Positions 1-64,000 of a DNA stretch of 64,000 nucleotides are shown piece after piece (within the stretch, counting starts at the first letter, position 1; each line of letters starts with the position of its first letter). The stretch is from Eledone cirrhosa (Eukaryota): the NCBI GenBank assembly GCA_964016885.1, contig OZ024741.1, forward strand, positions 240,064,001 through 240,128,000. The letters are read 5' to 3'. The notes under the pieces were generated by a model. That model searched no databases. It had not been told where the DNA came from and saw nothing but the letters and a program-made list of their open reading frames with translations. The position numbers and the translations under genes were made by a program.

Positions 1-138
1 GCATGGCATCTGACTTGTCTTGGATGGAACTGTGGTGACCCATCCAACTCATGCCAGCATGGAAAGCAAATGTAAAATGGTGTTGATGATGATGATAGTT
101 CTTATTATGAGAATATTATATTTGTTTATCATTATTTC

Positions 139-320
139 TGGCAGTATCGGTAGAGAGTTGGACGCCATGCTTTGACGCATAGAGTTACTGCCCTTGCCAT
201 TCTGAGTTCAAATCCCGCCGAGGTTAACTTTGCCTTTCATCCTTACGGGGTCGATAAAATAAAGTACCAGTAATGTACTGGGTAATTGCTGGCCTTGTGC
301 TAAAAGTAGAAACAATTATT
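139..320 (+). mobile_element. tRNA-derived SINE (family A)
   Basis: A-box-like TGGCAGTATCGGT and B-box GAGTTCAAATCCC; near-identical copies at 29529, 36907, 43926, 51100, 59964. Confidence 0.85.
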
Positions 321-1250
321 TCAATGCAAGAGATATTGTTCAAGTACACTGACATTTTCCCATCTGTTCTGCCCCTGGATGAAAATGATTTTCCTCAGAC
401 ATCTCTGTTGTTATATTTTCACTCTAATGAAGATGTTGCCTATAACTTGTCCAGGTTTCAGAGTCATATTGAAGAATCAATACAAATATCTTATACACCA
501 TCAGTTTGGTTCTTTGACTCTGCTCATGGTTGTTACGACTGCGTTCTCAGCCAATCAAAGGTTGCCATGGCACAATTTATATGGTGTGCATCCTTTCGTT
601 AAAATCTGTTTATTTTGAGAGGTAACAACTGACTACTTAGGTATTAGAAGTGCTCTAAATCTTCTACAAACTGTCCTTATACCATAACTGCTTGACTAGG
701 TTGCAGTTTATTGAATGTTTGTTGATGCAAGACATATTTTGCTCATGTTGAGACAGATCCAATTTCTTAAATACCTTGTAAAATATGTTTTTGTAGAAAA
801 AATGTTTGTAGTTCTTCTGTTCAAGTTGTACCAATTGTGGCATATGTGTACAGAAGTTTACTTAAACAATTTTACTCTCAGCTGAATGAATGAATGTACA
901 TGCTAGGGAGACAAATGAAGCAGTTCAAAATATGTACCAAAACAAAATTTGTAAACGGGTAAAATCAATGTGAATGATTGGGAATTGTTGGTAAATAATC
1001 GACTCAAGTGAACACAGATTATCTAAGATGGAATCCAATGTTACAAGACATGTAAACAGAGCATCACACCAAAAAATGTAAGAATAGAAAGCTGCGTGAA
1101 ATGAATAATAAAGAACCACTTTTCCTACAAGGAGCAAAATACCTAATCTGTAACTAGACAAGTAGATTCACATCAGCCAAGATAGATGCATGTGGATCTA
1201 CTGACATTATCTCCTGAGGACAGTTGTTCTTGAATCAATGGAAATATCAA
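321..1250 (-). mobile_element. Degraded RTE-type LINE fragment
   Basis: Minus-strand translation gives TKLMVYKIFVLILQYDSETWTSYRQHL...QQRCLRKII, typical of the region after RT in RTE elements; many stops; upper boundary approximate. Confidence 0.6.
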
Positions 1251-1339
1251 TGAGAACAATAAATGTTGAAAAGAATTCAGAATCAATATTTGCATTTAAG
1301 ATGATATCAAAGTAAAATATAGCCAATGTAAGTATTAAC

Positions 1340-1505
1340 CTGATATTCCTGGTAATTCTTCATAATGTTTCATATCACCTTCATTCAATACACGTCTACT
1401 GCTTCTCTTAGATGACATTGTATCTGATGTATAGTTACAAACTATAGGAGGATTATCTTCCACAGCATCATCACTTGATGTCACCACAACAGGTTGACAA
1501 TATTT
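1340..1505 (-). CDS. Pcdh: Protocadherin U1, coding exon B (cytoplasmic, 166 nt, KYCQPVV...PGIS)
   Basis: Acceptor TGTCAACAG|AAA in phase 0 with the large exon; donor CAG|GTTAAT; conserved in all 8 units. Confidence 0.85.
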
Positions 1506-1688
1506 CTGTTGACAAATAAACCAAGAGAAATGTGAGGAGACATCAAACAATCCTAGTTACAATAAACATGTAGTTTACAATTAAATATTGGACTATATTA
1601 TTGAAGATAAAACATTGTTAAAATAATCTTATTGTTTATGTTTTACATATAGAATGAAGATAGAAAATATTTTAATCTTTTCACTTAC

Positions 1689-4061
1689 TGGGGTAGTTTT
1701 TGGTAAAGTTCTTGCCTGAACTGAAGCTTCATATTTATTCTGTAGCTGACCTTCTGAATAACATTCACTCTTTGATCTCTCAGAATATATATTTCTTTTT
1801 ATCATCTCTTCTGTATTCCTTGACATAGCAACAGGATTGTTAGACTGATACAACAATTGTTTCATCTCTGTTCTACCTTGGTATGCTGTAGTCTTTGTTG
1901 TAGTAGCTGTGTTATCTCTGTGTTTAATACATTTCATTATACACAGTGTTATAGAAACAACAATAGCCACTGATACTATTACTGCTGATGATACAATGAT
2001 AATAACCCATGTCATATGGACTCTACCTGAAGATTGTAAAGGTACAATTTTCAACATTGGTGATGTCTCATTACTAACAGCCAATACCAAAGTCACACTA
2101 GTTGTTGATGACTGAACTGGACTACCACTGTCTTTTACAACAAACTTTAGTTCATAACTTCCAGCATCATTTAGATAAACTTGTCTGGAGAATGATAAAG
2201 CACCACTGTGTGAGTTCATAGTAAACAACTGTTTATTATTTCCTTGTATGATTTCATATGTGAGGAAAGCATTGTTTCCACTGTCACCATCAGATGCTCT
2301 CAAAACTGTGATGTCACTCTTACTCTGGGGATGGTAGTGGACATTTAGGGTGTAAGGGTCAACACTAGGAAAGGTGAAATATGGAACATTGTCATTTTGA
2401 TCTAAAATCTCAACAACAACATTAGCTGTGTCATTCAGAGATGGACTTCCATTATCTTTGACAAAAACCTGAAATTTATACACATCTTGTTTCTCTCTGT
2501 CTAATGACATGGTGGCTGAAATAAAGCCATAACTGGTGATCAGAAATGGTAGATTTGATTTTTCTTTATGTAGCAGAGAATATGTGAGTTGTCCAGCAGA
2601 TCCAAGGTCAGGGTCAGTGGCATTGACAAAACCAATAGGGAAGTCTTTATCTTTGTTTTCATAGGTCATGAATTGGAATGTATCTTTGGTAAACTGTGGT
2701 TGTACATCATTGATATCAGTCACTTGGATAGAGAGAGTTTTAACACTTTTAAGAGGTGGTAATCCTTTATCTTGACATGAGACAGGAATGTTATAGTGTC
2801 CTTGTGTTTCTCTGTCTACTGGTTTGTTTAGAACTATTTTATATTCTTTAGATCCCATTGACTGTAGTTTGAATGTATCATGTTTGATATCACAGCTGAC
2901 CTCTCCATTTTGTCCAACATCATTGTCAGTGACCATCACATAAGCAATGAAACTACCAACTTTGATCTTCTCAGAAATGGTAGCTGTGTTGTCATTGATA
3001 GCAGAAACATAATCTATATCAATAGATGGAGGGTTGTTGTGTTGGTTGATAACATTTAGCAGAACTGTTGCTATGGAACTGAGTGGAGGGTTGCCTCCAT
3101 CTCTAGCTTCTATGAATAATTCAAAAGAGCTTTTTTCATTTAAGCTAGAAATTCTGGACAAAAATATTTTGCCATCTTTTCTATTTAATTCAAAATATTT
3201 CCTAGCTTGATCAGAAGTTTTGGGACTGAAATGGAAAGTAATTTTACTGTTGGGTCCTAAATCTTTATCTGTTACTGACAAATTAAGAATAGGTTTGGTT
3301 ATATCATGAGTGGTTCTAATGGAAATATTATAAAGTGGTTTTGAAAATACAGGTGGATTATCATTCGCATCTTCCACAACAATCAGAACATTTAACACAC
3401 ACTGTTTAGATGGGGAGCCTCCATCTTTAGCAATAACTTCTAAATTGTATTTCTCTTTTATCTCCCGGTCTAATTTATCCTTTAAAACGATCTTTAATGA
3501 GGAAATACCATCAGCTCTTTTAGAAACTGATAGAGAAAATAAATCATTAGATTTTTTAAGTTTATATTCAATAAAAGAATTTTGGTAACTAATATCTTTG
3601 TCTATGGCATTTGGAATTGACTTTGTCAGACCTCTTCCACCTATTTCCTCAAATTGTAGAATGATTTGTTTTTCTGGAAACTCTGGTTCATGGTCGTTAA
3701 TGTCTTCTATTACTATTTTAACTTTTATGATTTTTGTGAAAGTTTCCACTTTTTTAATTATAATTTTAACAGTTCTAGAACATTCTTTGTTGAATGTACA
3801 GAGTTTCTCTGCATCCAGTGTCTGAGCAGTGTACAGTTTACCTGTTTTGGTGATATTAAATAACTGTGCCACCTTTCGTTTAAATTGACTGAATGTTATC
3901 AATTGTTGGTCAGATGGTTTAACATTGTCTAAAAGTTTAGAATCAGCAGCAATGTCTGCTACATATGTTCCTGGACTTCTCTCTTCTTCCACATGGTAGG
4001 TAAGGTCTATGGTCAGAACACAGTGAACCATTGATAATACAATAGACAATGGTAGTAACAT
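1689..4061 (-). CDS. Pcdh: Protocadherin U1, large coding exon (signal peptide, EC1-EC6, TM, juxtamembrane)
   Basis: DxNDxxP, LDRE and A/VxDxD cadherin motifs in six repeats; C-x5-C in EC1; hydrophobic TM WVIIIVSSAVIVSVAIVVSITLC; donor CCA|GTAAGT at 1689/1688; acceptor TTTCAG|G at 4174/4173. Confidence 0.95.
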
Positions 4062-4672
4062 ATTGTTGTTGTATTGGTACTGATTAAAGATGTCCTGATG
4101 TGATGGTGTTGATTAAAGATGTTCCAATTTATTGGTAATATTTAACGATGTCCTGATATGTTGATGATTGAACCTGAAACTGGAATACATTTTTATCAAT
4201 TATTATTATGAGACATTGATCAAAGTTTTAAATACATTGATATTGTAAAATATTTACCACATCCCTCCATTATTTTTTTATCCTGCAATATAATTCAATT
4301 TTATAAATCCAAGATTGGTATGCCTGATATACCAGGATTACTAGATATATGAACAATGAAACAAACTGGGAAATTTGTACTTTGATAACTTCATGATATG
4401 CATAGTTTATGTGGATTACTGACATGTAGAGGGAACTAAAGATGAGAATGTTATTTTAATAATTTATTTACTGGGATATAATTACATAACATATATGTGC
4501 AAATGACATACAGGATTAAATGGATAAATAACTTTGGAGGAACAACTATTTACAGGAGCAAATGTTTGAAACTAGGGTTTTGTGTTTAGAAGTAAATTTC
4601 TTATTGTAGCAAAATGACTTAGGAAATGCATTGTGTTTATAATTGTGTGTATAAATTTCCAAGCGTTATCGG

Positions 4673-4681
4673 CACACACAC

Positions 4682-4716
<35 letters not shown>
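4673..4716. repeat. (CA)n(TA)n(CA)n microsatellite
   Basis: Seen directly. Confidence 0.9.
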
Positions 4717-4994
4717 TGGTGTATTATTATGGTTGATTGTCAGAACAATGACTCTTTCTACAAACAAGGTTGATGTTTAATTTGAGATTCTTGTTATTTT
4801 CCCTTGAGAAGTAATTTAGTTTTATTTATAGCAACTGATGATAATGATGATAATGTCACACTTCTCATTGATGATAATGACTTCTGCAGAGTCTAATTAA
4901 TTTAGCAACACCTCATCTTTATGTCTTCTGCCATTTTCTCTCCATCACTATGCCATACCTTGCTCTGGGTTCTACTGAGGTAAGCTTTTTTATA

Positions 4995-6945
4995 TTTTAG
5001 TGAAGTATACCTAGCAAAAGGAGAGGCAGAAAAGAAGAAGTTTGCACATGTCCAGTGCCGTGCAGTTCAGAGGAGTGAAGTATTCTGGATTGTGAGACAA
5101 TTTACTAGAGAAAATCATGATGGGGTTGGGTAAAAGTGTGTTTGATATGATAGTGGAGCACTTGTCCTATCTGATGCTAAAAAGAAAGAAGCATGGAAGA
5201 CCTATGAGAGGCTGCTGAATGGAGAGTATAAATGGGACAGCAATGGCCTACCCCTTGCAGACCCAACTGAGCGACTAACTATAAAAGTTGACAGCAGTAT
5301 GGTATATAAAGCAATTAAAGGCATGATGGTAGGTATGGCAGCTGGACTATCTGTTATTGTTTCAAGATGCTATAAGCAACTGGCATGATAGGATATGAGA
5401 TAGTCAGTCGCATAGTTAATCAAGTAGTAAAGAAAGATGTAATACCCAATGACTGGTGCTGCAGTATCATTGAAAACTGCTACAAGTTCAAAGGAGGTAC
5501 ACTAGAGAGAAGTAACAACAGAGGTATCAGCTAGATCATGAAATTTGCTGAAAGGATTATACCACAACTAATTAGAGACAGAATCAACTTAAATGAAATG
5601 TGGTTTGGATATATGCCAGGCAGAGGTACTACTGATACCCTCTTTACCATAAGATAACTGTAGGAGAGGTACTTAGCTTAGAGTAAGCCACTGTATCTGG
5701 CTTTTGTAGGAATGGAGAAGGCCTTTGTCAAGGTTCCAGGCTCTGTAATTTGGTGGGTACAATGTGTAGACAAATAGCTTGTGAGAGCTGCACAGGTTAT
5801 GTATAGTGAGAATTGGCACTGAATACAGTGATAAATTTGAAGTGCAAGTGGGGTCCACCAGGGCTCAGTCCTCAGTCCACTTCTGTTTATCATTGTCCTT
5901 CAAGCCATCACTGATCAGTTTAAAACTGGCACTCCATGGGAACTCCTATATGCTGGTGACCTAGTCTTTATAGGAGAGTTAGAAGCATGGAAGAAGAACG
6001 GAGAGTTGAAAGACATAAAAGTAAACTTAGCAAAGATGTAAGTTTTAATAAGTACCCTCAGTAATGTAGCCATATTCAATATGTCAGAAAGGGTGGGCAG
6101 AAATTCTATAAGGTGCATACAGTATGATCTATGGACACACAAGAGATGTAGTAGGAATGCAGGCAGGCTAACAGAAAAGACAGACTTTGAATGTGGCAAA
6201 TGCACAGAAGCAAGCACATGGGAAACACATTCTTTCAGTTGACAGGGAGACTCATTAGAGGTTGCTGACATCTTTTGTTACCAAGGTGATATAATTAGTA
6301 GTTGGGGAGGATGCACTAAAAGTGTGATAACTAGGATCAGAACAGGCTAGAAGAAGTTTAGAAAGATGATACTTCTGCTGACAAGAAAAGGTTTCTCTCT
6401 CAGAGTGAAGGGCAGATTGTATGATGACTGCATATGAACTGTAATGCTACATGACAGTGAAACCTGGGCCTTGACTACATAAGAGCTGTGAAGGCTGGAA
6501 AGAAATGAAGCGAGTATGCTCTGCTGGATGTGTAATGTTAGTATGCATGAATGTTGTAACATAAGCGAACTGAGAGAAAATTTCAGCATAAGAGGAATTG
6601 GATGTAGTGTGCAAGAGAGACAACTGATGCATATGGAAGATAGCAGTTGCATAAAAAAATGCAGAAAAATCCCAGTGGCTGGGACCTGTGGAAGAGGCGA
6701 TAAAGACCGACCTTAAGAAACTAAGCCTCATAACAGGGCTGCAAAGGCTGGCGCTATGCTGTGCTGGGAAAGACTCAGACAGAAGTATACAATGTTACCT
6801 GACCCATTTCGGTGTCCCCCGCTTTCCAGCAGCTATCCTCACTACCACTGCACTCCATTATCCATCCCCCCTCCTGAAGTCCTGAGAAAATCCACCCAAT
6901 CCTTACTAGCAGGAAAATTGAACGTTAATTGATGATGATGATGAT
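4995..6945 (+). mobile_element. Degraded RTE/RTEX-like LINE (RT remnant, Cys-rich finger, 3' end)
   Basis: RT motifs GVHQGSVLSPLLF and LLYAGDLVL; homology to 14441-15753; (GAT)n tail; many stops and frameshifts. Confidence 0.85.
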
Positions 6946-7036
6946 TCCCCTTGTTCAATACCTATTTGTAGTGACATTTCAATCCATTTCAGAAACACCT
7001 CTCTCCTATAGCACTCTGATACATTTTCTCTTAATC

Positions 7037-7257
7037 TTAACCCCTTTGATAACAACTCGGCTCTGATCTATGAAATAAAATCACCCATTTTAAAGGTTTC
7101 CAATTTAAATTAAAATCTTCTAGCATGATTTTATATACAAACCTTACATTAATTTACTATCTTAGTAATTGATAAGTTTAGTAAATCCCTCAAAATTCTT
7201 CATTAATTAATTGAAATAGAGTATATTTCTTTATAGATATGATCACAAAAGTGTTAA
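7037..7257. mobile_element. Possible piggyBac-type MITE
   Basis: Flanked by TTAA on both sides, with imperfect terminal inverted repeats (CCCCTTTG...CAAAAGTG). Confidence 0.35.
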
Positions 7258-8613
7258 ATATTTCCTATTTCTCATCCTCCTGGCAAACTTCTTATACTCT
7301 GCTTTAGTCAAAGCAACATGTATTTTTTTTTAAGTTGAAAAGCATTATTCCTTACTATTCCATCTACTCTGATCAAACCTATTACTTATCTTTTATAGTT
7401 GCAGTAGCAACATTATTCAATCATATTGTCAAATTTTTAATTGAGTCTCTGAACCATCCTTAAAATTGGTCAGTGGTCTGCAGCCAGCTCTCAAGGGTAC
7501 ACCCAGTTCCCATCTATATACTACGAGTTATCTATTCATACATACATTTGTTAGTATTTTATGGCAGATAGCTCAGAGAGAAGCATACTTCAATTTACGG
7601 GCCCTTCCCCTTTCTTTCAACTATATTCCATCTCTCTACTTGCATTAAATTCACAGTGAAGTATCTAATCACTAAAATATGTTTGGGAACATTCAACATA
7701 GGGAAACTAAAGTTTTTAAGAATATGTCTGTATCTTTTAGTAAAGAAAAGAAAAAAAGAAAAAAGTATCCTAAATAAAATATATTTGGTTTTAAACATTT
7801 TCACTTCAAAATTTAGTTGTCAATATAATATAAATAAAAGGAAAAATGTCATAAACGAAAATATTAAGGAAAGCTGATCCAAAATTATGCTGAAAGATAT
7901 TACATAAAAAAGTTAGATCAAATGTGTAAAGAAATAAAAATACATTTCTATTTATAGCTTGATAATGATTAAAATGCAACAAAATAAAATTTTGAAATTA
8001 TATAAATATATTTTCAAAATTTTACTTCAATATTTTACTAGCAGTAAAAAATAAATATCTACATCAGATTAATGAAAGATTTTCTACAATATTCTGCCAA
8101 CTCCATTCACTTCCTGGCAGTATTAAACCTTTGTCTGTCAGCCATTATCCATTACACACAATTACCTCATCACTGCTAACAAACAACACACTATGACCAC
8201 ATCTAAACACACTGTAAACTATTTCTTTACACCTTTTCTAACATTTTAACATATCTTTCATAACCCATCAACATGTTTAGACACAACATTAAATCTTTCT
8301 TACAAAACACACACACTATAGCAAAATATTATATAGCTTGTTCTTTACTGTTACGTCTCACTATATATATAACAAATATAATATAGACATCAATAATACT
8401 GTTTATATGGAATAAAGTCTAAATATTAAACATTTTAATCATCATCTAATCAGTGATATAAAACAATATGGATAACATTACTGAAAAAAGAGTGAATTAT
8501 TGTTCAATCTCTTTGTTCTCAAGTTAATATTAAATATGTTAAAACTATATCTTATAGATTTACTGAGATTTAGTATATAAAATGAGATTATAAAAGATTA
8601 AATAGAAACTTAC

Positions 8614-9050
8614 CTCTTTAATAATTATATCATTGGTTATCCAGTGAGAATAGAGAGATGTATTATTGTCAAAAGCTCCATTGTAAGTGCTGCTGTAATG
8701 GTGTGTGACAATGGCTGTATGTTGATGGAGTAGTGTAGCACGTCAGGCAGATAGTCTGCTGCTAGGATAGGGTTGTGTGTTATTGAAGTTCTATGTTTGT
8801 GGCAGTACATCCCTCTATTAATATTGTGTATGTATTTATCCTTAAATATGATGTTTGTTTACTGTTACCAAAAACTATGTACATATATAGATATATATAT
8901 TTAAATAGCTACAATATTCTCTAGTTAAACATAACATGTTTGGTTTAATAACATCAGTAATGTGAATGCTTCACTTTGTTAGTGATTTCTGTCTATGTTT
9001 TAGTGAGAATCTGATTGGTTGAATAACCTAAACAGAAGACCAATGGCATT
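8614..9050 (-). promoter_or_regulatory. U1 promoter and non-coding exon 1 block
   Basis: About 430-bp block repeated upstream of 7 units; two opposed CCAAT boxes, TGACGTGC, near-invariant core, donor GAG|GTAAGT at 8614/8613. Confidence 0.75.
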
Positions 9051-9086
9051 GTTTTCTTTAATATTGATTTCTATTGGCAAAGCACG

Positions 9087-9090
<4 letters not shown>

Positions 9091-9134
<44 letters not shown>

Positions 9135-9145
9135 GTATATATATG
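9091..9145. repeat. (TA)n microsatellite next to the U1 promoter
   Basis: Seen directly. Confidence 0.9.
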
Positions 9146-9516
9146 AGAAAAGGTAAAGAGATGGTGTGAAAGTCATGCCTTTCCTCAAATCTATTAAGAA
9201 CCTTAATAACTTACAAAATTGGTTAATATTATTTCTAAAATGTAGAGAGATAATTTCTCATTAACCATTAACGCTAAAAGTCTACATTTGGTGTTTTTCA
9301 CCCAAACTTAAGTAGAAATACACTTTTAAAGAACGTGTTAAACTATATAAAATCTTCTCAGTTATTACACTCTAGAATACATTGTAAATCGTTAGAGTAT
9401 AGTTAATACAGAATATAATATTTGTGGGGGATTCTTTATGTGTGTAATGCACAGTCTATACCTTATATTTACATGTACAAATTTCCTTCTGCCACTATGC
9501 AAATGCACTTATATAA

Positions 9517-9593
9517 TTATACATGTTTTATTGGTGTTTCTTCACTGGAATCTTTTGATGTACATGTATCATTGTTTTTGTATATATTTTGAT
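9517..9593 (-). CDS. Pcdh: Protocadherin U2, terminal coding exon C (DQNIYKNNDTCTSKDSSEETPIKHV*)
   Basis: Acceptor TTTCAG|AT completes the phase-1 codon; 77-nt conserved island in divergent DNA; mostly synonymous differences among paralogues. Confidence 0.85.
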
Positions 9594-9834
9594 CTGAAAT
9601 ATTGGAACAGAATATAGTTTAACAAAATTATCAAAATGATAATTTAGATACAAAATGTAAATTTACAAAATTATGAAAAACACCATTATGTTATTTAATA
9701 AGACAAGAAAATAATGCAACAGAAAAAATAGCTGAAATACACATTTAAAAAAAATATTTCTTAAAAGCAGCTGTAAATATATATATCTCTCTGAAAGCTA
9801 CCAACATAACATAATATTGTCTGTAGTTATTAAC

Positions 9835-10000
9835 CTGATATTCCTGGTAATTCTTCATAATGTTTCATATCACCTTCATTCAATACACGTCTACTACTTC
9901 TCTTAGATGACATTGTATCTGATGTATAGTTACAAACCATAGGAGGATTATCTTCCACAGCATCATCACTTGATGTCACCACAACAGGTTGACAGTATTT
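9835..10000 (-). CDS. Pcdh: Protocadherin U2, coding exon B
   Basis: Same splice sites and frame as U1. Confidence 0.85.
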
Positions 10001-10183
10001 CTGTTGACAAACAAACCAAAAGAAATGTGAGGAGACATCAAACAATCCTTGTTACAATAAAAATGTAGTTTACAATTTAATATTGGACTATATTATTGAA
10101 GATAAAACATTGTTAAAATAATCGTATTGTTTATCTTTTACATATAGAGTGAAGATAGAAAATATTTTAATCTTTTCACTTAC

Positions 10184-12559
10184 TGGGGTAGGTTTTGGTA
10201 AAGTTCTTGACTGAACTGAAGAATCATATTTATTCTGTAGCTGACCTTCTGAATAACATTCACTCTTTGATCTCTCAGAATATATATTTCTTTTTATCAT
10301 CTCTTCTGTATTCCTTGACATAGCAACAGGATTGTTAGACTGATACAACAATTGTTTCATCTCTGTTCTACCTTGGTATGCTGTAGTCTTTGTTGTAGTA
10401 GCTGTGTTATCTCTGTGTTTAATACATTTCATTATACACAGTGTTATAGAAACAACAATAGCCACTGATACTATTACTGCTGATGATACAATGATAATAA
10501 CCCATGTCATATGGACTCTACCTGAAGATTGTAAAGGTACACTTTTCAACATTGGTGATGTCTCATTACTAACAGCCAATACCAAAGTCACACTAGTTGT
10601 TGATGACTGAACTGGACTACCACTGTCTTTTACAACAAACTTTAGTTCATAACTTCCAGCATCATTTAGATAAACTTGTCTAGAGAATGATAAAGCACCA
10701 CTGTGTGAGTTCATAGTAAACAACTGTTTATTATTTCCTTGTATGATTTCATATGTGAGGAAAGCATTGTTTCCACTGTCACCATCAGATGCTCTCAAAA
10801 CTGTGATGTCACTTTTACTCTGGGGATGGTAGTGAACATTTAGGGTGTAAGGGTTAACACTAGGAAAGGTGAAATATGGAACATTGTCATTTTGATCTAA
10901 AATCTCAACAACAACATTAGCTGTGTCATTCAGAGATGGACTTCCATTATCTTTGACAAAAACCTCAAATTTATACACATCTTGTTTCTCTCTGTCTAAT
11001 GACATGGTGGCTGAAATAAAGCCATAACTGGTGATCAGAAATGGTAGATTTGATTTTTCTTTATGTCGCAGAGAATATGTGAGTTGTCCAGCAGATCCAA
11101 GGTCAGGGTCAGTGGCATTGACAAAACCAATAGGGAAGTCTTTATCTTTGTTTTCATAGGTCAGGAATTGGAATGTATCTTTGGTAAACTGTGGTTGTAC
11201 ATCATTGATATCAGTCACTTGGATAGAGAGAGTTTTAACACTTTTAAGAGGAGGTAATCCTTTATCTTGACATGAGACAGGAATGTTATAGTGTCCTTGT
11301 GTTTCTCTGTCTACTGGTTTGTTTAGAACTATTTTATATTCTTTAGATCCCATTGATTGTAGTTTGAATGTATCATGTTTGATATCACAGCTGATCTCTC
11401 CATTTTGTCCAACATCATTGTCAGTGACCATCACATAAGCAATGAAACTACCAACTTTGATATCTTCAGAAATGGTAGCTGTGTGGTCATTGATAGCAGA
11501 AACATAATCTATATCAATAGATGGAGGGTTGTTGTGTTGGTTGATAATATTTACCAGAACTGTTGCTATGGAACTGTGAGGAGGGCTACCTCCATCTCTA
11601 GCCTCAATAAACAGCTCATATGTTTTCTTTTTTCCCAAACTTGAATATTTATTTAAGAAAATGTTTCCACTGGTTTCATTTAATTGGAAATAACTTTTTG
11701 CTAGATCTGATGTCTTTGGACTGAAATGGAAAGTAATTTTGCCATTTTCTCCAGAATCAGAATCTGTTACAGATAAAACAATGATAGGTTTAGATTTGTG
11801 ATGTGTACTTTGTATGGATATATTATATAGAGGTTTAGAAAATACTGGTGGGTTGTCATTTAAATCTGTTATAGAGATATTTATATTTAAAATACCTTGT
11901 TTTGATGGTGAACCTCCATCTTTAGCTATGACCTGTAATAAATATGTATCTTTGATTTCTCTGTCTAATGATTCTTTCAATACTATTTTAAGAGAAGAAA
12001 TACCATCTGCTCTTTTAGCGACCGACAAAGTGAACGGTTCTCCATTCTTAGATTTCAATTTATATTGTATTAATGAGTTTTGAAAACCCACATCTTTATC
12101 CATGGCATTTGGTATTGATCTGTCCGAACCTTTGCGATCATGTTCACCAAACACAATATTCACTGCTTTTATAGGAAACTCAGGTTGATGATCATTGATA
12201 TCTTCAATTACAATTTTGATTTTTAATATTTTAGTCACACTTCTTCCTTTGTTTACAACAACCTTCATAGTTCTAGAACATTCTTTGTTGAATGTACAGA
12301 GTTTCTCTGCATCCAGTGTCTGAGCAGTGTGTAGTTTACCTGTTTTAGTGATATTAAATAACTGTGCCACCTTTCGTTTAAATTGACTGAATGTTATCAA
12401 TTGTTGGTCAGATGGTTTAACATTGTCTAAAAGTTTAGAATCAGCAGCAATGTCTGCTACATATGTTCCTGGACTTCTCTCTTCTTCCACATGGTAGGTA
12501 AGGTCTATGGTCAGAACACAGTGGACCATTGATAATACAATAGACAATGACAGTAACAT
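10184..12559 (-). CDS. Pcdh: Protocadherin U2, large coding exon
   Basis: Six EC repeats and TM; donor CCA|GTAAGT; acceptor TTTTAG|G at 12624/12623. Confidence 0.95.
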
Positions 12560-13164
12560 TGTTGTTGTAGTAGTTGTTGTGTTGGTACTGGTTAAAGATG
12601 TTCAGATATGTTGAGGATTAAACCTAAAAGAGAAATACATCTTGAACAATTATCAAAAATGAATTACAATTATCTGTGAAACAATTGAATTATAGGAATC
12701 TATTACTGTACACAGAACATGTTTTAATTGTGGTTAATCAAACTGGTATTATATAGCTTTATTGAACAAATAACTAGATCCGAGTTTACCTTGAGAGAGT
12801 GGATTCAAACCCCAAGTTAGTCTATCTTCAGCTATACATATACACCGTGTAACAAAAAATTTTTTTTCTCTGTTCCTGGCTTGTAATCATTTTTTTTTGT
12901 GTTGCTTAGGTCCCAAATAAATAAAAAAAAGTGCTATTAAACAGTTAAAAGTTTGGGTTTGTAAAAATTCTAAGCTATTCACTAGAATTATTTGTATGCT
13001 GGATTTTATGTTGTATGTAAGTTTAATTTGCTTATGTTAAATGATTTTTTTTTATATATGTTTCAGTTAAATTAAAATTATAAAATAAAGAGTAATACCT
13101 AAAGAAAATTATAAAAGTGCAATAAAGTATCAAATTGTTAAAAAGTGGATTAAAGAGATTTATT

Positions 13165-14340
13165 GATACTGGGGTACCAGAAAAAGTTCCTCACTTCCCA
13201 AACCAAAAAGAAGTCAATGACTTGGTCAGGGATATGGGTCTGACCAAGTCTAATGCAGAGCTATTCGTCTCCAGGATGAAGCAATGGAACTTGGTCAAGG
13301 AGGAAGTGCAGGTGACAAGTCAGAGAAGTCAACACAAATCTTTCTCAGGCTTTTACACTCTTAGGGATGGCCTCTGCTATGACGTCCCTGGACTGTTTGA
13401 CGTTATTGGGGTGCCGTTTATGCCCAAGGAGTGGTGGCTATTTATAGACAGCTCCACCACAAGTTTGAAGGCTGTCCTCCTCCACAATGGAAACAAGTTC
13501 CTGACACTGCCCCTAGCTCATTCAGTCTGGCTGAAGGAAGATAACTACAGTGTGAAAGTCCTCTTGGAAGCTCTGCAATACAACCAGTACAATTGGGAAA
13601 TCATTGGAGACTTCAAGATGGTGGCTTTCCTGCTTGGACTCCAAGGAGGCTTTATCAAATTCCAATGCTTCCTCTGCCTTTGGGACAGCAGAGCCACCTC
13701 TGACCACTACAAAATAAAGAACTGGGAGCAGCGAACAGAATTTGTAGTTGGGATCCGGAACGTCATGTGGGAGCCACTGATTGATCCCAGGATTGTGCTC
13801 ATGCCGCCACTGCACATTAAGTTGGGCTTGATGAAGCAGTTTGTGAAGGCTCTCAACCAAGAATCAGCCGCTTTTAAGTACCTTCTTGAGTTCTTCCCCA
13901 AGTTATCTGAGGCCAAAATCAAAGGTGGAATTTTTGTTGGACCTCAGAAAAAGAAGGCCTTTGAGTCTACCGAGTTCTCCAATAAGCTCAATAGGATTGA
14001 GAGAACAGCATGGAACTGTTTCAAGGCAGTTGTTAAGGGCTTCCAGAGCTGAAAACTATCAGCAACTGGTGCAGGATCTGATAAAGGCTTTTGGCGCCAT
14101 GGGATGCAGGATGTCGCTTAAACTCCATATGCTGGATGCTCACCTGGAAAAATTCAAGGACAATATGGGCGCCTACTCAGAAGAACAAGGCGAATGATTC
14201 CACTAAGATGTGAAAGAGATAGAGCGGAGGTACCAGGGCCACTACAATGAAAAAATGATGGGGGACTATATCTGGGGGCTAGTGCGGGAATGTGACCTGG
14301 ACTACAACTGCAAATCCAGGAAATCCAGTCATTTCTGACG
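13165..14340 (+). pseudogene. Transposase pseudogene (Chapaev3-like)
   Basis: Motifs LFIDSS..SLKAVLLHNGN, CFLCLWDSRA, PPLHIKLGLMKQFVKAL, MSLKLHMLDAH, SEEQGE*FH*D; frameshift near 14045, in-frame stops, N-terminus apparently missing. Confidence 0.75.
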
Positions 14341-14440
14341 TGTATAAGTTGCTTTATAATGTTATTTGTTTTTACTTGTTTGCTTTTGATAAGCTTGTGT
14401 AATAAAATAAATATATACTCTGTTGATTTAATTATATGAA

Positions 14441-15753
14441 TCAATGGCCGAGCTAGAGAAGAAATTCCAAACATGGAAGCACGGCCTAGAATCAAAAGGC
14501 CTTAAAATTAACATGGATAAGACTAAAGTTCTAGTTTGTAGGAAAGAAAATAAGGCGCCGGTCCCTTCCGGGAAATGGCCATGCTCAGTGTGTAGGAAAG
14601 GCGTAGGTAGAAACTCCATTTTATGTCCCAAATGCAAAGTATGGGTGCATAAAAGATGTAGTGGGATCACAGGTAAGCTAACTAAGAACACAGATTTTAC
14701 ATGTGGCCGGTGCTCTGGTGCAATAAGTAGCAGCAAGTGCCCACAAAATACTAGCTCTTTCAACTGCGCAGAGGGTTCTATAGAAATAGTGGACAGCTTC
14801 CGTTACCTGGGTGACAAAATCAGCAGTGGGGGAGGGTGCTCCGAAAGTACAGTAGCTAAAGTCAGAACTGGATGGAAAAAGTTCAGAGAGCTTATACCAC
14901 TATTAGCCGCTAAAGGGTTCTCCCTAAAAGTGAAAGGCAGGTTGTACGATGCCTGCATACGAACAGCAATGTTGCATGGCAGTGAGACCTGGGCATTGTG
15001 TGCAGAGGATATACGCAGACTAGAGAGGAACGAAGCTTGCATGCTCCGCTGGATGTGTAATAGTAATATACGCGAACGGCAAAGTATAAACGAACTAAGG
15101 AAAAAATTAGAAATAAGAGGGATCAGATGTTGTTTACTCGAGAGAAGGCTACGTTGGTATGGTCACGTGATGCGCATGAAAGACGACAGCTGTATAACAA
15201 AGTGCAGGGCAATAAAGATAGATGGTAGCCACGGAGTAGGCAGACCCAGAAAAACCTGGGACGAGCTGATAAATTCCGACCTCACACACTTACACCTCTC
15301 CAAGACAATGTTACTGGACCGAGATCTTTGGCGGTACTCAGTAATAGAGAAGACCCGCGTTACCTAAATACAAAGTAAAACCTACTACAGTCAGTAGGCA
15401 TCTCTAACAAAATACACCCCCGTCCCACCACCCCCACCCCATCCACACCGCCCCTTTCAATGTAAAGTTATGTTGGTGCCACAAAATCCAGGCCGAAACA
15501 AATGAGATCGTGTAGGTGTCACGACAAAAAAACACACAGTCCACGCTGTAATGTGACCGTGTAGGCAACACGGTAAAAACCTCCCAGCCCCACCCTGAAA
15601 ATGTGGTTGGTGTTAGGAAGGGCATCCAGCTGTAGAAAACCCGCCAGACAGTCCTATGCGAGCAAGACAACCACTCTTGCCTACAGTGGGAAAACTCCCA
15701 TCCAAACCCATGCAAGCATGGAACACGGACGCTAAACCTTGATGATGATGATG
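14441..15753 (+). mobile_element. 5'-truncated, relatively young RTE/RTEX-like LINE nested in the DNA transposon
   Basis: Uninterrupted 307-aa ORF (end of RT, PHD-like Cys/His finger, FRYLG, LHGSETW, RLRWYGHV, GRPRKTW); (GAT)n tail; ATATGAA TSD at 14434-14440 and 15754-15760. Confidence 0.9.
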
Positions 15754-16346
15754 ATATGAACTGATAAATTTAAAAAAAATGTGTTTTTTCTTGAAAAATA
15801 TGAAAATTTCGAAATATCAAATTCCTGACCACAAACCCAAACTTCTGATTAAATAATAGTGTTTTTTTTATAATAATGGGATATAACAAACCAGGAAATG
15901 ACACTTAGAACCGGGGAACAAAAAATGTTACACGGTGTTATGTAAAACAAGAAAACAGCATTGCCAATAAGTAATAACTAATACAAAGATATCTAGGGCA
16001 TGTTCAATGCAATGAGAACAATCTTCTAAGAATATTTCAAAATATAACAGGTACCCGAAGAAGACTGGAGGGAACAATGGCTGAAAAGATTTGACTATAA
16101 GAACCTAAATGAGGTCTCTAATTTGAATAAATCAATGTATAATGATAGCAATTCCAAGATATACATAATTTATCTTATCTTCTATCACAGTACAATAAAC
16201 TTTAATTCTCTGCATATTTCCCCCAAAGTATCTTCTTCCTAGTGATATTGTTATGATAGACATTAAGACTGTCATATGTTCTTCATGTTACTCAAAGCAA
16301 TAATAGGGTTTCATTATTTCAGTAATCATTCCAAATATCCCATAGT

Positions 16347-16975
16347 CTTCTTCTTTGCCCACTTATTCCTGAGAGGGTTGTGAGAACAGAAACCTCAGAC
16401 ACCCCTTCCAGAGGGTCCTATTATAGGTATCTGTCTCCAATTAATCCGGCAAGATCCCCAAGTGAGACCAGCCAAGCTTATGGATGTTATCCAACCATCT
16501 AACTCATGGTCTGCCTCTGGATCTCCTGCTGGTAGGTTTTTGCCCATAAAATCTGTCTAGTGATTCTTTCCTTAGACATTCTATCGGAGTTGTGATCACT
16601 CGATTTGGAAAAGTAACGGCTCTACTTGGAGCGACTCCTTGATCGCCGAGCTATGCACTCTATCAAGTAACGTTACTCCAAAGACCAATCAGATGAATCC
16701 CATTTTGGCCATTTGTATTCGTAGGATTTATGACCATAGGTAAGGGTAGGCATGAACACTGAATTGAAGATAGTGAGTTTGGTTTTTACACCTACCTCAC
16801 TTTTTCTGATGACCATATGCTAAAGTTGGCACATTACTGCAAAAGCTCTTGCTATTCTTGTATTTAATTCAGCCTCCTGCTCTCCATAATTCATGAAAAT
16901 GGTCCTGAGATACTGAAACTTCACATACTTCAGTGAAGCTACACTTACATGTACAGTGCACTGTGCATGCTTCCT
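16347..16975 (-). mobile_element. Degraded RTE-type LINE 3' fragment (second family)
   Basis: Minus translation KFQYLRTIF...ELNTRIARA...KTKLTIFNSVFMPTLTYGH; (AAG)n-like tail. Confidence 0.7.
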
Positions 16976-17256
16976 ATGGTTTTAAACATAATCACAAAAC
17001 CATTGACATGTAGTTAATCTCTAAAGCTGCCTCCATTCTTGATTGTAAAGTTGAAAGTAGACTTTCCCTGTTCTAGTCATATTTCTTCGAATTTTATATT
17101 GGTTAATTAAAATGACAATAATATTTACTGAATATAACATATTTCTAATAAAATACAGTCATTTAAAATTGGTACAGCATATGTAAATGGAACATTTAAG
17201 CATATTCAACAATTTAATTAGTTCTCAACATGGCATTAATAACATCATCCTTATCA

Positions 17257-17765
17257 CATCATCATTTCACGTCCATCTTCCACGCTAGCATGGGTTGGAC
17301 GGGTTTGTCTAACTTGAGGCAAGATTGATCGGGTGACCGTGTCTCACTCGTATAGAAGTTTCTGGCAGGTTTTCTACGGCTGGCTGCTCTTCCTACCATC
17401 AACCACATTTACAGTGTGGACTGGGAGCCTTTTTACCATGTCTCCTACACAACCACTTTAGAGTGTAGACTGGGTGTTTTTTGTCGTGTCACCTACACAA
17501 CCACTTTAGTGTGGACTGGATGTTCTGTGGTACCAACATAACTTTACAGAGAAAGGGTGGTGTGGACAGAAGTGGGAGGATGGAGTGGGAGTGTGGGGGT
17601 GGGTTGTATATTGGGTTAAGAGGTGCCTACTGACTGTAAATTTAAGTTTGTACGTAAGAGAAGGCGGATCTTCTGTATTACTGCATAGCACCAAAGATCT
17701 CGATCCAGTGGCATTGCCTTAGAGAGGTGTAGTGAGCAAGGTCAGTTTTTATCACCTCGTCCCAT
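17257..17765 (-). mobile_element. LINE 3' end, same family as 14441-15753, inverted
   Basis: Reverse complement aligns by eye with 15255-15750; (GAT)n tail. Confidence 0.85.
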
Positions 17766-18017
17766 ATATATATCACAAGTAAGAAGTAACTATATGGTTG
17801 TATCAATCCCATGCAAACACACGAGTGTATGTAGATTTACACATACACACACGTTGAAACATACATCTAGTATAAGAAAATAATACACCTTGAGTTACAA
17901 GAAGAGAAATTGTAAGGGAGAAGATTTAATCTCAATGTGTTTATGCAGTTACAGATACAAACATAGAGAAGAATTTTAAGGGTAGAAGAAAAGTTACAAT
18001 TTTAACACAGCATATAA

Positions 18018-18081
18018 AACAAATTAAAATGACAGAAAGAAGTTTGTAAATCCTTTCATCTTTCTGTCATTTTAATTTGTT
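18018..18081. repeat. Perfect 23-bp inverted repeat with 18-nt spacer
   Basis: AACAAATTAAAATGACAGAAAGA ... TCTTTCTGTCATTTTAATTTGTT. Confidence 0.9.
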
Positions 18082-19438
18082 CTGTATATATTTGTGTGTG
18101 TATATATATATCTGATAACAAATCGATTGACACAACATAATTTCAATAAGGATATAATTATATAGAGGGAATAATTAAAAAGTGAAATGCTCAATCTTTA
18201 AGAATTTCAGTTTCTACAGTGACAGTATTAAGATGTGTTGAACAAGGCAGAGAGAATAATACTTCAATGTTTTTATGTGATGCAGTTACAGTGCTGTTTA
18301 TACTCATCAAGAATTTTTTGTTCATGTGGTTTCATGAGGTACCTGGTCTTAAAAGTTAATATAAGGATTGAATATCTTATAAGAAACAATTGATGAAGAG
18401 TATCAGAGCACTTAGCAACTTTCAATGACTATAGTTTATTAATGGTTGCAGATTATGTTATTTATTCAAAAAATAACTACTTACATACAGAATATTGAGA
18501 CATATCTAATGATACTGAGATGATGATGAGGATGATGATGCTGGTGATGTTGATAGTTTTTTTTAATTTGATCAGTAAACTTAATTTATATTTATTTAAT
18601 ATGCATTTCAACTTTGATTTATATGAATTAATAAAATTAAATGTTTTCAAAATCAAACAAAAATTCCTAAGTAAACATAGCAAAATATAGTGTAAAATAT
18701 AGTGCATGATAGAAAATTTAGACTAAAGTTATGAAAAAATAACAATGAAAGGAAATAAAGTAGGAAGATATTAAAAAAAGAAAATTATATATTACTGACT
18801 TACAAATATGTTTAAAAACGAATATCCACAAAATAAAAGATATAGTCTATATTTCAGCAACTTCAGTGCTAATCCATTTCATTTTGTATTTTACAACATG
18901 GCATTATATTACTATTCACCTCCTGACAGCTGTAAACCTTAAATTTTATGCCAATTTCCCAAGCTAAAATCAGTAACACACCATTAACTCATTACTGCTA
19001 ACAAACTATATATTATAACAAGATTTTAACAAATTGTAACATACATATTTAAATTTTATATATAAAATCTTAAAACATCTTTCATATGCCATCTACTATA
19101 CAGACACATTATATCTTCTATACAACAAAAACAAACACACATTACAACACTACATTATATAGACAGTTCACTATTGTTACTGGTCAATATATGTAACAAA
19201 TAATAAACAGACACACATAATATTCCTTCTAAGGAAAATAGTCTAGGTATTAAATATTTCATTTTTCATTAATTGTGATATAAAGCAATATGGACAACAT
19301 TACTGAAAAATATGTGAATTATTGTTCAATTTCTTTGTTCTCATGTTAATATTAAATATGTTAGAACAATATCTTACAGATTTACTAAGATTTAGTATAT
19401 AAAATGAGATTATAAAATGAATTTAAATAGAAACTTAC

Positions 19439-19865
19439 CTCTTTAATAATTATATCATTGGTTATTCAGTGAGAATAGAAAGACGTATTGTTGTAGAAAG
19501 CTCCATTGCAAGTGCTGCTGTAATGGTGTGTGACAATGGCTGTATGTTGATGGAGTAGTGTAGCACGTCAGGCAGATAGTCTGCTGCTAGGATAGGGTTG
19601 TGTGTGTTATTGGAGTTGTATGTTTGTGGCAGTACATCTCTCTAATAATATTGTGTATGTATTTATCCTTAAATATGATGTTTGTTTACTGTTATCAAAA
19701 ACTATTTACATATATTTAGATATATATATTTAAATAGCTACAATAATCTATAGTTAAACAAACATGTTTGGTTTAATAACATCAGTAATTCTCTTTATTA
19801 GTGATTTCTGTATGTTTTAGTGAGAATCTGATTGGTTGAATGACCTAAACAGAAGACCAATGATA
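19439..19865 (-). promoter_or_regulatory. U2 promoter and non-coding exon 1 block
   Basis: Copy of the conserved block; donor GAG|GTAAGT. Confidence 0.75.
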
Positions 19866-20366
19866 ACATTCTCTTTTATATTGATTTCTGTTGGTAAAGC
19901 AGATGTTTCATATTTATTTATAGGGAAAGAGGAACTGTGATGGTCATGCCTTTCCCATATCTGTATATATTATTAATAAGAAATAATATTTAATATTTAT
20001 AATATTATTTATAAATATATTTTTAAAAATCTTTCTCTATTTTCATGCCATCCACTTTAATTTAATACATACAACCTTTAAAAAAAACGATAAACTATAA
20101 ATAATGTCATCAAAGATTACACTCCATAACAAATAGTAAATTATGTGTTATAGTGAATTAAAATTTATTCATAGTAACATACATAAAATTATTTTTCAAT
20201 CAAAGTAATGGATACTTAATAGGAAACTGTTCATTATTAAGACCCTCCCATCTTTGATGCTGTACATTGCTACCAGGTATAGTTAATATAGAATGTCAAC
20301 GTAGGTGTGTGTATGTTATTTTATATTTACAGAGAGAAAGTTAGTTATGTCCCTATGTTAATATCC

Positions 20367-20443
20367 TTAAACATGTTTCACTGGTGTTTCTTCACTGGAA
20401 TCTTTTGATGTAGATGTATCGTTGTTTTTATATATATTTTGAT
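20367..20443 (-). CDS. Pcdh: Protocadherin U3, terminal exon C (DQNIYKNNDTSTSKDSSEETPVKHV*)
   Basis: Acceptor TTCCAG|AT; conserved frame and stop. Confidence 0.85.
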
Positions 20444-20720
20444 CTGGAATTTAGAGATAAAATATAGGTTTTACAAAATTATAGAGTTTACAAAATTTTG
20501 TAATTTAATTACTCAAATATATTAAAAAACAAAAACAAAGGACACACCGATAAAACTATACATTCCAAAATTTGTTATCACAGCAGATCCTCTAAGTAAC
20601 AGATGGGCAAACAAGAAAATTCATTAGTTACTGATATTTATGTTTCTTAATAGCAGTTAATAAATATCTACTTGAGATAAAATGATAATATAATATAACA
20701 TAACCAAAGTAGTTATTAAC

Positions 20721-20886
20721 CTGATATTCCAGGTATTTCTTCATAATGTTTCATATCACCTTCATTCAATACACGTCTACTACTTCTCTTAGATGACATT
20801 GTATCTGATGTATAGTTACAAACTATAGGAGGATTATCTTCCACAGCATCATCACTTGATGTCACCACAACAGGTTGACAATATTT
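20721..20886 (-). CDS. Pcdh: Protocadherin U3, coding exon B
   Basis: Same splice sites and frame as U1. Confidence 0.85.
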
Positions 20887-21068
20887 CTGTTGACAAATAA
20901 ACCAAGAGAAATGTGAGGAGACATCAAACAATCCTAGTTACAATAAACATGTAGTATACAATTTAATATTGGACTATATTATTGAAGATAGAACATTGTT
21001 AAAATAATCTTATTGTTTATCTTTTACATAAAAAGTGAAGATAGAAAATATTTAATCTTTTCACTTAC

Positions 21069-23444
21069 TGGGGTAGGTTTTGGTAAAGTTTTTGACTGAA
21101 CTGAAGCTTCATATTTATTCTGTAGCTGACCTTCTGAATAACATTCACTCTTTGATCTCTCAGAATATATATTTCTTTTTATCATCTCTTCTGTATTCCT
21201 TGACATAGCAACAGGATTGTTAGACTGATACAACAATTGTTTCATCTCTGTTCTACCTTGGTATGCTGTAGTCTTTGTTGTAGTAGCTGTGTTATCTCTG
21301 TGTTTAATACATTTCATTATACACAGTGTTATAGAAACAACAATAGCCACTGATACTATTACTGCTGATGATACAATGATAATAACCCATGTCATATGGA
21401 CTCTACCTGAAGATTGTAAAGGTACACTTTTCAACATTGGTGATGTCTCATTACTAACAGCCAATACCAAAGTCACACTAGTTGTTGATGATTGAACTGG
21501 ATTACCACTGTCTTTTACAACAAACTTTAGTTCATAACTTCCAGCATCATTTAGATAAACTTGTCTGGAGAATGATAAAGCACCACTGTGTGAGTTCATA
21601 GTAAACAACTGTTTATTATTTCCTTGTATGATTCCATATGTGAGGAAAGCATTGTTTCCACTGTCACCATCAGATGCTCTGAAAACTGTGATGTCACTCT
21701 TACTCTGGGGATGGTAGTGGACATTTAGGGTGTAAGGGTTAACACTAGGAAAGGTGAAATATGGAACATTGTCATTTTGATCTAAAATCTCAACAACAAC
21801 ATTGGCCGTGTCATTCAGAGATGGACTTCCATTATCTTTGACAAAAACTTCAAATTTATACACATCTTGTTTCTCTCTGTCTAATGACATGGTGGCTGAA
21901 ATAAAGCCATAACTGGTGATTAGAAATGGTAGATTTGATTTTTCTTTATGTAGCAAAGAATATGTGAGTTGTCCAGCAGATCCAAGGTCAGGGTCAGTGG
22001 CATTGACAAAACCAATAGGGAAGTCTTTATCTTTGTTTTCATAGGTCAGGAATTGGAATGTATCTTTGGTAAACTGTGGTTGTACATCATTAATATCAGT
22101 CACTTGGATAGAGAGAGTTTTAACACTTTTAAGAGGTGGTAATCCTTTATCTTGACATGAAACAGGAATGTTATAATGTCCTTGTGATTCTCTGTCTACT
22201 GGTTTGTTTAGAACTATTTTATATTCTTTAGATCCCATTGACTGTAATTTGAATGTATCATGTTTGATATCACAGCTGACCTCTCCATTTTGTCCAACAT
22301 CATTGTCAGTGACCATCACATAAGCAATGAAACTACCAACTTTGATATCTTCAGAAATGGTAGCTGTGTTGTCATTGATAGCAGAAACATAATCTATATC
22401 AATAGATGGAGGGTTGTTGTGTTGGTTGATAACATTTACCAGAACTGTTGCTATAGAACTGTGAGGTGGGTCACCCCTATCTCTGGCTTCAATAAATAAT
22501 TCATAGGTTTTCTTTTTTCCCAAACTTGAATATTTATTTAAGAAAATGTTTCCATTAGTTTCATTTAAATGGAAATAACTTTTTGCTAGATCTGATGTCT
22601 TTGGACTGAAATGGAAAGTAATTTTACCATTTTCACCAGAATCAGAATCTGTTACAGATAAAGCAATGATAGGTTTAGATTTGTGATGTGTACTTTGTAT
22701 GGATATATTATATAGAGGTTTAGAAAATACTGGTGGGTTGTCATTCACATCTATTATAGAGATATTTATATTTAAAATACCTTCTTTTGATGGTGAACCT
22801 CCATCTTTAGCTATGACCTGTAGTAAATATGTATCTTTGATTTCTCTGTCTAATGATTCTTTTAAAACTATTTTAAGAGAAGAAATACCATCTGCTCTTT
22901 TAGAGACTGACAGAGAGAATGGCTCGCCATTCTTTGATTTTAGTTTATATTGTATTAATGAGTTTTGAAAACCAACATCTTTGTCTATGGCATTTGGTAT
23001 TGTCCTCTTTGAACCTTTTGAAATATCTTCTCCAAGTTCCATATTGACATTCTTCTTAGGAAATTCAGGTAGATGGTCATTGACATCTTCTATTATTATT
23101 TTAATTTTCAATATTTTTGTGACACTTGTTCCTTTATTGACAACAACCTTCACAGTTCTAGAACATTCTTTGTTAAATGTACAGAGTTTCTCTGCATCCA
23201 GTATTTCAGCAGTGTACAGTTTTCCTGTTTTCGTGATATTAAATAACTGTGCCACCTTTCGTTTAAATTGACTGAATGTTATCAATTGTTGGTCAGATGG
23301 TTTAACATTGTCTAAAAGTTTAGAATCAACAGCAATGTCTGCTACATATGTTCCTGGACTTCTCTCTTCTTCCACATGGTAGGTAAGGTCTATGGTCAAA
23401 ACACAGTGAACCATTGATAATACAATAGTCAATGACAGGAACAT
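21069..23444 (-). CDS. Pcdh: Protocadherin U3, large coding exon (homologous ATG at 23444)
   Basis: Six EC repeats and TM; start assigned by homology to paralogues (MFLSLTIV). Confidence 0.93.
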
Positions 23445-25039
23445 ATTGTTGATGAGTTGGTACTGAGTTAAAGATGTCCAGATATGTTGCAACTGGTTAA
23501 AGTTTTTGAGGTGCCGAGTACTGAACATAAAAGAGAAGTATTAAATATACAATTATGAAACATTAGAATTATATGATTTTATTATTTTGCAACAGGACAT
23601 TAAAGCACAACAGTTGACTTAACTCGTCATCTGGTTTATAATTATAATCTGCTCCTAGGATACCTTTAGTAAAATTCACTTTGTCACATACATTTGGACC
23701 CTTCACACTATCATATTGCATAACTCTATTTTGACTTCACATCAAGAAAAGGGAGAGGAAGTATTTCGCTAATATTTTAAGGGGAAATGGCACCCTGGTA
23801 TTAGTCAGTTTGAGAATTGCTGGTTTAATGTTTAAGACAGCAGAACCTGAAATGCCATTACTGTGACAGCATATAGACTGTGTGGTATAATGGCATTAAA
23901 ACAATTATGACATGTAGAACCATTTTCAATTTTCATTTCTAAGAAAATAAAAGGTCATGATTAAAAAACTTAGAAAATGTTTCTTTGATATAAGAAAATA
24001 TCTTTCATTCTAAATACCATAAAATATTCCCAAAATGAAACTGAGTTTATACTCAGTTCTGATTTGAAACAATAACTAAATTATTTCTACATATCTACAT
24101 CAGACTAATGAAATGAGAACTGGTATAAGAAACATCTCTTATTTTGATATTCAAACTATTATTTGGATAAATACACATATTATGTGCTATCTAGCTAGCT
24201 TACCAAGAGAATGTGGAACTCTACCAGTTTAATCTCTAAGTTTATGTAACCCAAGCTATAGAAACATACAACAATGAATTCACAGATAAGTTGACCCCTG
24301 TGGCTCAGTCAAAAATGTATTTACAGTTCACACCTGTAACATTTCTATGATAATGGAAGTGATTATGTATGCTGGCTATTTTTACAAACTCCTCTCTCTT
24401 ACCATATTCACTCAATAATCAGCTATATGTTTTCTGAAGAGTCAGATCTATTGGAAACCCTCTCTTCTTTTTAACATATCAGGTCTCCTGTATTGACTTT
24501 AATATCAGTAAAATTTTCAAATCTGTTTGGTAAGAGAACCTATAAGAAATGTTGACTACCTATGAACTATACATTTCACCACCAGTGTACCAACAGAACA
24601 ATGAAAGATCAGCTATATGATTGCTGAACCTGCTAGAAATGTAGCCATACTTCCTTCACATTACATCCTACTGTCTTTAAAAAAAAACACAGTGGATTAT
24701 GTACAGTCCTGAATATATAAATAAAGACTGGATTCTTAAAGCTGGAATCTCTTTTATCATAGGTCTACTCAAACAGGGTTGTCTTCGCACTAAATAATAA
24801 CACATCTCCAGTAATCTGGATTCAAATATGTTGTGCACTTCAGGGTAGGCTGCACTACAACACTCTTTATACCAACCCATGTGTAACTCTGGATAGGCTA
24901 GTCTCTAACCCTAACATTATCAAATGTCATATACCTCAATGTAGGTTACTCGCTAATCTTCACACTATTAATAGAAAAACATTAGGGAAATCCCAGATAT
25001 CAAAAGCCTCAGATCTTGAAACAATCGCCAACATACACA

Positions 25040-25980
25040 GGAAACGGATGCATCTTCTGCTGGATGTATAATGTTAGTGTTCATGAATGATGGCATACAT
25101 GTCAGCTTAGAGATAAGTTGAGTATAAAATGAATCAGATATAGTGTGCAAAAAAGATGATTGTGTTGATACAGACAAGTGATGTATGAGGAGAGCAGGAG
25201 TTGTATAAACAAGTGCTGAATGCTTGAAGAAGATGGAATTTGTGGAAGAAGACCAAGAAAAATATGGGAGAAAGTTGTAAAAAATGACCCCAAAAAACTG
25301 AATCCCACAAAGAAGGTGATACAGGATTAGGGTGATTGGCAGCTTGTCATGCTAGAAAATACATGTCCATCAACACAAGTAATGCAACATTAAAGTTAAT
25401 GCACTGAGAGATTGGAGTCTGCATGGAGTGGATAGGTTCATTTTAGCCTCCAATGAACCTTTCTAGTATGGGTGTCACAATAAAATACTTTTAGTATTCT
25501 CTATAAAATGGTTGACAAAATAAGATAATGGAGAGTAGAGAGGAAATTTTGGTCATGTTAAAGTCTTGACAACCTCTCTAGTGTTGGTGTCATGATAAAA
25601 TGCACCCAGGACATTCTGTAAATAGGTTGGCTATCAACCAGAAAAATGATTCTTCAGTCTTGCCAAATATATGATAGCCTTTCTAGTAGTGGTGCCTAAA
25701 TAAATTACGGTCAGTACAATCTAGCCATGGAAACCATGCCAAAATATGTTTCTCTGACCCATCTAGTCAAGGACTGTAGCAACTTATCTGACCCATGCCA
25801 GAATGTAGCATGTAAATGGATGCAAAATGATGATGAGGAAACAGATTAAATTGTTAGTTTTTTCTAAACACTTTAGCTAATAGTTTTAATGTGGAAATAT
25901 GACATCATAGGATATTTATAAGGTAATAGTCCCACCCTTGCAAGCAGGGAAAAGCAGACATAAAATGATGATGATGATAA
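25040..25980 (+). mobile_element. Degraded LINE 3' portion and tails
   Basis: Homology to 6500-6945 (TGCTGGATGTATAATGTTAGTG, GRRPRKIWEKV); (GAT)n tails. Confidence 0.65.
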
Positions 25981-27725
25981 ATCATTTTTCAGAGTATTGA
26001 CTTCATCTTTGTCAAAGTGGTAATTTGTAATATTTATATCTACACAGCATTTTGATTTTTTTAGTCTATGAATTGTTAAATGTCTGGTTACCTGAATGTG
26101 TACATACTAAACATAGTAAAATGTACATAGATTAGAAACTAGGGTTTCTAATCTTTTGTACAAAAAATCACATTATACTTATCATTAATTCTATATTACT
26201 CAATCTTATAACTCTCTATTATTGTCTGTAAAATGACAATAAACTTTAATTAGCTGTAACATCCCCATTTCAATGTTTTTCCCTCTTCCAAGTGATGTTA
26301 CTATGGCATATTTAAAGATGTAATATTGTAATATTGAAATATTTTCACCATTTGAATAATCACTCCAAGACCACATAGCTTCATTCATAATCAAAGAGAA
26401 CACTAACAATGTTGCTAATTTCTCAAGCTGTCTCCATTCTTGTCTGTTTAGTTGGAAGTAGTCTTTCCTTGTTCCATTCATATTTCTTAATATTTTATAT
26501 AGATTAATTAAAATGTTATTAATATTTACAAAATATAATATACTTCTACTAACATTCTATAAGGAATTGGCATAGCATATTTAAATGGTAAATTTATAAA
26601 TATTTGAAGCTATTTGAAATATTAGAGCTTACAAAGTTATCTCTGAGAAGTAGGATTGTCAATTAATGAAGTGAGAATCTCAAAATATAAGAACAGGATA
26701 ATAAAATACACAGGTTGATTAAAATGAAGATTGAAAAGTTTGTGAAGAAAAATAGACTCAAAGATAGTTTAAGTGGAGATTCGGAGCAGCCAGAAAAATG
26801 TTAATGACTGCAGATAATTTATAGTTGCAGATTATGCAATTTATATATAAAATTCCATCTTTAAATCTAATTTTCATATTAAATACAACTCAACTTAAAT
26901 CCCTGTAAAAAGAAAACCTTAAAAAATGTTATCAAATTAGAGAAATGATACTTCGTAACAAAATTCATATTATTGTGTGAAATACTGTAGTAAATTTAGA
27001 CTAAAATTATAGAAATAAATAATGAAAGGAAGAAGAGTAGGAAGATAGGTTGCTTAAAAAAATATACTTTATTCTGATTTACTCACAAATGTGATTTATA
27101 AACATGCAAAATATATATGATGTTGCCTACATTTTGCCAAATCCAAATGGAGCTGGTCCTTCGCATTTTATTGTCTCCTACAACATGCCACCATGTTTCT
27201 ATTCACGTCCTAGCAGCTGTGAAACCTATGTCTACCATTAACCCTAACCCAACTCTCTAATAGACAATTACTTCATTACTGGCAAAAATCTACGCAGTCT
27301 TACTATATTTTAACATATTGTAACATATTCATTTAATCTTCTACCAAACACATTAATATATCTTTCATATATCATCTATTATATAGACACATTACATTTT
27401 ACTTGGCACAAAAATAGACACACTACAAAACTGCATTAAATCAACTGTTCTCTATTGTTACAGATCAATATGTGTAACAAATATTAGACATACATAATAT
27501 TGTTTCTGTGGAATACAATCTCAATATAAAACATTTTAACTAACATGATGCAATTAATTGTCATATAAAACAATATGGACAACAATATTGAAAAATATGT
27601 CTGAATTATTGTTTAATCTCTTTGTTCTCATGTTAATATTAAATATGTTACAACAATATCTTACAGATTTACTGAGATTTAGTATATAAAATGAGATTAT
27701 AAAATGAGATTAAATAGAAACTTAC

Positions 27726-28165
27726 CTCTTTAATAATTATATCATTGGTTTTCCAGTGAGAACAGAAAGATGTATTGTTGTAGAAAGCTCCATTGTAAGT
27801 GCTGCTGTAATGGTGTGTGACAATGGCTGTATGTTGATGGAGTAGTGTAGCACGTCAGGCAGATAGTCTGCTGCTAGGATAGGGTTGTGTGTGTTATTGA
27901 AGTTGTATGTTCGTGGCAGTACATCTTTCTAATAATATTGTGTATGTGTTTATCCTTAATTATGATGTTTGTTTACTGTTATCAATAACTATTTACATAT
28001 TTATCTAGATATATATTTAAATAGCTATAATATTCTCTCGTTAAACATAACATGTTTGGTTAAATAACATCAGTAATAAGAATGTTTCTCTTTGTTAGTG
28101 ATTTCTATCTATGTTTTAGTGAGAATCTGATTGGTTGAATGACCTAAACAGAAGACCAATGACAA
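27726..28165 (-). promoter_or_regulatory. U3 promoter and non-coding exon 1 block
   Basis: Copy of the conserved block. Confidence 0.75.
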
Positions 28166-28635
28166 TGTTCTCTTTAATATTGATTTCAGTTGCTGAAGCA
28201 GACGCCCCTTATTTACAGGGAAAAGCAAAAGTGATTGTATGACAATAATGCCTTTCCCAAATCTATTAATAACATTAATAACTTACAATATTACAATCCA
28301 ATTTTTGATAATATTATTTCTAAAGTATAAAGAATTTTTTCTCATTAATATCAAATAATCTTTTGGTATATTCTGCACACCTTAAATCGGATTACACAGA
28401 ACCTTTATAGACCATTGTAAAACATTTAAGATGTAGCCACTTATTAAACTCTATAACAGATAGGAAACCTTGTCACAGAGTAATAATTTATTTACTGTAA
28501 TATTTATAAAACTATGTTCAGTCAGAGTATAGTTAATTTTGAATGTGTATGTGGGTGTGTGATCATATGTGTAATGTACAGTCTCTATTTTATAAATATA
28601 TGTAAAACATTAGTGATCTCACTGTAGTAATATAA

Positions 28636-28712
28636 TTAAACATGTTTCACTGGTGTTTCTTCACTGGAATCTTTTGATGTAGATGTATCGTTGTTTTTAT
28701 ATATGTTTTGAT
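28636..28712 (-). CDS. Pcdh: Protocadherin U4, terminal exon C
   Basis: Acceptor TTTCAG|AT; ends PVKHV*. Confidence 0.85.
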
Positions 28713-28942
28713 CTGAAATTCAGATACAAAATATAGGATTTACAAAATTTTAGAGTTGTCCATACTATTATTTCATTAGTGAGGCATATAATGAGACAAA
28801 ACATGTTTTCCAGAGTTTGTTATCAGAAAGGTTTCTCTAAGTCAATTCATTTTAATCAACTGACTATTATGCATTTCTTTAAAGTGATTGTAAATAAATG
28901 TCTACATTTAAGATGATGCCAAAATAAAATAATATTGTCAAC

Positions 28943-28988
28943 GTAGTTATTAACCTGATATTCCAGGTATTTCTTCATAATGTTTCAT
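28943..28988 (-). pseudogene. Orphan duplicate of the exon B 3' end (MKHYEEIPGISG plus donor)
   Basis: Matches the exon B end of the U3 type; no homologous acceptor. Confidence 0.8.
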
Positions 28989-29256
28989 TCATTATTTAGA
29001 GTAAAAAATGACACGTTTAGAACATTTTGTTATTTAATTCTGTTATTCAATTAGTCAAATATATTAAAAAACAAAAATAAAGTACACAGTAAGAAATATG
29101 CACTCCAACATTTGTTATCATCATAGATTCTCTAAGTAACAGATGGGCAAACAAGAAAATTTATCATTAGCTACCGACATTTATGTTTCTTAATAGCTGT
29201 TAATAAATATCTACTTGAGATAAAATCAAATTAATATAACCAAAGTAGTTATTAAC

Positions 29257-29422
29257 CTGATATTCCTGGTAATTCTTCATAATGTTTCATATCACCTTCA
29301 TTCAATACACGTCTACTACTTCTCTTAGATGACATTGTATCTGATGTATAGTTACAAACTATAGGAGGATTATCTTCCACAGCATCATCACTGGATGTCA
29401 CCACAACAGGTTGACAGTATTT
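29257..29422 (-). CDS. Pcdh: Protocadherin U4, coding exon B
   Basis: Same splice sites and frame as U1. Confidence 0.85.
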
Positions 29423-29528
29423 CTGTTGACAAACAAACCAAGAGAAATGTGAGGAGACATCAAACAATGCTAGTTACAATAAACATGTAATTTACAATTT
29501 AATATTGGACTATATTATTGAAGATAAA

Positions 29529-29712
29529 GGCGGTGGATTGGCAGTATCGGTAGAGGGTCGGACGCCATGCTTTCCAGCATAGTTAAGTCCCTTTACGATC
29601 TGAGTTCAAATCCCGCCGAGGTTGACTTTGCCTTTCATCCTTGCGGGGTCGATAAAATAAAGTACCAGTAATGTACTGGGTAATTGCTGGCCTTGTGCCA
29701 AAGGTAGAAACA
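29529..29712 (+). mobile_element. Full-length SINE (family A) in U4 intron 2
   Basis: 15-bp TSD ATTATTGAAGATAAA (29514-29528 and 29713-29727); empty site in the other units. Confidence 0.92.
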
Positions 29713-29804
29713 ATTATTGAAGATAAAACATTGTTAAAATAATCTTATTGTTTATCTTTTACATATAAAGTAAAGATATAAAATATTTTAATCTTTTCAC
29801 TTAC

Positions 29805-32177
29805 TGGGGTAGGTTTTGGTAAAGTTCTTGCCTGAACTGAAGCTTCATATTTATTCTGTAGCTGACCTTCTGAATAACATTCACTCTTTGATCTCTCAGA
29901 ATATATATTTCTTTTTATCATCTCTTCTGTATTCCTTGACATAGCAACAGGATTGTTAGACTGATACAACAATTGTTTCATCTCTGTTCTACCTTGGTAT
30001 GCTGTAGTCTTTGTTGTAGTAGCTGTGTTATCTCTGTGTTTAATACATTTCATTATACACAGTGTTATAGAAACAACAATAGCCACTGATACTATTACTG
30101 CTGATGATACAATGATAATAACCCATGTCATATGGACTCTACCTGAAGATTGTATAGGTACACTTTTCAACATTGGTGATGTCTCATTACTAACAGCCAA
30201 TACCAAAGTCACACTAGTTGTTGATGACTGAACTGGACTACCACTGTCTTTTACAACAAACTTTAGTTCATAACTTCCAGCATCATTTAGATAAACTTGT
30301 CTGGAGAATGATAAAGCACCACTGTGTGAGTTCATAGTAAACAACTGTTTATTATTTCCTTGTATGATTCCATATGTGAGGAAAGCATTGTTTCCACTGT
30401 CACCATCAGATGCTCTGAAAACTGTGATGTCACTTTTACTCTGGGGATGGTAGTGAACATTTAGGATGTAAGGGTTAACACTAGGAAAGGTGAAATATGG
30501 AACATTGTCATTTTGATCTAAAATCTCAACAACAACATTAGCTGTGTCATTTAGAGATGGACTTCCATTATCTTTGACAAAAACTTCAAATTTATACACA
30601 TCTTGTTTCTCTCTGTCTAATGACATGGTGGCTGAAATAAAGCCATAACCGGTGATCAGAAATGGTAGATTTGATTTTTCTTTATGTATCAGAGAATATG
30701 TGAGTTGTCCAGCAGATCCAAGGTCAGGGTCAGTGGCATTGACAAAACCAATAGGGAAGTCTTTATCTTTGTTTTCATAGGTCAGGAATTGGAATGTATC
30801 TTTGGTAAACTGTGGTTGTACATCATTGATATCAGTCACTTGGATAGAGAGAGTTTTAACACTTTTAAGAGGAGGTAATCCTTTATCTTGACATGAGACA
30901 GGAATGTTATAGTGTCCTTGTGTTTCTCTGTCTACTGGTTTGTTTAGAACTATTTTATATTCTTTAGATCCCATTGACTGTAGTTTGAATGTATCATGTT
31001 TGATATCACAGCTGACCTCTCCATTTTGTCCAACATCATTGTCAGTGACCATCACATAAGCAATGAAACTACCAACTTTGATCTTCTCAGAAATGGTAGC
31101 TGTGTTTTCATTGATAGAAGAAACATAATCTATATCAATAGACGGAGGGTTGTTGTGTTGGTTGATAACATTTAGCAGAACTGTTGCAATGGAACTGAGT
31201 GGAGGCTTACCTCCATCTCTGGCTTCTATAAATAATTCAAAAGATGTTTTCTCATTTAAACTAGAAATTCTGGACAAAAATATTTTGCCATCTTTTTTAT
31301 TTAATTCAAAATATTTCTTTGCTTGATCAGAAGTTTTGGGGCTGAAATGGAAAGTAATTTTACTGTTGGATCCTAAATCTTTGTCTGTCACTGACAAATT
31401 AAGAATAGGTTTGGTTTTGTCATGTGTAGTTCTAATGGAAATATTATAAAGTGGTTTTGAAAATACAGGTGGATTATCATTCTCATCTTCCACAATAATC
31501 AGAACATTTAACACACATTGTTTAGATGGGGAACCTCCATCTTTAGCGATAACTTCCACATTGTATTTCTCTTTTATCTCTCTATCTAATTTATCTTTTA
31601 AAACAATCTTTAATGAGGAAATACCATCAGCTCTTTTAGAAACTGACAAAGAAAATAAGTCATTAGATTTTTTAAGTTTATATTCAATAAAAGAATTTTG
31701 GTAACTAATGTCATTGTCTATGGCATTTGGGATTGACTTTTTCATACCTTCCCGATCTCCTTCCCCAAATTGTAAAGTGATTTGTCTTTCTGGAAACTCT
31801 GGTTCATGGTCGTTAATGTCTTCTATTACTATTTTGACTTTTATAATTTTTGTGAACGTTTCTACTTTCTTCATTATAATTTTCACAGTTCTAGAACATT
31901 CTTTGTTGAATGTACAGAGTTTCTCTGCATCCAGTGTCTGAGCAGTGTACAGTTTACCTGTTTTGGTGATATTAAATAACTGTGCCACCTTTCGTTTAAA
32001 TTGACTGAATGTTATCAATTGTTGGTCAGATGGTTTAACACTGTCTAAAAGTTTAGAATCAGCAGCAATGTCTGCTACATATGTTCCTGGACTTCTCTCT
32101 TCTTCCACATGGTAGGTAAGGTCAATGGTCAGAACACAGTGGACCATTGATAATACAATAGATAATGACAGTAACAT
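29805..32177 (-). CDS. Pcdh: Protocadherin U4, large coding exon
   Basis: Six EC repeats and TM; donor CCA|GTAAGT; acceptor TTTTAG|A at 32238/32237. Confidence 0.95.
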
Positions 32178-32480
32178 ATTGGTGTTGTTGATGTGTTGGT
32201 ACCAGTTAAAGATGGCCAGATATCTTGAGGATTGAATCTAAAACAGATATACATTTTATCAGTTATCAATTTCTGATTTGAAAATAGATAAATATATTTG
32301 AATAATTTTCTTAAAAGTTAATTTAGAAATAAGCTATCTTTACTTTTTATGAAGCAGAAGGATATATTTGTTTTAAGAAGACCTAAGAAGTTAGGGGATG
32401 AAACGAGAATGTTGTTCTTAGAACATTGAATCTTATGAAGGAGATGAAAAGGAACACATAGCAAGCCACCGCTAAATATA

Positions 32481-32500
32481 CCCCCCCCCCCCCCCCCCCC
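32481..32500. repeat. Poly-C run (20 nt)
   Basis: Seen directly. Confidence 0.9.
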
Positions 32501-32974
32501 ATCCTTAAGCAAATATTGAAAAACATGCAAAAGGAGAGAGTAGCTAAAGAACCAAGGAAAAAGCAGCTATTTTTAATCAAATATGATTTACAAAATCATG
32601 AATGGTACATAATCATTTAAATTACAAAAATTTGGTCCTTGATCTCAAATCTGAAATTTCTCAAACAGCATACCAAGAGAGACGAATACCTTCACCTACC
32701 CCTTTTAATACATAGTACACACAACAAAATACACTCTATATATATTAAACCTGAAAAGCTATGATGTCAATTCATAGTAAACCGACATACCATATAGTCT
32801 GTGCTATCACTAGATAAGTGTTTCTTTTGCTCAAAACTCCAAAAATGTATGTTTGAATAGACACTGACAATAGACAAAGTTCAAATTTGCTTACATAAAC
32901 ATCTGTAACGATGCACTCAAAACATAGAGACATGATAATGTAAGACTATCAGATTGATAAAATAAAATAACATA

Positions 32975-34260
32975 CATCGTCCTCATTATCTTCATAATTT
33001 TATGTTTGTTTTCCATGCTTGCATAAGTTGTAAGGTCGTCATTGTCTGTGACAAGATTGCTCATATAACCACATCTGGCTCATATGTTTAATATTTTAGA
33101 ATGCACTAGATGTATTTTATAGTGGCACCAACACTAGAGAAATTGCCACATGCTTAGGTTTTTGATGAGTCTTCTCTACCCTATATTGTCTCCATTTCAT
33201 CACTAACCGCCTTACAAAGTATACTGGGTATATTTTATTATGGGTTCAGGACTAGAGCTATTGTCAAGACCTTGACAAGACCAAAGAGCTTTCTCTATCC
33301 TACATTGTCTTGATTCCTTTGTCAGCTACTTTACAGGGGAAAGCATGTGAATTCCATAATGCTAGCTACACTAGTGAAATTAACCCACCCACTACTGGCT
33401 AGAAAAGACTTCACCACTCCATGCAGTCTCATCTATCACTATATTTAACTTTAGCCTTGTCAAGCTTATCCAGGAAGGCAAGTCTTTTCTAGTATAGTTA
33501 ATCACCAATCATCACAATTCTCTGTCATCTTCACGAGTTTCAGTTTCTTGAGGTTATTCTTTGCGCCTTCAACCTGTGTGTCCTGGGTCTCTCTCTTTTA
33601 TGTTTTTTATTTACTTCAAGCATCAGCATTTCTTTATATAATTATCACACTCCTTACACATCACATGTCCATACCAGTGCAATTGTCTCTCTTGCAGATT
33701 ATATCTGATTCCTATTATACTCAGGTTTTTCTCTCAGGTCACTTGTGCTCGGTTGTTCATGCACACTAAAATTACACATCCAGCAGAGTATATATACTTC
33801 ATTCCTTTACAGTCATTGCAAATTTGCTGCATTTAAAAAAATGTCTCACTACCATGTAACATAGCACTTCCAACACAAGCATTGTATAACCTGCCCTTCA
33901 CACTAAGAGATCAGCCCATTGTTATTAGCAGAGGTAACAGCTTCCTAAATTTATTCCATCCCATTCTCACTCTGGCTAAAACACTTTCAGTTTATCCAGC
34001 TTCAGTGCTAATGAAGTCACCTAGATAGAAAAGTTATGTTCTACTTCTAGTGAACATTTTGAATATTTGAAGGAGTTCACTTCATGAGTACTCTTAATGT
34101 TGACTATTCCTGTGCACCTGTCAAATATGAAGTTTACCTTCTCTGTCAGCATACCTATGATCACATTACATCTCTTATGTTCCCACTATACACAATGGGC
34201 ACACCATATGGAGTTTCTATTTACTCTTTTTCTGCATACTTCTTCCTAAAACTTTACTCT
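32975..34260 (-). mobile_element. Degraded LINE, same family as 14441-15753
   Basis: Minus translation SLSVKGRLYNACVGSAMLHGSET; degenerate (GAT)n tail; boundaries approximate. Confidence 0.75.
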
Positions 34261-35775
34261 TTATTAGGTTTACTTTGAGGCCCAACCTCCCCCAAACCCA
34301 AAGAGTGCTCTTCAGTAGAGTCACAGACAATCCAGAAGTAAATTGTAGAGCCTAACCTAGTTTAATATAGTTTTAAATGTTTACTATGACAATGTTATAT
34401 GAATATGAGTCATCATGATCATCACTAGCTACTCAAGGGGCATCAATGAGAAGACACATGGACAAACACACTTGCATATATACATACATACATAGATACA
34501 TGATGGGTTTAAACTGTTTCCATCTATCAATTTCATTCACAAGATGTTGGTTAGACCAAGGTTATAGTAGAAGATACCACATGGTGGAATTAAAACCAAA
34601 ACCATGTGATTGCAAAGCAAACTTTTTAACAACACATCTATGCCTGTGGGTTTATATCACGATTTCTGAGAAGTAAGACTATCAATAAATGATGAGAGAA
34701 TTTCATATTAGAAGAATAGCAAAAGAGTAACATAGGTTTTATGTTTGTTATTATTAGAAATTGAACATTTTATGAGAAACAAAAACTAAAAGATAACGTA
34801 AAGATTCAGGGCAGACATTAAATTTCAATGATTAGAGATTATTAAGAGTAGCAGTGTATATAATTTATACAATAAACATACATATAGATACAGAATATTG
34901 GGAAAGCTACTTTACTATGGTGATGATGATGACTATGATGAATGGTTTTCAATTTAAACTGTTACCCTGATTAATATGTTAAATACACATCAACTTAAAT
35001 TTCTGTAAAATGTTTGTTTTAATGTGATAAAAATTATTCAACTAAATAAAGCAAAATATAATGTAAGTTATATTCAAGAATTTAGACTGAATTTATACAA
35101 ATAAATTATGAAAGCAGAAGTATAAAAAAGATATGTTTAAAAAGATATTACATTATACAATAACTTTGAAATAGTCTTTAGAAGCAAATATACATGCAAT
35201 GTAAATTGTATTATTTATATTTTATCAACTTCAAAAAGAGCTGTCACAATATACAGTCTGTTAGCCCATACCACCATTACCATTCACATACTGACAGCTG
35301 TGAATCTTAACATGTCTGCCATTATCCTAAGCCCAAATCTCTAACACACCATTACCTCATCACTGCTAAAATAAACTACATATCATGACTAAATTAGAGA
35401 ATATTTATTCATTCTTTCATACCAAACATCTTAATATATGTTTCATATAACATCGACAATATAAACCTATTATATTTTACTTACAATAAACACACACTAG
35501 AGCACTACATTATATAGACTGTTCTCTATTGTCATAGATCAATATATATAACAAATATTATATACATACATACATAATGTTGTTTCTATGGAATAAAGTC
35601 TAAATATTGAACATTTTAACCAACATCAGCCAAATGCGATTTAAAGAAATACGGACAACATTACAGATATGGCTTCACTTTCTTCTTTCAAGATCTTAAT
35701 ATTAAATATGTTAAAACAATTTCTTACAGATTTACTGAGATTTAGTATATAAAATGAGATTAAATAGAAACTTAC

Positions 35776-36205
35776 CTCTTTAATAATTATATCCTTGGTT
35801 AGTCAGTGAGAATAGAAAGATGTATTGTAGTAGAAAGCTCCATTGTAAGTGCTGCTGTAACGTGTGTGACAATGGCTGTATGTTGATGGAGTAGTGTAGC
35901 ACGTCAGGCAGATAGTCTGCTGCTAGGATAGGGTTGTGTGTGTTATTGGAGTTGTATGATTGTGACAGTACATTTCTCTAATAATATTGTGTATGTATTT
36001 ATCCTTAATTATGATGTTTGTTTACTGTTATCAATAACTATTTACATATATTTAAATAGCTACAATATTCTATAGTTAAACATAACATAAATGTTTGGTT
36101 TAATAACATCAGTAATGTCAATGTTTCTCTTTGTTAGTGATTTCTGTCTATATTTTAGTGAGAATCTGATTGGTTGAATGACCTAAACAGAAGACCAATG
36201 GCAGA
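35776..36205 (-). promoter_or_regulatory. U4 promoter and non-coding exon 1 block
   Basis: Copy of the conserved block. Confidence 0.75.
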
Positions 36206-36764
36206 TGTTCCCTTTAATATTGATTAGTTAGGGTGACACAGACGTCTGATATTTATAGGGAACAGTGAAAGGGATTCTGTGACACTCATGCCGTTTCCAA
36301 ATCTATAAATAACTGCAATAAGTTACACTATCTACTTTTGAAAAAAATCCCTCCTAAAATGTAAAGAAATTTCTCATTTATCTAATAATATTCCTTATGT
36401 ATTTTTACAAACACCTTCATGAGAATTACATAAATCTTTCAAAGAATATAGTAAAGCATATAAAATGTGTGTTATAGTAAGCTATGTTCTATGTATGGTA
36501 ATATATAACCCGTGCTAGCAAGGAAAGCAGATGTTAAAAATGACAATGATGATGATGATGATAACTATTTTTGAAGACCTAGTTAATTTTAGGAAACATT
36601 TTTCAATTAGAAACCCTCCACTGTTTGATAATGTACACTGTGGCAACTTCTATTTAATATACAATGGGTATTTAATATAAAATTGGTGTATGTGTTCATT
36701 TGTGTATTCTAGAGACTATATTTTATTTTTGCATTGAGAAATTTATGTCACTTCAATAGTATAA

Positions 36765-36841
36765 TTAGACATGTTTCACTGGTGTTTCTTCACTGGAATC
36801 TTTTGATGATGATGTATTGTTGTTTTTATATATATTTTGAT
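36765..36841 (-). CDS. Pcdh: Protocadherin U5, terminal exon C (DQNIYKNNNTSSSKDSSEETPVKHV*)
   Basis: Acceptor TTGCAG|AT; conserved frame and stop. Confidence 0.85.
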
Positions 36842-36906
36842 CTGCAATTTAGGAAAAAATTACATTTTACAAAATTAAAGCAGGGAACATTTCCTTTTTA
36901 AATAAT

Positions 36907-36990
36907 TGTTTCTACTTTTGGCACAAGGCCAGCAATTACCCAGTACACTACTGGTACTTTATTTTATCGACCCCGTAAGGATGAAAGGCA
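36907..36990 (-). mobile_element. 5'-truncated SINE (family A)
   Basis: 18-bp TSD ATTTCCTTTTTAAATAAT on both sides. Confidence 0.9.
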
Positions 36991-37183
36991 ATTTCCTTTT
37001 TAAATAATATTCAAAGAAAGTAAAGGCATAATGATCAGATACTCAAAGTATTAGATGGGAAAATGTAAAAATTCATTTCTATACACAGACAGTATTATAT
37101 AGTTAAATATCGTGAGAGTATTATATAGTGAAATATAAGTGGAGATGTTATTAAAGACAAATATAGCCAATGTAATTATTAAC

Positions 37184-37349
37184 CTGATATTCCTGGTATT
37201 TCTTCATAATGTTTCATATCACCTTCATTCAATACACGTCTACTACTTCTCTTAGATGACATTGTATCTGATGTATAGTTACAAACTATAGGAGGATTAT
37301 CTTCCACAGCATCATCACTTGATGTCACCACAACAGGTTGACAATATTT
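37184..37349 (-). CDS. Pcdh: Protocadherin U5, coding exon B
   Basis: Same splice sites and frame as U1. Confidence 0.85.
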
Positions 37350-37532
37350 CTGTTGACAAACAAACCAAGAGAAATGTGAGGAGACATCAAACAATCCTAG
37401 TTACAATAAACATGTAGTTTACAATTTAATATTGGACTATATTATTGAAGATAAAACATTGTTAAAATAATCTTATAGTTTATCTTTTACATATAAAGTG
37501 AAGAAAGAAAATATTTTAATCTTTTCACTTAC

Positions 37533-39908
37533 TGGGGTAGGTTTTGGTAAAGTTTTTGACTGAACTGAAGCTTCATATTTATTCTGTAGCTGACCTTCTG
37601 AATAACATTCACTCTTTGATCTCTCAGAATATATATTTCTTTTTATCATCTCTTCTGTATTCCTTGACATAGCAACAGGATTGTTAGACTGATACAACAA
37701 TTGTTTCATCTCTGTTCTACCTTGGTATGCTGTAGTCTTTGTTGTAGTAGCTGTGTTATCTCTGTGTTTAATACATTTCATTATACACAGTGTTATAGAA
37801 ACAACAATAGCCACTGATACTATTACTGCTGATGATACAATGATAATAACCCATGTCATATGGACTCTACCTGAAGATTGTATAGGTACACTTTTCAACA
37901 TTGGTGATGTCTCATTACTAACAGCCAATACCAAAGTCACACTAGTTGTTGATGACTGAACGGGACTACCACTGTCTTTTACAACAAACTTTAGTTCATA
38001 ACTTCCAGCATCATTTAGATAAACTAGTCTGGAGAATGATAAAGCACCACTGTGTGAGTTCATAGTAAACAACTGTTTATTATTTCCTTGTATGATTTCA
38101 TATGTGAGGAAAGCATTGTTTCCACTGTCACCATCAGATGCTCTCAAAACTGTGATGTCACTCTTACTCTGGGGATGGTAGTGGACATTTAGGGTGTAAG
38201 GGTTAACACTAGGAAAGGTGAAATATGGAACATTGTCATTTTGATCTAAAATCTCAACAACAACATTAGCTGTGTCATTCAGAGATGGACTTCCATTATC
38301 TTTGACAAAAACTTCAAATTTATACACATCTTGTTTCTCTCTGTCTAATGACATGGTGGCTGAAATAAAGCCATAACTGGTGATCAGAAATGGTAGATTT
38401 GATTTTTCTTTATGTATCAGAGAATATGTGAGTTGTCCAGCAGATCCAAGGTCAGGGTCAGTGGCATTGACAAAACCAATAGGGAAGTCTTTATCTTTGT
38501 TTTCATAGGTCAGGAATTGGAATGTATCTTTGGTAAACTGTGGTTGTACATCATTGATATCAGTCACTTGGATAGAGAGAGTTTTAACACTTTTAAGAGG
38601 TGGTAATCCTTTATCTTGACATGAGACAGGAATGTTATAGTGTCCTTGTGTTTCTCTGTCTACTGGTTTATTTAGAACTATTTTATATTCTTTAGATCCC
38701 ATTGACTGTAGTTTGAATGTATCATGTTTGATATCACAGCTGACCTCTCCATTTTGTCCAACATCATTGTCAGTGACCATCACATAAGCAATGAAACTAC
38801 CAACTTTGATCTTCTCAGAAATGGTAGCTGTGTGATCATTGATAGCAGAAACATAATCTATATCAATAGATGGAGGGTTGTTGCGTTGATTGATAACATT
38901 TACCAGAACTGTTGCTATGGAACTGAGAGGAGGGCTCCCTCCATCTCTAGCCTCAATAAACAGCTCATAGGTTTTCTTTTTTCCTAAACTTGAATATTTA
39001 TTTAAGAAAATGTTTCCACTCGTTTCATTTAAGTGGAAATAACGTTTTGCTAGATCCGATGTCTTTGGACTGAAATGGAAAGTAATTTTACCATTTAGAC
39101 CAGAATCAGAATCTGTTACAGATAAAACAATGATAGGTTTAGATTTGTGATGTGTACTTTGTACTGATATATTATATAGAGGTTTAGAAAATACTGGTGG
39201 GTTGTCATTTAAATCTGTTATAGAGATATTTATATTTAACACACCCTGTTTTGATGGTGAACCTCCATCTTTAGCTATGACTTGTAGTAAATATCTATCT
39301 TTGATTTCTCTATCTAATGATTCTTTCAAAACTATTTTAAGAGAAGAAATACCATCTGCTCTTTTAGAAACAGACAGAGAGAATGGTTCGCCATTCTTTG
39401 ATTTTAATTTATATTGTATTAAGGAGTTTTGAAACCCAACATCTTTGTCTATGGCATTTGGTAGTGATCGTTTTGAACTGATACGATCATCTTCTCCAAA
39501 CAAGATATTTACAGTTTTCCTAGGAAACTCCGGTTCATGGTCATTGATGTCTTCTATTACTATTTTAATTTTTAATATTTTAGTAACACTTACTCCTTTA
39601 TTGACAACAACCTTCACAGTTCTAGAACATTCTTTGTTAAATGTACAAAGTTTCTCTGCATCCAGTGTCTGAGCAGTGTACAGTTTACCTGTTTTGGTGA
39701 TATTAAATAACTGTGCCACCTTTCGTTTAAATTGACTAAATGTTATCAATTGTTGGTCAGATGGTTTAACATTGTCTAAAAGTTTAGAATCAGCAGCAAT
39801 GTCTGCTACATATGTTCCTGGACTTCTCTCTTCTTCCACATGGTAGGTAAGGTCTATGGTCAGAACACAGTGGACCATTGATAATACAATAGACAATGAC
39901 AGTAACAT
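37533..39908 (-). CDS. Pcdh: Protocadherin U5, large coding exon
   Basis: Six EC repeats and TM; acceptor TTTTAG|G at 39963/39962. Confidence 0.95.
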
Positions 39909-42388
39909 ATTGTTGATGTGTTGGTACTGGTTAAAGGTATCCAGATATTCTGAGGATTGAACCTAAAATAGAAGTTTAAATTATGCAATTATCATTAAAC
40001 CATTAAAAATATATGAATTTATAGCAGAAAATCTATAGATTAAAGCAAATGTTAATAGCTTATCTTTCATTGTATGTACAGAACTGAAAAACAAATCAAC
40101 ATCTATGTACTTCCTAAAATATCTATTCAACAAAGCAGTATAACAACAGTAAATAGTCTTTTATTAACAAACCATATGTGTAACTCTAAAACTAAAGAAT
40201 GGTGTACAATTTATGCTCAGTTATTATCTCTAACAGCTCTCAATATGTAATATTATTCAAGATTCCTACACCATCATAAAAAAGTAGGAATACCACTGCC
40301 AAATATCAAAATATTCTCTTTACTCAAACACACCAATTTTGAGATGTTTCTTCATATCATGGATGACAGTATGTACAGTATAGCAATAATGTTTCTTCAA
40401 ACCACATTGCTCTATTTTCAAAGCAACAATAGATAGCACTGTGTACAGTATTGAAAAAAATGATTATTTGAATAATTTCAATCTCTTTCAAACATCGTTT
40501 ATTGAACTCCTGGATTATGGTAAATTCAGTACTGAAATAACATTTCTTCAACTCCCTTTACTCTATTTTCAAAGGAACAGTAAATGACACAATGTCCAGT
40601 ATTGAAATGATGTAATGTAAGAATATAAAAAGAACAGTTAACATGGAAAATGTTCATTCTATGACAAATTTAGTGACCCCTATCACACTATTTTACACAT
40701 ACGTGACATTGTTCATAATTTTTTTCAAAAGAAACCAATACCAACTTCCATATATTTCAATAATTCAAATAATCTTTCAATGTTATTTCAAGTCAAAGAG
40801 GCTCATAGATTTCTGAGAACAAAAGTATAACATTTTGTTCTAAAACTATTGATTATATTTGGAAAGACAAATCAATAATTAAGATATGACTGCCACCAGA
40901 CCTAAATTGATGCTATAACTTATATTGGGTCTAATTAACTTGTTACTAACACTTGGTCTAATGAAGGGATGACAAGCACAAGGTCTGATATGACTAGCAC
41001 CAGATTTAAAGAAGATATAACCAGTACCAGATCTAATTAAATTATGATAAGCACCAAATATGCTGTTGATATGGCTAGCAGCAAATTTGAGGATGATATG
41101 ACTGATAATAAGTTCATGAAGATATGACAAGCAGTATATAACTAACATCAGGTCTAGATTGAAGTAGAATCATTATAAAAATCAAAAATGGTAATATTTT
41201 CAGAAAAGACAATAAAGAATTGAATTGTAGAATTTAACATAGTTTCATTTATTTTAAAATATGTTTACAATGGCTATTCTAAATATATAAGTTGTTTATA
41301 TTATTGTTTCTGAGAAGTAACGATAAAAGAATCCCAGATTAGAAGACTGACAAAAGATTAAGTTTGTGAGAAAGGAAAACTAAAATGTAACAGCTTAAGG
41401 AAAGATACAGAGCAGAATCAAATTCTAATGACTACAGATTATTGATAATAGTTGCAGTTTAACTGGACACAGAATATTATGAAATGAATCTGATTATGAT
41501 GATTATAATGATAATGAATTGTTTTTGCTTTCATCTGTAAATCAAATATATGTATTGAATATAATCACTGAAAAATATTTAAAATATTACCAAAATCCAG
41601 AAATTCAAATTCATAACTAGATATATGAAAATATAGTGTAAAATACTATGTTAAATTTAGACTGAAGTTATAAAAATATATTAAAAAATGAAAAGAAGCA
41701 GAGAATGAAGATTTGATTAAAAATTATATTTTATTCTGTCTTATTCACAGATATGATATATAAGTAATCATATTCAATATACTTCATGTTGTTTATACTG
41801 TGATAATTCCAAACAGAACTATCATCTCATTTCCTTTGTCTCTAAAACATGCCACCATGTTTCTATTTATGCCATGGCAGTTGTGAATTCTAATATGTCT
41901 GCCGTTAGCCCTAACCAAAATCTCTGACACACCATTACTTGAACACTACTAACAATCTACACACTATAACCAGATTTAAACACATTGTAATATATACATT
42001 TACATTTTATATCAAACATCTTAACATATCTTTCATGTGTATGGACAAAATTACAACTATCATTAAACATATCTTTCATTACATCAAAACATATTTTACA
42101 TTACATTTAACTTTTTTTTAAATGATCATTATATGTAATATATAGTATTTATATACAGATAATACTGTTTATATGGAATAAAGTCTGAATATTAAACATT
42201 CTAATTAACATCATCTAATTAATTGTGATAGAAAACAATATGGACAACATTACTGAAAAATATCTCTGAATTATTGTTCAATTTCTTTGTTCACATATTA
42301 ATATTAAATATGTTAGAACAATATATTTACAGATTTACTAAGATTTAGTATATAAAATGAGATTATATAAGATTAAATAAAAACTTAC

Positions 42389-42815
42389 CACTTTAATAAT
42401 TATATCCTTGGTTATTCAGTGAGAATAGAAAGACGTATTGTTGTAGAAAGCTCCATTGTAAGTGCTGCTGTAATGGTGTGTGACAATGGCTGTATGTTGA
42501 TGGAGTAGTGTAGCACGTCAGGCAGATAGTCTGCTGCTAGGATAGGGTTGTGTGTGTTATTGAAGTTGTATGTTCGTGGCAGTACATCTTTCTAATAATA
42601 TTGTGTATGTGTTTATCCTTAATTATGATGTTTGTTTACTGTTATCAATAACTATTTACATATATTTAAATAGCTACAATATTCTATAGTTAAACATAAC
42701 ATAAATGTTTGGTTAAATAACATCAGTAATGTGAATGTTTCTCTTTGTTAGTGATTTCTGTCTATGTTTTAGTGAGAATCTGATTGGTTGAATGACCGAA
42801 ACAGAAGACCAATGA
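42389..42815 (-). promoter_or_regulatory. U5 promoter and non-coding exon 1 block
   Basis: Copy of the conserved block; donor GTG|GTAAGT. Confidence 0.75.
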
Positions 42816-43399
42816 CAATTTTCTCTTTAATATTGATTTCTAAAGGTGATACAGATGTTTCATATTTACAGGAAAAGGTAAAGAGATGCAATGATCATCA
42901 TGCATTTCCCAAAACTATTAACATCATTACTTATTTCTTTTTAATATTATTATTACTTCTATAATGTATGGAATTGTCTTCACATTAACAAAAAATCTGT
43001 TGGTATTTTTACCCCCCACCTTAAGTAGAATTACATAAATCCTTTAAAGAACATGGTAAATTATATAGAAAGTCCGAAAATAATACACCAAAGTATATGT
43101 TATAAGGATTTATAATTCATTTATTTTAAAATATATTGTAATATTTTCTAACCAACGGAAACTGAACTAATTAGACCAAATAGATCTGTGGTTCCTTATC
43201 GGAAGCACTGCTTGTATATATGAAGAACCCACCTCCTATTTCTGATAATGTATGTTGATACCTACACTTATTTTTAATTAGAGTACAGTTAATAAAGAAT
43301 GTGTATGTCGATATATATGTGTTCATGTGTGTATTGCACAGTCTATCTATATTTCATATTTACATAGAGGAAGATAGTTATGTCACTTTACTAATATCA

Positions 43400-43476
43400 T
43401 TATACATGTTTCACTGGTGTTTCTTCACTGGAATCTTTCGATGTAGATGTATCATTGTTTTTATATATATTTTGAT
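43400..43476 (-). CDS. Pcdh: Protocadherin U6, terminal exon C
   Basis: Acceptor TTACAG|AT; ends PVKHV*. Confidence 0.85.
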
Positions 43477-43925
43477 CTGTAATTTAGATACAAAATACAC
43501 TTTATATGGAGGGGATAAATCTGCTATTAAATAGGGCAATGAAATGATACAATGTTCTAAAGATTACTAGCACAACAGATTCTTCAAAACCTCACTGGGC
43601 AAATTAGAAAGTTAATTCTTATTGAATGACAAAATCATCAAAAACAGTTCTTAATAGATAATATGATGTGATATAAAGATCATATATTGCTAATGTAGTT
43701 TGTAAACTTTTGATGTAGCTGTAATGACATTTTAGAAAATTAGAGACGGGACCATTTCATTATTTAATAAGTTATATTGAAAGACAGGCAATGGTGTAAC
43801 AGTCAGATTCTCTAAGAATTGAATGAGCAAATAAATAAATTTATTGTTTTAGACTGGCAATGTTTTATATTGTTAAATATAGTTTGTAATGAATATCTAC
43901 TTGAGATGATAAAACAAAATATAAT

Positions 43926-44106
43926 TGTTTCTACTTTTGGAACAAGGCCAGCAAACACCCAGTGCATTACTGGTACTTTATTTTATAGACCCCGTAAGGA
44001 TGAAAAGGAAAGTTAACCTCAGCGGGATTTGAACTAAGAATGGCAAGGGACGTAACTCTATGCGTCAAAGCATGGTGTCCGACCCCCTACCGATACTGCC
44101 AATCCA
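43926..44106 (-). mobile_element. SINE (family A) in U6 intron 3
   Basis: Reverse complement of the 29529 element; flanking direct repeat ACAAAATATAAT. Confidence 0.88.
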
Positions 44107-44138
44107 CAAAATATAATAAAGCCAAAGTAGTTATTAAC

Positions 44139-44304
44139 CTGATATTCCTGGTAATTCTTCATAATGTTTCATATCACCTTCATTCAATACACGTCTACTA
44201 CTTCTCTTAGATGACATTGTATCTGATGTATAGTTACAAACTATAGGAGGATTATCTTCCACAGCATCATCACTTGATGTCACCACAACAGGTTGACAAT
44301 ACTT
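44139..44304 (-). CDS. Pcdh: Protocadherin U6, coding exon B
   Basis: Same splice sites and frame as U1. Confidence 0.85.
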
Positions 44305-44480
44305 CTGTTGACAAACAAACCAAGAAAAATGTGAGGAGACATCAAACAATGCTAGTTACAATAAACATGTAGTTTACAATTTAATATTGGACTATATTAT
44401 TGAAGATAAAGCATTGTTAAAATAATGTTATTGTTTATCTTTACAAAGTAAAGAGAAAATATTTTAATCTTTTCACTTAC

Positions 44481-46856
44481 TGGGGTAGGTTTTGGTAAAG
44501 TTCTTGACTGAACTGAAGCTTCATATTTATTCTGTAGCTGACCTTCTGAATAACATTCACTCTTTGATCTCTCAGAATATATATTTCTTTTTATCATCTC
44601 TTCTGTATTCCTTGACATAGCAACAGGATTGTTAGACTGATACAACAATTGTTTCATCTCTGTTCTACCTTGGTATGCTGTAGTCTTTGTTGTAGTAGTT
44701 GTGTTATCTCTGTGTTTAATACATTTCATTATACACAGTGTTATAGAAACAACAATAGCCACTGATACTATTACTGCTGATGATACAATGATAATAACCC
44801 ATGTCATATGGACTCTACCTGAAGATTGTAAAGGTACACTTTTCAACATTGGTGATGTCTCATTACTAACAGCCAATACCAAAGTCACACTAGTTGTTGA
44901 TGACTGAACTGGACTACCACTGTCTTTTACAACAAACTTTAGTTCATAACTTCCAGCATCATTTAGATAAATTTGTCTGGAGAATGATAAAGCACCACTG
45001 TGTGAGTTCATAGTAAACAACTGTTTATTATTTCCTTGTATGATTTCATATGTGAGGAAAGCATTGTTTCCACTGTCACCATCAGATGCTCTCAAAACTG
45101 TGATGTCACTCTTACTCTGGGGATGGTAGTGGACATTTAGGGTGTAAGGGTTAACACTAGGAAAGGTGAAATATGGAATATTGTCATTTTGATCTAAAAT
45201 CTCAACAACAACATTGGCTGTGTCATTTAGAGATGGACTTCCATTATCTTTGACAAAAACTTCAAATTTATACACATCTTGTTTCTCTCTGTCTAATGAC
45301 ATGGTAGCTGAAATAAAGCCATAACTGGTGATCTGAAATGGTAGATTTGATTTTTCGTTATGTATCAGAGAATATGTGAGTTGTCCAGCAGATCCAAGGT
45401 CAGGGTCAGTGGCATTGACAAAACCAATAGGGAAGTCTTTATCTTTGTTTTCATAGGTCAGGAATTGGAATGTATCTTTGGTAAACTGTGGTTGTACATC
45501 ATTGATATCAGTCACTTGGATAGAGAGAGTTTTAACACTTTTAAGAGGTGGTAATCCTTTATCTTGACATGAGACAGGAATGTTATAGTGTCCTTGTGTT
45601 TCTCTGTCTACTGGTTTGTTTAGAACTATTTTATATTCTTTAGATCCCATTGAATGTAGTTTGAATGTATCATGTTTGATATCACAGCTGACCTCTCCAT
45701 TTTGTCCAACATCATTGTCAGTGACCATCACATAAGCAATGAAACTACCAACTTTGATCTTCTCAGAAATAGTAGCTGTGTTATCATTGAATGTAGAAAC
45801 ATAATCTATATCAATAGATGGAGGGTTGTTGTGTTGGTTGATAACATTTACTAGTACTGTTGCTATAGAACTATGAGGACGGCTACCCCCATCTCTGGCT
45901 TCTATAAACAATTCATAAGTTTTCTTTTTTCCTAAACTTGAATATTTACTTAACAAAATGTTTCCACTAGTTTCATTTAATTGGAAATAACGTTTTGCCA
46001 GATCTGATGTCTTTGGGCTGAAATGGAAAGTAATTTTACCATTTTCACCAGAATCAGAATCTGTTACAGATAAAACAATGATAGGTTTAGATTTGTGATG
46101 TGTACTTTGTATGGATATATTATATAGAGGTTTAGAAAATACTGGTGGGTTATCATTTAAATCTGTTATAGAGATATTTATATTTAAAATACTCTGTTTT
46201 GATGGTGAACCTCCATCTTTAGCTGTGACTTGTAGTAAATATCTATCTTTGATTTCTCTGTCTAATGATTCTTTCAATACTATTTTAAGAGAAGAAATAC
46301 CATCTGCTCTTTTAGAGACTGACAGAGAGAATGGTTCACCATTCTTGGATTTTAATTGATATTGTATTAATGAGTTTTGAAAACCTACATCCTTGTCTAT
46401 GGCATTTGGTAGAGTTCTTTTCGAACTGATACGTGCATCTTCTCCAAACAACATATTTACAGTTTTCCTAGGAAACTCCGGTTCATGGTCATTGATGTCT
46501 TCTATTACTATTTTAATTTTCAGTATTTTAGTAACACTTACACCTTTATTGACAACAACCTTCACAGTTCTAGAACATTCTTTGTTGAAAGAACAGAGCT
46601 TCTCTGCATCCAGTGTCTGAGCAGTGTACAGTTTACCTGTTTTGGTGACATTAAATAACTGTGCCACCTTTCGTTTAAATTGACTGAATGTTATCAATTG
46701 TTGGTCAGATGGTTTAACATTGTCTAAAAGTTTAGAATCAGCAGCAATGTCTGCTACATATGTTCCTGGACTTCTCTCTTCTTCCACATGGTAGGTAAGG
46801 TCTATGGTCAGAACACAGTGGACCATTGATAATACAATAGACAATGACAGTAACAT
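44481..46856 (-). CDS. Pcdh: Protocadherin U6, large coding exon
   Basis: Six EC repeats and TM; acceptor at 46914/46913. Confidence 0.95.
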
Positions 46857-47569
46857 ATTATTGTTGATGTGTTGGTACTGGTTAAAGGTATCCAGATATT
46901 CTGAGGATTGAACCTAAAATAGAAGTTTAAATTATGCAATTATCATTAAACCATTAAAAATATATATGAATTTATTACTTTTTAGCAGAAAATTTATAGA
47001 TTAAAGCAAATGTTAATAGCTTATCTTTTATTGTATCTACAGAACTGAAAAACAAATCAACATCTATGTACTTCCTAAAATATCTATTCAAACATTGCTC
47101 TATTTTCAAAGCAACAATAGATAGCATTGTGTACAGTATTGAAAAAATGATTATTTGAATCATTTCAATCTCTTTCAAACATCGTTTATTGAACTCCTGG
47201 ATTATGGTAAATTCAGTACTGAAATAACATTTCTTCAACTCCCTTTACTCTATTTTCAAAGCAACAGTAAATGACACAATGTCCAGTATTGAAATGATGT
47301 AATGTAAGAATATAAAAAGAACAGTTAACATGGAAAATCTTCATTCTATGACAAATTTAGTGACCCCTATCACACTATTTTACACATATGTGACATTGTT
47401 TATATTTTTTTTCCAAAGAAACCAATACCAACTTCTATATATTTCAATAATTCAAATAATCTTTCAAAGTTATTTCAAGTCAAAGAGGCTCATAGATTTC
47501 TGAGATCAAAAGTATAACATTTTGTTCTAAAACTATTGATTATATTTGGAAAGACAAATAAATAATTAA

Positions 47570-47850
47570 GATATGACTGCCACCAGACCTAAATTGATGC
47601 TATAACTTATATTGGGTCTAATTAACTTGTTACTAACACTTGGTCTAATGAAGGGATGATAAGCACAAGGTCTGATAAAGATATGACTATCAACAGATCT
47701 AATGATAATATGACTAGCACAAGGTCTAATGACGTTATGACTAGCACAAGGTCTAATGATGTTATGACTAGCACAAAATCTAATGATGTTATGACTAGCA
47801 GCAGATTTAATGAAACTATGACTAGCACCGGATTTAAAGAAGATATAACC
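47570..47850. repeat. 27-bp minisatellite (ATGACTAGCACAAGGTCTAATGATGTT-like)
   Basis: Degenerate tandem array; continues after the SINE to about 48325; shorter homologous array at about 40900-41160. Confidence 0.85.
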
Positions 47851-47851
47851 A

Positions 47852-48181
47852 TGGAGGCACATGGCTTAATGGTTAGAGAATTGGCTTTGCAATCGAAAGG
47901 TTGTGAGTTCAATCATCAGACCGGGTGATGTGTTGTTTCATTGAGCACTATATTTCACATTGCTCCAGTTTACTCAGCTGTAGAAATGAGATGATAGGGA
48001 CTGGGGGTCCATATCATTCCACTGCAAAGTGGTCGTGGATGTGCCACGGCAAAAAGCACCCAGCACTCACTGTAAATGAGGTTGGTGATAGGAAGGGTAT
48101 CCAGCTGTAGAAATCAAGCCAGAATCAGTTCCCATCCCACCCTTGCAAGCAGGGAAAAGCGGACGTAAAATGATGATGATG
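47852..48181 (+). mobile_element. tRNA-derived SINE (family B) with LINE-like 3' tail
   Basis: TGGCTTAATGGTTAG A-box and GAGTTCAATC B-box; (GAT)n tail; TSD ATAACCA; empty site at about 41017. Confidence 0.88.
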
Positions 48182-49580
48182 ATAACCAGTACCAGATCTA
48201 ATTAAATTATGATAAGCACCAAATATGATGTTGATATGGCTAGCAGCCAATTTGAGGATTATATGACTGATAATAAGTTCATGAAGATATGACAAGCAGT
48301 ATATAACTAACATCAGGTCTAGATTGAAGTAGAATCATTTTAAAAATCAAAAATGCTAATATTTTCAGAAAAGACAATAAAGAATTGAATTTAACATAGT
48401 TTCATGTATTTTAAAATATGTTTACAATGGCTATTCTAAATATATGAGTTGTTTGTATTATTGTTTCTGAGAAGTAATGATAAAAGAATCCCAGATTAGA
48501 AGACTGACAAAAGATTAAGTGATGTCGGTTGGTTAATAAAAAGAATGAAAAGTTTGTGAGAAAGGAAAACTAAAATATAACAGCTTAAGGAAAGATACAG
48601 AGCAGAATCAAATTCTAATGACTACAGATTATTGATAATAGTTGCAGTTTAACTGGACACAGAGAATATTATGAAATGAATCTGATTATGATGGTTATAA
48701 TGATAATGAATTGTTTTTGCTTTCATCTGTAAATCAAATATATGTATTGAATATAATCACTGAAAAATATTTAAAATATTACCAAAATCCAGAAATTCAA
48801 ATTCATAACTAGATATATGAAAATATAGTGTAAAATACTATGTTAAATTTAGACTGAAGTTATAAAAATATATTAAAAAATGAAAAGAAGCAGAGAATGA
48901 AGATTTGATTAAAAATTATATTTTATTCTGTCTTATTCACAGATATGATATATAAGTAATCATATTCAATATACTTCATGTTGTTTATACTGTGATAATT
49001 CCAAACAGAACTATCATCTCATTTCCTTTGTCTCTAAAACATGCCACCATGTTTCTATTTATGCCATGGCAGTTGTGAATTCTAATATGTCTGCCGTTAG
49101 CCCTAACCAAAATCTCTGACACACCATTACTTGAACACTACTAACAATCTACACACTATAACCAGATTTAAACACATTGTAATATATACATTTACATTTT
49201 ATATCAAACATCTTAACATATCTTTCATGTGTATGGACAAAATTACAACTATCATTAAACATATCTTTCATTACATCAAAACATATTTTACATTACATTT
49301 AACTTTTTTTTAAATGATCATTATATGTAATATATAGTATTTATATACAGATAATACTGTTTATATGGAATAAAGTCTGAATATTAAACATTCTAATTAA
49401 CATCATCTAATTAATTGTGATATAAAACAATATGGACAACATTACTGAAAAATATGCCTGAATTATTGTTCAATTTTTTTGTTCACATATTAATATTAAA
49501 TATGTTAGAACAATATATTTACAGATTTACTAAGATTTAGTATATAAAATGAGATTATATAAGATTAAATAAAAACTTAC

Positions 49581-50008
49581 CACTTTAATAATTATATCCT
49601 TGGTTATTCAGTGAGAATAGAAAGATGTATTGTTGTAGAAAGCTCCATTGTAAGTGCTGCTGTCATGGTGTGTGACAATGGCTGTATGTTGATGGAGTAG
49701 TGTAGCACGTCAGGCAGATAGTCTGCTGCTAGGATAAGGTTGTGTGTGTTATTGAAGTTGTATGCTTGTGGCAGTACATCTTTCTAATAATATTGTGTAT
49801 GTGTTTATCCTTAATTATGATGTTTGTTTACTGTTATCAATAACTATTTACATATATTTAAATAGCTACAATATTCTATAGTTAAACATAACATAAATGT
49901 TTGGTTAAATAACATCAGTAATGTGAATGTTTCTCTTTGTTAGTGATTTCTGTCTATGTTTTAGTGAGAATCTGATTGGTTGAATGACCGAAACAGAAGA
50001 CCAATGAC
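49581..50008 (-). promoter_or_regulatory. U6 promoter and non-coding exon 1 block
   Basis: Copy of the conserved block. Confidence 0.75.
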
Positions 50009-50573
50009 AATTTTCTCTTTAATATTGATTTCTAAAGGTGATACAGATGTTTCATATTTACAGGAAAAGGTAAAGAGATGCAATGACCATGATGCATTTC
50101 CCAAAACTATTAACATCATTACTTATTTCTTTTTAATATTATTATTACTTCTATAATGTATGGAATTGTTTACTCATTAACAAAAAATCTGTTGGGATTT
50201 TTACCCCCACCTTAAGTAGAATTACATAAATCCTTTAAAGAACATGGTAAACTATATAGAAAGTCCGAAAATAATACACCAAAGTATATGTTATAAGGAT
50301 TTATAATTCATTTATTTTAAAATATATTGTAATATTTTCTAACCAACGGAAACTGAACTAATTAGACCAAATAGATCTGTGGTTCCTTATCGGAAGCACT
50401 GCTTGTATATATTTCTGATAATGTATGTTAATACCTACACTTATTTTTTAATTAGAGTACAGTTAATAAAGAATGTGTATGTCGATATATATGTGTTCAT
50501 GTGTGTATTGCACAGTCTATCTATATTTCATATTTACATAGAGGAAGATAGTTATGTCACTTTACTAATATCA

Positions 50574-50650
50574 TTATACATGTTTCACTGGTGTTTCTTC
50601 ACTGGAATCTTTCGATGTAGATGTATCATTGTTTTTATATATATTTTGAT
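50574..50650 (-). CDS. Pcdh: Protocadherin U7, terminal exon C
   Basis: Same as U6 exon C. Confidence 0.85.
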
Positions 50651-51099
50651 CTGTAATTTAGATACAAAATACACTTTATATGGAGGGGATAAATCTGCTA
50701 TTAAATAGGGCAATGAAATGATACAATGTTCTAAAGATTACTAGCACAACAGATTCTTCAAAACCTCACTGGGCAAATTAGAAAGTTAATTCTTATTGAA
50801 TGACAAAATCATCAAAAACAGTTCTTAATAGATAATATGATGTGATATAAAGATCATATATTGCTAATGTAGTTTGTAAACTTTTGATGTAGCTGTAATG
50901 ACATTTTAGAAAATTAGAGACGGGACCATTTCATTATTTAATAAGTCATATTGAAAGACAGGCAATGGTGTAACAGTCAGATTCTCTAAGAATTGAATGA
51001 GCAAATAAATAAATTTATTGTTTTAGACTGGCAGTGTTTTATATTGTTAAATATAGTTTGTAATGAATATCTACTTGAGATGATAAAACAAAATATAAT

Positions 51100-51281
51100 T
51101 GTTTCTACTTTTGGAACAAGGCCAGCAAACACCCAGTGCATTACTGGTACTTTATTTTATAGACCCCGTAAGGATGAAAAGGAAAGTTAACCTCAGCGGG
51201 ATTTGAACTAAGAATGGCAAGGGACGTAACTCTATGCGTCAAAGCATGGTGTCCGACCCCCTACCGATACTGCCAATCCAC
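51100..51281 (-). mobile_element. SINE (family A) in U7 intron 3
   Basis: Duplicate of 43926-44106. Confidence 0.88.
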
Positions 51282-51312
51282 AAAATATAATAAAGCCAAA
51301 GTAGTTATTAAC

Positions 51313-51478
51313 CTGATATTCCTGGTAATTCTTCATAATGTTTCATATCACCTTCATTCAATACACGTCTACTACTTCTCTTAGATGACATTGTATCTGA
51401 TGTATAGTTACAAACTATAGGAGGATTATCTTCCACAGCATCATCACTTGATGTCACCACAACAGGTTGACAATACTT
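51313..51478 (-). CDS. Pcdh: Protocadherin U7, coding exon B
   Basis: Same splice sites and frame as U1. Confidence 0.85.
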
Positions 51479-51654
51479 CTGTTGACAAACAAACCAAGAA
51501 AAATGTGAGGAGACATCAAACAATGCTAGTTACAATAAACATGTAGTTTACAATTTAATATTGGACTATATTATTGAAGATAAAGCATTGTTAAAATAAT
51601 GTTATTGTTTATCTTTACAAAGTAAAGAGAAAATATTTTAATCTTTTCACTTAC

Positions 51655-54030
51655 TGGGGTAGGTTTTGGTAAAGTTCTTGACTGAACTGAAGCTTCATAT
51701 TTATTCTGTAGCTGACCTTCTGAATAACATTCACTCTTTGATCTCTCAGAATATATATTTCTTTTTATCATCTCTTCTGTATTCCTTGACATAGCAACAG
51801 GATTGTTAGACTGATACAACAATTGTTTCATCTCTGTTCTACCTTGGTATGCTGTAGTCTTTGTTGTAGTAGCTGTGTTATCTCTGTGTTTAATACATTT
51901 CATTATACACAGTGTTATAGAAACAACAATAGCCACTGATACTATTACTGCTGATGATACAATGATAATAACCCATGTCATATGGACTCTACCTGAAGAT
52001 TGTATAGGTACACTTTTCAACATTGGTGATGTCTCATTACTAACAGCCAATACCAAAGTCACACTAGTTGTTGATGACTGAACTGGACTACCACTGTCTT
52101 TTACAACAAACTTTAGTTCATAACTTCCAGCATCATTTAGATAAACTTGTCTGGAGAATGATAAAGCACCACTGTGTGAGTTCATAGTAAACAACTGTTT
52201 ATTATTTCCTTGTATGATTCCATATGTGAGGAAAGCATTGTTTCCACTGTCACCATCAGATGCTCTCAAAACTGTGATGTCACTCTTACTCTGGGGATGG
52301 TAGTGGACATTTAGGGTGTAACGGTTAACACTAGGAAAGGTGAAATATGGAACATTGTCATTTTGATCTAAAATCTCAACAACAACATTAGCTGTGTCAT
52401 TCAGAGATGGACTTCCATTATCTTTGACAAAAACCTCAAATTTATACACATCTTGTTTCTCTCTGTCTAATGACATGGTGGCTGAAATAAAGCCATAACT
52501 GGTGATCAGAAATGGTAGATTTGATTTTTCTTTATGTATCAGAGAATATGTGAGTTGTCCAGCAGATCCAAGGTCAGGGTCAGTGGCATTGACAAAACCA
52601 ATAGGGAAGTCTTTATCTTTGTTTTCATAGGTCAGGAATTGGAATGTATCTTTGGTAAACTGTGGTTGTACATCATTGATATCAGTCACTTGGATAGAGA
52701 GAGTTTTAACACTTTTAAGAGGAGGTAATCCTTTATCTTGACATGAGACAGGAATGTTATAGTGTCCTTGTGTTTCTCTGTCTACTGGTTTGTTTAGAAC
52801 TATTTTATATTCTTTAGATCCCATTGACTGTAGTTTGAATGTATCATGTTTGATATCACAGCTGATCTCTCCATTTTGTCCAACATCATTGTCAGTGACC
52901 ATCACATAAGCAATGAAACTACCAACTTTGATCTTCTCAGAAATGGTAGCTGTGTGGTCATTGATAGCAGAAACATAATCTATATCAATAGATGGAGGGT
53001 TGTTGTGTTGGTTGATAACATTTACCAGAACTGTTGCTATGGAACTGAGAGGAGGGCTGCCTCCATCTCTAGCCTCAATAAACAGCTCATAGGTTTTCTT
53101 TTTTCCCAAACTTGAATATTTATTTAAGAAAATGTTTCCACTCGTTTCATTTAATTGAAAATAACTTTTTGCTAGATCTGATGTCTTTGGACTGAAATGG
53201 AAAGTAATTTTACCATTTTCACCAAAATCAGAATCTGTTACAGATAAAATAATGATAGGTTTAGATTTGTGATGTGTACTTTGTATGGATATATTGTATA
53301 GAGGTTTAGAAAACACTGGTTGGTTGTCATTCACATCTATTATAGAAATATTTATATTTAAAATACCTTCTTTTGATGGTGAACCTCCATCTTTAGCTAT
53401 GACCTGTAGTAAATATGTATCTTTGATTTCTCTATCTAATGATTCTTTTAAAACTATTTTAAGTGAAGAAATACCATCTGCTCTTTTAGCAACTGACAGA
53501 GAGAATGGTTCTCCATTCTTCGATTTCAATTGATATTGTATTAATGAGTTTTGAAAGCCTACATCCTTGTCTATGGCATTTGGTATTGACATCTTAGAAT
53601 CTTTGCGATCATTTTCGCTAAACTGTATATTGACACTATACATGGGAAAGACTGGTTGATGATCATTGATGTCTTCTATTACTATTTTGACTTTTATGAT
53701 TTTAGTGAAAGTTTCCACTTTTGTGATTATAATTTTAATAGTTCTAGAACACTCTTTGTTGAATGTACAGAGCTTCTCTGCATCCAGTGTCTGAGCAGTG
53801 TACAGTTTACCTGTTTTGGTGATATTAAATACATGTGCCACCTTTCGTTTGAATTGACTGAATGTTATCAATTGTTGGTCAGATGGTTTAACATTGTCTA
53901 AAAGTTTAGAATCAGCAGCAATGTCTGCTACATATGTTCCTGGACTTCTCTCTTCTTCCACATGGTAGGTAAGGTCTATGGTCAGAACACAGTGGACCAT
54001 TGATAATACAATAGACAATGACAGTAACAT
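51655..54030 (-). CDS. Pcdh: Protocadherin U7, large coding exon
   Basis: Six EC repeats and TM; acceptor at 54088/54087. Confidence 0.95.
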
Positions 54031-54359
54031 ATTGTTGTTGAAGTGTTGATACTGGTTAAAGTTGTTCTGATATTTTGAGGACTGAACCTAAAAGAGAAAT
54101 ACATTTCATCAATTATGTTGCTTTGACTGATAATTTCTGTAATATGCAATTAATTTTAGATGAAAATGTCAGTAAACAATTATCATGAAAGAAAATGTAG
54201 AGTTGAACTATTGCTTCTTTCTAGAATGTTCTAGATGTACAAAAGACAAAGAGGGAGAGTTATTGCATATGATGTATAAACTGAGTTCAAATCTGAGGTA
54301 TCAAATGATTTCGCAAGAAGTACACCATAACCATTATCGCAGCACAACATATCCAATTC

Positions 54360-54492
54360 AGAGAGAGACAGACAGATACAGAGATAGGGAGAGATACAGA
54401 GACAGAAGGAGAGATACAGAGATTGGGGGAGAGTCAGACAGATACAGAGATAGGGAGAGATACAGAGATAGGAGGAGAGTCAGACAGAGGGA
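54360..54492. repeat. GA-rich compound tandem repeat (GAGATACAGA...)
   Basis: Seen directly. Confidence 0.85.
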
Positions 54493-55689
54493 GGTAGAAA
54501 ATGAAACTAACTTCAGTAGTTGAATGGTATTTTATCAACCTTGGAAGAAAAATTTATTCTGCAGTCTTTGAACTCAGAACGGAAACAAACTGAACAAATA
54601 CTGCAAGACATTCTATATCATGCTCTAACCACTCTGTCCATTCATCACTGATATGCTTAGTTGAAGATTGTTCAAATGAAAAGCTAAATATTTCCCAAAT
54701 CGTCAATATCCTTAGAACAAGAGGATTATCTCCAGATGCTGTTGTGTCCTGTATATAAGAAATAAATATTTTGACTTCTAATCTCTCAATGCAGAGGAAT
54801 AGTAGCTCTAATCTCAAAGCTACGCACTCTATAGAGTAACAATACTTAAAAGGCCATTCAGAGGAACCCCGTTTTAATTGCTTGTATTTGCAATCACATT
54901 CTTTCTTTCATTACATAAGATTCATAATAAAAGGTAAATGAGTGTTTAGGAAAAGAATTGAGGGATAGATTTTACAGAGAAAGGCCACAAACAAGATGGT
55001 TGGATAACACTCATAAGATTGGTTGGTCTCGCTTGGGAATCCAGCCAGATTATGTGGAGGTGGTTACTTCTGATAAGACCCTCTGGAAAGAGTGTTTAAG
55101 GACTAACCCCACTACCCCAACTGGAATAAGTGGGTGAAGAAAAGAAAAAATAGATCATCAGGAAAGGAATAAAAGTCAGTAACTGGACTGACAGAGAATA
55201 AATGTAATATCAGTGGACTGTATCATATTGTCGAACCTGCTTATAGATGTAAGTGGTAAATGGATTGCTCTTTGCCATGGAACCTACTTGTAGCCAGACT
55301 TCAATGACTTATGTATTTACATATTAGTGGATTGTACCTCACTACAGTATCTAAGTACAGCTAAGAGAACCCTTCACTGGAAACACAATTAGGTGAATAA
55401 CATATTAAGAAATGAGAGAGACTTCTGAATAACAAAGCAATCCTATAGCATAAGGAGATTTAACTTCAATACAACAATTTAACAAAATTTCCACCAATTA
55501 CATCTTGTAATGCCTATATTATTTTGAAGGCTTCATTAACTATTTTATTTACTATATTTCAATGCATGTTTAATATATGAAGAAAAATGAATTAATAAAT
55601 GTAAATCAACAAACATGATGTTACTTGTCGTGTAGTCAACAGCTGATATGAGAAAAAATAGCTAATTTTCTGAGTCACAAGAATTAATA

Positions 55690-56580
55690 GATACATTAGA
55701 AAGAGGCAATTACAGAAACATCAAATTATGGGATCAGATTATGAAGGTTACCCAATATATAATAGACAGATTTTATCTTTTGCAAGAGAAACAATTGGGC
55801 TGGCTTATTTATTTGATGCTGAAGGAAAGTTTTATGAACTTAGTGTCAAGCATTTGAAGTAGATAGAAGCTGTGGAAAAGAAAGACCAAGAAAGAAATGG
55901 GATGAAGTTCTGAAAAATGATCCCAAGAAACAGAGCCTCATGAAGAAGATGACCCAGGATTGTGATGACTGGCAATTTGTTGTACTAAAAAAGACCCATC
56001 CACACAGACAAGAATTGCAAAGTTAAAAGTAAATGTAATGAGAGATTGGAGACTACAAGGAGTGTAAAGCACCTAGAGTGGATGAGACTTCTCTAATGTT
56101 GGTCTCACAATAGACACTCTGTAAAGTAGTGGAAAAACAATGTGTCAATGTAGTGTAGAGAGTACCTATTGGTCCTGCTGACATGATAAAATAGGCCCAG
56201 TATATCCCATAATATGGTTGTAATAAAATGGAGGCAATACAGGGTAGGGAGAACTCTTCAATCTTGCCAAATACATGACAACCTCTCTCATGTTGGCGAT
56301 ACAATAAAATACACCCAGCACATGCTGTAAAAGTGCGAGAGCTCATGAAACAATACATTGCATCCGATACATTCTGTAAAGTGGTAGTGGTGATGCCATG
56401 ATAAAATTCACCCAATATAATCTGTAAAGTAGTTGGCATTAGGGAGGACATCCAGCTGTAGAAACCACCAAACATATAGAATGTAAAAGCAAATAAAAGT
56501 GGTTCTATGACACACCTAGTCTCAAAAAGTGTTGTACTGTCTCATCCAGTCAAGCTTGGAAAATCAGCATAAAATGATGA
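55690..56580 (+). mobile_element. Degraded, internally deleted LINE remnant
   Basis: RT piece (LERGNYRNIKLWDQIMKV) followed by 3'-end sequence; paralogous copy at 63270-64000. Confidence 0.65.
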
Positions 56581-58817
56581 TTGACATTAATTCTGGTTTC
56601 TGTAGTGTCAAGTGGATGAAAGACTCATCTCCTTCTATATTACAGAGTGATCTGATGTAGGTAATTTTCCCCGTAGGAAGAATTGAACGTAGCTCTGTTA
56701 GCCAACCAATATTTCACCTCTTTGATATTATTGTAGTGAGTTAGACCAGTTAAATCTAGGCAGGAGAGGGGGTATACAACATGTTTCTTAATTAACAATT
56801 CATTGCTTCTAAAAGTTCTTTAAACTAACATTTTTACTCTCAATTCAATCTTTAAAATAAGAAATAAAACTTTCACAATATATATTTGATAATTTCCTCA
56901 TCCTCATCACAGCACTTTGTCGTTAATATGTAAATTCCTTCTTCCTAAGAACTACACTGCTCTAGAAATTACTCACTAGCTACGCCTGTTAGTATTTAAC
57001 AAAGTTATAATTCTTCAAAGATAATATCAACTACATCAGATTCATAGAAATTCTCATTTATGAAAATCAATAAACATAATTTCTGAGATGTTTTTTAACA
57101 CATAAAACTGATTTATTTCATGTCTTCAATTAATCTCTCATTCCTTGTTAATTTCCTCATGCCATAGATGTTTAACCTTCATCTCACATAAGTATCTCAT
57201 ATAATATCGAATCTACAAGATTCTGATATTATTTATTTTGAGAACAATACCTTAACATAAATATGAGCAGCTGGTTGCAGCCGGTTTGAACAGAAAGAGG
57301 TGAGAGAATTGTGACTGGACACGGCTGATTTAAATCCTACAGGGTTAAATTCCTCAAGTTTCAAAAATATTTTAAGGAATATTCACCAAAGGAGTTACTT
57401 AAAAGAAAGTTTTATGTAAAAGGTAAACTTGTAAACACTTCTAGAAAGTTCTATCCAGAGGTAGACTTTATCAATCATTAGTTCAATAATGCCAAATACC
57501 TTTGTAGCTCTATTTAAGTTTATTTTACTATCTAAACTTATAATTCTGAGATTTAGACATATCTATATGATATTCCACTGGTTGAACTAAACAATGCCAG
57601 TGACATTTGTTATAAGCAGTAAACTGTTTAAAGAAGCAAAAGGGAAAAAAATAACCTCTGTACAGAAACTAAGGACCCATATTATAGAGCATGAGGAAAC
57701 TTCATATATTTATAAACTGTTATCAAGTCTATCTTTATGAACACTTATAACATCAGTGTTATTTACTAGGAGTATAATGTATATAGGAACTCCTCAAATT
57801 ATAAACCAAGGAAGGAACAAGTGAAAAGTGAATGTTTCAAAATATTATAAAGAAACAGAGACATATGTAATATTTAGCTTAAAGTGGTGGTTCAGAGAGG
57901 CCAGGATGTTTTGAAGAACAGAGATCATTAATAGCAGTTAGTATAAATTTATCAAAAACATACATAGAGAATATATAAAAAAAGAGTTAAAGAAATAGAT
58001 TTCTAGTTCTTAATTTAACTTTCGTATACATTTAAAACTAATTTAATCATTCAGATAAAAAATAATAGAAGGTTGTAAATAAAAAACTATTGATTAATAT
58101 AGTTTTAAATATGGCAAAATTAAATTAAAGAAATAAAGTAGAAAGTTGTTGAAAAAAATTATATTTTACTACTACAAAGAAACGTTAGAAACAAATACAC
58201 AGAATTTAAAATGTTTATAATTTAACATGAAATAGGGCTAGTCTTTATTTTAAGGTCTTCTATAACGTACCACCATGTTTCTATTCACTTACTGACAGCT
58301 GTAAATTGTAATATGTCCGCCATTATCCCTAACCAAAATCTATAACACACCACTATCTCATTGTACATGTTATAATCACAATGTACATGCTATAATCACA
58401 TTAAAGCACATTGTAAAATATGTATATCTATTTTATACCAAACATTTTAACATATGCTTTATATCTTTTCTTTATACACACACATCATTATATCTTACAA
58501 CAAAAAGAAACACACACTACAACACTATACTATATAGACTGTCCTCTATTGTTACTGTTCAGTATACGTAACAAATATTATAGACACACAGATAATATTC
58601 TTTCTATGAAATAAAACCTAAATATAAAGCATTTTCACCTACATCATCCAATTGTGATATCAAACAATATGGACAATATTAATGAAATATATATGAATTA
58701 TTGTTCAAACTCTTTGTTCTCATGTTGATATTAAATATGTTAGAAAAATATCTTACATATTTACTGAGATTTAGTATATAAGATGATATTAAAAAATGAG
58801 ATTAAATAGAAACTTAC

Positions 58818-59256
58818 CTCTTTAATAATTATATCATTGGTTATTCAGTGAGAAGAGAAAGATGTATTGTTGTAGAAAGCTCCATTGTAAGTGCTACTGT
58901 AATGGTGTGTGACAATGGCTGTATGTTGATGGAGTAGTGTAGCACGTCAGGCAGATAGTCTGCTGCTAGGATAGGGTTGTGTGTGTTATTGAAGTTCTAT
59001 GTTTGTAGCAGTACATCTCTGTAATAATATTGTGTATGTATTTATCCTTAAAGATGATGTTTGTTTACTGTTATCATTAACTATTTACATATTTATCTAG
59101 ATATATATTTAAATAGCTACAATATTGTATATAACATGACATGAATGTATAGTTTAATAACATCAGTAATGTGTATATTTCTCTTTGTTAGTGATTTCTG
59201 TCTATGTTTTAGTGAGAATCTGATTGGTCAAATGACCTAATCCGAAGACCAATGAC
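58818..59256 (-). promoter_or_regulatory. U7 promoter and non-coding exon 1 block
   Basis: Copy of the conserved block. Confidence 0.75.
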
Positions 59257-59691
59257 AGATATTCTCATTAATATTGATTAATGTTAGTGAAGCAGACATC
59301 TCATATTTATAGGAAAAGAGATGCTGCGATGATCATGCCTTTCTCATATCAATATATATACTATTAAGAAACAATCAAAATTTATTTATATTAATCCTAA
59401 AATATAAAAGAAATCTTACAACCTTTAAAGAACATGGAAAATTATATAAAGTATCAAATATTATGCTACATAATAGAGAGTTATAATTTATTTACTGTAA
59501 CATATTTAAAACTATTTTTCAATTAAAGGAAACTTACCTAAATTTAAATATATCAATGATTCACTTTTTCAGATGGACTATAGTTAAAAACGAATGTGTA
59601 TATTAGTATGTGTGTTTGATTTATGAGTACAGTACAGTCGATATTATATATTCATATAGAAAAATTGAGCTATGCCACATCAATAAGATAA

Positions 59692-59768
59692 TTACACATG
59701 TTTCACTGGTGTTTCTTCACTGGAATCCTTTGATGTAGACGTATCATTGTTTTTGTATATATTTTGAT
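59692..59768 (-). CDS. Pcdh: Protocadherin U8, terminal exon C
   Basis: Acceptor TTCCAG|AT; only synonymous differences from U3. Confidence 0.85.
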
Positions 59769-59963
59769 CTGGAATTTAAACATGAAACACATTTTACATC
59801 ATAATAGACCATTCTGTTATTTAGTAAACAATATGAAAAGAAATAAAAAAGATATAATTCTGAGTTTGTTATCAGACAGAAGAGAAAATTGCTATTGAAT
59901 GGTTAATAAATATCTATAAACAGTTGTTAACTGAATAAATGTGAGATGATATCAAAATATAAT

Positions 59964-60149
59964 TGTTTCTACGTTAGGCACAAGGCCAGCAATTACCCAG
60001 TGCATTACTGGTACTTTATTTTATCGACCCCGTAAGGATGAAAGGCAAAGTTAACCTCAGCGGGATTTAAAGTCAGAATAGCAAGGGCCGTAACTCTATA
60101 CGTCAAAGCATGGCGTCTGACCCTCTACCAATACTACCAATCCACCGCC
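59964..60149 (-). mobile_element. Full-length SINE (family A) in U8 intron 3
   Basis: TSD GATGATATCAAAATATAAT. Confidence 0.9.
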
Positions 60150-60192
60150 CTTGATGATATCAAAATATAATATAAGCAAAGTAGATATTGAC

Positions 60193-60358
60193 CTGATATT
60201 CCTGGTATTTCTTCATAATGTTTCATATCACCTTCATTCAATACACGTCTACTACTTCTCTTAGATGACATTGTATCTGATGTATAGTTACAAACTATAG
60301 GAGGATTATCTTCCACAGCATCATCAGTTGATGTCACCACAACAGGTTGACAGTATTT
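60193..60358 (-). CDS. Pcdh: Protocadherin U8, coding exon B
   Basis: Donor CAG|GTCAAT (GT kept, read-through stop lost). Confidence 0.85.
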
Positions 60359-60541
60359 CTGTTGACAAATAAACCAAGAGAAATGTGAGGAGACATCAAA
60401 CAATCCTAGTTACAATAAACATCAAGTTTACAATTTAATAATGGACTATATTATTGAAGATAAAACATTGTTAAAATAATCTTATTGTTTATCTTTTACA
60501 TATAAAGTAAAGATAGAAAATATTTTAATCTTTTCACTTAC

Positions 60542-62917
60542 TGGGGTAGGTTTTGGTAAAGTTCTTGACTGAACTGAAGCTTCATATTTATTCTGTAGCT
60601 GACCTTCTGAATAACATTCACTCTTTGATCTCTCAGAATATATATTTCTTTTTATCATCTCTTCTGTATTCCTTGACATAGCAACAGGATTGTTAGACTG
60701 ATACAACAATTGTTTCATCTCTGTTCTACCTTGGTATGCTGTAGTGTTTGTTGTAGTAGCTGTGTTATCTCTGTGTTTAATACATTTCATTATACACAGT
60801 GTTATAGAAACAACAATAGCCACTGATACTATTACTGCTGATGATACAATGATAATAACCCATGTCATATGGACTCTACCTGAAGATTGTAAAGGTACAC
60901 TTTTCAACATTGGTGATGTCTCATTACTAACAGCCAATACCAAAGTCACACTAGTTGTTGATGACTGAACTGGACTACCACTGTCTTTTACAACAAACTT
61001 TAGTTCATAACTTCCAGCATCATTTAGATAAACTTGTCTGGAGAATGATAAAGCACCACTGTGTGAGTTCATAGTAAACAACTGTTTATTATTTCCTTGT
61101 ATGATTTCATATGTGAGGAAAGCATTGTTTCCACTGTCACCATCAGATGCTCTGAAAACTGTGATGTCACTTTTACTCTGGGGATGGTAGTGGACATTTA
61201 GGGTGTAAGGGTCAACACTAGGAAAGGTGAAATATGGAACATTGTCATTTTGATCTAAAATCTCAACAACAACATTGGCTGTGTCATTTAGAGATGGACT
61301 TCCATTATCTTTGACAAAAACTTCAAATTTATACACATCTTGTTTCTCTCTGTCTAATGACATGGTGGCTGAAATAAAGCCATAACTGGTGATCAGAAAT
61401 GGTAGATTTGATTTTTCTTTATGTATCAGAGAATATGTGAGTTGTCCAGCAGATCCAAGGTCAGGGTCAGTGGCATTGACAAAACCAATAGGGAAGTCTT
61501 TATCTTTGTTTTCATAGGTTAGGAATTGGAATGTATCTTTGGTAAACTGTGGTTGTACATCATTGATATCAGTCACTTGGATAGAGAGAGTTTTAACACT
61601 TTTAAGAGGTGGTAATCCTTTATCTTGACATGAGACAGGAATGTTATAGTGTCCTTGTGTTTCTCTGTCTACTGGTTTGTTTAGAACTATTTTATATTCT
61701 TTAGATCCCATTGACTGTAGTTTGAATGTATCATGTTTGATATCACAGCTGACCTCTCCATTTTGTCCAACATCATTGTCAGTGACCATCACATAAGCAA
61801 TGAAACTGCCAACTTTGATCTTCTCAGAAATGGTTCCTGAGTTATAATTGGTTGCAGAAACATAATCTATATCAATAGATGGAGGGTTGTTGTGTTGGTT
61901 GATAACATTTACCAGAACTGTTGCTATGGAACTGAAGGGAGGGTTACCCCCATCTCTGGCCTCGATAAACAGTTCATAGGTTTTCTTTTTTCCCAAACTT
62001 GAATATTTACTTAAGAAAATGTTTCCACTGGTTTCATTTAACTGAAAATAACTTTTTGTTAGATCTGATGTTTTGGGGCTAAAATGGAAAGTAATTTTAC
62101 CATTTTCACCAGAATCAGAATCTGTTACAGATAAAACAATGATAGGTTTAGATTTGTGATGTGTACTTTGTATGGATATATTATATAGAGGTTTAGAAAA
62201 TACTGGTGGGTTGTCATTCACATCTATTATAGAGATATTTATATTTAAAATACCTTGTTTAGATGGTGAACCTCCATCTTTAGCTATGACTTGTAGTAAA
62301 TATGTATCTTTGATTTCTCTATCTAATGATTCTTTTAAAACTATTTTAAGTGAAGAAATACCATCTGCTCTTTTAGAGACAGACAGAGAGAATGGTTCTC
62401 CATTCTTGGATTTTAATTTATATTGTATTAATGAGTTCTGAAAACCTACATCTTTGTCTATGGCATTTGGTAGCGATCTCTTTGAACCTTTGCGATCATC
62501 TTCACCAAATTGTATGTTGACATTCTTTATAGGAAACTCTGGTTGATGGTCATTGATGTCTTCTATTACTATTTTGACTTTTAATATTTTTGTAAAAGTT
62601 TCCACTTTCTTTATAATAATTTTCACAGTTCTAGAACATTCTTTGTTGAAAGAACAAAGTTTCTCTGCATCCAGTGTCTGAGCAGTGTACAGTTTACCTG
62701 TTTTCGTGATATTAAATAACTGTGCCACCTTTCGTTTAAATTGACTGAATGTTATCAATTGTTGGTCAGATGGTTTAACATTGTCTAAAAGTTTAGAATC
62801 AGCAGCAATGTCTGCTACATATGTTCCTGGACTTCTTTCTTCTTCCACATGGTAGGTAAGGTCTATGGTCAGAACACAGTGTACCATTGATAATACAATA
62901 GACAATGACAGTAACAT
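60542..62917 (-). CDS. Pcdh: Protocadherin U8, large coding exon
   Basis: Six EC repeats and TM; acceptor TTTCAG|A at 62981/62980. Confidence 0.95.
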
Positions 62918-63269
62918 ATTGTTGTAGTTGTTGTTGTGTTGGTACTGGTTAAAGATGTCCAGATATGCTGAGGATTGAATCTGAAACAGATATACATTTC
63001 ATCAATTATCATATTTTGACAGATTATAAGCAATCTATAGCATAAGAGATTTAACTTCAATACAGCAATCTCACAAAACTTTCATCCTGTTATGTCTATA
63101 TAATTTTGAAGGCTTCATTAACTATTTTATTCACTATATTTCAATGTGTTTCATAAGTGAAAAAAAATGAATTAATACATTTAGACCCCAAACATGAATG
63201 ATGTTATTTGTGGTGGAGTCAACAGTTGATATGAGAGAAAATAGCCAATTTTCTGAGTTACAAGAATTA

Positions 63270-64000
63270 ATAGATACATTAGGAAGAGGCAATTACAGAA
63301 ACATCAAATTATGGGATCAGATTATGAAGGTTACCCATTATATAATAGACAGATTTTATCTTTTGCAAGAGAAACAATTGGGCTGGCTTGTTTATTTGAT
63401 GCTGAAGGAAAGTTTTATGAATTTAGTACCAAGCATTTGAAGTAGATAGAAGCTGTGGAAAAGAGAGACCAAGAAAGACATGAGATGAAGTTCTGAAAAA
63501 TGATCCCAAGAAACAGAGCCTCATGAAGAAGATGACCCAGGATTGTGATGACTGGCAATTTGTTGTACTAAAATAGACCCATCCACTCAGACAAGAATTG
63601 CAAAGTTAAAAGTAAATGTAATGAAAGATTGGAGACTGCATGGAGTAGAAAGCACCTATAGTGGATGAGACAACTTCTCTCAGTGGAGAAACATACTCAG
63701 TCAATGTAAGGTAGAGAGTACCTTTTGGTCCTGCTGAGGACTTGGCAATCTTTCCAGTGTTGCTAACATGATAAAAGATGCCCAGTACATCCTGCAATAT
63801 AGTTGACATCGAATGGAGATAATATAAAGTGGGGAGAACTCTTCAATCTTGCTAAATACATGACAACCTCTCTCATGCTGGGAACACAATAAAATACACC
63901 CAGCACATGCTGTAAAAGTGCTAGAGCTCATGAAACAATACATTGCATCCGATACACTCTGTAAAGTGGTAGTGATGATGCCATGATAACATTCCCCCAT
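63270..64000 (+). mobile_element. Degraded LINE remnant, paralogue of 55690-56410
   Basis: Direct similarity to U7 intron 1; runs off the window. Confidence 0.65.

Follow-up and report, generated by a model that had tools for sequence, protein, structure and literature searches.

A tandem protocadherin sub-array of Eledone cirrhosa with signs of regional gene conversion

Organization of the array

Reading of open reading frames across the window (the entire 64-kb stretch of Eledone cirrhosa DNA analysed here) revealed eight uninterrupted frames of 810-834 aa, all on the minus strand (Table 1). The units are arranged head-to-tail in a single orientation (8/8) with an ATG-to-ATG spacing of 6,948-10,885 bp, which bears out the claim of an earlier note on this DNA that it holds eight intact head-to-tail genes 7-11 kb apart (6.9-10.9 kb in our measurement). 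In each unit the coding part of exon A comprises 2,373-2,376 nt, encodes the signal peptide, EC1-6, TM and the proximal tail, and is followed by a GTAAGT donor. Exon B (166 nt) was found as a private copy in 8/8 units (median pairwise identity 98%) and exon C (77 nt, ending with TAA) in 7/8 units (median identity 93.5%); both values are far above chance, as the same procedure gives 52% for AT-rich 150-mers that are unrelated. A blastn-short search that matched these seven copies found no exon C of unit 1 in the 1,339 bp between its exon B and the window edge, hence the private, near-identical exons B and C proposed for every unit were recovered completely for exon B, but with one exception for exon C.

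Table 1. Positions (within the window) of protocadherin units, leader blocks and transposon-like frames
Feature	Coordinates	Strand	Details
Unit 1 exon A	1689..4173	-	ATG 4061; EC2-3 type A; acceptor read from alignment
Unit 1 exon B	1340..1505	-	exon C none in 1-1339
Promoter/leader block, assigned to unit 1	8154..9073	-	donor 8614
Unit 2	9517..12623	-	exon A 12623-10184 (ATG 12559), B 10000-9835, C 9593-9517; type B
Two transposon-like ORFs (272, 307 aa)	13234..15367	+	inside unit 2 leader intron; not gene parts
Promoter/leader block, unit 2	18730..19969	-	donor 19439
Unit 3	20367..23520	-	exon A ~23520-21069 (ATG 23444), B 20886-20721, C 20443-20367; type B; homologous exon A acceptor AG is AT, next AG 6 nt on
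Promoter/leader block, unit 3	27145..28421	-	donor 27726
Unit 4	28636..32237	-	exon A 32237-29805 (ATG 32177), B 29422-29257, C 28712-28636; type A; intron A-B carries a SINE-like insertion of ~200 bp and its target-site duplication
Promoter/leader block, unit 4	35178..36311	-	donor 35776
Unit 5	36765..39962	-	exon A 39962-37533 (ATG 39908), B 37349-37184, C 36841-36765; type B
Promoter/leader block, unit 5	41841..43060	-	donor 42389
Unit 6	43400..46913	-	exon A 46913-44481 (ATG 46856), B 44304-44139, C 43476-43400; type B
Promoter/leader block, unit 6	49033..50251	-	donor 49581
Unit 7	50574..54087	-	exon A 54087-51655 (ATG 54030), B 51478-51313, C 50650-50574; EC1 F-G module I joined to type B EC2-3
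Promoter/leader block, unit 7	58259..59337	-	donor 58818
Unit 8	59692..62980	-	exon A 62980-60542 (ATG 62917), B 60358-60193, C 59768-59692; EC1 F-G module I joined to type B EC2-3; leader beyond window edge

A conserved leader-exon/promoter block with a locatable donor lies within the window for 7/8 units. The leader exon is spliced, non-coding, at least 232 nt long and positioned 2.5-6.9 kb upstream of the ATG. The blocks are mutually 88-95% identical, forming a second near-identical island beside the constant part of the genes, and carry an ATTGG/CCAAT pair ~400-435 bp above the leader donor. Judging from this conservation the block is promoter-like and represents the putative promoter of each unit; the proposal of one promoter per unit thus fits seven units, while the block of unit 8 falls outside the window. 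A crude scan of the seven promoter blocks (600 bp each for the two motifs) detected no CGCT box, no match to a CTCF-like motif and no CpG island. The leader-to-A and A-to-B junctions are supported by spliced contigs, which show transcription and splicing, and the A-B junction of unit 5 is present in contigs of three runs. The second of the transposon-like ORFs in the leader intron of unit 2 (307 aa) contains a PHD finger and resembles a LINE fragment in its architecture.

Protein features and extent of homogenization

Matches to the Pfam families Cadherin_2 and Cadherin together with five inter-repeat linkers identify the products as six-EC protocadherins. The AF2 model exhibits strands for six repeats, which fit the region boundaries used here, and a TM helix at 684-713, while the best PDB and Foldseek matches are vertebrate protocadherin ectodomains (6vg1, 6vg4, 6e6b). 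The cysteine pair of the EC1 E-F loop (C88/C94) is invariant across 83 aligned sequences, and there is no Trp at the start of EC1 (a protocadherin-type EC1, no Trp2). Five of eight published octopus-specific PCDH motifs match in 7-8 of the 8 units; two published EC6 motifs have no match in the units, and the PP1 pattern occurs only in the ectodomain. Four linkers are canonical, the EC3-EC4 linker is NQHNN-like (canonical DxND[NH] in 0/117 ungapped octopod rows), and EC3 is devoid of xE/LDRE. This non-canonical linker is a lineage trait compatible with protocadherin membership; vertebrate Pcdh19, in contrast, possesses canonical calcium sites at this linker, hence the octopod dimer may differ.

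Silent divergence (dS over 28 unit pairs) amounts to 0.83 in codons 98-126, 0.98 in 127-160, 0.54 in 161-238 and 0.48 in EC3, compared to 0.04 in codons 367-456, 0.04 in EC5, 0.02 in EC6, 0.000 in TM and tail and 0.05 in exon B. The variable zone accordingly spans codons 98-346 (EC1 F-G to EC3; 0.48-0.98), with EC2-3 silent sites differing up to dS 1.4 between two types of units, A and B, and the values remain at 0.00-0.05 from codon 367 to exon B. The 183-bp intron A-B is 95.6% identical, identity drops to 65% within 60 bp past exon B, and the flanking introns are merely 53-68% alike. Exon C (dS 0.29, dN/dS 0.08) lies between flanks only 61-65% identical and is therefore kept mainly by purifying selection. 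The earlier note equated the invariant part with the tail: the tail is invariant indeed, but the homogenized region includes also EC1 to codon ~97, EC4-6, the short intron and exon B, and the near-identical copies of exon C owe their similarity mostly to selection.

The dN/dS ratio is 0.17-0.26 in the variable zone and 0.55 at the start of EC4, and no region compared across the units exceeds 1; positive selection for specificity is thus unsupported, and the escape from conversion may be passive. The A-strand loop of EC4, although inside converted sequence, retains a small variable patch (pN 0.13). The six type-B units are 87-93% identical over EC2-3 and may cross-react. With interface elements taken from a list for vertebrate Pcdhs and boundaries set after viewing the alignment, amino-acid differences among these six units were 2.4-fold enriched in the projected elements, which is borderline (13/265 circular shifts as high); the same test on silent sites gave a ratio of 1.3 (59/265). 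Three listed elements (EC2 D-E, EC4 B and EC4 D-E) are nearly invariant, and EC5-6 is 97-98% identical among units.

Signs of recombination are evident within the array. Incompatibility among nearby informative sites (192 sites) is below that of all 2,000 permutations, and unit 6 is a chimera of a unit-5-like 5' part and a unit-7-like 3' part. A stretch of ~5.9 kb is common to units 6 and 7 at 96% identity, and the two are ~99% identical across several non-coding kilobases. The tract ends coincide with repeat-rich introns.

Comparison with other octopods and with vertebrates

The window units were compared with proteins of O. vulgaris, O. sinensis and Argonauta (four species in total). Annotations of O. 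vulgaris, O. sinensis and Argonauta hians contain the orthologous sub-array (83-91% for the closest matches). Median identity within species versus between lineages is 97-99% versus 86-90% for EC6 and 97.5-100% versus 84-88% for TM and tail, whereas in EC2 two units of the window may be only 61% alike and an O. vulgaris protein matches one of the window units at 95.5%. Lineage-diagnostic columns number 41/446 in residues 347-792 versus 0/249 in 98-346; the 11 columns diagnostic for types A and B all lie within residues 101-314, and both types are kept in 4/4 species, crossing families. The EC2-3 tree unites 14 type-A proteins from four species (support 99/97), while the constant-region tree splits Argonauta from Octopus (each 99). 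AU tests on 22 rows rejected monophyly of the window units in EC2-3 (p 3.5e-6) and of type A in EC5-tail (p 1e-55). On these comparisons of sequences the EC2-3 variants are shown to be older than the Argonautidae/Octopodidae split. The 68 Argonauta proteins compared show a bimodal distribution of EC5-6 identity, and 55/68 EC2-3 nearest neighbors have at least 90% common EC5-6; another Argonauta sub-array has a common EC5-TM, yet at least two different tails. Three octopod lineages have the unconverted zone on EC2-3, as do two additional sub-arrays of Argonauta.

The available parts of the coleoid papers (Albertin et al. 2022, PMC9068888; Styfhals et al. 2019, PMC6339937; Jiang et al. 2022, PMC9795677) describe sub-arrays that are likewise head-to-tail, multi-exon and of the same direction. 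PMC9068888, in the portion considered, ascribes coleoid Pcdh diversity to full-gene duplication without splicing to common exons, suggests gene conversion and makes no claim on cephalopod protocadherin function. Thus the array, full-gene duplication and gene conversion are already known for coleoids, and it is the shape of the homogenization that is new: as far as their available text goes, the coleoid papers place conversion at the whole-gene level only, whereas here it is domain-restricted, and trans-family EC2-3 types, the homogenized leader/promoter island, module shuffling and the non-canonical EC3-4 linker go beyond their descriptions. Our literature search, with incomplete coverage of key papers, found no report of domain-restricted homogenization in cephalopods.

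Vertebrate alpha/gamma and cephalopod clustered Pcdhs have been described as non-orthologous. The closest parallel is fugu (PMC1852091, in the part available), with the same >97-99% identical 3' part, escaping EC2-3 and homogenized synonymous sites, and with converted regions that differ from one subcluster to another, as among octopod sub-arrays; regional Pcdh conversion in mouse, zebrafish and Xenopus is summarized in PMC4978886. In fish, however, shared constant exons supply the tail and conversion stops at the variable exon, whereas in octopods it passes the intron and exon B, every gene has a tail of its own, and the lineage and expansion are independent. GC3, which is elevated in converted regions of fugu, is inconsistent here: 0.28 (0.278) in EC1a and EC4-6 versus 0.225 in the variable zone, but not raised in TM-tail (0.225) or exon B (0.16). 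Vertebrate Pcdh-alpha/gamma genes resemble the octopod units in the large exon with signal peptide, EC1-6, TM and proximal tail, in variability centred on EC2-3, in one promoter per isoform and in an effectively common distal tail; the units differ in the lack of shared constant exons (exons B in 8/8 and C in 7/8 being their own), in an additional leader exon, non-coding and located kilobases upstream, in the non-canonical EC3-4 linker and in that the crude scan detected neither CSE/CGCT nor a CpG island. The constant part (EC4-EC6, TM and tail) fits regional conversion of the fugu kind more closely than constant exons. Self-containment is not unique to octopus, since vertebrate Pcdh-beta genes (PMC7811963) are also self-contained tandem genes with own promoters and no shared constant exons, albeit single-exon, as opposed to four exons and a 163-residue tail in the octopod units.

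Interpretation and alternatives

The locus is probably best explained as an octopod clustered-protocadherin sub-array of complete tandem genes under regional gene conversion, and we are highly confident of the conversion itself, which by its sequence footprint resembles that in protocadherins of fugu but reaches into the tail. The proposal in the earlier note that a variable recognition region and an invariant rest arise by homogenization and not by common exons is strengthened by the homogenized silent sites and short intron, and by a constant part that sorts by lineage although the same EC2-3 types occur in different families. The sequence comparisons show that gene conversion, acting repeatedly, and unequal crossing-over keep EC1 (codons ~18-97) and EC4-to-exon-B near-identical in each species, that codons ~98-346 (EC1 F-G strands, EC2 and EC3) largely escape, and that recombination reshuffles the variants as modules among complete genes, each composed of a leader exon, the large exon A and exons B and C. 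By analogy to vertebrate structures, trans binding would use an antiparallel EC1-4 interface with specificity in the unconverted patches, and the units would have interchangeable EC5-6 cis surfaces and one signaling tail in common; on this analogy isoform-preferring homophilic adhesion appears somewhat more plausible than its absence.

The strongest alternative, which we consider a serious though minority possibility, is concerted evolution of a passive kind, in which the array has no barcode role, conversion is a by-product of the tandem arrangement, diverged EC2-3 ceased to be its substrate, the remaining tract ends are fixed by transposon insertions, and the genes serve dosage or a coarse cell-type adhesion code with two or few binding classes. 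The dN/dS below 1 everywhere, the similarity of type-B EC2-3, the tract ends at repeat-rich introns and the near-identical promoters without vertebrate choice elements agree with it, as do expression data: in octopus some PCDHs are ubiquitous and others cell-type-enriched (PMC9712504, part available), and the E. berryi atlas is like O. vulgaris in this respect. It accounts less well for an unconverted zone that falls on EC2-3 in three octopod lineages, two more Argonauta sub-arrays and, independently, vertebrates, for the variable patch persisting at the EC4 A-strand loop and for the retention of types A and B in all species sampled.

It is unlikely that the units are not strictly self-contained and that read-through or cross-unit splicing reaches the neighbor's identical downstream exons, partly like shared constant exons. 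The distance between a stop codon and the leader donor that follows is just 874-1,011 bp, no exon C of unit 1 was found within the window, and read-through fusions were met during PCDH curation (PMC9712504, part available). Two O. sinensis RefSeq isoforms (X1/X2; P0132/P0134) with consecutive accessions differ only at residues 2-304, and the pair P0125/P0128 only in exon C, but these may reflect short-read mis-mapping among near-identical exons. The contig joining leader 42391-42622 to exon A sequence derives from a paralogue and is thus uninformative on the pairing of leader and unit. On the other hand, every unit has its own GT/AG exon B and 7/8 an own exon C under purifying selection, poly(A) hexamers are present in 7/7 spacers, one contig is identical to the private exon C end and 3' UTR of unit 5 (218 nt, 0 differences), and the available part of PMC9068888 states no such splicing.

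Recent tandem duplication in which strong purifying selection holds the tail while EC2-3 evolves fast and adaptively, with no conversion at all, is very improbable: a recent burst (8-14 Ma) has been dated for one octopod PCDH group (PMC9795677, part available) and units 6 and 7 have their ~5.9 kb in common, but silent sites and an intron are homogenized next to the divergent EC2-3, flanking introns are dissimilar, and EC2-3 types are common to different families, the opposite tree topologies of EC2-3 and the constant region in the AU tests refuting this reading. Collapsed or falsely duplicated haplotypes, which the non-coding identity of units 6 and 7 might suggest, are hardly credible given private substitutions in the constant regions of all units (3-14 nt per 480, 5-10 per 696), private introns and 3' UTRs, and recurrence of the pattern in annotations of three other species.

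Near-identical promoters would receive common regulatory input, and therefore cells would differ through competition between promoters or through chromatin, not through unit-specific factors. The fugu-like pattern makes the array a candidate for the neuronal identity code proposed in the earlier note. Stochastic single-neuron barcoding is a tentative idea that we regard as doubtful. Still less likely, we speculate that octopods independently evolved the full vertebrate barcode logic without constant exons or CTCF choice: conversion would make cis surfaces, tails and promoters interchangeable, selection would protect four patches (EC1 F-G, EC2 A-B, EC3 F-G, EC4 A-loop) that recombine as specificity modules, and identical promoters just behind the 3' end of the upstream gene would compete, possibly via transcriptional interference, resulting in a stochastic isoform set per neuron and self-avoidance.

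Arrays of this kind will look younger than they are when whole-gene distances are used, thus the 8-14 Ma dates (PMC9795677, as far as available) may partly reflect conversion, although the dated group may not include this sub-array. Unique 31-mers make up 3-21% of the constant region, but 76-100% of codons 98-160 and 100% of 5/7 3' UTRs; constant-region short reads are therefore unassignable to paralogues, while these codons and five 3' UTRs render paralogue-resolved single-cell analysis feasible with 3'-end data. Candidate residues and isoform pairs for binding tests can be named (type A versus B, module I versus II), and the fact that EC2-3 escaped homogenization in this independent expansion as well points indirectly to these domains as carriers of isoform identity in octopus too.

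Gene model and transcript support

The window consists of AT-rich animal DNA (32% GC) with eight long minus-strand ORFs, each encoding a six-repeat cadherin with a TM helix and closed by a GTAAGT donor after 2,373-2,376 coding bases; their ATG-to-ATG spacing of 6,948-10,885 bp agrees with the earlier note, which described eight intact head-to-tail genes 7-11 kb apart. The best 120 of 1,104 matches consist entirely of protocadherins from Octopus or Argonauta; closest among these 120 are O. vulgaris at 91% and ten A. hians proteins at 80-87%. The window holds a genuine sub-array of clustered octopod protocadherins, which belongs to a known family.

Exon A (EC1-6, TM helix and proximal tail) is followed by an intron A-B of 176-183 bp (382 bp in unit 4, which carries an insertion) and by exon B (166 nt), present in 8/8 units. 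Exon C (77 nt, TAA-terminated) lies 241-662 bp past exon B in units 2-8, giving proteins of 871-872 residues, and was not found for unit 1 in the 1,339 bp beyond its exon B, up to the window edge. Private exons B and C for every unit, as proposed earlier, are therefore confirmed for exon B, and for exon C in seven of the eight units, with unit 1 as the exception. Two models from O. vulgaris and one from Argonauta likewise lack exon C. Conserved inter-unit blocks of ~0.9-1.3 kb, carrying an ATTGG/CCAAT pair as well as a GGTAAG donor, number seven inside the window; the proposal that each unit has its own promoter holds within the window for these 7/8 units, the block of unit 8 lying beyond the edge. 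Unit 3 has AT at its homologous acceptor AG, which adds an upstream in-frame ATG to the ORF list, and an alternative AG 6 nt downstream.

Features of the array, in window coordinates
Feature	Position	Strand
Unit 1 ATG	4061	minus
Unit 2 ATG	12559	minus
Unit 3 ATG	23444	minus
Unit 4 ATG	32177	minus
Unit 5 ATG	39908	minus
Unit 6 ATG	46856	minus
Unit 7 ATG	54030	minus
Unit 8 ATG	62917	minus
No homology to the exon C, 3' UTR or promoter of other units	1-1339	
~190-bp SINE-like repeat, recurring in intron B-C of units 5-8 and intron A-B of unit 4	139-319	
Transposon-like ORFs and LINE/SINE-like fragments filling leader introns	13234-15367, 6267-6626, 25056-25621, 33212-34240	
Altered acceptor, unit 3	23520-23530	
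Partial second copy of exon B end and donor, within unit 4 intron B-C	28893-28988	
Segments linked by 506-nt contig	42391-42622, 39697-39913	
Most conserved ~70 bp of inter-unit block (six equivalents)	42477-42547	
Apparent chimera, unit 6	41017-54098	
Codons 673-792 (example from all units)	60542-60901	
EC3-4 linker, unit 8 (equivalents in other units)	61880-61900	

Contigs from four public sequencing runs (X24, X1, X4, X21) were aligned to unit 5 and its upstream block. The A-B joint (183 nt skipped, GT..AG, minus strand) was found in X24, X1 and X4 (one contig per run) and in 0 contigs of X21, which covers all 30 bins and is DNA-like; X24, not on record as RNA, is taken as such by inference from its spliced contigs, those of X21 being unspliced. 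A 506-nt X24 contig links two separate segments (Table), from which it follows that a non-coding leader exon, spliced and at least 232 nt long, lies within the conserved block. The two matched parts of the contig are separated by 57 letters that do not fit unit 5, so this contig is a paralogue's and leaves the assignment of leader to unit unproven. A second X24 contig matches the end of unit 5 exon C and its private 3' UTR, with 0 differences in 218 nt. The B-to-C joint, not among the 15 joints listed of 165, rests on contigs ending exactly at both exon B edges and on annotated orthologues, whose coding sequence includes these same two exons.

Only 874-1,011 bp separate a stop codon from the next leader donor. 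Two RefSeq isoform pairs from O. sinensis, of which P0132/P0134 differ only in the N-terminal 304 residues and P0125/P0128 only in exon C, hint at cross-unit splicing or read mis-mapping. The units are likely self-contained, though unproven to be so in view of this close spacing and of the O. sinensis pairs that seem to share or swap exons.

Identity between units reaches 94-95% in the leader exon and 88% in the 220 bp above it, compared to 53-68% in distal introns and 52% in unrelated controls. The most conserved ~70 bp lie inside the transcribed leader exon and include a TGACGT word 131-132 bp above the leader donor, which we take to be CRE-like; the last 232 nt of this exon contain 2-3 upstream ATGs. 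The seven promoter blocks showed neither a CGCT box nor a CTCF-like motif nor a CpG island, and the window showed no Rfam family. A structured RNA in the leader exon was rejected, folding being no better than that of shuffles (z -0.99). A literature search on promoter choice in cephalopods found nothing relevant.

Regional homogenisation and recombination

Taken region by region over 28 unit pairs, dS starts at 0.08 in EC1 codons 18-97, rises to 0.83, 0.98, 0.54 and 0.48 in successive regions of codons 98-346, and falls to 0.04, 0.04, 0.02, 0.000 and 0.05 in those between codon 367 and the end of exon B. Intron A-B shows 95.6% identity, which drops abruptly to 65% directly past exon B; exon C has a dS of 0.29 and a dN/dS of 0.08. 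This regional homogenisation is, judging from the sequences, gene conversion, and the earlier suggestion that homogenisation takes the place of splicing proves correct, with a sharper boundary than was proposed. Region-level positive selection was not found, dN/dS never exceeding 1. Codons 673-792 contain nine variable codons among the eight units, all replacement and 0 synonymous, which is compatible with chance. In P0005, P0010, P0012 and P0144 (annotated proteins from O. vulgaris and Argonauta) the end of exon A is homogenised and exon B divergent, so a conversion tract can end at intron A-B.

Compatibility among neighbouring informative sites exceeds that of all 2,000 permutations. Unit 6 resembles unit 5 in the upstream intron and over codons ~93-149, whereas it resembles unit 7 from exon B up to and including the next promoter; it looks like a recent unequal-crossover chimera of the two. 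Recombination among units is, as far as sequence comparison can reveal it, seen directly in this site compatibility and in the unit 6 mosaic. The non-coding DNA of units 6 and 7 is ~99% identical, yet the two differ by 8-18% over EC1-EC3. The EC1 F-G module (I or II) assorts separately from the EC2-3 type (A or B), the combinations I+A, II+B and I+B occurring in the window and Octopus, and I+B in 0/21 Argonauta rows.

According to PMC9068888, coleoid PCDH diversity stems from full-gene duplication, not from splicing to shared final exons, and homogenisation by gene conversion has been suggested; head-to-tail clustering and possible conversion recur in PMC6339937. An EC2-3-sparing pattern is well described for vertebrates (PMC1852091 and PMC4978886), where the Pcdh-beta genes are already self-contained (PMC7811963). 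No paper on a domain-restricted conversion pattern in cephalopods was found, earlier literature and supplements being incompletely covered, and we provisionally regard the regional pattern as new for cephalopods.

Sorting across species

The orthologous sub-array was recovered via cluster look-ups, and 10 O. vulgaris, 9 O. sinensis and 21 Argonauta proteins were compared (for the main O. vulgaris/sinensis cluster, 15 members listed of 24), excluding fused models (P0143, P0150, P0156), partial ones (P0095, P0146), isoforms (P0151, P0153) and, from the trees, the outgroups P0154 and P0155. Argonautidae and Octopodidae are separate families. EC6 identity is 97-99% within a lineage vs 86-90% between lineages, and lineage-diagnostic columns number 41/446 in residues 347-792 and 0/249 in 98-346; the constant part sorts by lineage across species. 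EC2-3 splits into type A (units 1 and 4) and type B, named from the alignment before any tree and both present in all four species, with a type-A branch support of 99/97 in the EC2-3 tree; the constant-region tree is a quick one, not the finished careful one. In AU tests on 22 rows, a monophyletic window was rejected for EC2-3 (p 3.5e-6), as was a monophyletic type A for EC5-tail (p 1e-55).

In a set of 68 Argonauta proteins, EC5-6 identities form two modes separated by a gap at 80-85%, and for 55/68 the nearest neighbour in EC2-3 shares at least 90% of EC5-6. One group of 23 shows 56-83% identity in EC1-3 and 97-100% from EC4 to exon B, a contrast partly built in, as the groups were linked by EC5-6 among 90%-cluster representatives. 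Another, of 22, has 97-98% identity in EC5-6 and at least two tail types, which makes EC5-TM, not the tail, the most general constant module.

Projected binding interface and possible function

The solved relatives are vertebrate protocadherin ectodomains of ~30% identity. Superposed on crystal structures, the AF2 model (pTM 0.46) fits those of EC3-6 at 4.6-6.3 A but fails to fit those of EC1-4 (about 50 A), and inter-domain angles were therefore left unused; a bent EC3-4 linker is unsupported on the same grounds. An EC1-4 homodimer prediction, in a run that used no alignment, scored 0.01, which speaks neither for nor against such a dimer. In place of DxNDN the EC3-4 linker has NQHNN, in proteins whose EC3 is also without xE/LDRE. 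This calcium motif, canonical in vertebrate Pcdhs, is canonical in 0/117 ungapped octopod rows; a literature search found no publication on it, and matches of a 50%-representative search were dominated by very long cadherins.

In vertebrates, EC1-4 pair as antiparallel homophilic dimers whose specificity lies mainly in EC2-3, and EC5-6 form promiscuous cis dimers (PMC5001838, PMC5115871, PMC8901172). Variability in the six type-B units peaks at EC1 F-G, EC2 A-B, the EC3 F-G loop and the EC4 A-strand loop, coinciding with four elements of the vertebrate interface list (PMC5115871). In these units the projected interface is enriched 2.4-fold in replacement differences (13/265 shifts as high) and 1.3-fold in silent ones (59/265), with boundaries that were set after data inspection and agree with the AF2 strands. 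By analogy, this enrichment lends modest support to specificity in vertebrate-like interface patches. The dN/dS of at most 1, the likeness of type-B units (87-93% identity in EC2-3), the non-canonical EC3-4 motif and the lack of CGCT, CTCF-like and CpG features argue against a simple transfer of the vertebrate scheme. The mean per O. vulgaris cell is 19 PCDHs, with some PCDHs ubiquitous and others type-enriched (PMC9712504), and expression in E. berryi resembles this pattern (PMC12240821), the cited passages of both being silent on stochastic choice within a cell type. We infer that the array may function as an identity code, for which the earlier note had named it a candidate.

Follow-up and report, generated by a model that had tools for sequence, protein, structure and literature searches.

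Co-varying residues in tandem octopod protocadherin genes point to an antiparallel homophilic dimer

The eight near-identical protocadherin genes in the 64,000-nucleotide stretch of Eledone cirrhosa DNA analysed here (the window) are distinguished mainly by a few surface patches. Within each gene, residues on the two surfaces predicted to face one another change in concert, and each protein therefore likely binds its own kind in a head-to-tail arrangement, like the vertebrate protocadherins. In the reading that we consider fairly probable as a whole, co-varying EC1-EC4 surfaces would form antiparallel homophilic dimers, the old isoform-specific variants of which would be kept by selection, the rest of the genes being homogenised by gene conversion. 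Taken separately, the antiparallel dimer is very probable on the sequence evidence and selection for self-match within each gene is probable, and for isoform discrimination in binding the balance is only somewhat favourable. The structural half of the original prediction was strengthened by the analysis, while its claims about dN/dS and about an independently evolved interface had to be corrected.

The window contains eight minus-strand open reading frames of 827-838 codons each in the ORF list, which were named U1-U8 in coordinate order (Table 1). Each of them constitutes exon 1 of a protocadherin with six repeats (Pfam PF00028, PF08266). The features defining the protocadherin family were all found, namely a signal peptide, six cadherin repeats, a Cadherin_2-type EC1 and one transmembrane segment (TM), the signal peptide and the TM being read directly off the sequence. 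The best matches among solved structures were Pcdh8.1, Pcdh10 and gammaB4, and the fold of the predicted model gave TM scores of 0.62-0.81 with the Pcdh EC1-4 structures. By tblastn, an own exon 2 was located for all eight genes and an own exon 3 for seven; in the case of U1 no exon 3 match was obtained below position 1341 (minus strand) within the window, and this exon may lie outside the window or be absent. Since every gene carries its own 3' exons, U1-U8 are whole-gene duplicates. Shared constant exons of the vertebrate style were rejected, the downstream exons being separate for each gene. In U4 a short additional copy of the end of exon 2 was noticed between exons 2 and 3 (28956-28988 of the window, minus strand). 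Residues are numbered as in the structural model (U1 residue minus 17, EC1 beginning at 1).

Table 1. Positions of the protocadherin features within the window
Feature	Position	Strand	Details
U1 exon 1: signal peptide, EC1-EC6, TM and tail start; EC2-EC3 type I	1689..4061	minus	ORF, ATG, splice donor, Pfam cadherin
U1 EC2 A-A'-B hypervariable patch, 21 aa	3612..3674	minus	model residues 113-133
U1 EC1 F-G hairpin, two haplotypes	3720..3770	minus	residue 89 at 3744-3746, coupled to EC4 residue 348
U1 EC2 E-strand residue 173 (K/N/R)	3492..3494	minus	top inter-domain pair, partner residue 310
U1 EC3 F-G loop DGGNPPL	3081..3101	minus	307 = Pcdh10 Pro318, 310 = Pcdh10 Val321
U1 EC4 A-A' insertion and A'B loop, SAINDN to residue 348	2967..3005	minus	co-varies with EC1 F-G
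U1 own exon 2, approximate	1341..1505	minus	tblastn
U2 exon 1, type II	10184..12559	minus	patch 12110-12172; own exons ~9836-10000, ~9520-9603
U3 exon 1, type II	21069..23444	minus	patch 22995-23057; own exons ~20722-20886, ~20370-20450
U4 exon 1, type I	29805..32177	minus	patch 31728-31790; own exons ~29258-29422, ~28639-28719
U5 exon 1, type II	37533..39908	minus	patch 39459-39521; own exons ~37185-37349, ~36768-36848
U6 exon 1, type II	44481..46856	minus	patch 46407-46469; own exons ~44140-44304, ~43403-43483
U7 exon 1, type I-like EC1 F-G on type II EC2-3	51655..54030	minus	patch 53581-53643; own exons ~51314-51478, ~50577-50657
U8 exon 1, type I-like EC1 F-G on type II EC2-3	60542..62917	minus	patch 62468-62530; own exons ~60182-60358, ~59695-59775

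The window carries eight of the 30 genes of array A, a clade on C2 in which all genes lie on the same strand within ~0.28 Mb and which adjoins array B, a second clade sampled at 32 genes. In the search of the same genome 150 of 1166 candidates were scored; beyond the window there were 142 matches, of which 140 were retrieved. Among the matches listed, the named relatives came from Octopus, Argonauta and one cuttlefish, those from Octopus and Argonauta being 77-91% identical. The EC2-EC3 region of array A occurs in two old types (8 type I and 22 type II genes), which recombine with two EC1 F-G haplotypes. Array B (C2:239.38-239.66 Mb, L027-L058, 32 genes) has the same profile, with EC1 and EC4 to tail homogenised and EC2 A-B variable, and its patch motifs match those of array A with up to 81% identity and saturated codons.

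The peptides on which the original prediction was based (eight EC2 starts, six variants of the EC3 F-G loop and five of the EC4 start) are all present in the eight reading frames, and the start of EC2 differs in all eight genes, as it had stated. In U1 the interval singled out there, 3610-3775, spans EC1 strand F to EC2 strand B, both included. A distinct EC2 A-B patch is carried by 29 of the 30 genes in array A and by 26 of the 32 in array B. Between EC1-F and the EC4 start, the most variable 21-residue segment of U1-U8 begins at the patch, and the mean entropy in the eight genes was 1.20 bits in the patch vs 0.33 in the remaining EC2-EC3, a value reached in none of 5000 site shuffles. Synonymous divergence (pS) among the eight likewise peaked in the patch, at 0.56; it was 0.36-0.48 over the stretch between EC1-F and EC3, and only 0.00-0.04 over the remainder of EC4 and on to the tail; the profiles of the 30 and of the 32 genes agree with that of the eight. 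Much of the EC2-EC3 variation among the eight is the old two-type split, U1 and U4 vs the rest, and is spread across both faces.

The position of the variable residues on the dimer faces was assessed by homology. Strands were taken from an AlphaFold2 monomer (pLDDT 86.9), and the faces were assigned via strand homology and alignments, not coordinates. As described in the accessible text of PMC7082078, the EC1 CFG face meets EC4 ABED and EC2 ABED meets EC3 CFG. According to the alignments, model residues 128-131 are equivalent to Pcdh10 122-125 and 215 to Ser226 (for 307 and 310 see Table 1), and 119, 359 and 389 are equivalent to gammaB4 111, 338 and 369; the U1 patch thus contains the equivalents of gammaB 111 and Pcdh10 122-125. 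The specificity pairs 111:294 and 86:369 are given in gammaB7 numbering in the available part of PMC5106212; this was taken as equal to the gammaB4 numbering (E41, K338 and R340 agree). Vertebrate couplings include 84-338 and 39-338, as far as covered in the text of bioRxiv 10.1101/493106.

In the eight window genes variability was enriched on the interface faces of EC2 (p=0.017) and EC4 (p=0.004) and not significantly in EC3 (p=0.98), EC1 (p=0.14) or pooled EC2+EC3 (p=0.36), all face-enrichment p-values treating adjacent sites as independent. Exposed interface-face sites were more variable within type II in EC2 (p=7e-6), EC4 (p=0.002) and EC1 (p=0.05) but not in EC3 (p=0.47), and within type I in EC2+EC3 (p=0.002); across all 30 genes they were not more variable (p=0.28), and array B was a marginal case (entropy p=0.018, omega p=0.07). 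Of the 16 high-entropy type II sites lying outside the patch, 13 are on interface faces (p=8e-4); the corresponding figure across all 30 genes is 14 of 33 (p=0.47, no enrichment). The original placement of the patches on the antiparallel EC1:EC4 and EC2:EC3 surfaces is supported by homology, and this geometry is recovered by the couplings described below. Prediction of a U1 EC1-4 homodimer complex, run without an alignment, scored 0.01 and gave no contacts.

Further evidence for the dimer came from direct coupling analysis. Mean-field DCA was carried out on 316 EC1-4 rows, comprising 148 proteins of the same genome and 168 of 183 database proteins (effective size 138-228), after rows with lengths outside 400-1300 aa or with at least 40 gaps had been dropped; 43,675 pairs from four other domain combinations, with a maximum of 1.64, served as control. 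Fifteen inter-domain pairs exceeded the control maximum and all 15 fell in the two expected combinations, i.e. 7 of 10,710 EC1-EC4 pairs (96-389, 82-359, 89-348, 82-389, 96-359, 45-333, 36-425) and 8 of 11,112 EC2-EC3 pairs (173-310, 145-264, 165-263, 156-308, 168-308, 167-262, 168-261, 165-261). Six of the seven and six of the eight are on the published dimer faces (base rate 0.18-0.19; p=2e-4 and 9e-4, respectively). Since EC1 and EC4 are unable to touch in the extended cadherin monomer, an antiparallel dimer would be the simplest reading of the EC1-EC4 coupling. The EC1:EC4 plus EC2:EC3 geometry is supported here through sequence coupling, and the antiparallel dimer is now backed by evidence from the octopod genes themselves.

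The pairs 173-310, 89-348 and 96-389 recurred when the 148 own-genome and the 168 database rows were run separately. With the database rows 173-310, 96-389, 82-359 and 89-348 were clearly over the controls; with the own-genome rows 145-264, 173-310 and 167-262 were over them, and EC1-EC4 was at the control level (controls up to 2.13, best EC1-EC4 pair 2.06). In array B the pair 145-264 is perfectly coupled (S-K in 23, R-T in 9 genes). The pair 165:297, predicted beforehand from the delta-2 salt bridge, was rejected, as it ranked about 7,900 of 11,112 with R-K as the commonest state. Charge swaps recurred in the 316 rows: K96-E389 was found in 263 vs E96-K/R389 in 48, and R89-D348 in 6 vs E89-K348 in 15. 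The rows with the reverse charge set are a minority (D/E82-K359 in 52, in addition to the 48 above) and resemble vertebrate gammaB E77/K338. Cephalopods may have two EC1:EC4 classes, as judged from positions 82, 96, 359 and 389.

The patch behaved differently. The two strongest couplings overall lie within it (123-128 and 123-130), and none of its partners exceeded the DCA control maximum, the best ones in EC3 being 131-271 (1.37) and 131-308 (1.34). The contact role assigned to the patch is thus based on homology and on the conservation of the patch across genera. The intra-patch couplings would also fit another function, in which the patch serves a heterophilic partner, a cis contact or the tuning of the EC2-EC3 calcium junction, trans binding being set by 173-310 and the EC1-EC4 pairs; the genes L006 and L009, having the same patch and different residues at 173/310, show that the patch varies independently of this pair. 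However, residues 119 and 128-131 align with the trans-contact residues gammaB 111 and Pcdh10 122-125 (available text of PMC5106212 and PMC7082078), and the weak couplings 131-308 and 132-310 point toward an EC3 contact, so that we regard such another role as quite unlikely.

Association of partner residues was also followed inside the arrays. A first scan of allele-pair r2 was set aside, because rare alleles match by chance in small sets and the permutation threshold there became 1.0; it was replaced by a family-wise chi-square scan of distant pairs, stratified by type. Four of 4171 distant pairs passed in array A (173N-310F, and 86K with 340, 342 and 343), one of 4701 in Argonauta (173-310), four of 3901 in array B (all EC2-EC3) and 13 of 10,157 in the pooled set, all of them EC1-EC4 or EC2-EC3. 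No pair involving the patch passed the family-wise scan, the best being 125-215 (pooled p=0.068). The co-varying partners are 411-777 bp apart in array A, and the nucleotide sites between them show little linkage: when the 22 type II genes were compared, r2 to residue 89 was up to 1.0 at 347-348 and at most 0.42, with bin means of 0.05-0.08, at residues 103 to 325. Selection probably leaves long-range linkage within genes otherwise scrambled by conversion.

All 12 genes with N173 have F310, on both backbones, although Asn is encoded by AAT in the type I genes and by AAC in those of type II; U8 is the sole F310 gene of array A with K173. U2 carries R89, D348 and H310, and U8 carries E89, K348 and F310; U5 and U6 differ from each other at 21 positions, 3 of them within the patch. 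D348 is present in all 11 genes with R or T at 89 and in none of the other 19, R and T being grouped post hoc; by single allele, without this grouping, the pooled p was 0.10. Exceptions to the pairing occur in Octopus (D89-D348, K173-F310). Part of the linkage between EC1 and EC4 could be inherited from an ancestor and retained on either side of an EC2-EC3 cassette that was swapped. As the cause of the 173-310 association this is unlikely, because that pairing has likely two origins and is repeated in Argonauta. Residues 89/348 and 173/310 together form only 16 combinations among the 30 genes. The classes of EC1:EC4 are few, and many paralogs therefore have the same one. As candidate residue pairs for specificity, 89-348, 86-340/343, 173-310 and 96-389 can be named.

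The age of the variants was judged from protein trees of several species, for which 67 proteins were supplied and rows without an anchor motif were left out. The EC5-tail tree of 66 array A proteins (own genome, Argonauta and two Octopus species) needed 2 species-label changes, the fewest possible (shuffled mean 29.7). For EC2-EC3, with 65 proteins, the tree needed 7 changes, and every lineage contained both type I and type II. Both the divergence profiles and the protein trees indicate that EC2-EC3 escapes gene conversion. Patch identity between paralogs was 0.49; for the best match among 38 proteins from other species it was 0.82, the null for the latter being 0.67 after column shuffling with a maximum of 0.71 in 500; the U2 patch differs from one O. 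vulgaris patch at 2 of 21 positions. Interface residues are therefore variable among paralogs and conserved across species, by best match rather than by strict one-to-one orthology. Judged from these comparisons, the patch variants predate the Argonauta-Octopus split, and these old variants are likely kept by selection against gene conversion. Recent transfer of patches between arrays A and B was rejected, because 48% of the codons for identical residues differ, a share close to that of the flanking sequence. EC1 (1-77) and EC4 (350-435) of array A are 96% identical at the protein level to Argonauta and Octopus, thus strong purifying selection adds to the homogenisation. A Jukes-Cantor date reported in the accessible text of PMC9795677 gives a recent burst 8-14 Ma ago; it may be biased young through conversion. 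The analysis suggests such a bias for dating of these arrays by whole-gene distances.

The original prediction ascribed the patches to diversifying selection, and this part was not upheld. Codon site models M7, M8a and M8 were fitted on a grid with a purpose-written implementation, not PAML. On a single tree from EC1-F to the EC4 start, M8 vs M8a gave 2dL=12.75 with omega 1.7, and eight sites had a posterior >0.5 (five in the patch, an EC2-EC3 linker residue, 307 and 310), all at interface-homologous positions, as would be expected if ongoing positive selection with dN/dS>1 were creating new specificities. However, gene conversion ignored by a single tree can inflate site-model tests, and the signal vanished when each segment was given a local tree: for the patch M8 equalled M8a (2dL=0) in both arrays, and in array A its omega stayed below 1. 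Simulations on the patch tree, with no recombination within the segment, yielded no false positive in 12 runs; when a quarter of the sites had an omega of 2.2 or 3, the test detected it 12 times of 12. Since the signal was confined to the single-tree fit that ignores conversion, classical diversifying selection is unsupported; given also the age of the variants relative to the Argonauta-Octopus split, ongoing creation of new specificities is very improbable. In array A the local trees flagged two sites with omega>1, alignment columns 389 and 401, both in the homogenised EC4; these were taken as likely conversion artefacts. The patch variants are old, shared across genera and under purifying constraint.

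The same results bear on a further alternative, in which the dimer is antiparallel but promiscuous within the array, the patch being old because its divergence blocks conversion and the residue pairs preserving self-affinity without excluding paralogs. It would agree with the joint peak of pS and pN, the patch omega below 1, the absence of a significant partner for the patch and the 16 combinations mentioned above. Yet the patch variants are kept at the protein level across genera, and between arrays A and B though about half of the shared codons differ, and the isolated variable sites in homogenised type II sequence are on interface faces (13 of 16); this alternative is on these grounds unlikely.

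Under the reading which we prefer, self-matching antiparallel dimers with old variants kept by selection, the homophilic dimer would form in trans. Conversion would homogenise the EC1 start, EC4-EC6 and the tail, and would reshuffle modules consisting of EC1 F-G with the EC4 start, EC2-E173 with EC3-310, the A-B patch and the type I/II backbone. Recombinants whose two faces are mismatched would be removed by selection, which would also preserve the repertoire of old A-B motifs. The module combinations might then make binding specific to the isoform in part, the A-B patch contributing most to the discrimination, and the exclusion of other isoforms and any neuronal role would be further presumed steps. 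A stronger version is tentative and falls somewhat short of an even chance: a modular recombining code of ancient trans-genus motifs, with self-matching selected, strict isoform-specific homophilic binding and neuronal self/non-self recognition, convergent with vertebrates and operating without alternative promoters or splicing.

Cephalopod protocadherin arrays and a role for conversion are already published (PMC9068888, Albertin 2022; PMC6339937, Styfhals 2019; PMC9795677; PMC10084454, each in its accessible text). The genes described here share with those arrays (PMC9068888, PMC6339937, PMC9795677) the head-to-tail whole-gene duplication, the large first exon, the own 3' exons and the species-level homogenisation, suggested there as gene conversion. 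The published accounts differ, in the text available, in having no domain-level conversion profile, interface mapping or coupling. No interface mapping, coupling or binding study of cephalopod protocadherins was found in the literature searched, most subscription papers being outside its scope; the accessible portions of the expansion papers make no functional claim, and that of PMC6339937 states that nothing is known of octopus protocadherin adhesion specificity. The cephalopod expansion is commonly used to illustrate convergence with vertebrate brains. The original prediction held that the system evolved independently. This is right for the gene expansion (accessible text of PMC9068888 and PMC10084454) but likely not for the interface, since the antiparallel dimer was deduced to be ancestral, by parsimony from vertebrate families, in PMC5001838, the available part of which does not mention octopus.

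With the vertebrate clustered protocadherins (alpha, beta, gamma) the octopod genes have in common the six EC repeats in one exon, the escape of EC2-EC3 from conversion with other domains homogenised (PMC4978886, accessible text), residues varying between isoforms and conserved across species (PMC5106212, likewise) and matching coupled positions (model 359 = gammaB 338, 389 = gammaB 369). They differ in the lack of shared constant exons, in the ~30% identity, in their independent expansion and in the concentration of variation in one 21-aa patch and a few paired sites; dN/dS above 1 at interface sites, a mark of the clustered family, appeared here only as the weak single-tree signal. The octopod genes are not members of the vertebrate clustered family, having no shared constant exons, but they likely function in a similar way. 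The non-clustered delta-protocadherins (Pcdh8, 10, 17, 18, 19) are the best sequence and fold matches (6vg1, 6vg4, 6vfr), with the same predicted CFG:ABED faces, and the octopod EC4 A-A' insertion aligns to Pcdh8.1 free of gaps. However, they are single-copy genes with conserved interface cores, their delta-2 Arg-Glu salt-bridge pair is uncoupled in the octopod rows, and their conserved EC1 acidic residue is Lys in most of these rows.

In public annotations (P0121-P0134, P0169-P0178, P0146) distinct ectodomains are called 'isoforms' of one gene, or several genes are fused into products of 1,600-5,400 aa; these entries are likely annotation merges, because the tails differ slightly and the genes analysed here own their exons. 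Two intergenic plus-strand reading frames were also observed in the window, at 13126-14052 (308 aa, no Pfam match) and 14432-15367 (311 aa, PHD-like Pfam match), which we take to resemble transposon or LINE remnants.

Follow-up and report, generated by a model that had tools for sequence, protein, structure and literature searches.

A core of 68 bp is identical in the seven copies that accompany the genes of a tandem protocadherin (Pcdh) array, and we propose that it occupies the centre of a non-coding leader exon, which is spliced and would precede the coding exon of each gene. The sameness of the copies is likely due mostly to exchange of sequence between the genes, and the core may in addition contain regulatory sites common to them. 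Our best guess, held with a probability of about 0.5, combines the leader exon with gene conversion and with a regulatory role of the core at the level of DNA; we rank it ahead of a core that has no function of its own, and the latter ahead of a role at the level of RNA.

Results

The window, by which we mean the whole stretch of 64,000 nucleotides that was analysed, carries eight long minus-strand ORFs that encode protocadherins, with Pfam matches to Cadherin_2 and Cadherin, and as their best protein relatives come from Octopus vulgaris (91%) and Argonauta hians (80-88%), the array is octopod. The gene plan comprises four exons: a leader, a big coding exon that in gene 5 encodes signal peptide, cadherin repeats and TM, a 166-nt exon 3 and a terminal exon 4 (Table 1). 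Exon 3 is present in 8/8 genes and exon 4, ending in KHV-stop, in 7/8. Since each gene has its own exons 3 and 4, both matching the C-termini of annotated relatives, the genes are whole-gene duplicates, and BLAST and translation ruled out a vertebrate-like organisation of variable exons and constant exons. Gene 1 (1-1340) shows no exon 4 within 1340 nt after exon 3, whereas the other seven genes have it within ~240-660 nt; its exon 4 may lie outside the window or may have been lost. A splice acceptor is found by pattern 54-112 nt before the ATG in 6/7 genes, and at its 3' end the big exon of each ORF has a donor, CCA followed by GTAAGT. In gene 3 (~23500-23530) TTTTAT replaces TTTTAG, creating an in-frame upstream ATG, and the next AG lies 6 nt downstream. 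As the acceptor precedes the ATG, an upstream exon is required, and a conserved block that holds the core supplies the donor.

The original prediction described a core essentially unchanged at seven places within a near-invariant element of ~100 bp, and both statements hold. A search of the window finds a 63-mer with 0 mismatches in 7/7 copies, and 0/100 shuffled sequences contain a match to it. Over the 111-bp range 8672..8782 the 7 copies differ at 7 places, each confined to a single copy (5 substitutions, a 1-nt indel and a 2-nt indel), and the longest run that is invariant in all of them is the 68 bp given in Table 1. BLAST finds only 7 blocks and no additional core-like copy in the window, and the element stands, as was also claimed, at the 5' regulatory end of every Pcdh gene of the window (7/7). 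The further statement that the flanks diverge with many indels needs correction, as the exon-1 blocks of 448-462 bp differ pairwise by only 1.1-8.6% and strong divergence around copy 1 is found only beyond ~9070 and below ~8500. Nor is "upstream of every unit" an apt description of where the core lies: its distance to the next ORF varies between 2574 and 6973 bp and that to the big exon of the previous gene between 1319 and 1864 bp, and the only fixed spacing is to the splice donor, 92-93 nt away, and not to the ATG. The donor, AG/TG followed by GTAAGT, is kept in 7/7 units.

The TGACGTG of the core, which we take to be a CRE/ATF-like bZIP site, occurs 8 times in the window, 7 of these being the core copies, and it carries a CpG in a window that is poor in CpG (observed/expected 0.20). 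By a post hoc count, 1.2% of 5000 dinucleotide-shuffled versions of the core contain TGACGT. The dyad that had been predicted together with this site is present in 7/7 copies as well, but a dyad with 5-bp arms arises in 33% of the 5000 shuffles, and being at chance level it was ruled out as a special feature. The core also contains GCCAT, presumably a YY1/Pho-like core. An exact 30-mer scan of metagenome contigs gave 0 matches, a result that is uninformative for animal sequence.

Table 1. Features of the leader exon, its core copies and the exons of the array (positions in the window)
Feature	Position	Strand	Remarks
Core copy 1, 68 bp	8702..8769	-	Seven-copy comparison; holds the 63-mer 8707-8769; in the very probable leader exon
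Core copy 2	19532..19594	-	Block 19439-19886
Core copy 3	27819..27881	-	Block 27726-28185
Core copy 4	35868..35930	-	Block 35776-36225
Core copy 5	42482..42544	-	Block 42389-42838; copy used for contig alignment
Core copy 6	49674..49736	-	Block 49581-50030
Core copy 7	58911..58973	-	Block 58818-59279
TGACGTG with CpG, taken as CRE/ATF-like bZIP site	8739..8745	-	All 7 copies
Dyad GCAGA-TAG-TCTGC	8747..8759	.	All 7 copies; not beyond chance
GCCAT, taken as YY1/Pho-like core	8711..8715	-	Common in window, weak
Candidate non-coding exon 1 of gene 1	8614..9069	-	~455-bp block from invariant AATCAAT to splice donor; 5' limit (TSS) putative
Splice donor GTAAGT, intron 1 of gene 1	8608..8613	-	Same donor in 7/7 units
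Short uORF	8637..8681	-	Closes 5' of donor; 14 codons in 6/6 units analysed
Two presumed CCAAT boxes, opposite orientation	9014..9044	-	ATTGG 9044-9040, CCAAT 9018-9014; invariant 7/7
TATTTAAA, second TATA-like candidate	8900..8907	-	Invariant 7/7
T(A/G)TAAATA, TATA-like box, unit 5	42863..42870	-
Exon 2 of gene 5	37533..39962	-	Acceptor TTTTAG before G at 39962; 54-nt UTR; ATG 39908; ends in CCA before GTAAGT
Exon 2 of gene 1	1689..4173	-	Would be splice partner of core copy 1; acceptor 4173, ATG 4061
Exon 3 of gene 2	9835..10000	-	166 nt, coding; 8 copies in window
Terminal coding exon 4 of gene 2	9517..9593	-	Ends in KHV-stop; 7 copies in window

Evidence for splicing comes from the contigs of 4 of 24 candidate sequencing runs (Logan contigs: X24, X10, X1 and X21), which were aligned to one circularly permuted unit (39000-45850); only unit 5 was aligned and paralogues collapse on it, so that a joint belongs to no particular gene. 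The records of the runs name RNA in 0/24 cases, 20 of the 24 are guessed to be RNA, with small shares, and contigs carry no information on TSS, strand or level. Joints between exons 3 and 4 across a GT-AG intron are found in X24, X1 and X10, and joints between exons 2 and 3 in X1 and X10; as these are spliced, we take the three runs to be RNA. Record 26 of X24 (506 nt; organism H, taken as the species of the window and the organism of the three best runs, each with over half of the stretch's words) aligns over its first 232 letters to 42622-42391 and over its last 217 (290-506) to 39913-39697, and the 57 letters in between fit the length of the exon-2 UTR of a paralogue. In X10, from organism D, a second species, the joint is 39919/42387 and skips 2467 nt. 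The joint of exon 1, core included, to exon 2 is present in these 2 of the 4 aligned runs; it is not among the joints listed for X1, and in X21, which is DNA-like and covers introns, its row has depth 0 among the joints counted. As contigs join exon 1 with the core to the coding exon, the core is very probably located inside a spliced leader exon, and as the spliced contig of X24 extends 78 nt 5' of the core, the core would lie at least 78 nt into the transcript.

The leader exon is presumably the first exon, and transcription would most likely start in one of two places. One is near the AATCAAT that bounds the block, ~300 nt 5' of the core. There a T(A/G)TAAATA box, TATA-like by our own naming, precedes AATCAAT by 32 nt in 5/7 units and by 36 nt in unit 2, a spacing that is only suggestive of a start; in unit 1 a (TA)n microsatellite (9087-9148) is found in place of this upstream box. 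Alternatively, TATTTAAA and the two boxes within the block that we take for CCAAT boxes would fit a start ~100 nt 5' of the core. The CCAAT region at 42792-42817 is covered by contigs in X24, X1 and X10, which speaks for the first of the two starts or for transcription running through from the preceding gene. In X1 and X10 no contig extends above ~42893, and this points to the TSS region only faintly, if at all. With either candidate start the core lies downstream of the TSS. As a coding exon the core was ruled out: in six frames it gives 0 protein matches in 120 relatives, as against 89 for exon 3 and 15 for exon 4, and its frames are broken by indels.

Invariance as such is not exceptional in this array: by a comparison that the original prediction had missed, much coding sequence, synonymous sites included, is equally invariant. 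Invariant runs in the CDS of the same 7 genes measure 178, 131, 92, 66, 66, 64 and 61 bp, and a further run, of 87 bp, lies in exon 3. Variable four-fold sites number 6 of 35 in CDS 1-300 and 37 of 50 in CDS 301-1050, which by count from the sequence comprises the last ~30 residues of EC1 together with EC2-EC3. In EC4-EC6 the number is 10 of 121, and among the 48 four-fold sites of the TM/cytoplasmic part none varies. The CDS of all 8 genes (37533-39908 in gene 5) is thus a sharp mosaic, in which paralogues differ by 1-3% in most of EC1, EC4-EC6, TM and cytoplasmic DNA and by 6-34% in the end of EC1 and EC2-EC3. As selection at the protein level cannot freeze synonymous sites, the array is regionally homogenised, and judging from these patterns gene conversion would be the homogenising process; homogenised parts have a GC3 little above that of the diverse one (0.31 and 0.27 vs 0.22). 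At CDS 501-1000 genes 1 and 4 stand 27-31% apart from the other genes, but at CDS 1101-2376 only 0.8-1.6%, and the distance matrices of different CDS regions disagree.

Genes 1 (1629-4061) and 4 (29745-32177) have an EC2-EC3 type of their own, 7-11% apart from each other and 25-34% from the rest, and genes 7 and 8 (51571-54030 and 60482-62917) look chimeric at CDS 301-500; these types and chimeras suggest that conversion, or else unequal crossover, may have shuffled domains. Units 5 and 6 go back to a recent duplication (5571 bp at 96.8%). The duplication (41360-46924 / 48550-54098) spans intron 1 of one gene, the promoter and the whole coding exon of the next gene upstream, so that the duplicated unit is offset from the gene boundaries.

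Identity among the core copies is therefore expected, as the array is regionally homogenised and units 5 and 6 are a recent duplicate. A core without any function of its own, merely the centre of a frequently converted tract in the leader exon, is a doubtful reading and yet the best placed of the rivals. It agrees with the longer invariant runs in the CDS and exon 3, with TM/cytoplasmic DNA whose four-fold sites are constant without such an element, with a dyad at chance level and no signal of RNA structure, and with the recent duplication, by which the seven copies are not independent. It agrees poorly with the other non-coding parts of the mRNA, which are unhomogenised: copies differ pairwise by 18.8% on average over the 50 nt that precede the ATG, and by 35.1% over the 150 nt that follow the stop. 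It also has to account for the fact that in organism D the half of exon 1 that holds the core has changed less than the rest.

This last comparison uses the contigs of X10. The one over 42393-42529 shows 4 other letters and a 2-nt gap in 135, and two contigs further 5' in the block show 38 differences in 279 (Fisher p 4e-4 against the former); for two contigs of constant CDS the figure is 84 in 1141, and the contrast with the 42393-42529 contig is not significant (p 0.07). These numbers draw on five of the eight X10 records shown, which may be different paralogues, and the contig over 42393-42529, record 10, spans 48 of the 63 core bases. Within the window, a 68-column invariant run among the 437 columns of the block (73 variable, gaps collapsed) is reached by a share of 5e-5 of 20000 shuffles, a test that assumes independent columns and is to be read with conversion tracts in mind, which cluster invariance. 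The flanks of the core are 91-99% identical, and the core is a real local peak of invariance in exon 1, although longer invariant runs exist in the CDS; on this pattern, selection on shared sites is plausible. A single X10 contig follows the core's 3' half as far as 42511, where the match ends, and beyond this point has TGAGTCA, which we take to be an AP-1-like site, 4 nt off the place of the CRE-like one; this is a hint that a relative with a diverged sequence has retained a bZIP site. The X10 contig ends at 42478 and 42511, which match only the 3' half of the core before diverging, possibly belong to the leader exon of another Pcdh subfamily.

The constraint could also act on the RNA, with a protein-binding site in the 5' UTR and a uORF in strong start context that would set translation or localisation of all isoforms alike. 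We consider this unlikely. The core does lie in the spliced leader, the uORF is kept with 14 codons in 6/6 units analysed and is closed before the donor, and the conserved contig of organism D spans it. The start of the uORF, 68 nt before the donor, reads ACAATGG in 6/7 units and GCAATGG in unit 2. Against a role of the uORF, upstream ATGs are frequent in the AT-rich leader, the peptide is variable and the uORF lies outside the invariant run; the upstream ATGs of the leader all close within 57 codons and indels shift the frames between units. Against a structured RNA, folding of the core does not go beyond that of shuffles (z -0.31 for 68 nt, -0.88 for 111 nt and -1.25 for 234 nt), and in 42300-43500 no Rfam match comes near threshold, the only two rows being sub-threshold and outside the core. 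With ordinary folding and a negative Rfam search, an RNA hairpin or Rfam family was ruled out for the core.

Scarcely credible, finally, is a block that would be an internal or 3' exon of the upstream gene, transcribed by read-through, or a dispersed repeat that entered ahead of the array's expansion: the upstream stop is only 413-562 nt from the block, record 27 of X24 continues for 423 unmatched letters past exon 4 and read-through fusions are met in octopus Pcdh annotation according to passages of PMC9712504, but no conserved acceptor AG was found 5' of the exon-1 block, exon 4 contains the stop codon and agrees with the C-terminal end of the relatives that are annotated, the window holds no further copy, and the summed contig depth of X21, a rough contrast that gives no copy number, is 249 over the core bin, resembling CDS bins (136-1644; mostly 15-40 in single-unit intron) and far below the 3.6 million of a SINE. 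This depth contrast argues against a high-copy repeat; a few copies may exist elsewhere.

Discussion

Based on our data we propose that the core would be the central part of a leader exon whose copies are kept identical, likely by gene conversion and likely with the help of selection on transcription-factor sites. These sites would act just downstream of the promoter of each gene, and the bZIP-like site, judged from its letters, would be bound by a factor. The net effect would be one promoter and leader for all genes of the subfamily, so that a common set of factors would act on every gene and the differences would lie chiefly in late EC1-EC3.

The core was originally proposed as an analogue of the vertebrate CSE, which passages of PMC7811963 and PMC3333863 describe as a promoter motif of ~22 bp that includes a CGCT box, lies at a similar distance upstream of each start codon and binds CTCF in a manner sensitive to methylation. 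Like the CSE so described, the octopod element is present once at the 5' end of each tandem Pcdh unit (7/7 intergenic regions), contains a CpG and is common to paralogues. Unlike it, the octopod core is ~68 bp long and sits 2.6-7 kb from the ATG in a spliced leader, presumably of RNA; the contigs thus take it out of the upstream promoter position that the CSE occupies. Moreover, the CSE of these sources stands out against paralogous promoters that have diverged, whereas the octopod core belongs to genes that are homogenised over most of their length.

CGCT occurs in 0 exon-1 blocks, and, as had been noted, the blocks are free of a CTCF consensus: 0 of the 53 window matches to a 14-letter consensus (<=3 mismatches, no weight matrix) fall within them. 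The core is not a CSE, since it has neither CTCF consensus nor CGCT box nor a fixed distance to the ATG. In a loose sense it could still act in the manner of one, as a handle common to identical promoters, since elements of first exons are able to act in DNA; we rate this as improbable.

The analogy in the form first proposed, in which a methylation-sensitive factor other than CTCF would make the promoters interchangeable for stochastic choice, we regard as highly unlikely. It can point to the one copy per gene (7/7), to the CpG retained in TGACGTG despite the low CpG content of the window, and to the exonic CTCF site (eCBS) in the variable exons of Pcdh-alpha, reported in part of PMC7811963 to work at the DNA level, by which a site in a first exon could act in DNA; stochastic choice in cephalopod Pcdh arrays is itself treated as an open hypothesis in passages of PMC10658181. 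The eCBS resembles the octopod core in that it is shared and lies in the first exon, 3' of the TSS, but as described there it is a CTCF site in a coding exon, whereas the octopod exon is non-coding and without CTCF match. The analogy is further weakened by the place of the core inside a transcript, by the cytoplasmic exons that each gene of the array has for itself, and by what parts of two studies report from octopuses. In Octopus bimaculoides methylation affects fewer than 10% of CpGs and is found mainly in gene bodies, it is scant to absent at promoters, and its pattern is nearly the same between tissues (PMC9476566), and by this comparison the idea of methylation at the core CpG is weak. 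Cells of O. vulgaris express ~19-21 Pcdh genes each, some broadly and some enriched in cell types (PMC9712504).

Setting the CSE aside, the regional pattern of homogenisation has closer counterparts. Passages of PMC1852091 describe regional conversion in the fugu, zebrafish and mammalian Pcdh clusters, with near-identical 3' parts of the ectodomain exon, sharp boundaries and diverse EC2-EC3 that escape it, much as in the octopod array. Unlike those clusters, the octopod array consists of duplicated whole four-exon genes, and its homogenised parts extend to the non-coding first exon, the greater part of EC1 and the separate cytoplasmic exons of each gene. Coleoid sub-arrays, as seen in passages of PMC9068888, likewise hold related multi-exon genes in one orientation with their own 3' exons, for which duplication and conversion were suggested; those passages contain no leader exon, promoter motifs or domain-wise pattern of homogenisation. 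That late EC1-EC3 escape homogenisation here, as EC2-EC3 do in vertebrates, is maybe the more interesting convergence; a literature search for octopus work on EC2 and EC3 gave vertebrate-centred work only.

How a choice is made among the 150-290 Pcdh genes of cephalopods is still an open question in the parts of PMC10658181 and PMC9068888 that bear on it. The map of the 5' end of one octopod subfamily obtained here, which covers both TSS candidates, the CCAAT pair, the leader exon and its invariant core of 68 bp, and the splice to the coding exon, shows where CAGE, ATAC and reporter work should aim. It also carries a caution, namely that identity between paralogues in these arrays is no evidence of function, because synonymous sites are equally homogenised. 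It is a long shot that octopods independently evolved interchangeable Pcdh promoters, with a bZIP-centred handle in a shared non-coding first exon that is kept by conversion while late EC1-EC3 diversify; if true, the core would provide the first concrete cis-element with which the choice of Pcdh genes by cephalopod neurons could be tested. In the texts reached by a full-text literature search, which left aside the 2015 octopus genome paper and Wang and Ragsdale 2017, no description of a leader exon or promoter element of cephalopod Pcdh genes was found, and public annotations, including the long-read-based one of PMC9712504, may already contain the leader exon and its start.

Several smaller features accompany the array. 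A partial second copy of the 3' end of exon 3 lies at 28950-28988 in intron 3 of gene 4. A SINE-like repeat of ~185 bp occurs in both orientations at 139-320, 29539-29718, 43921-44101, 51095-51275 and 59959-60139; its contig depth in X21 is very high, and one copy sits in the short intron 2 of gene 4 with a flanking duplication. Intron 1 of gene 2 holds two plus-strand ORFs, 13234-14052 and 14444-15367. The former, without a Pfam match, looks to us like a transposon fragment, and the latter has a PHD finger and reads like what we take to be the C-terminal part of a LINE protein.
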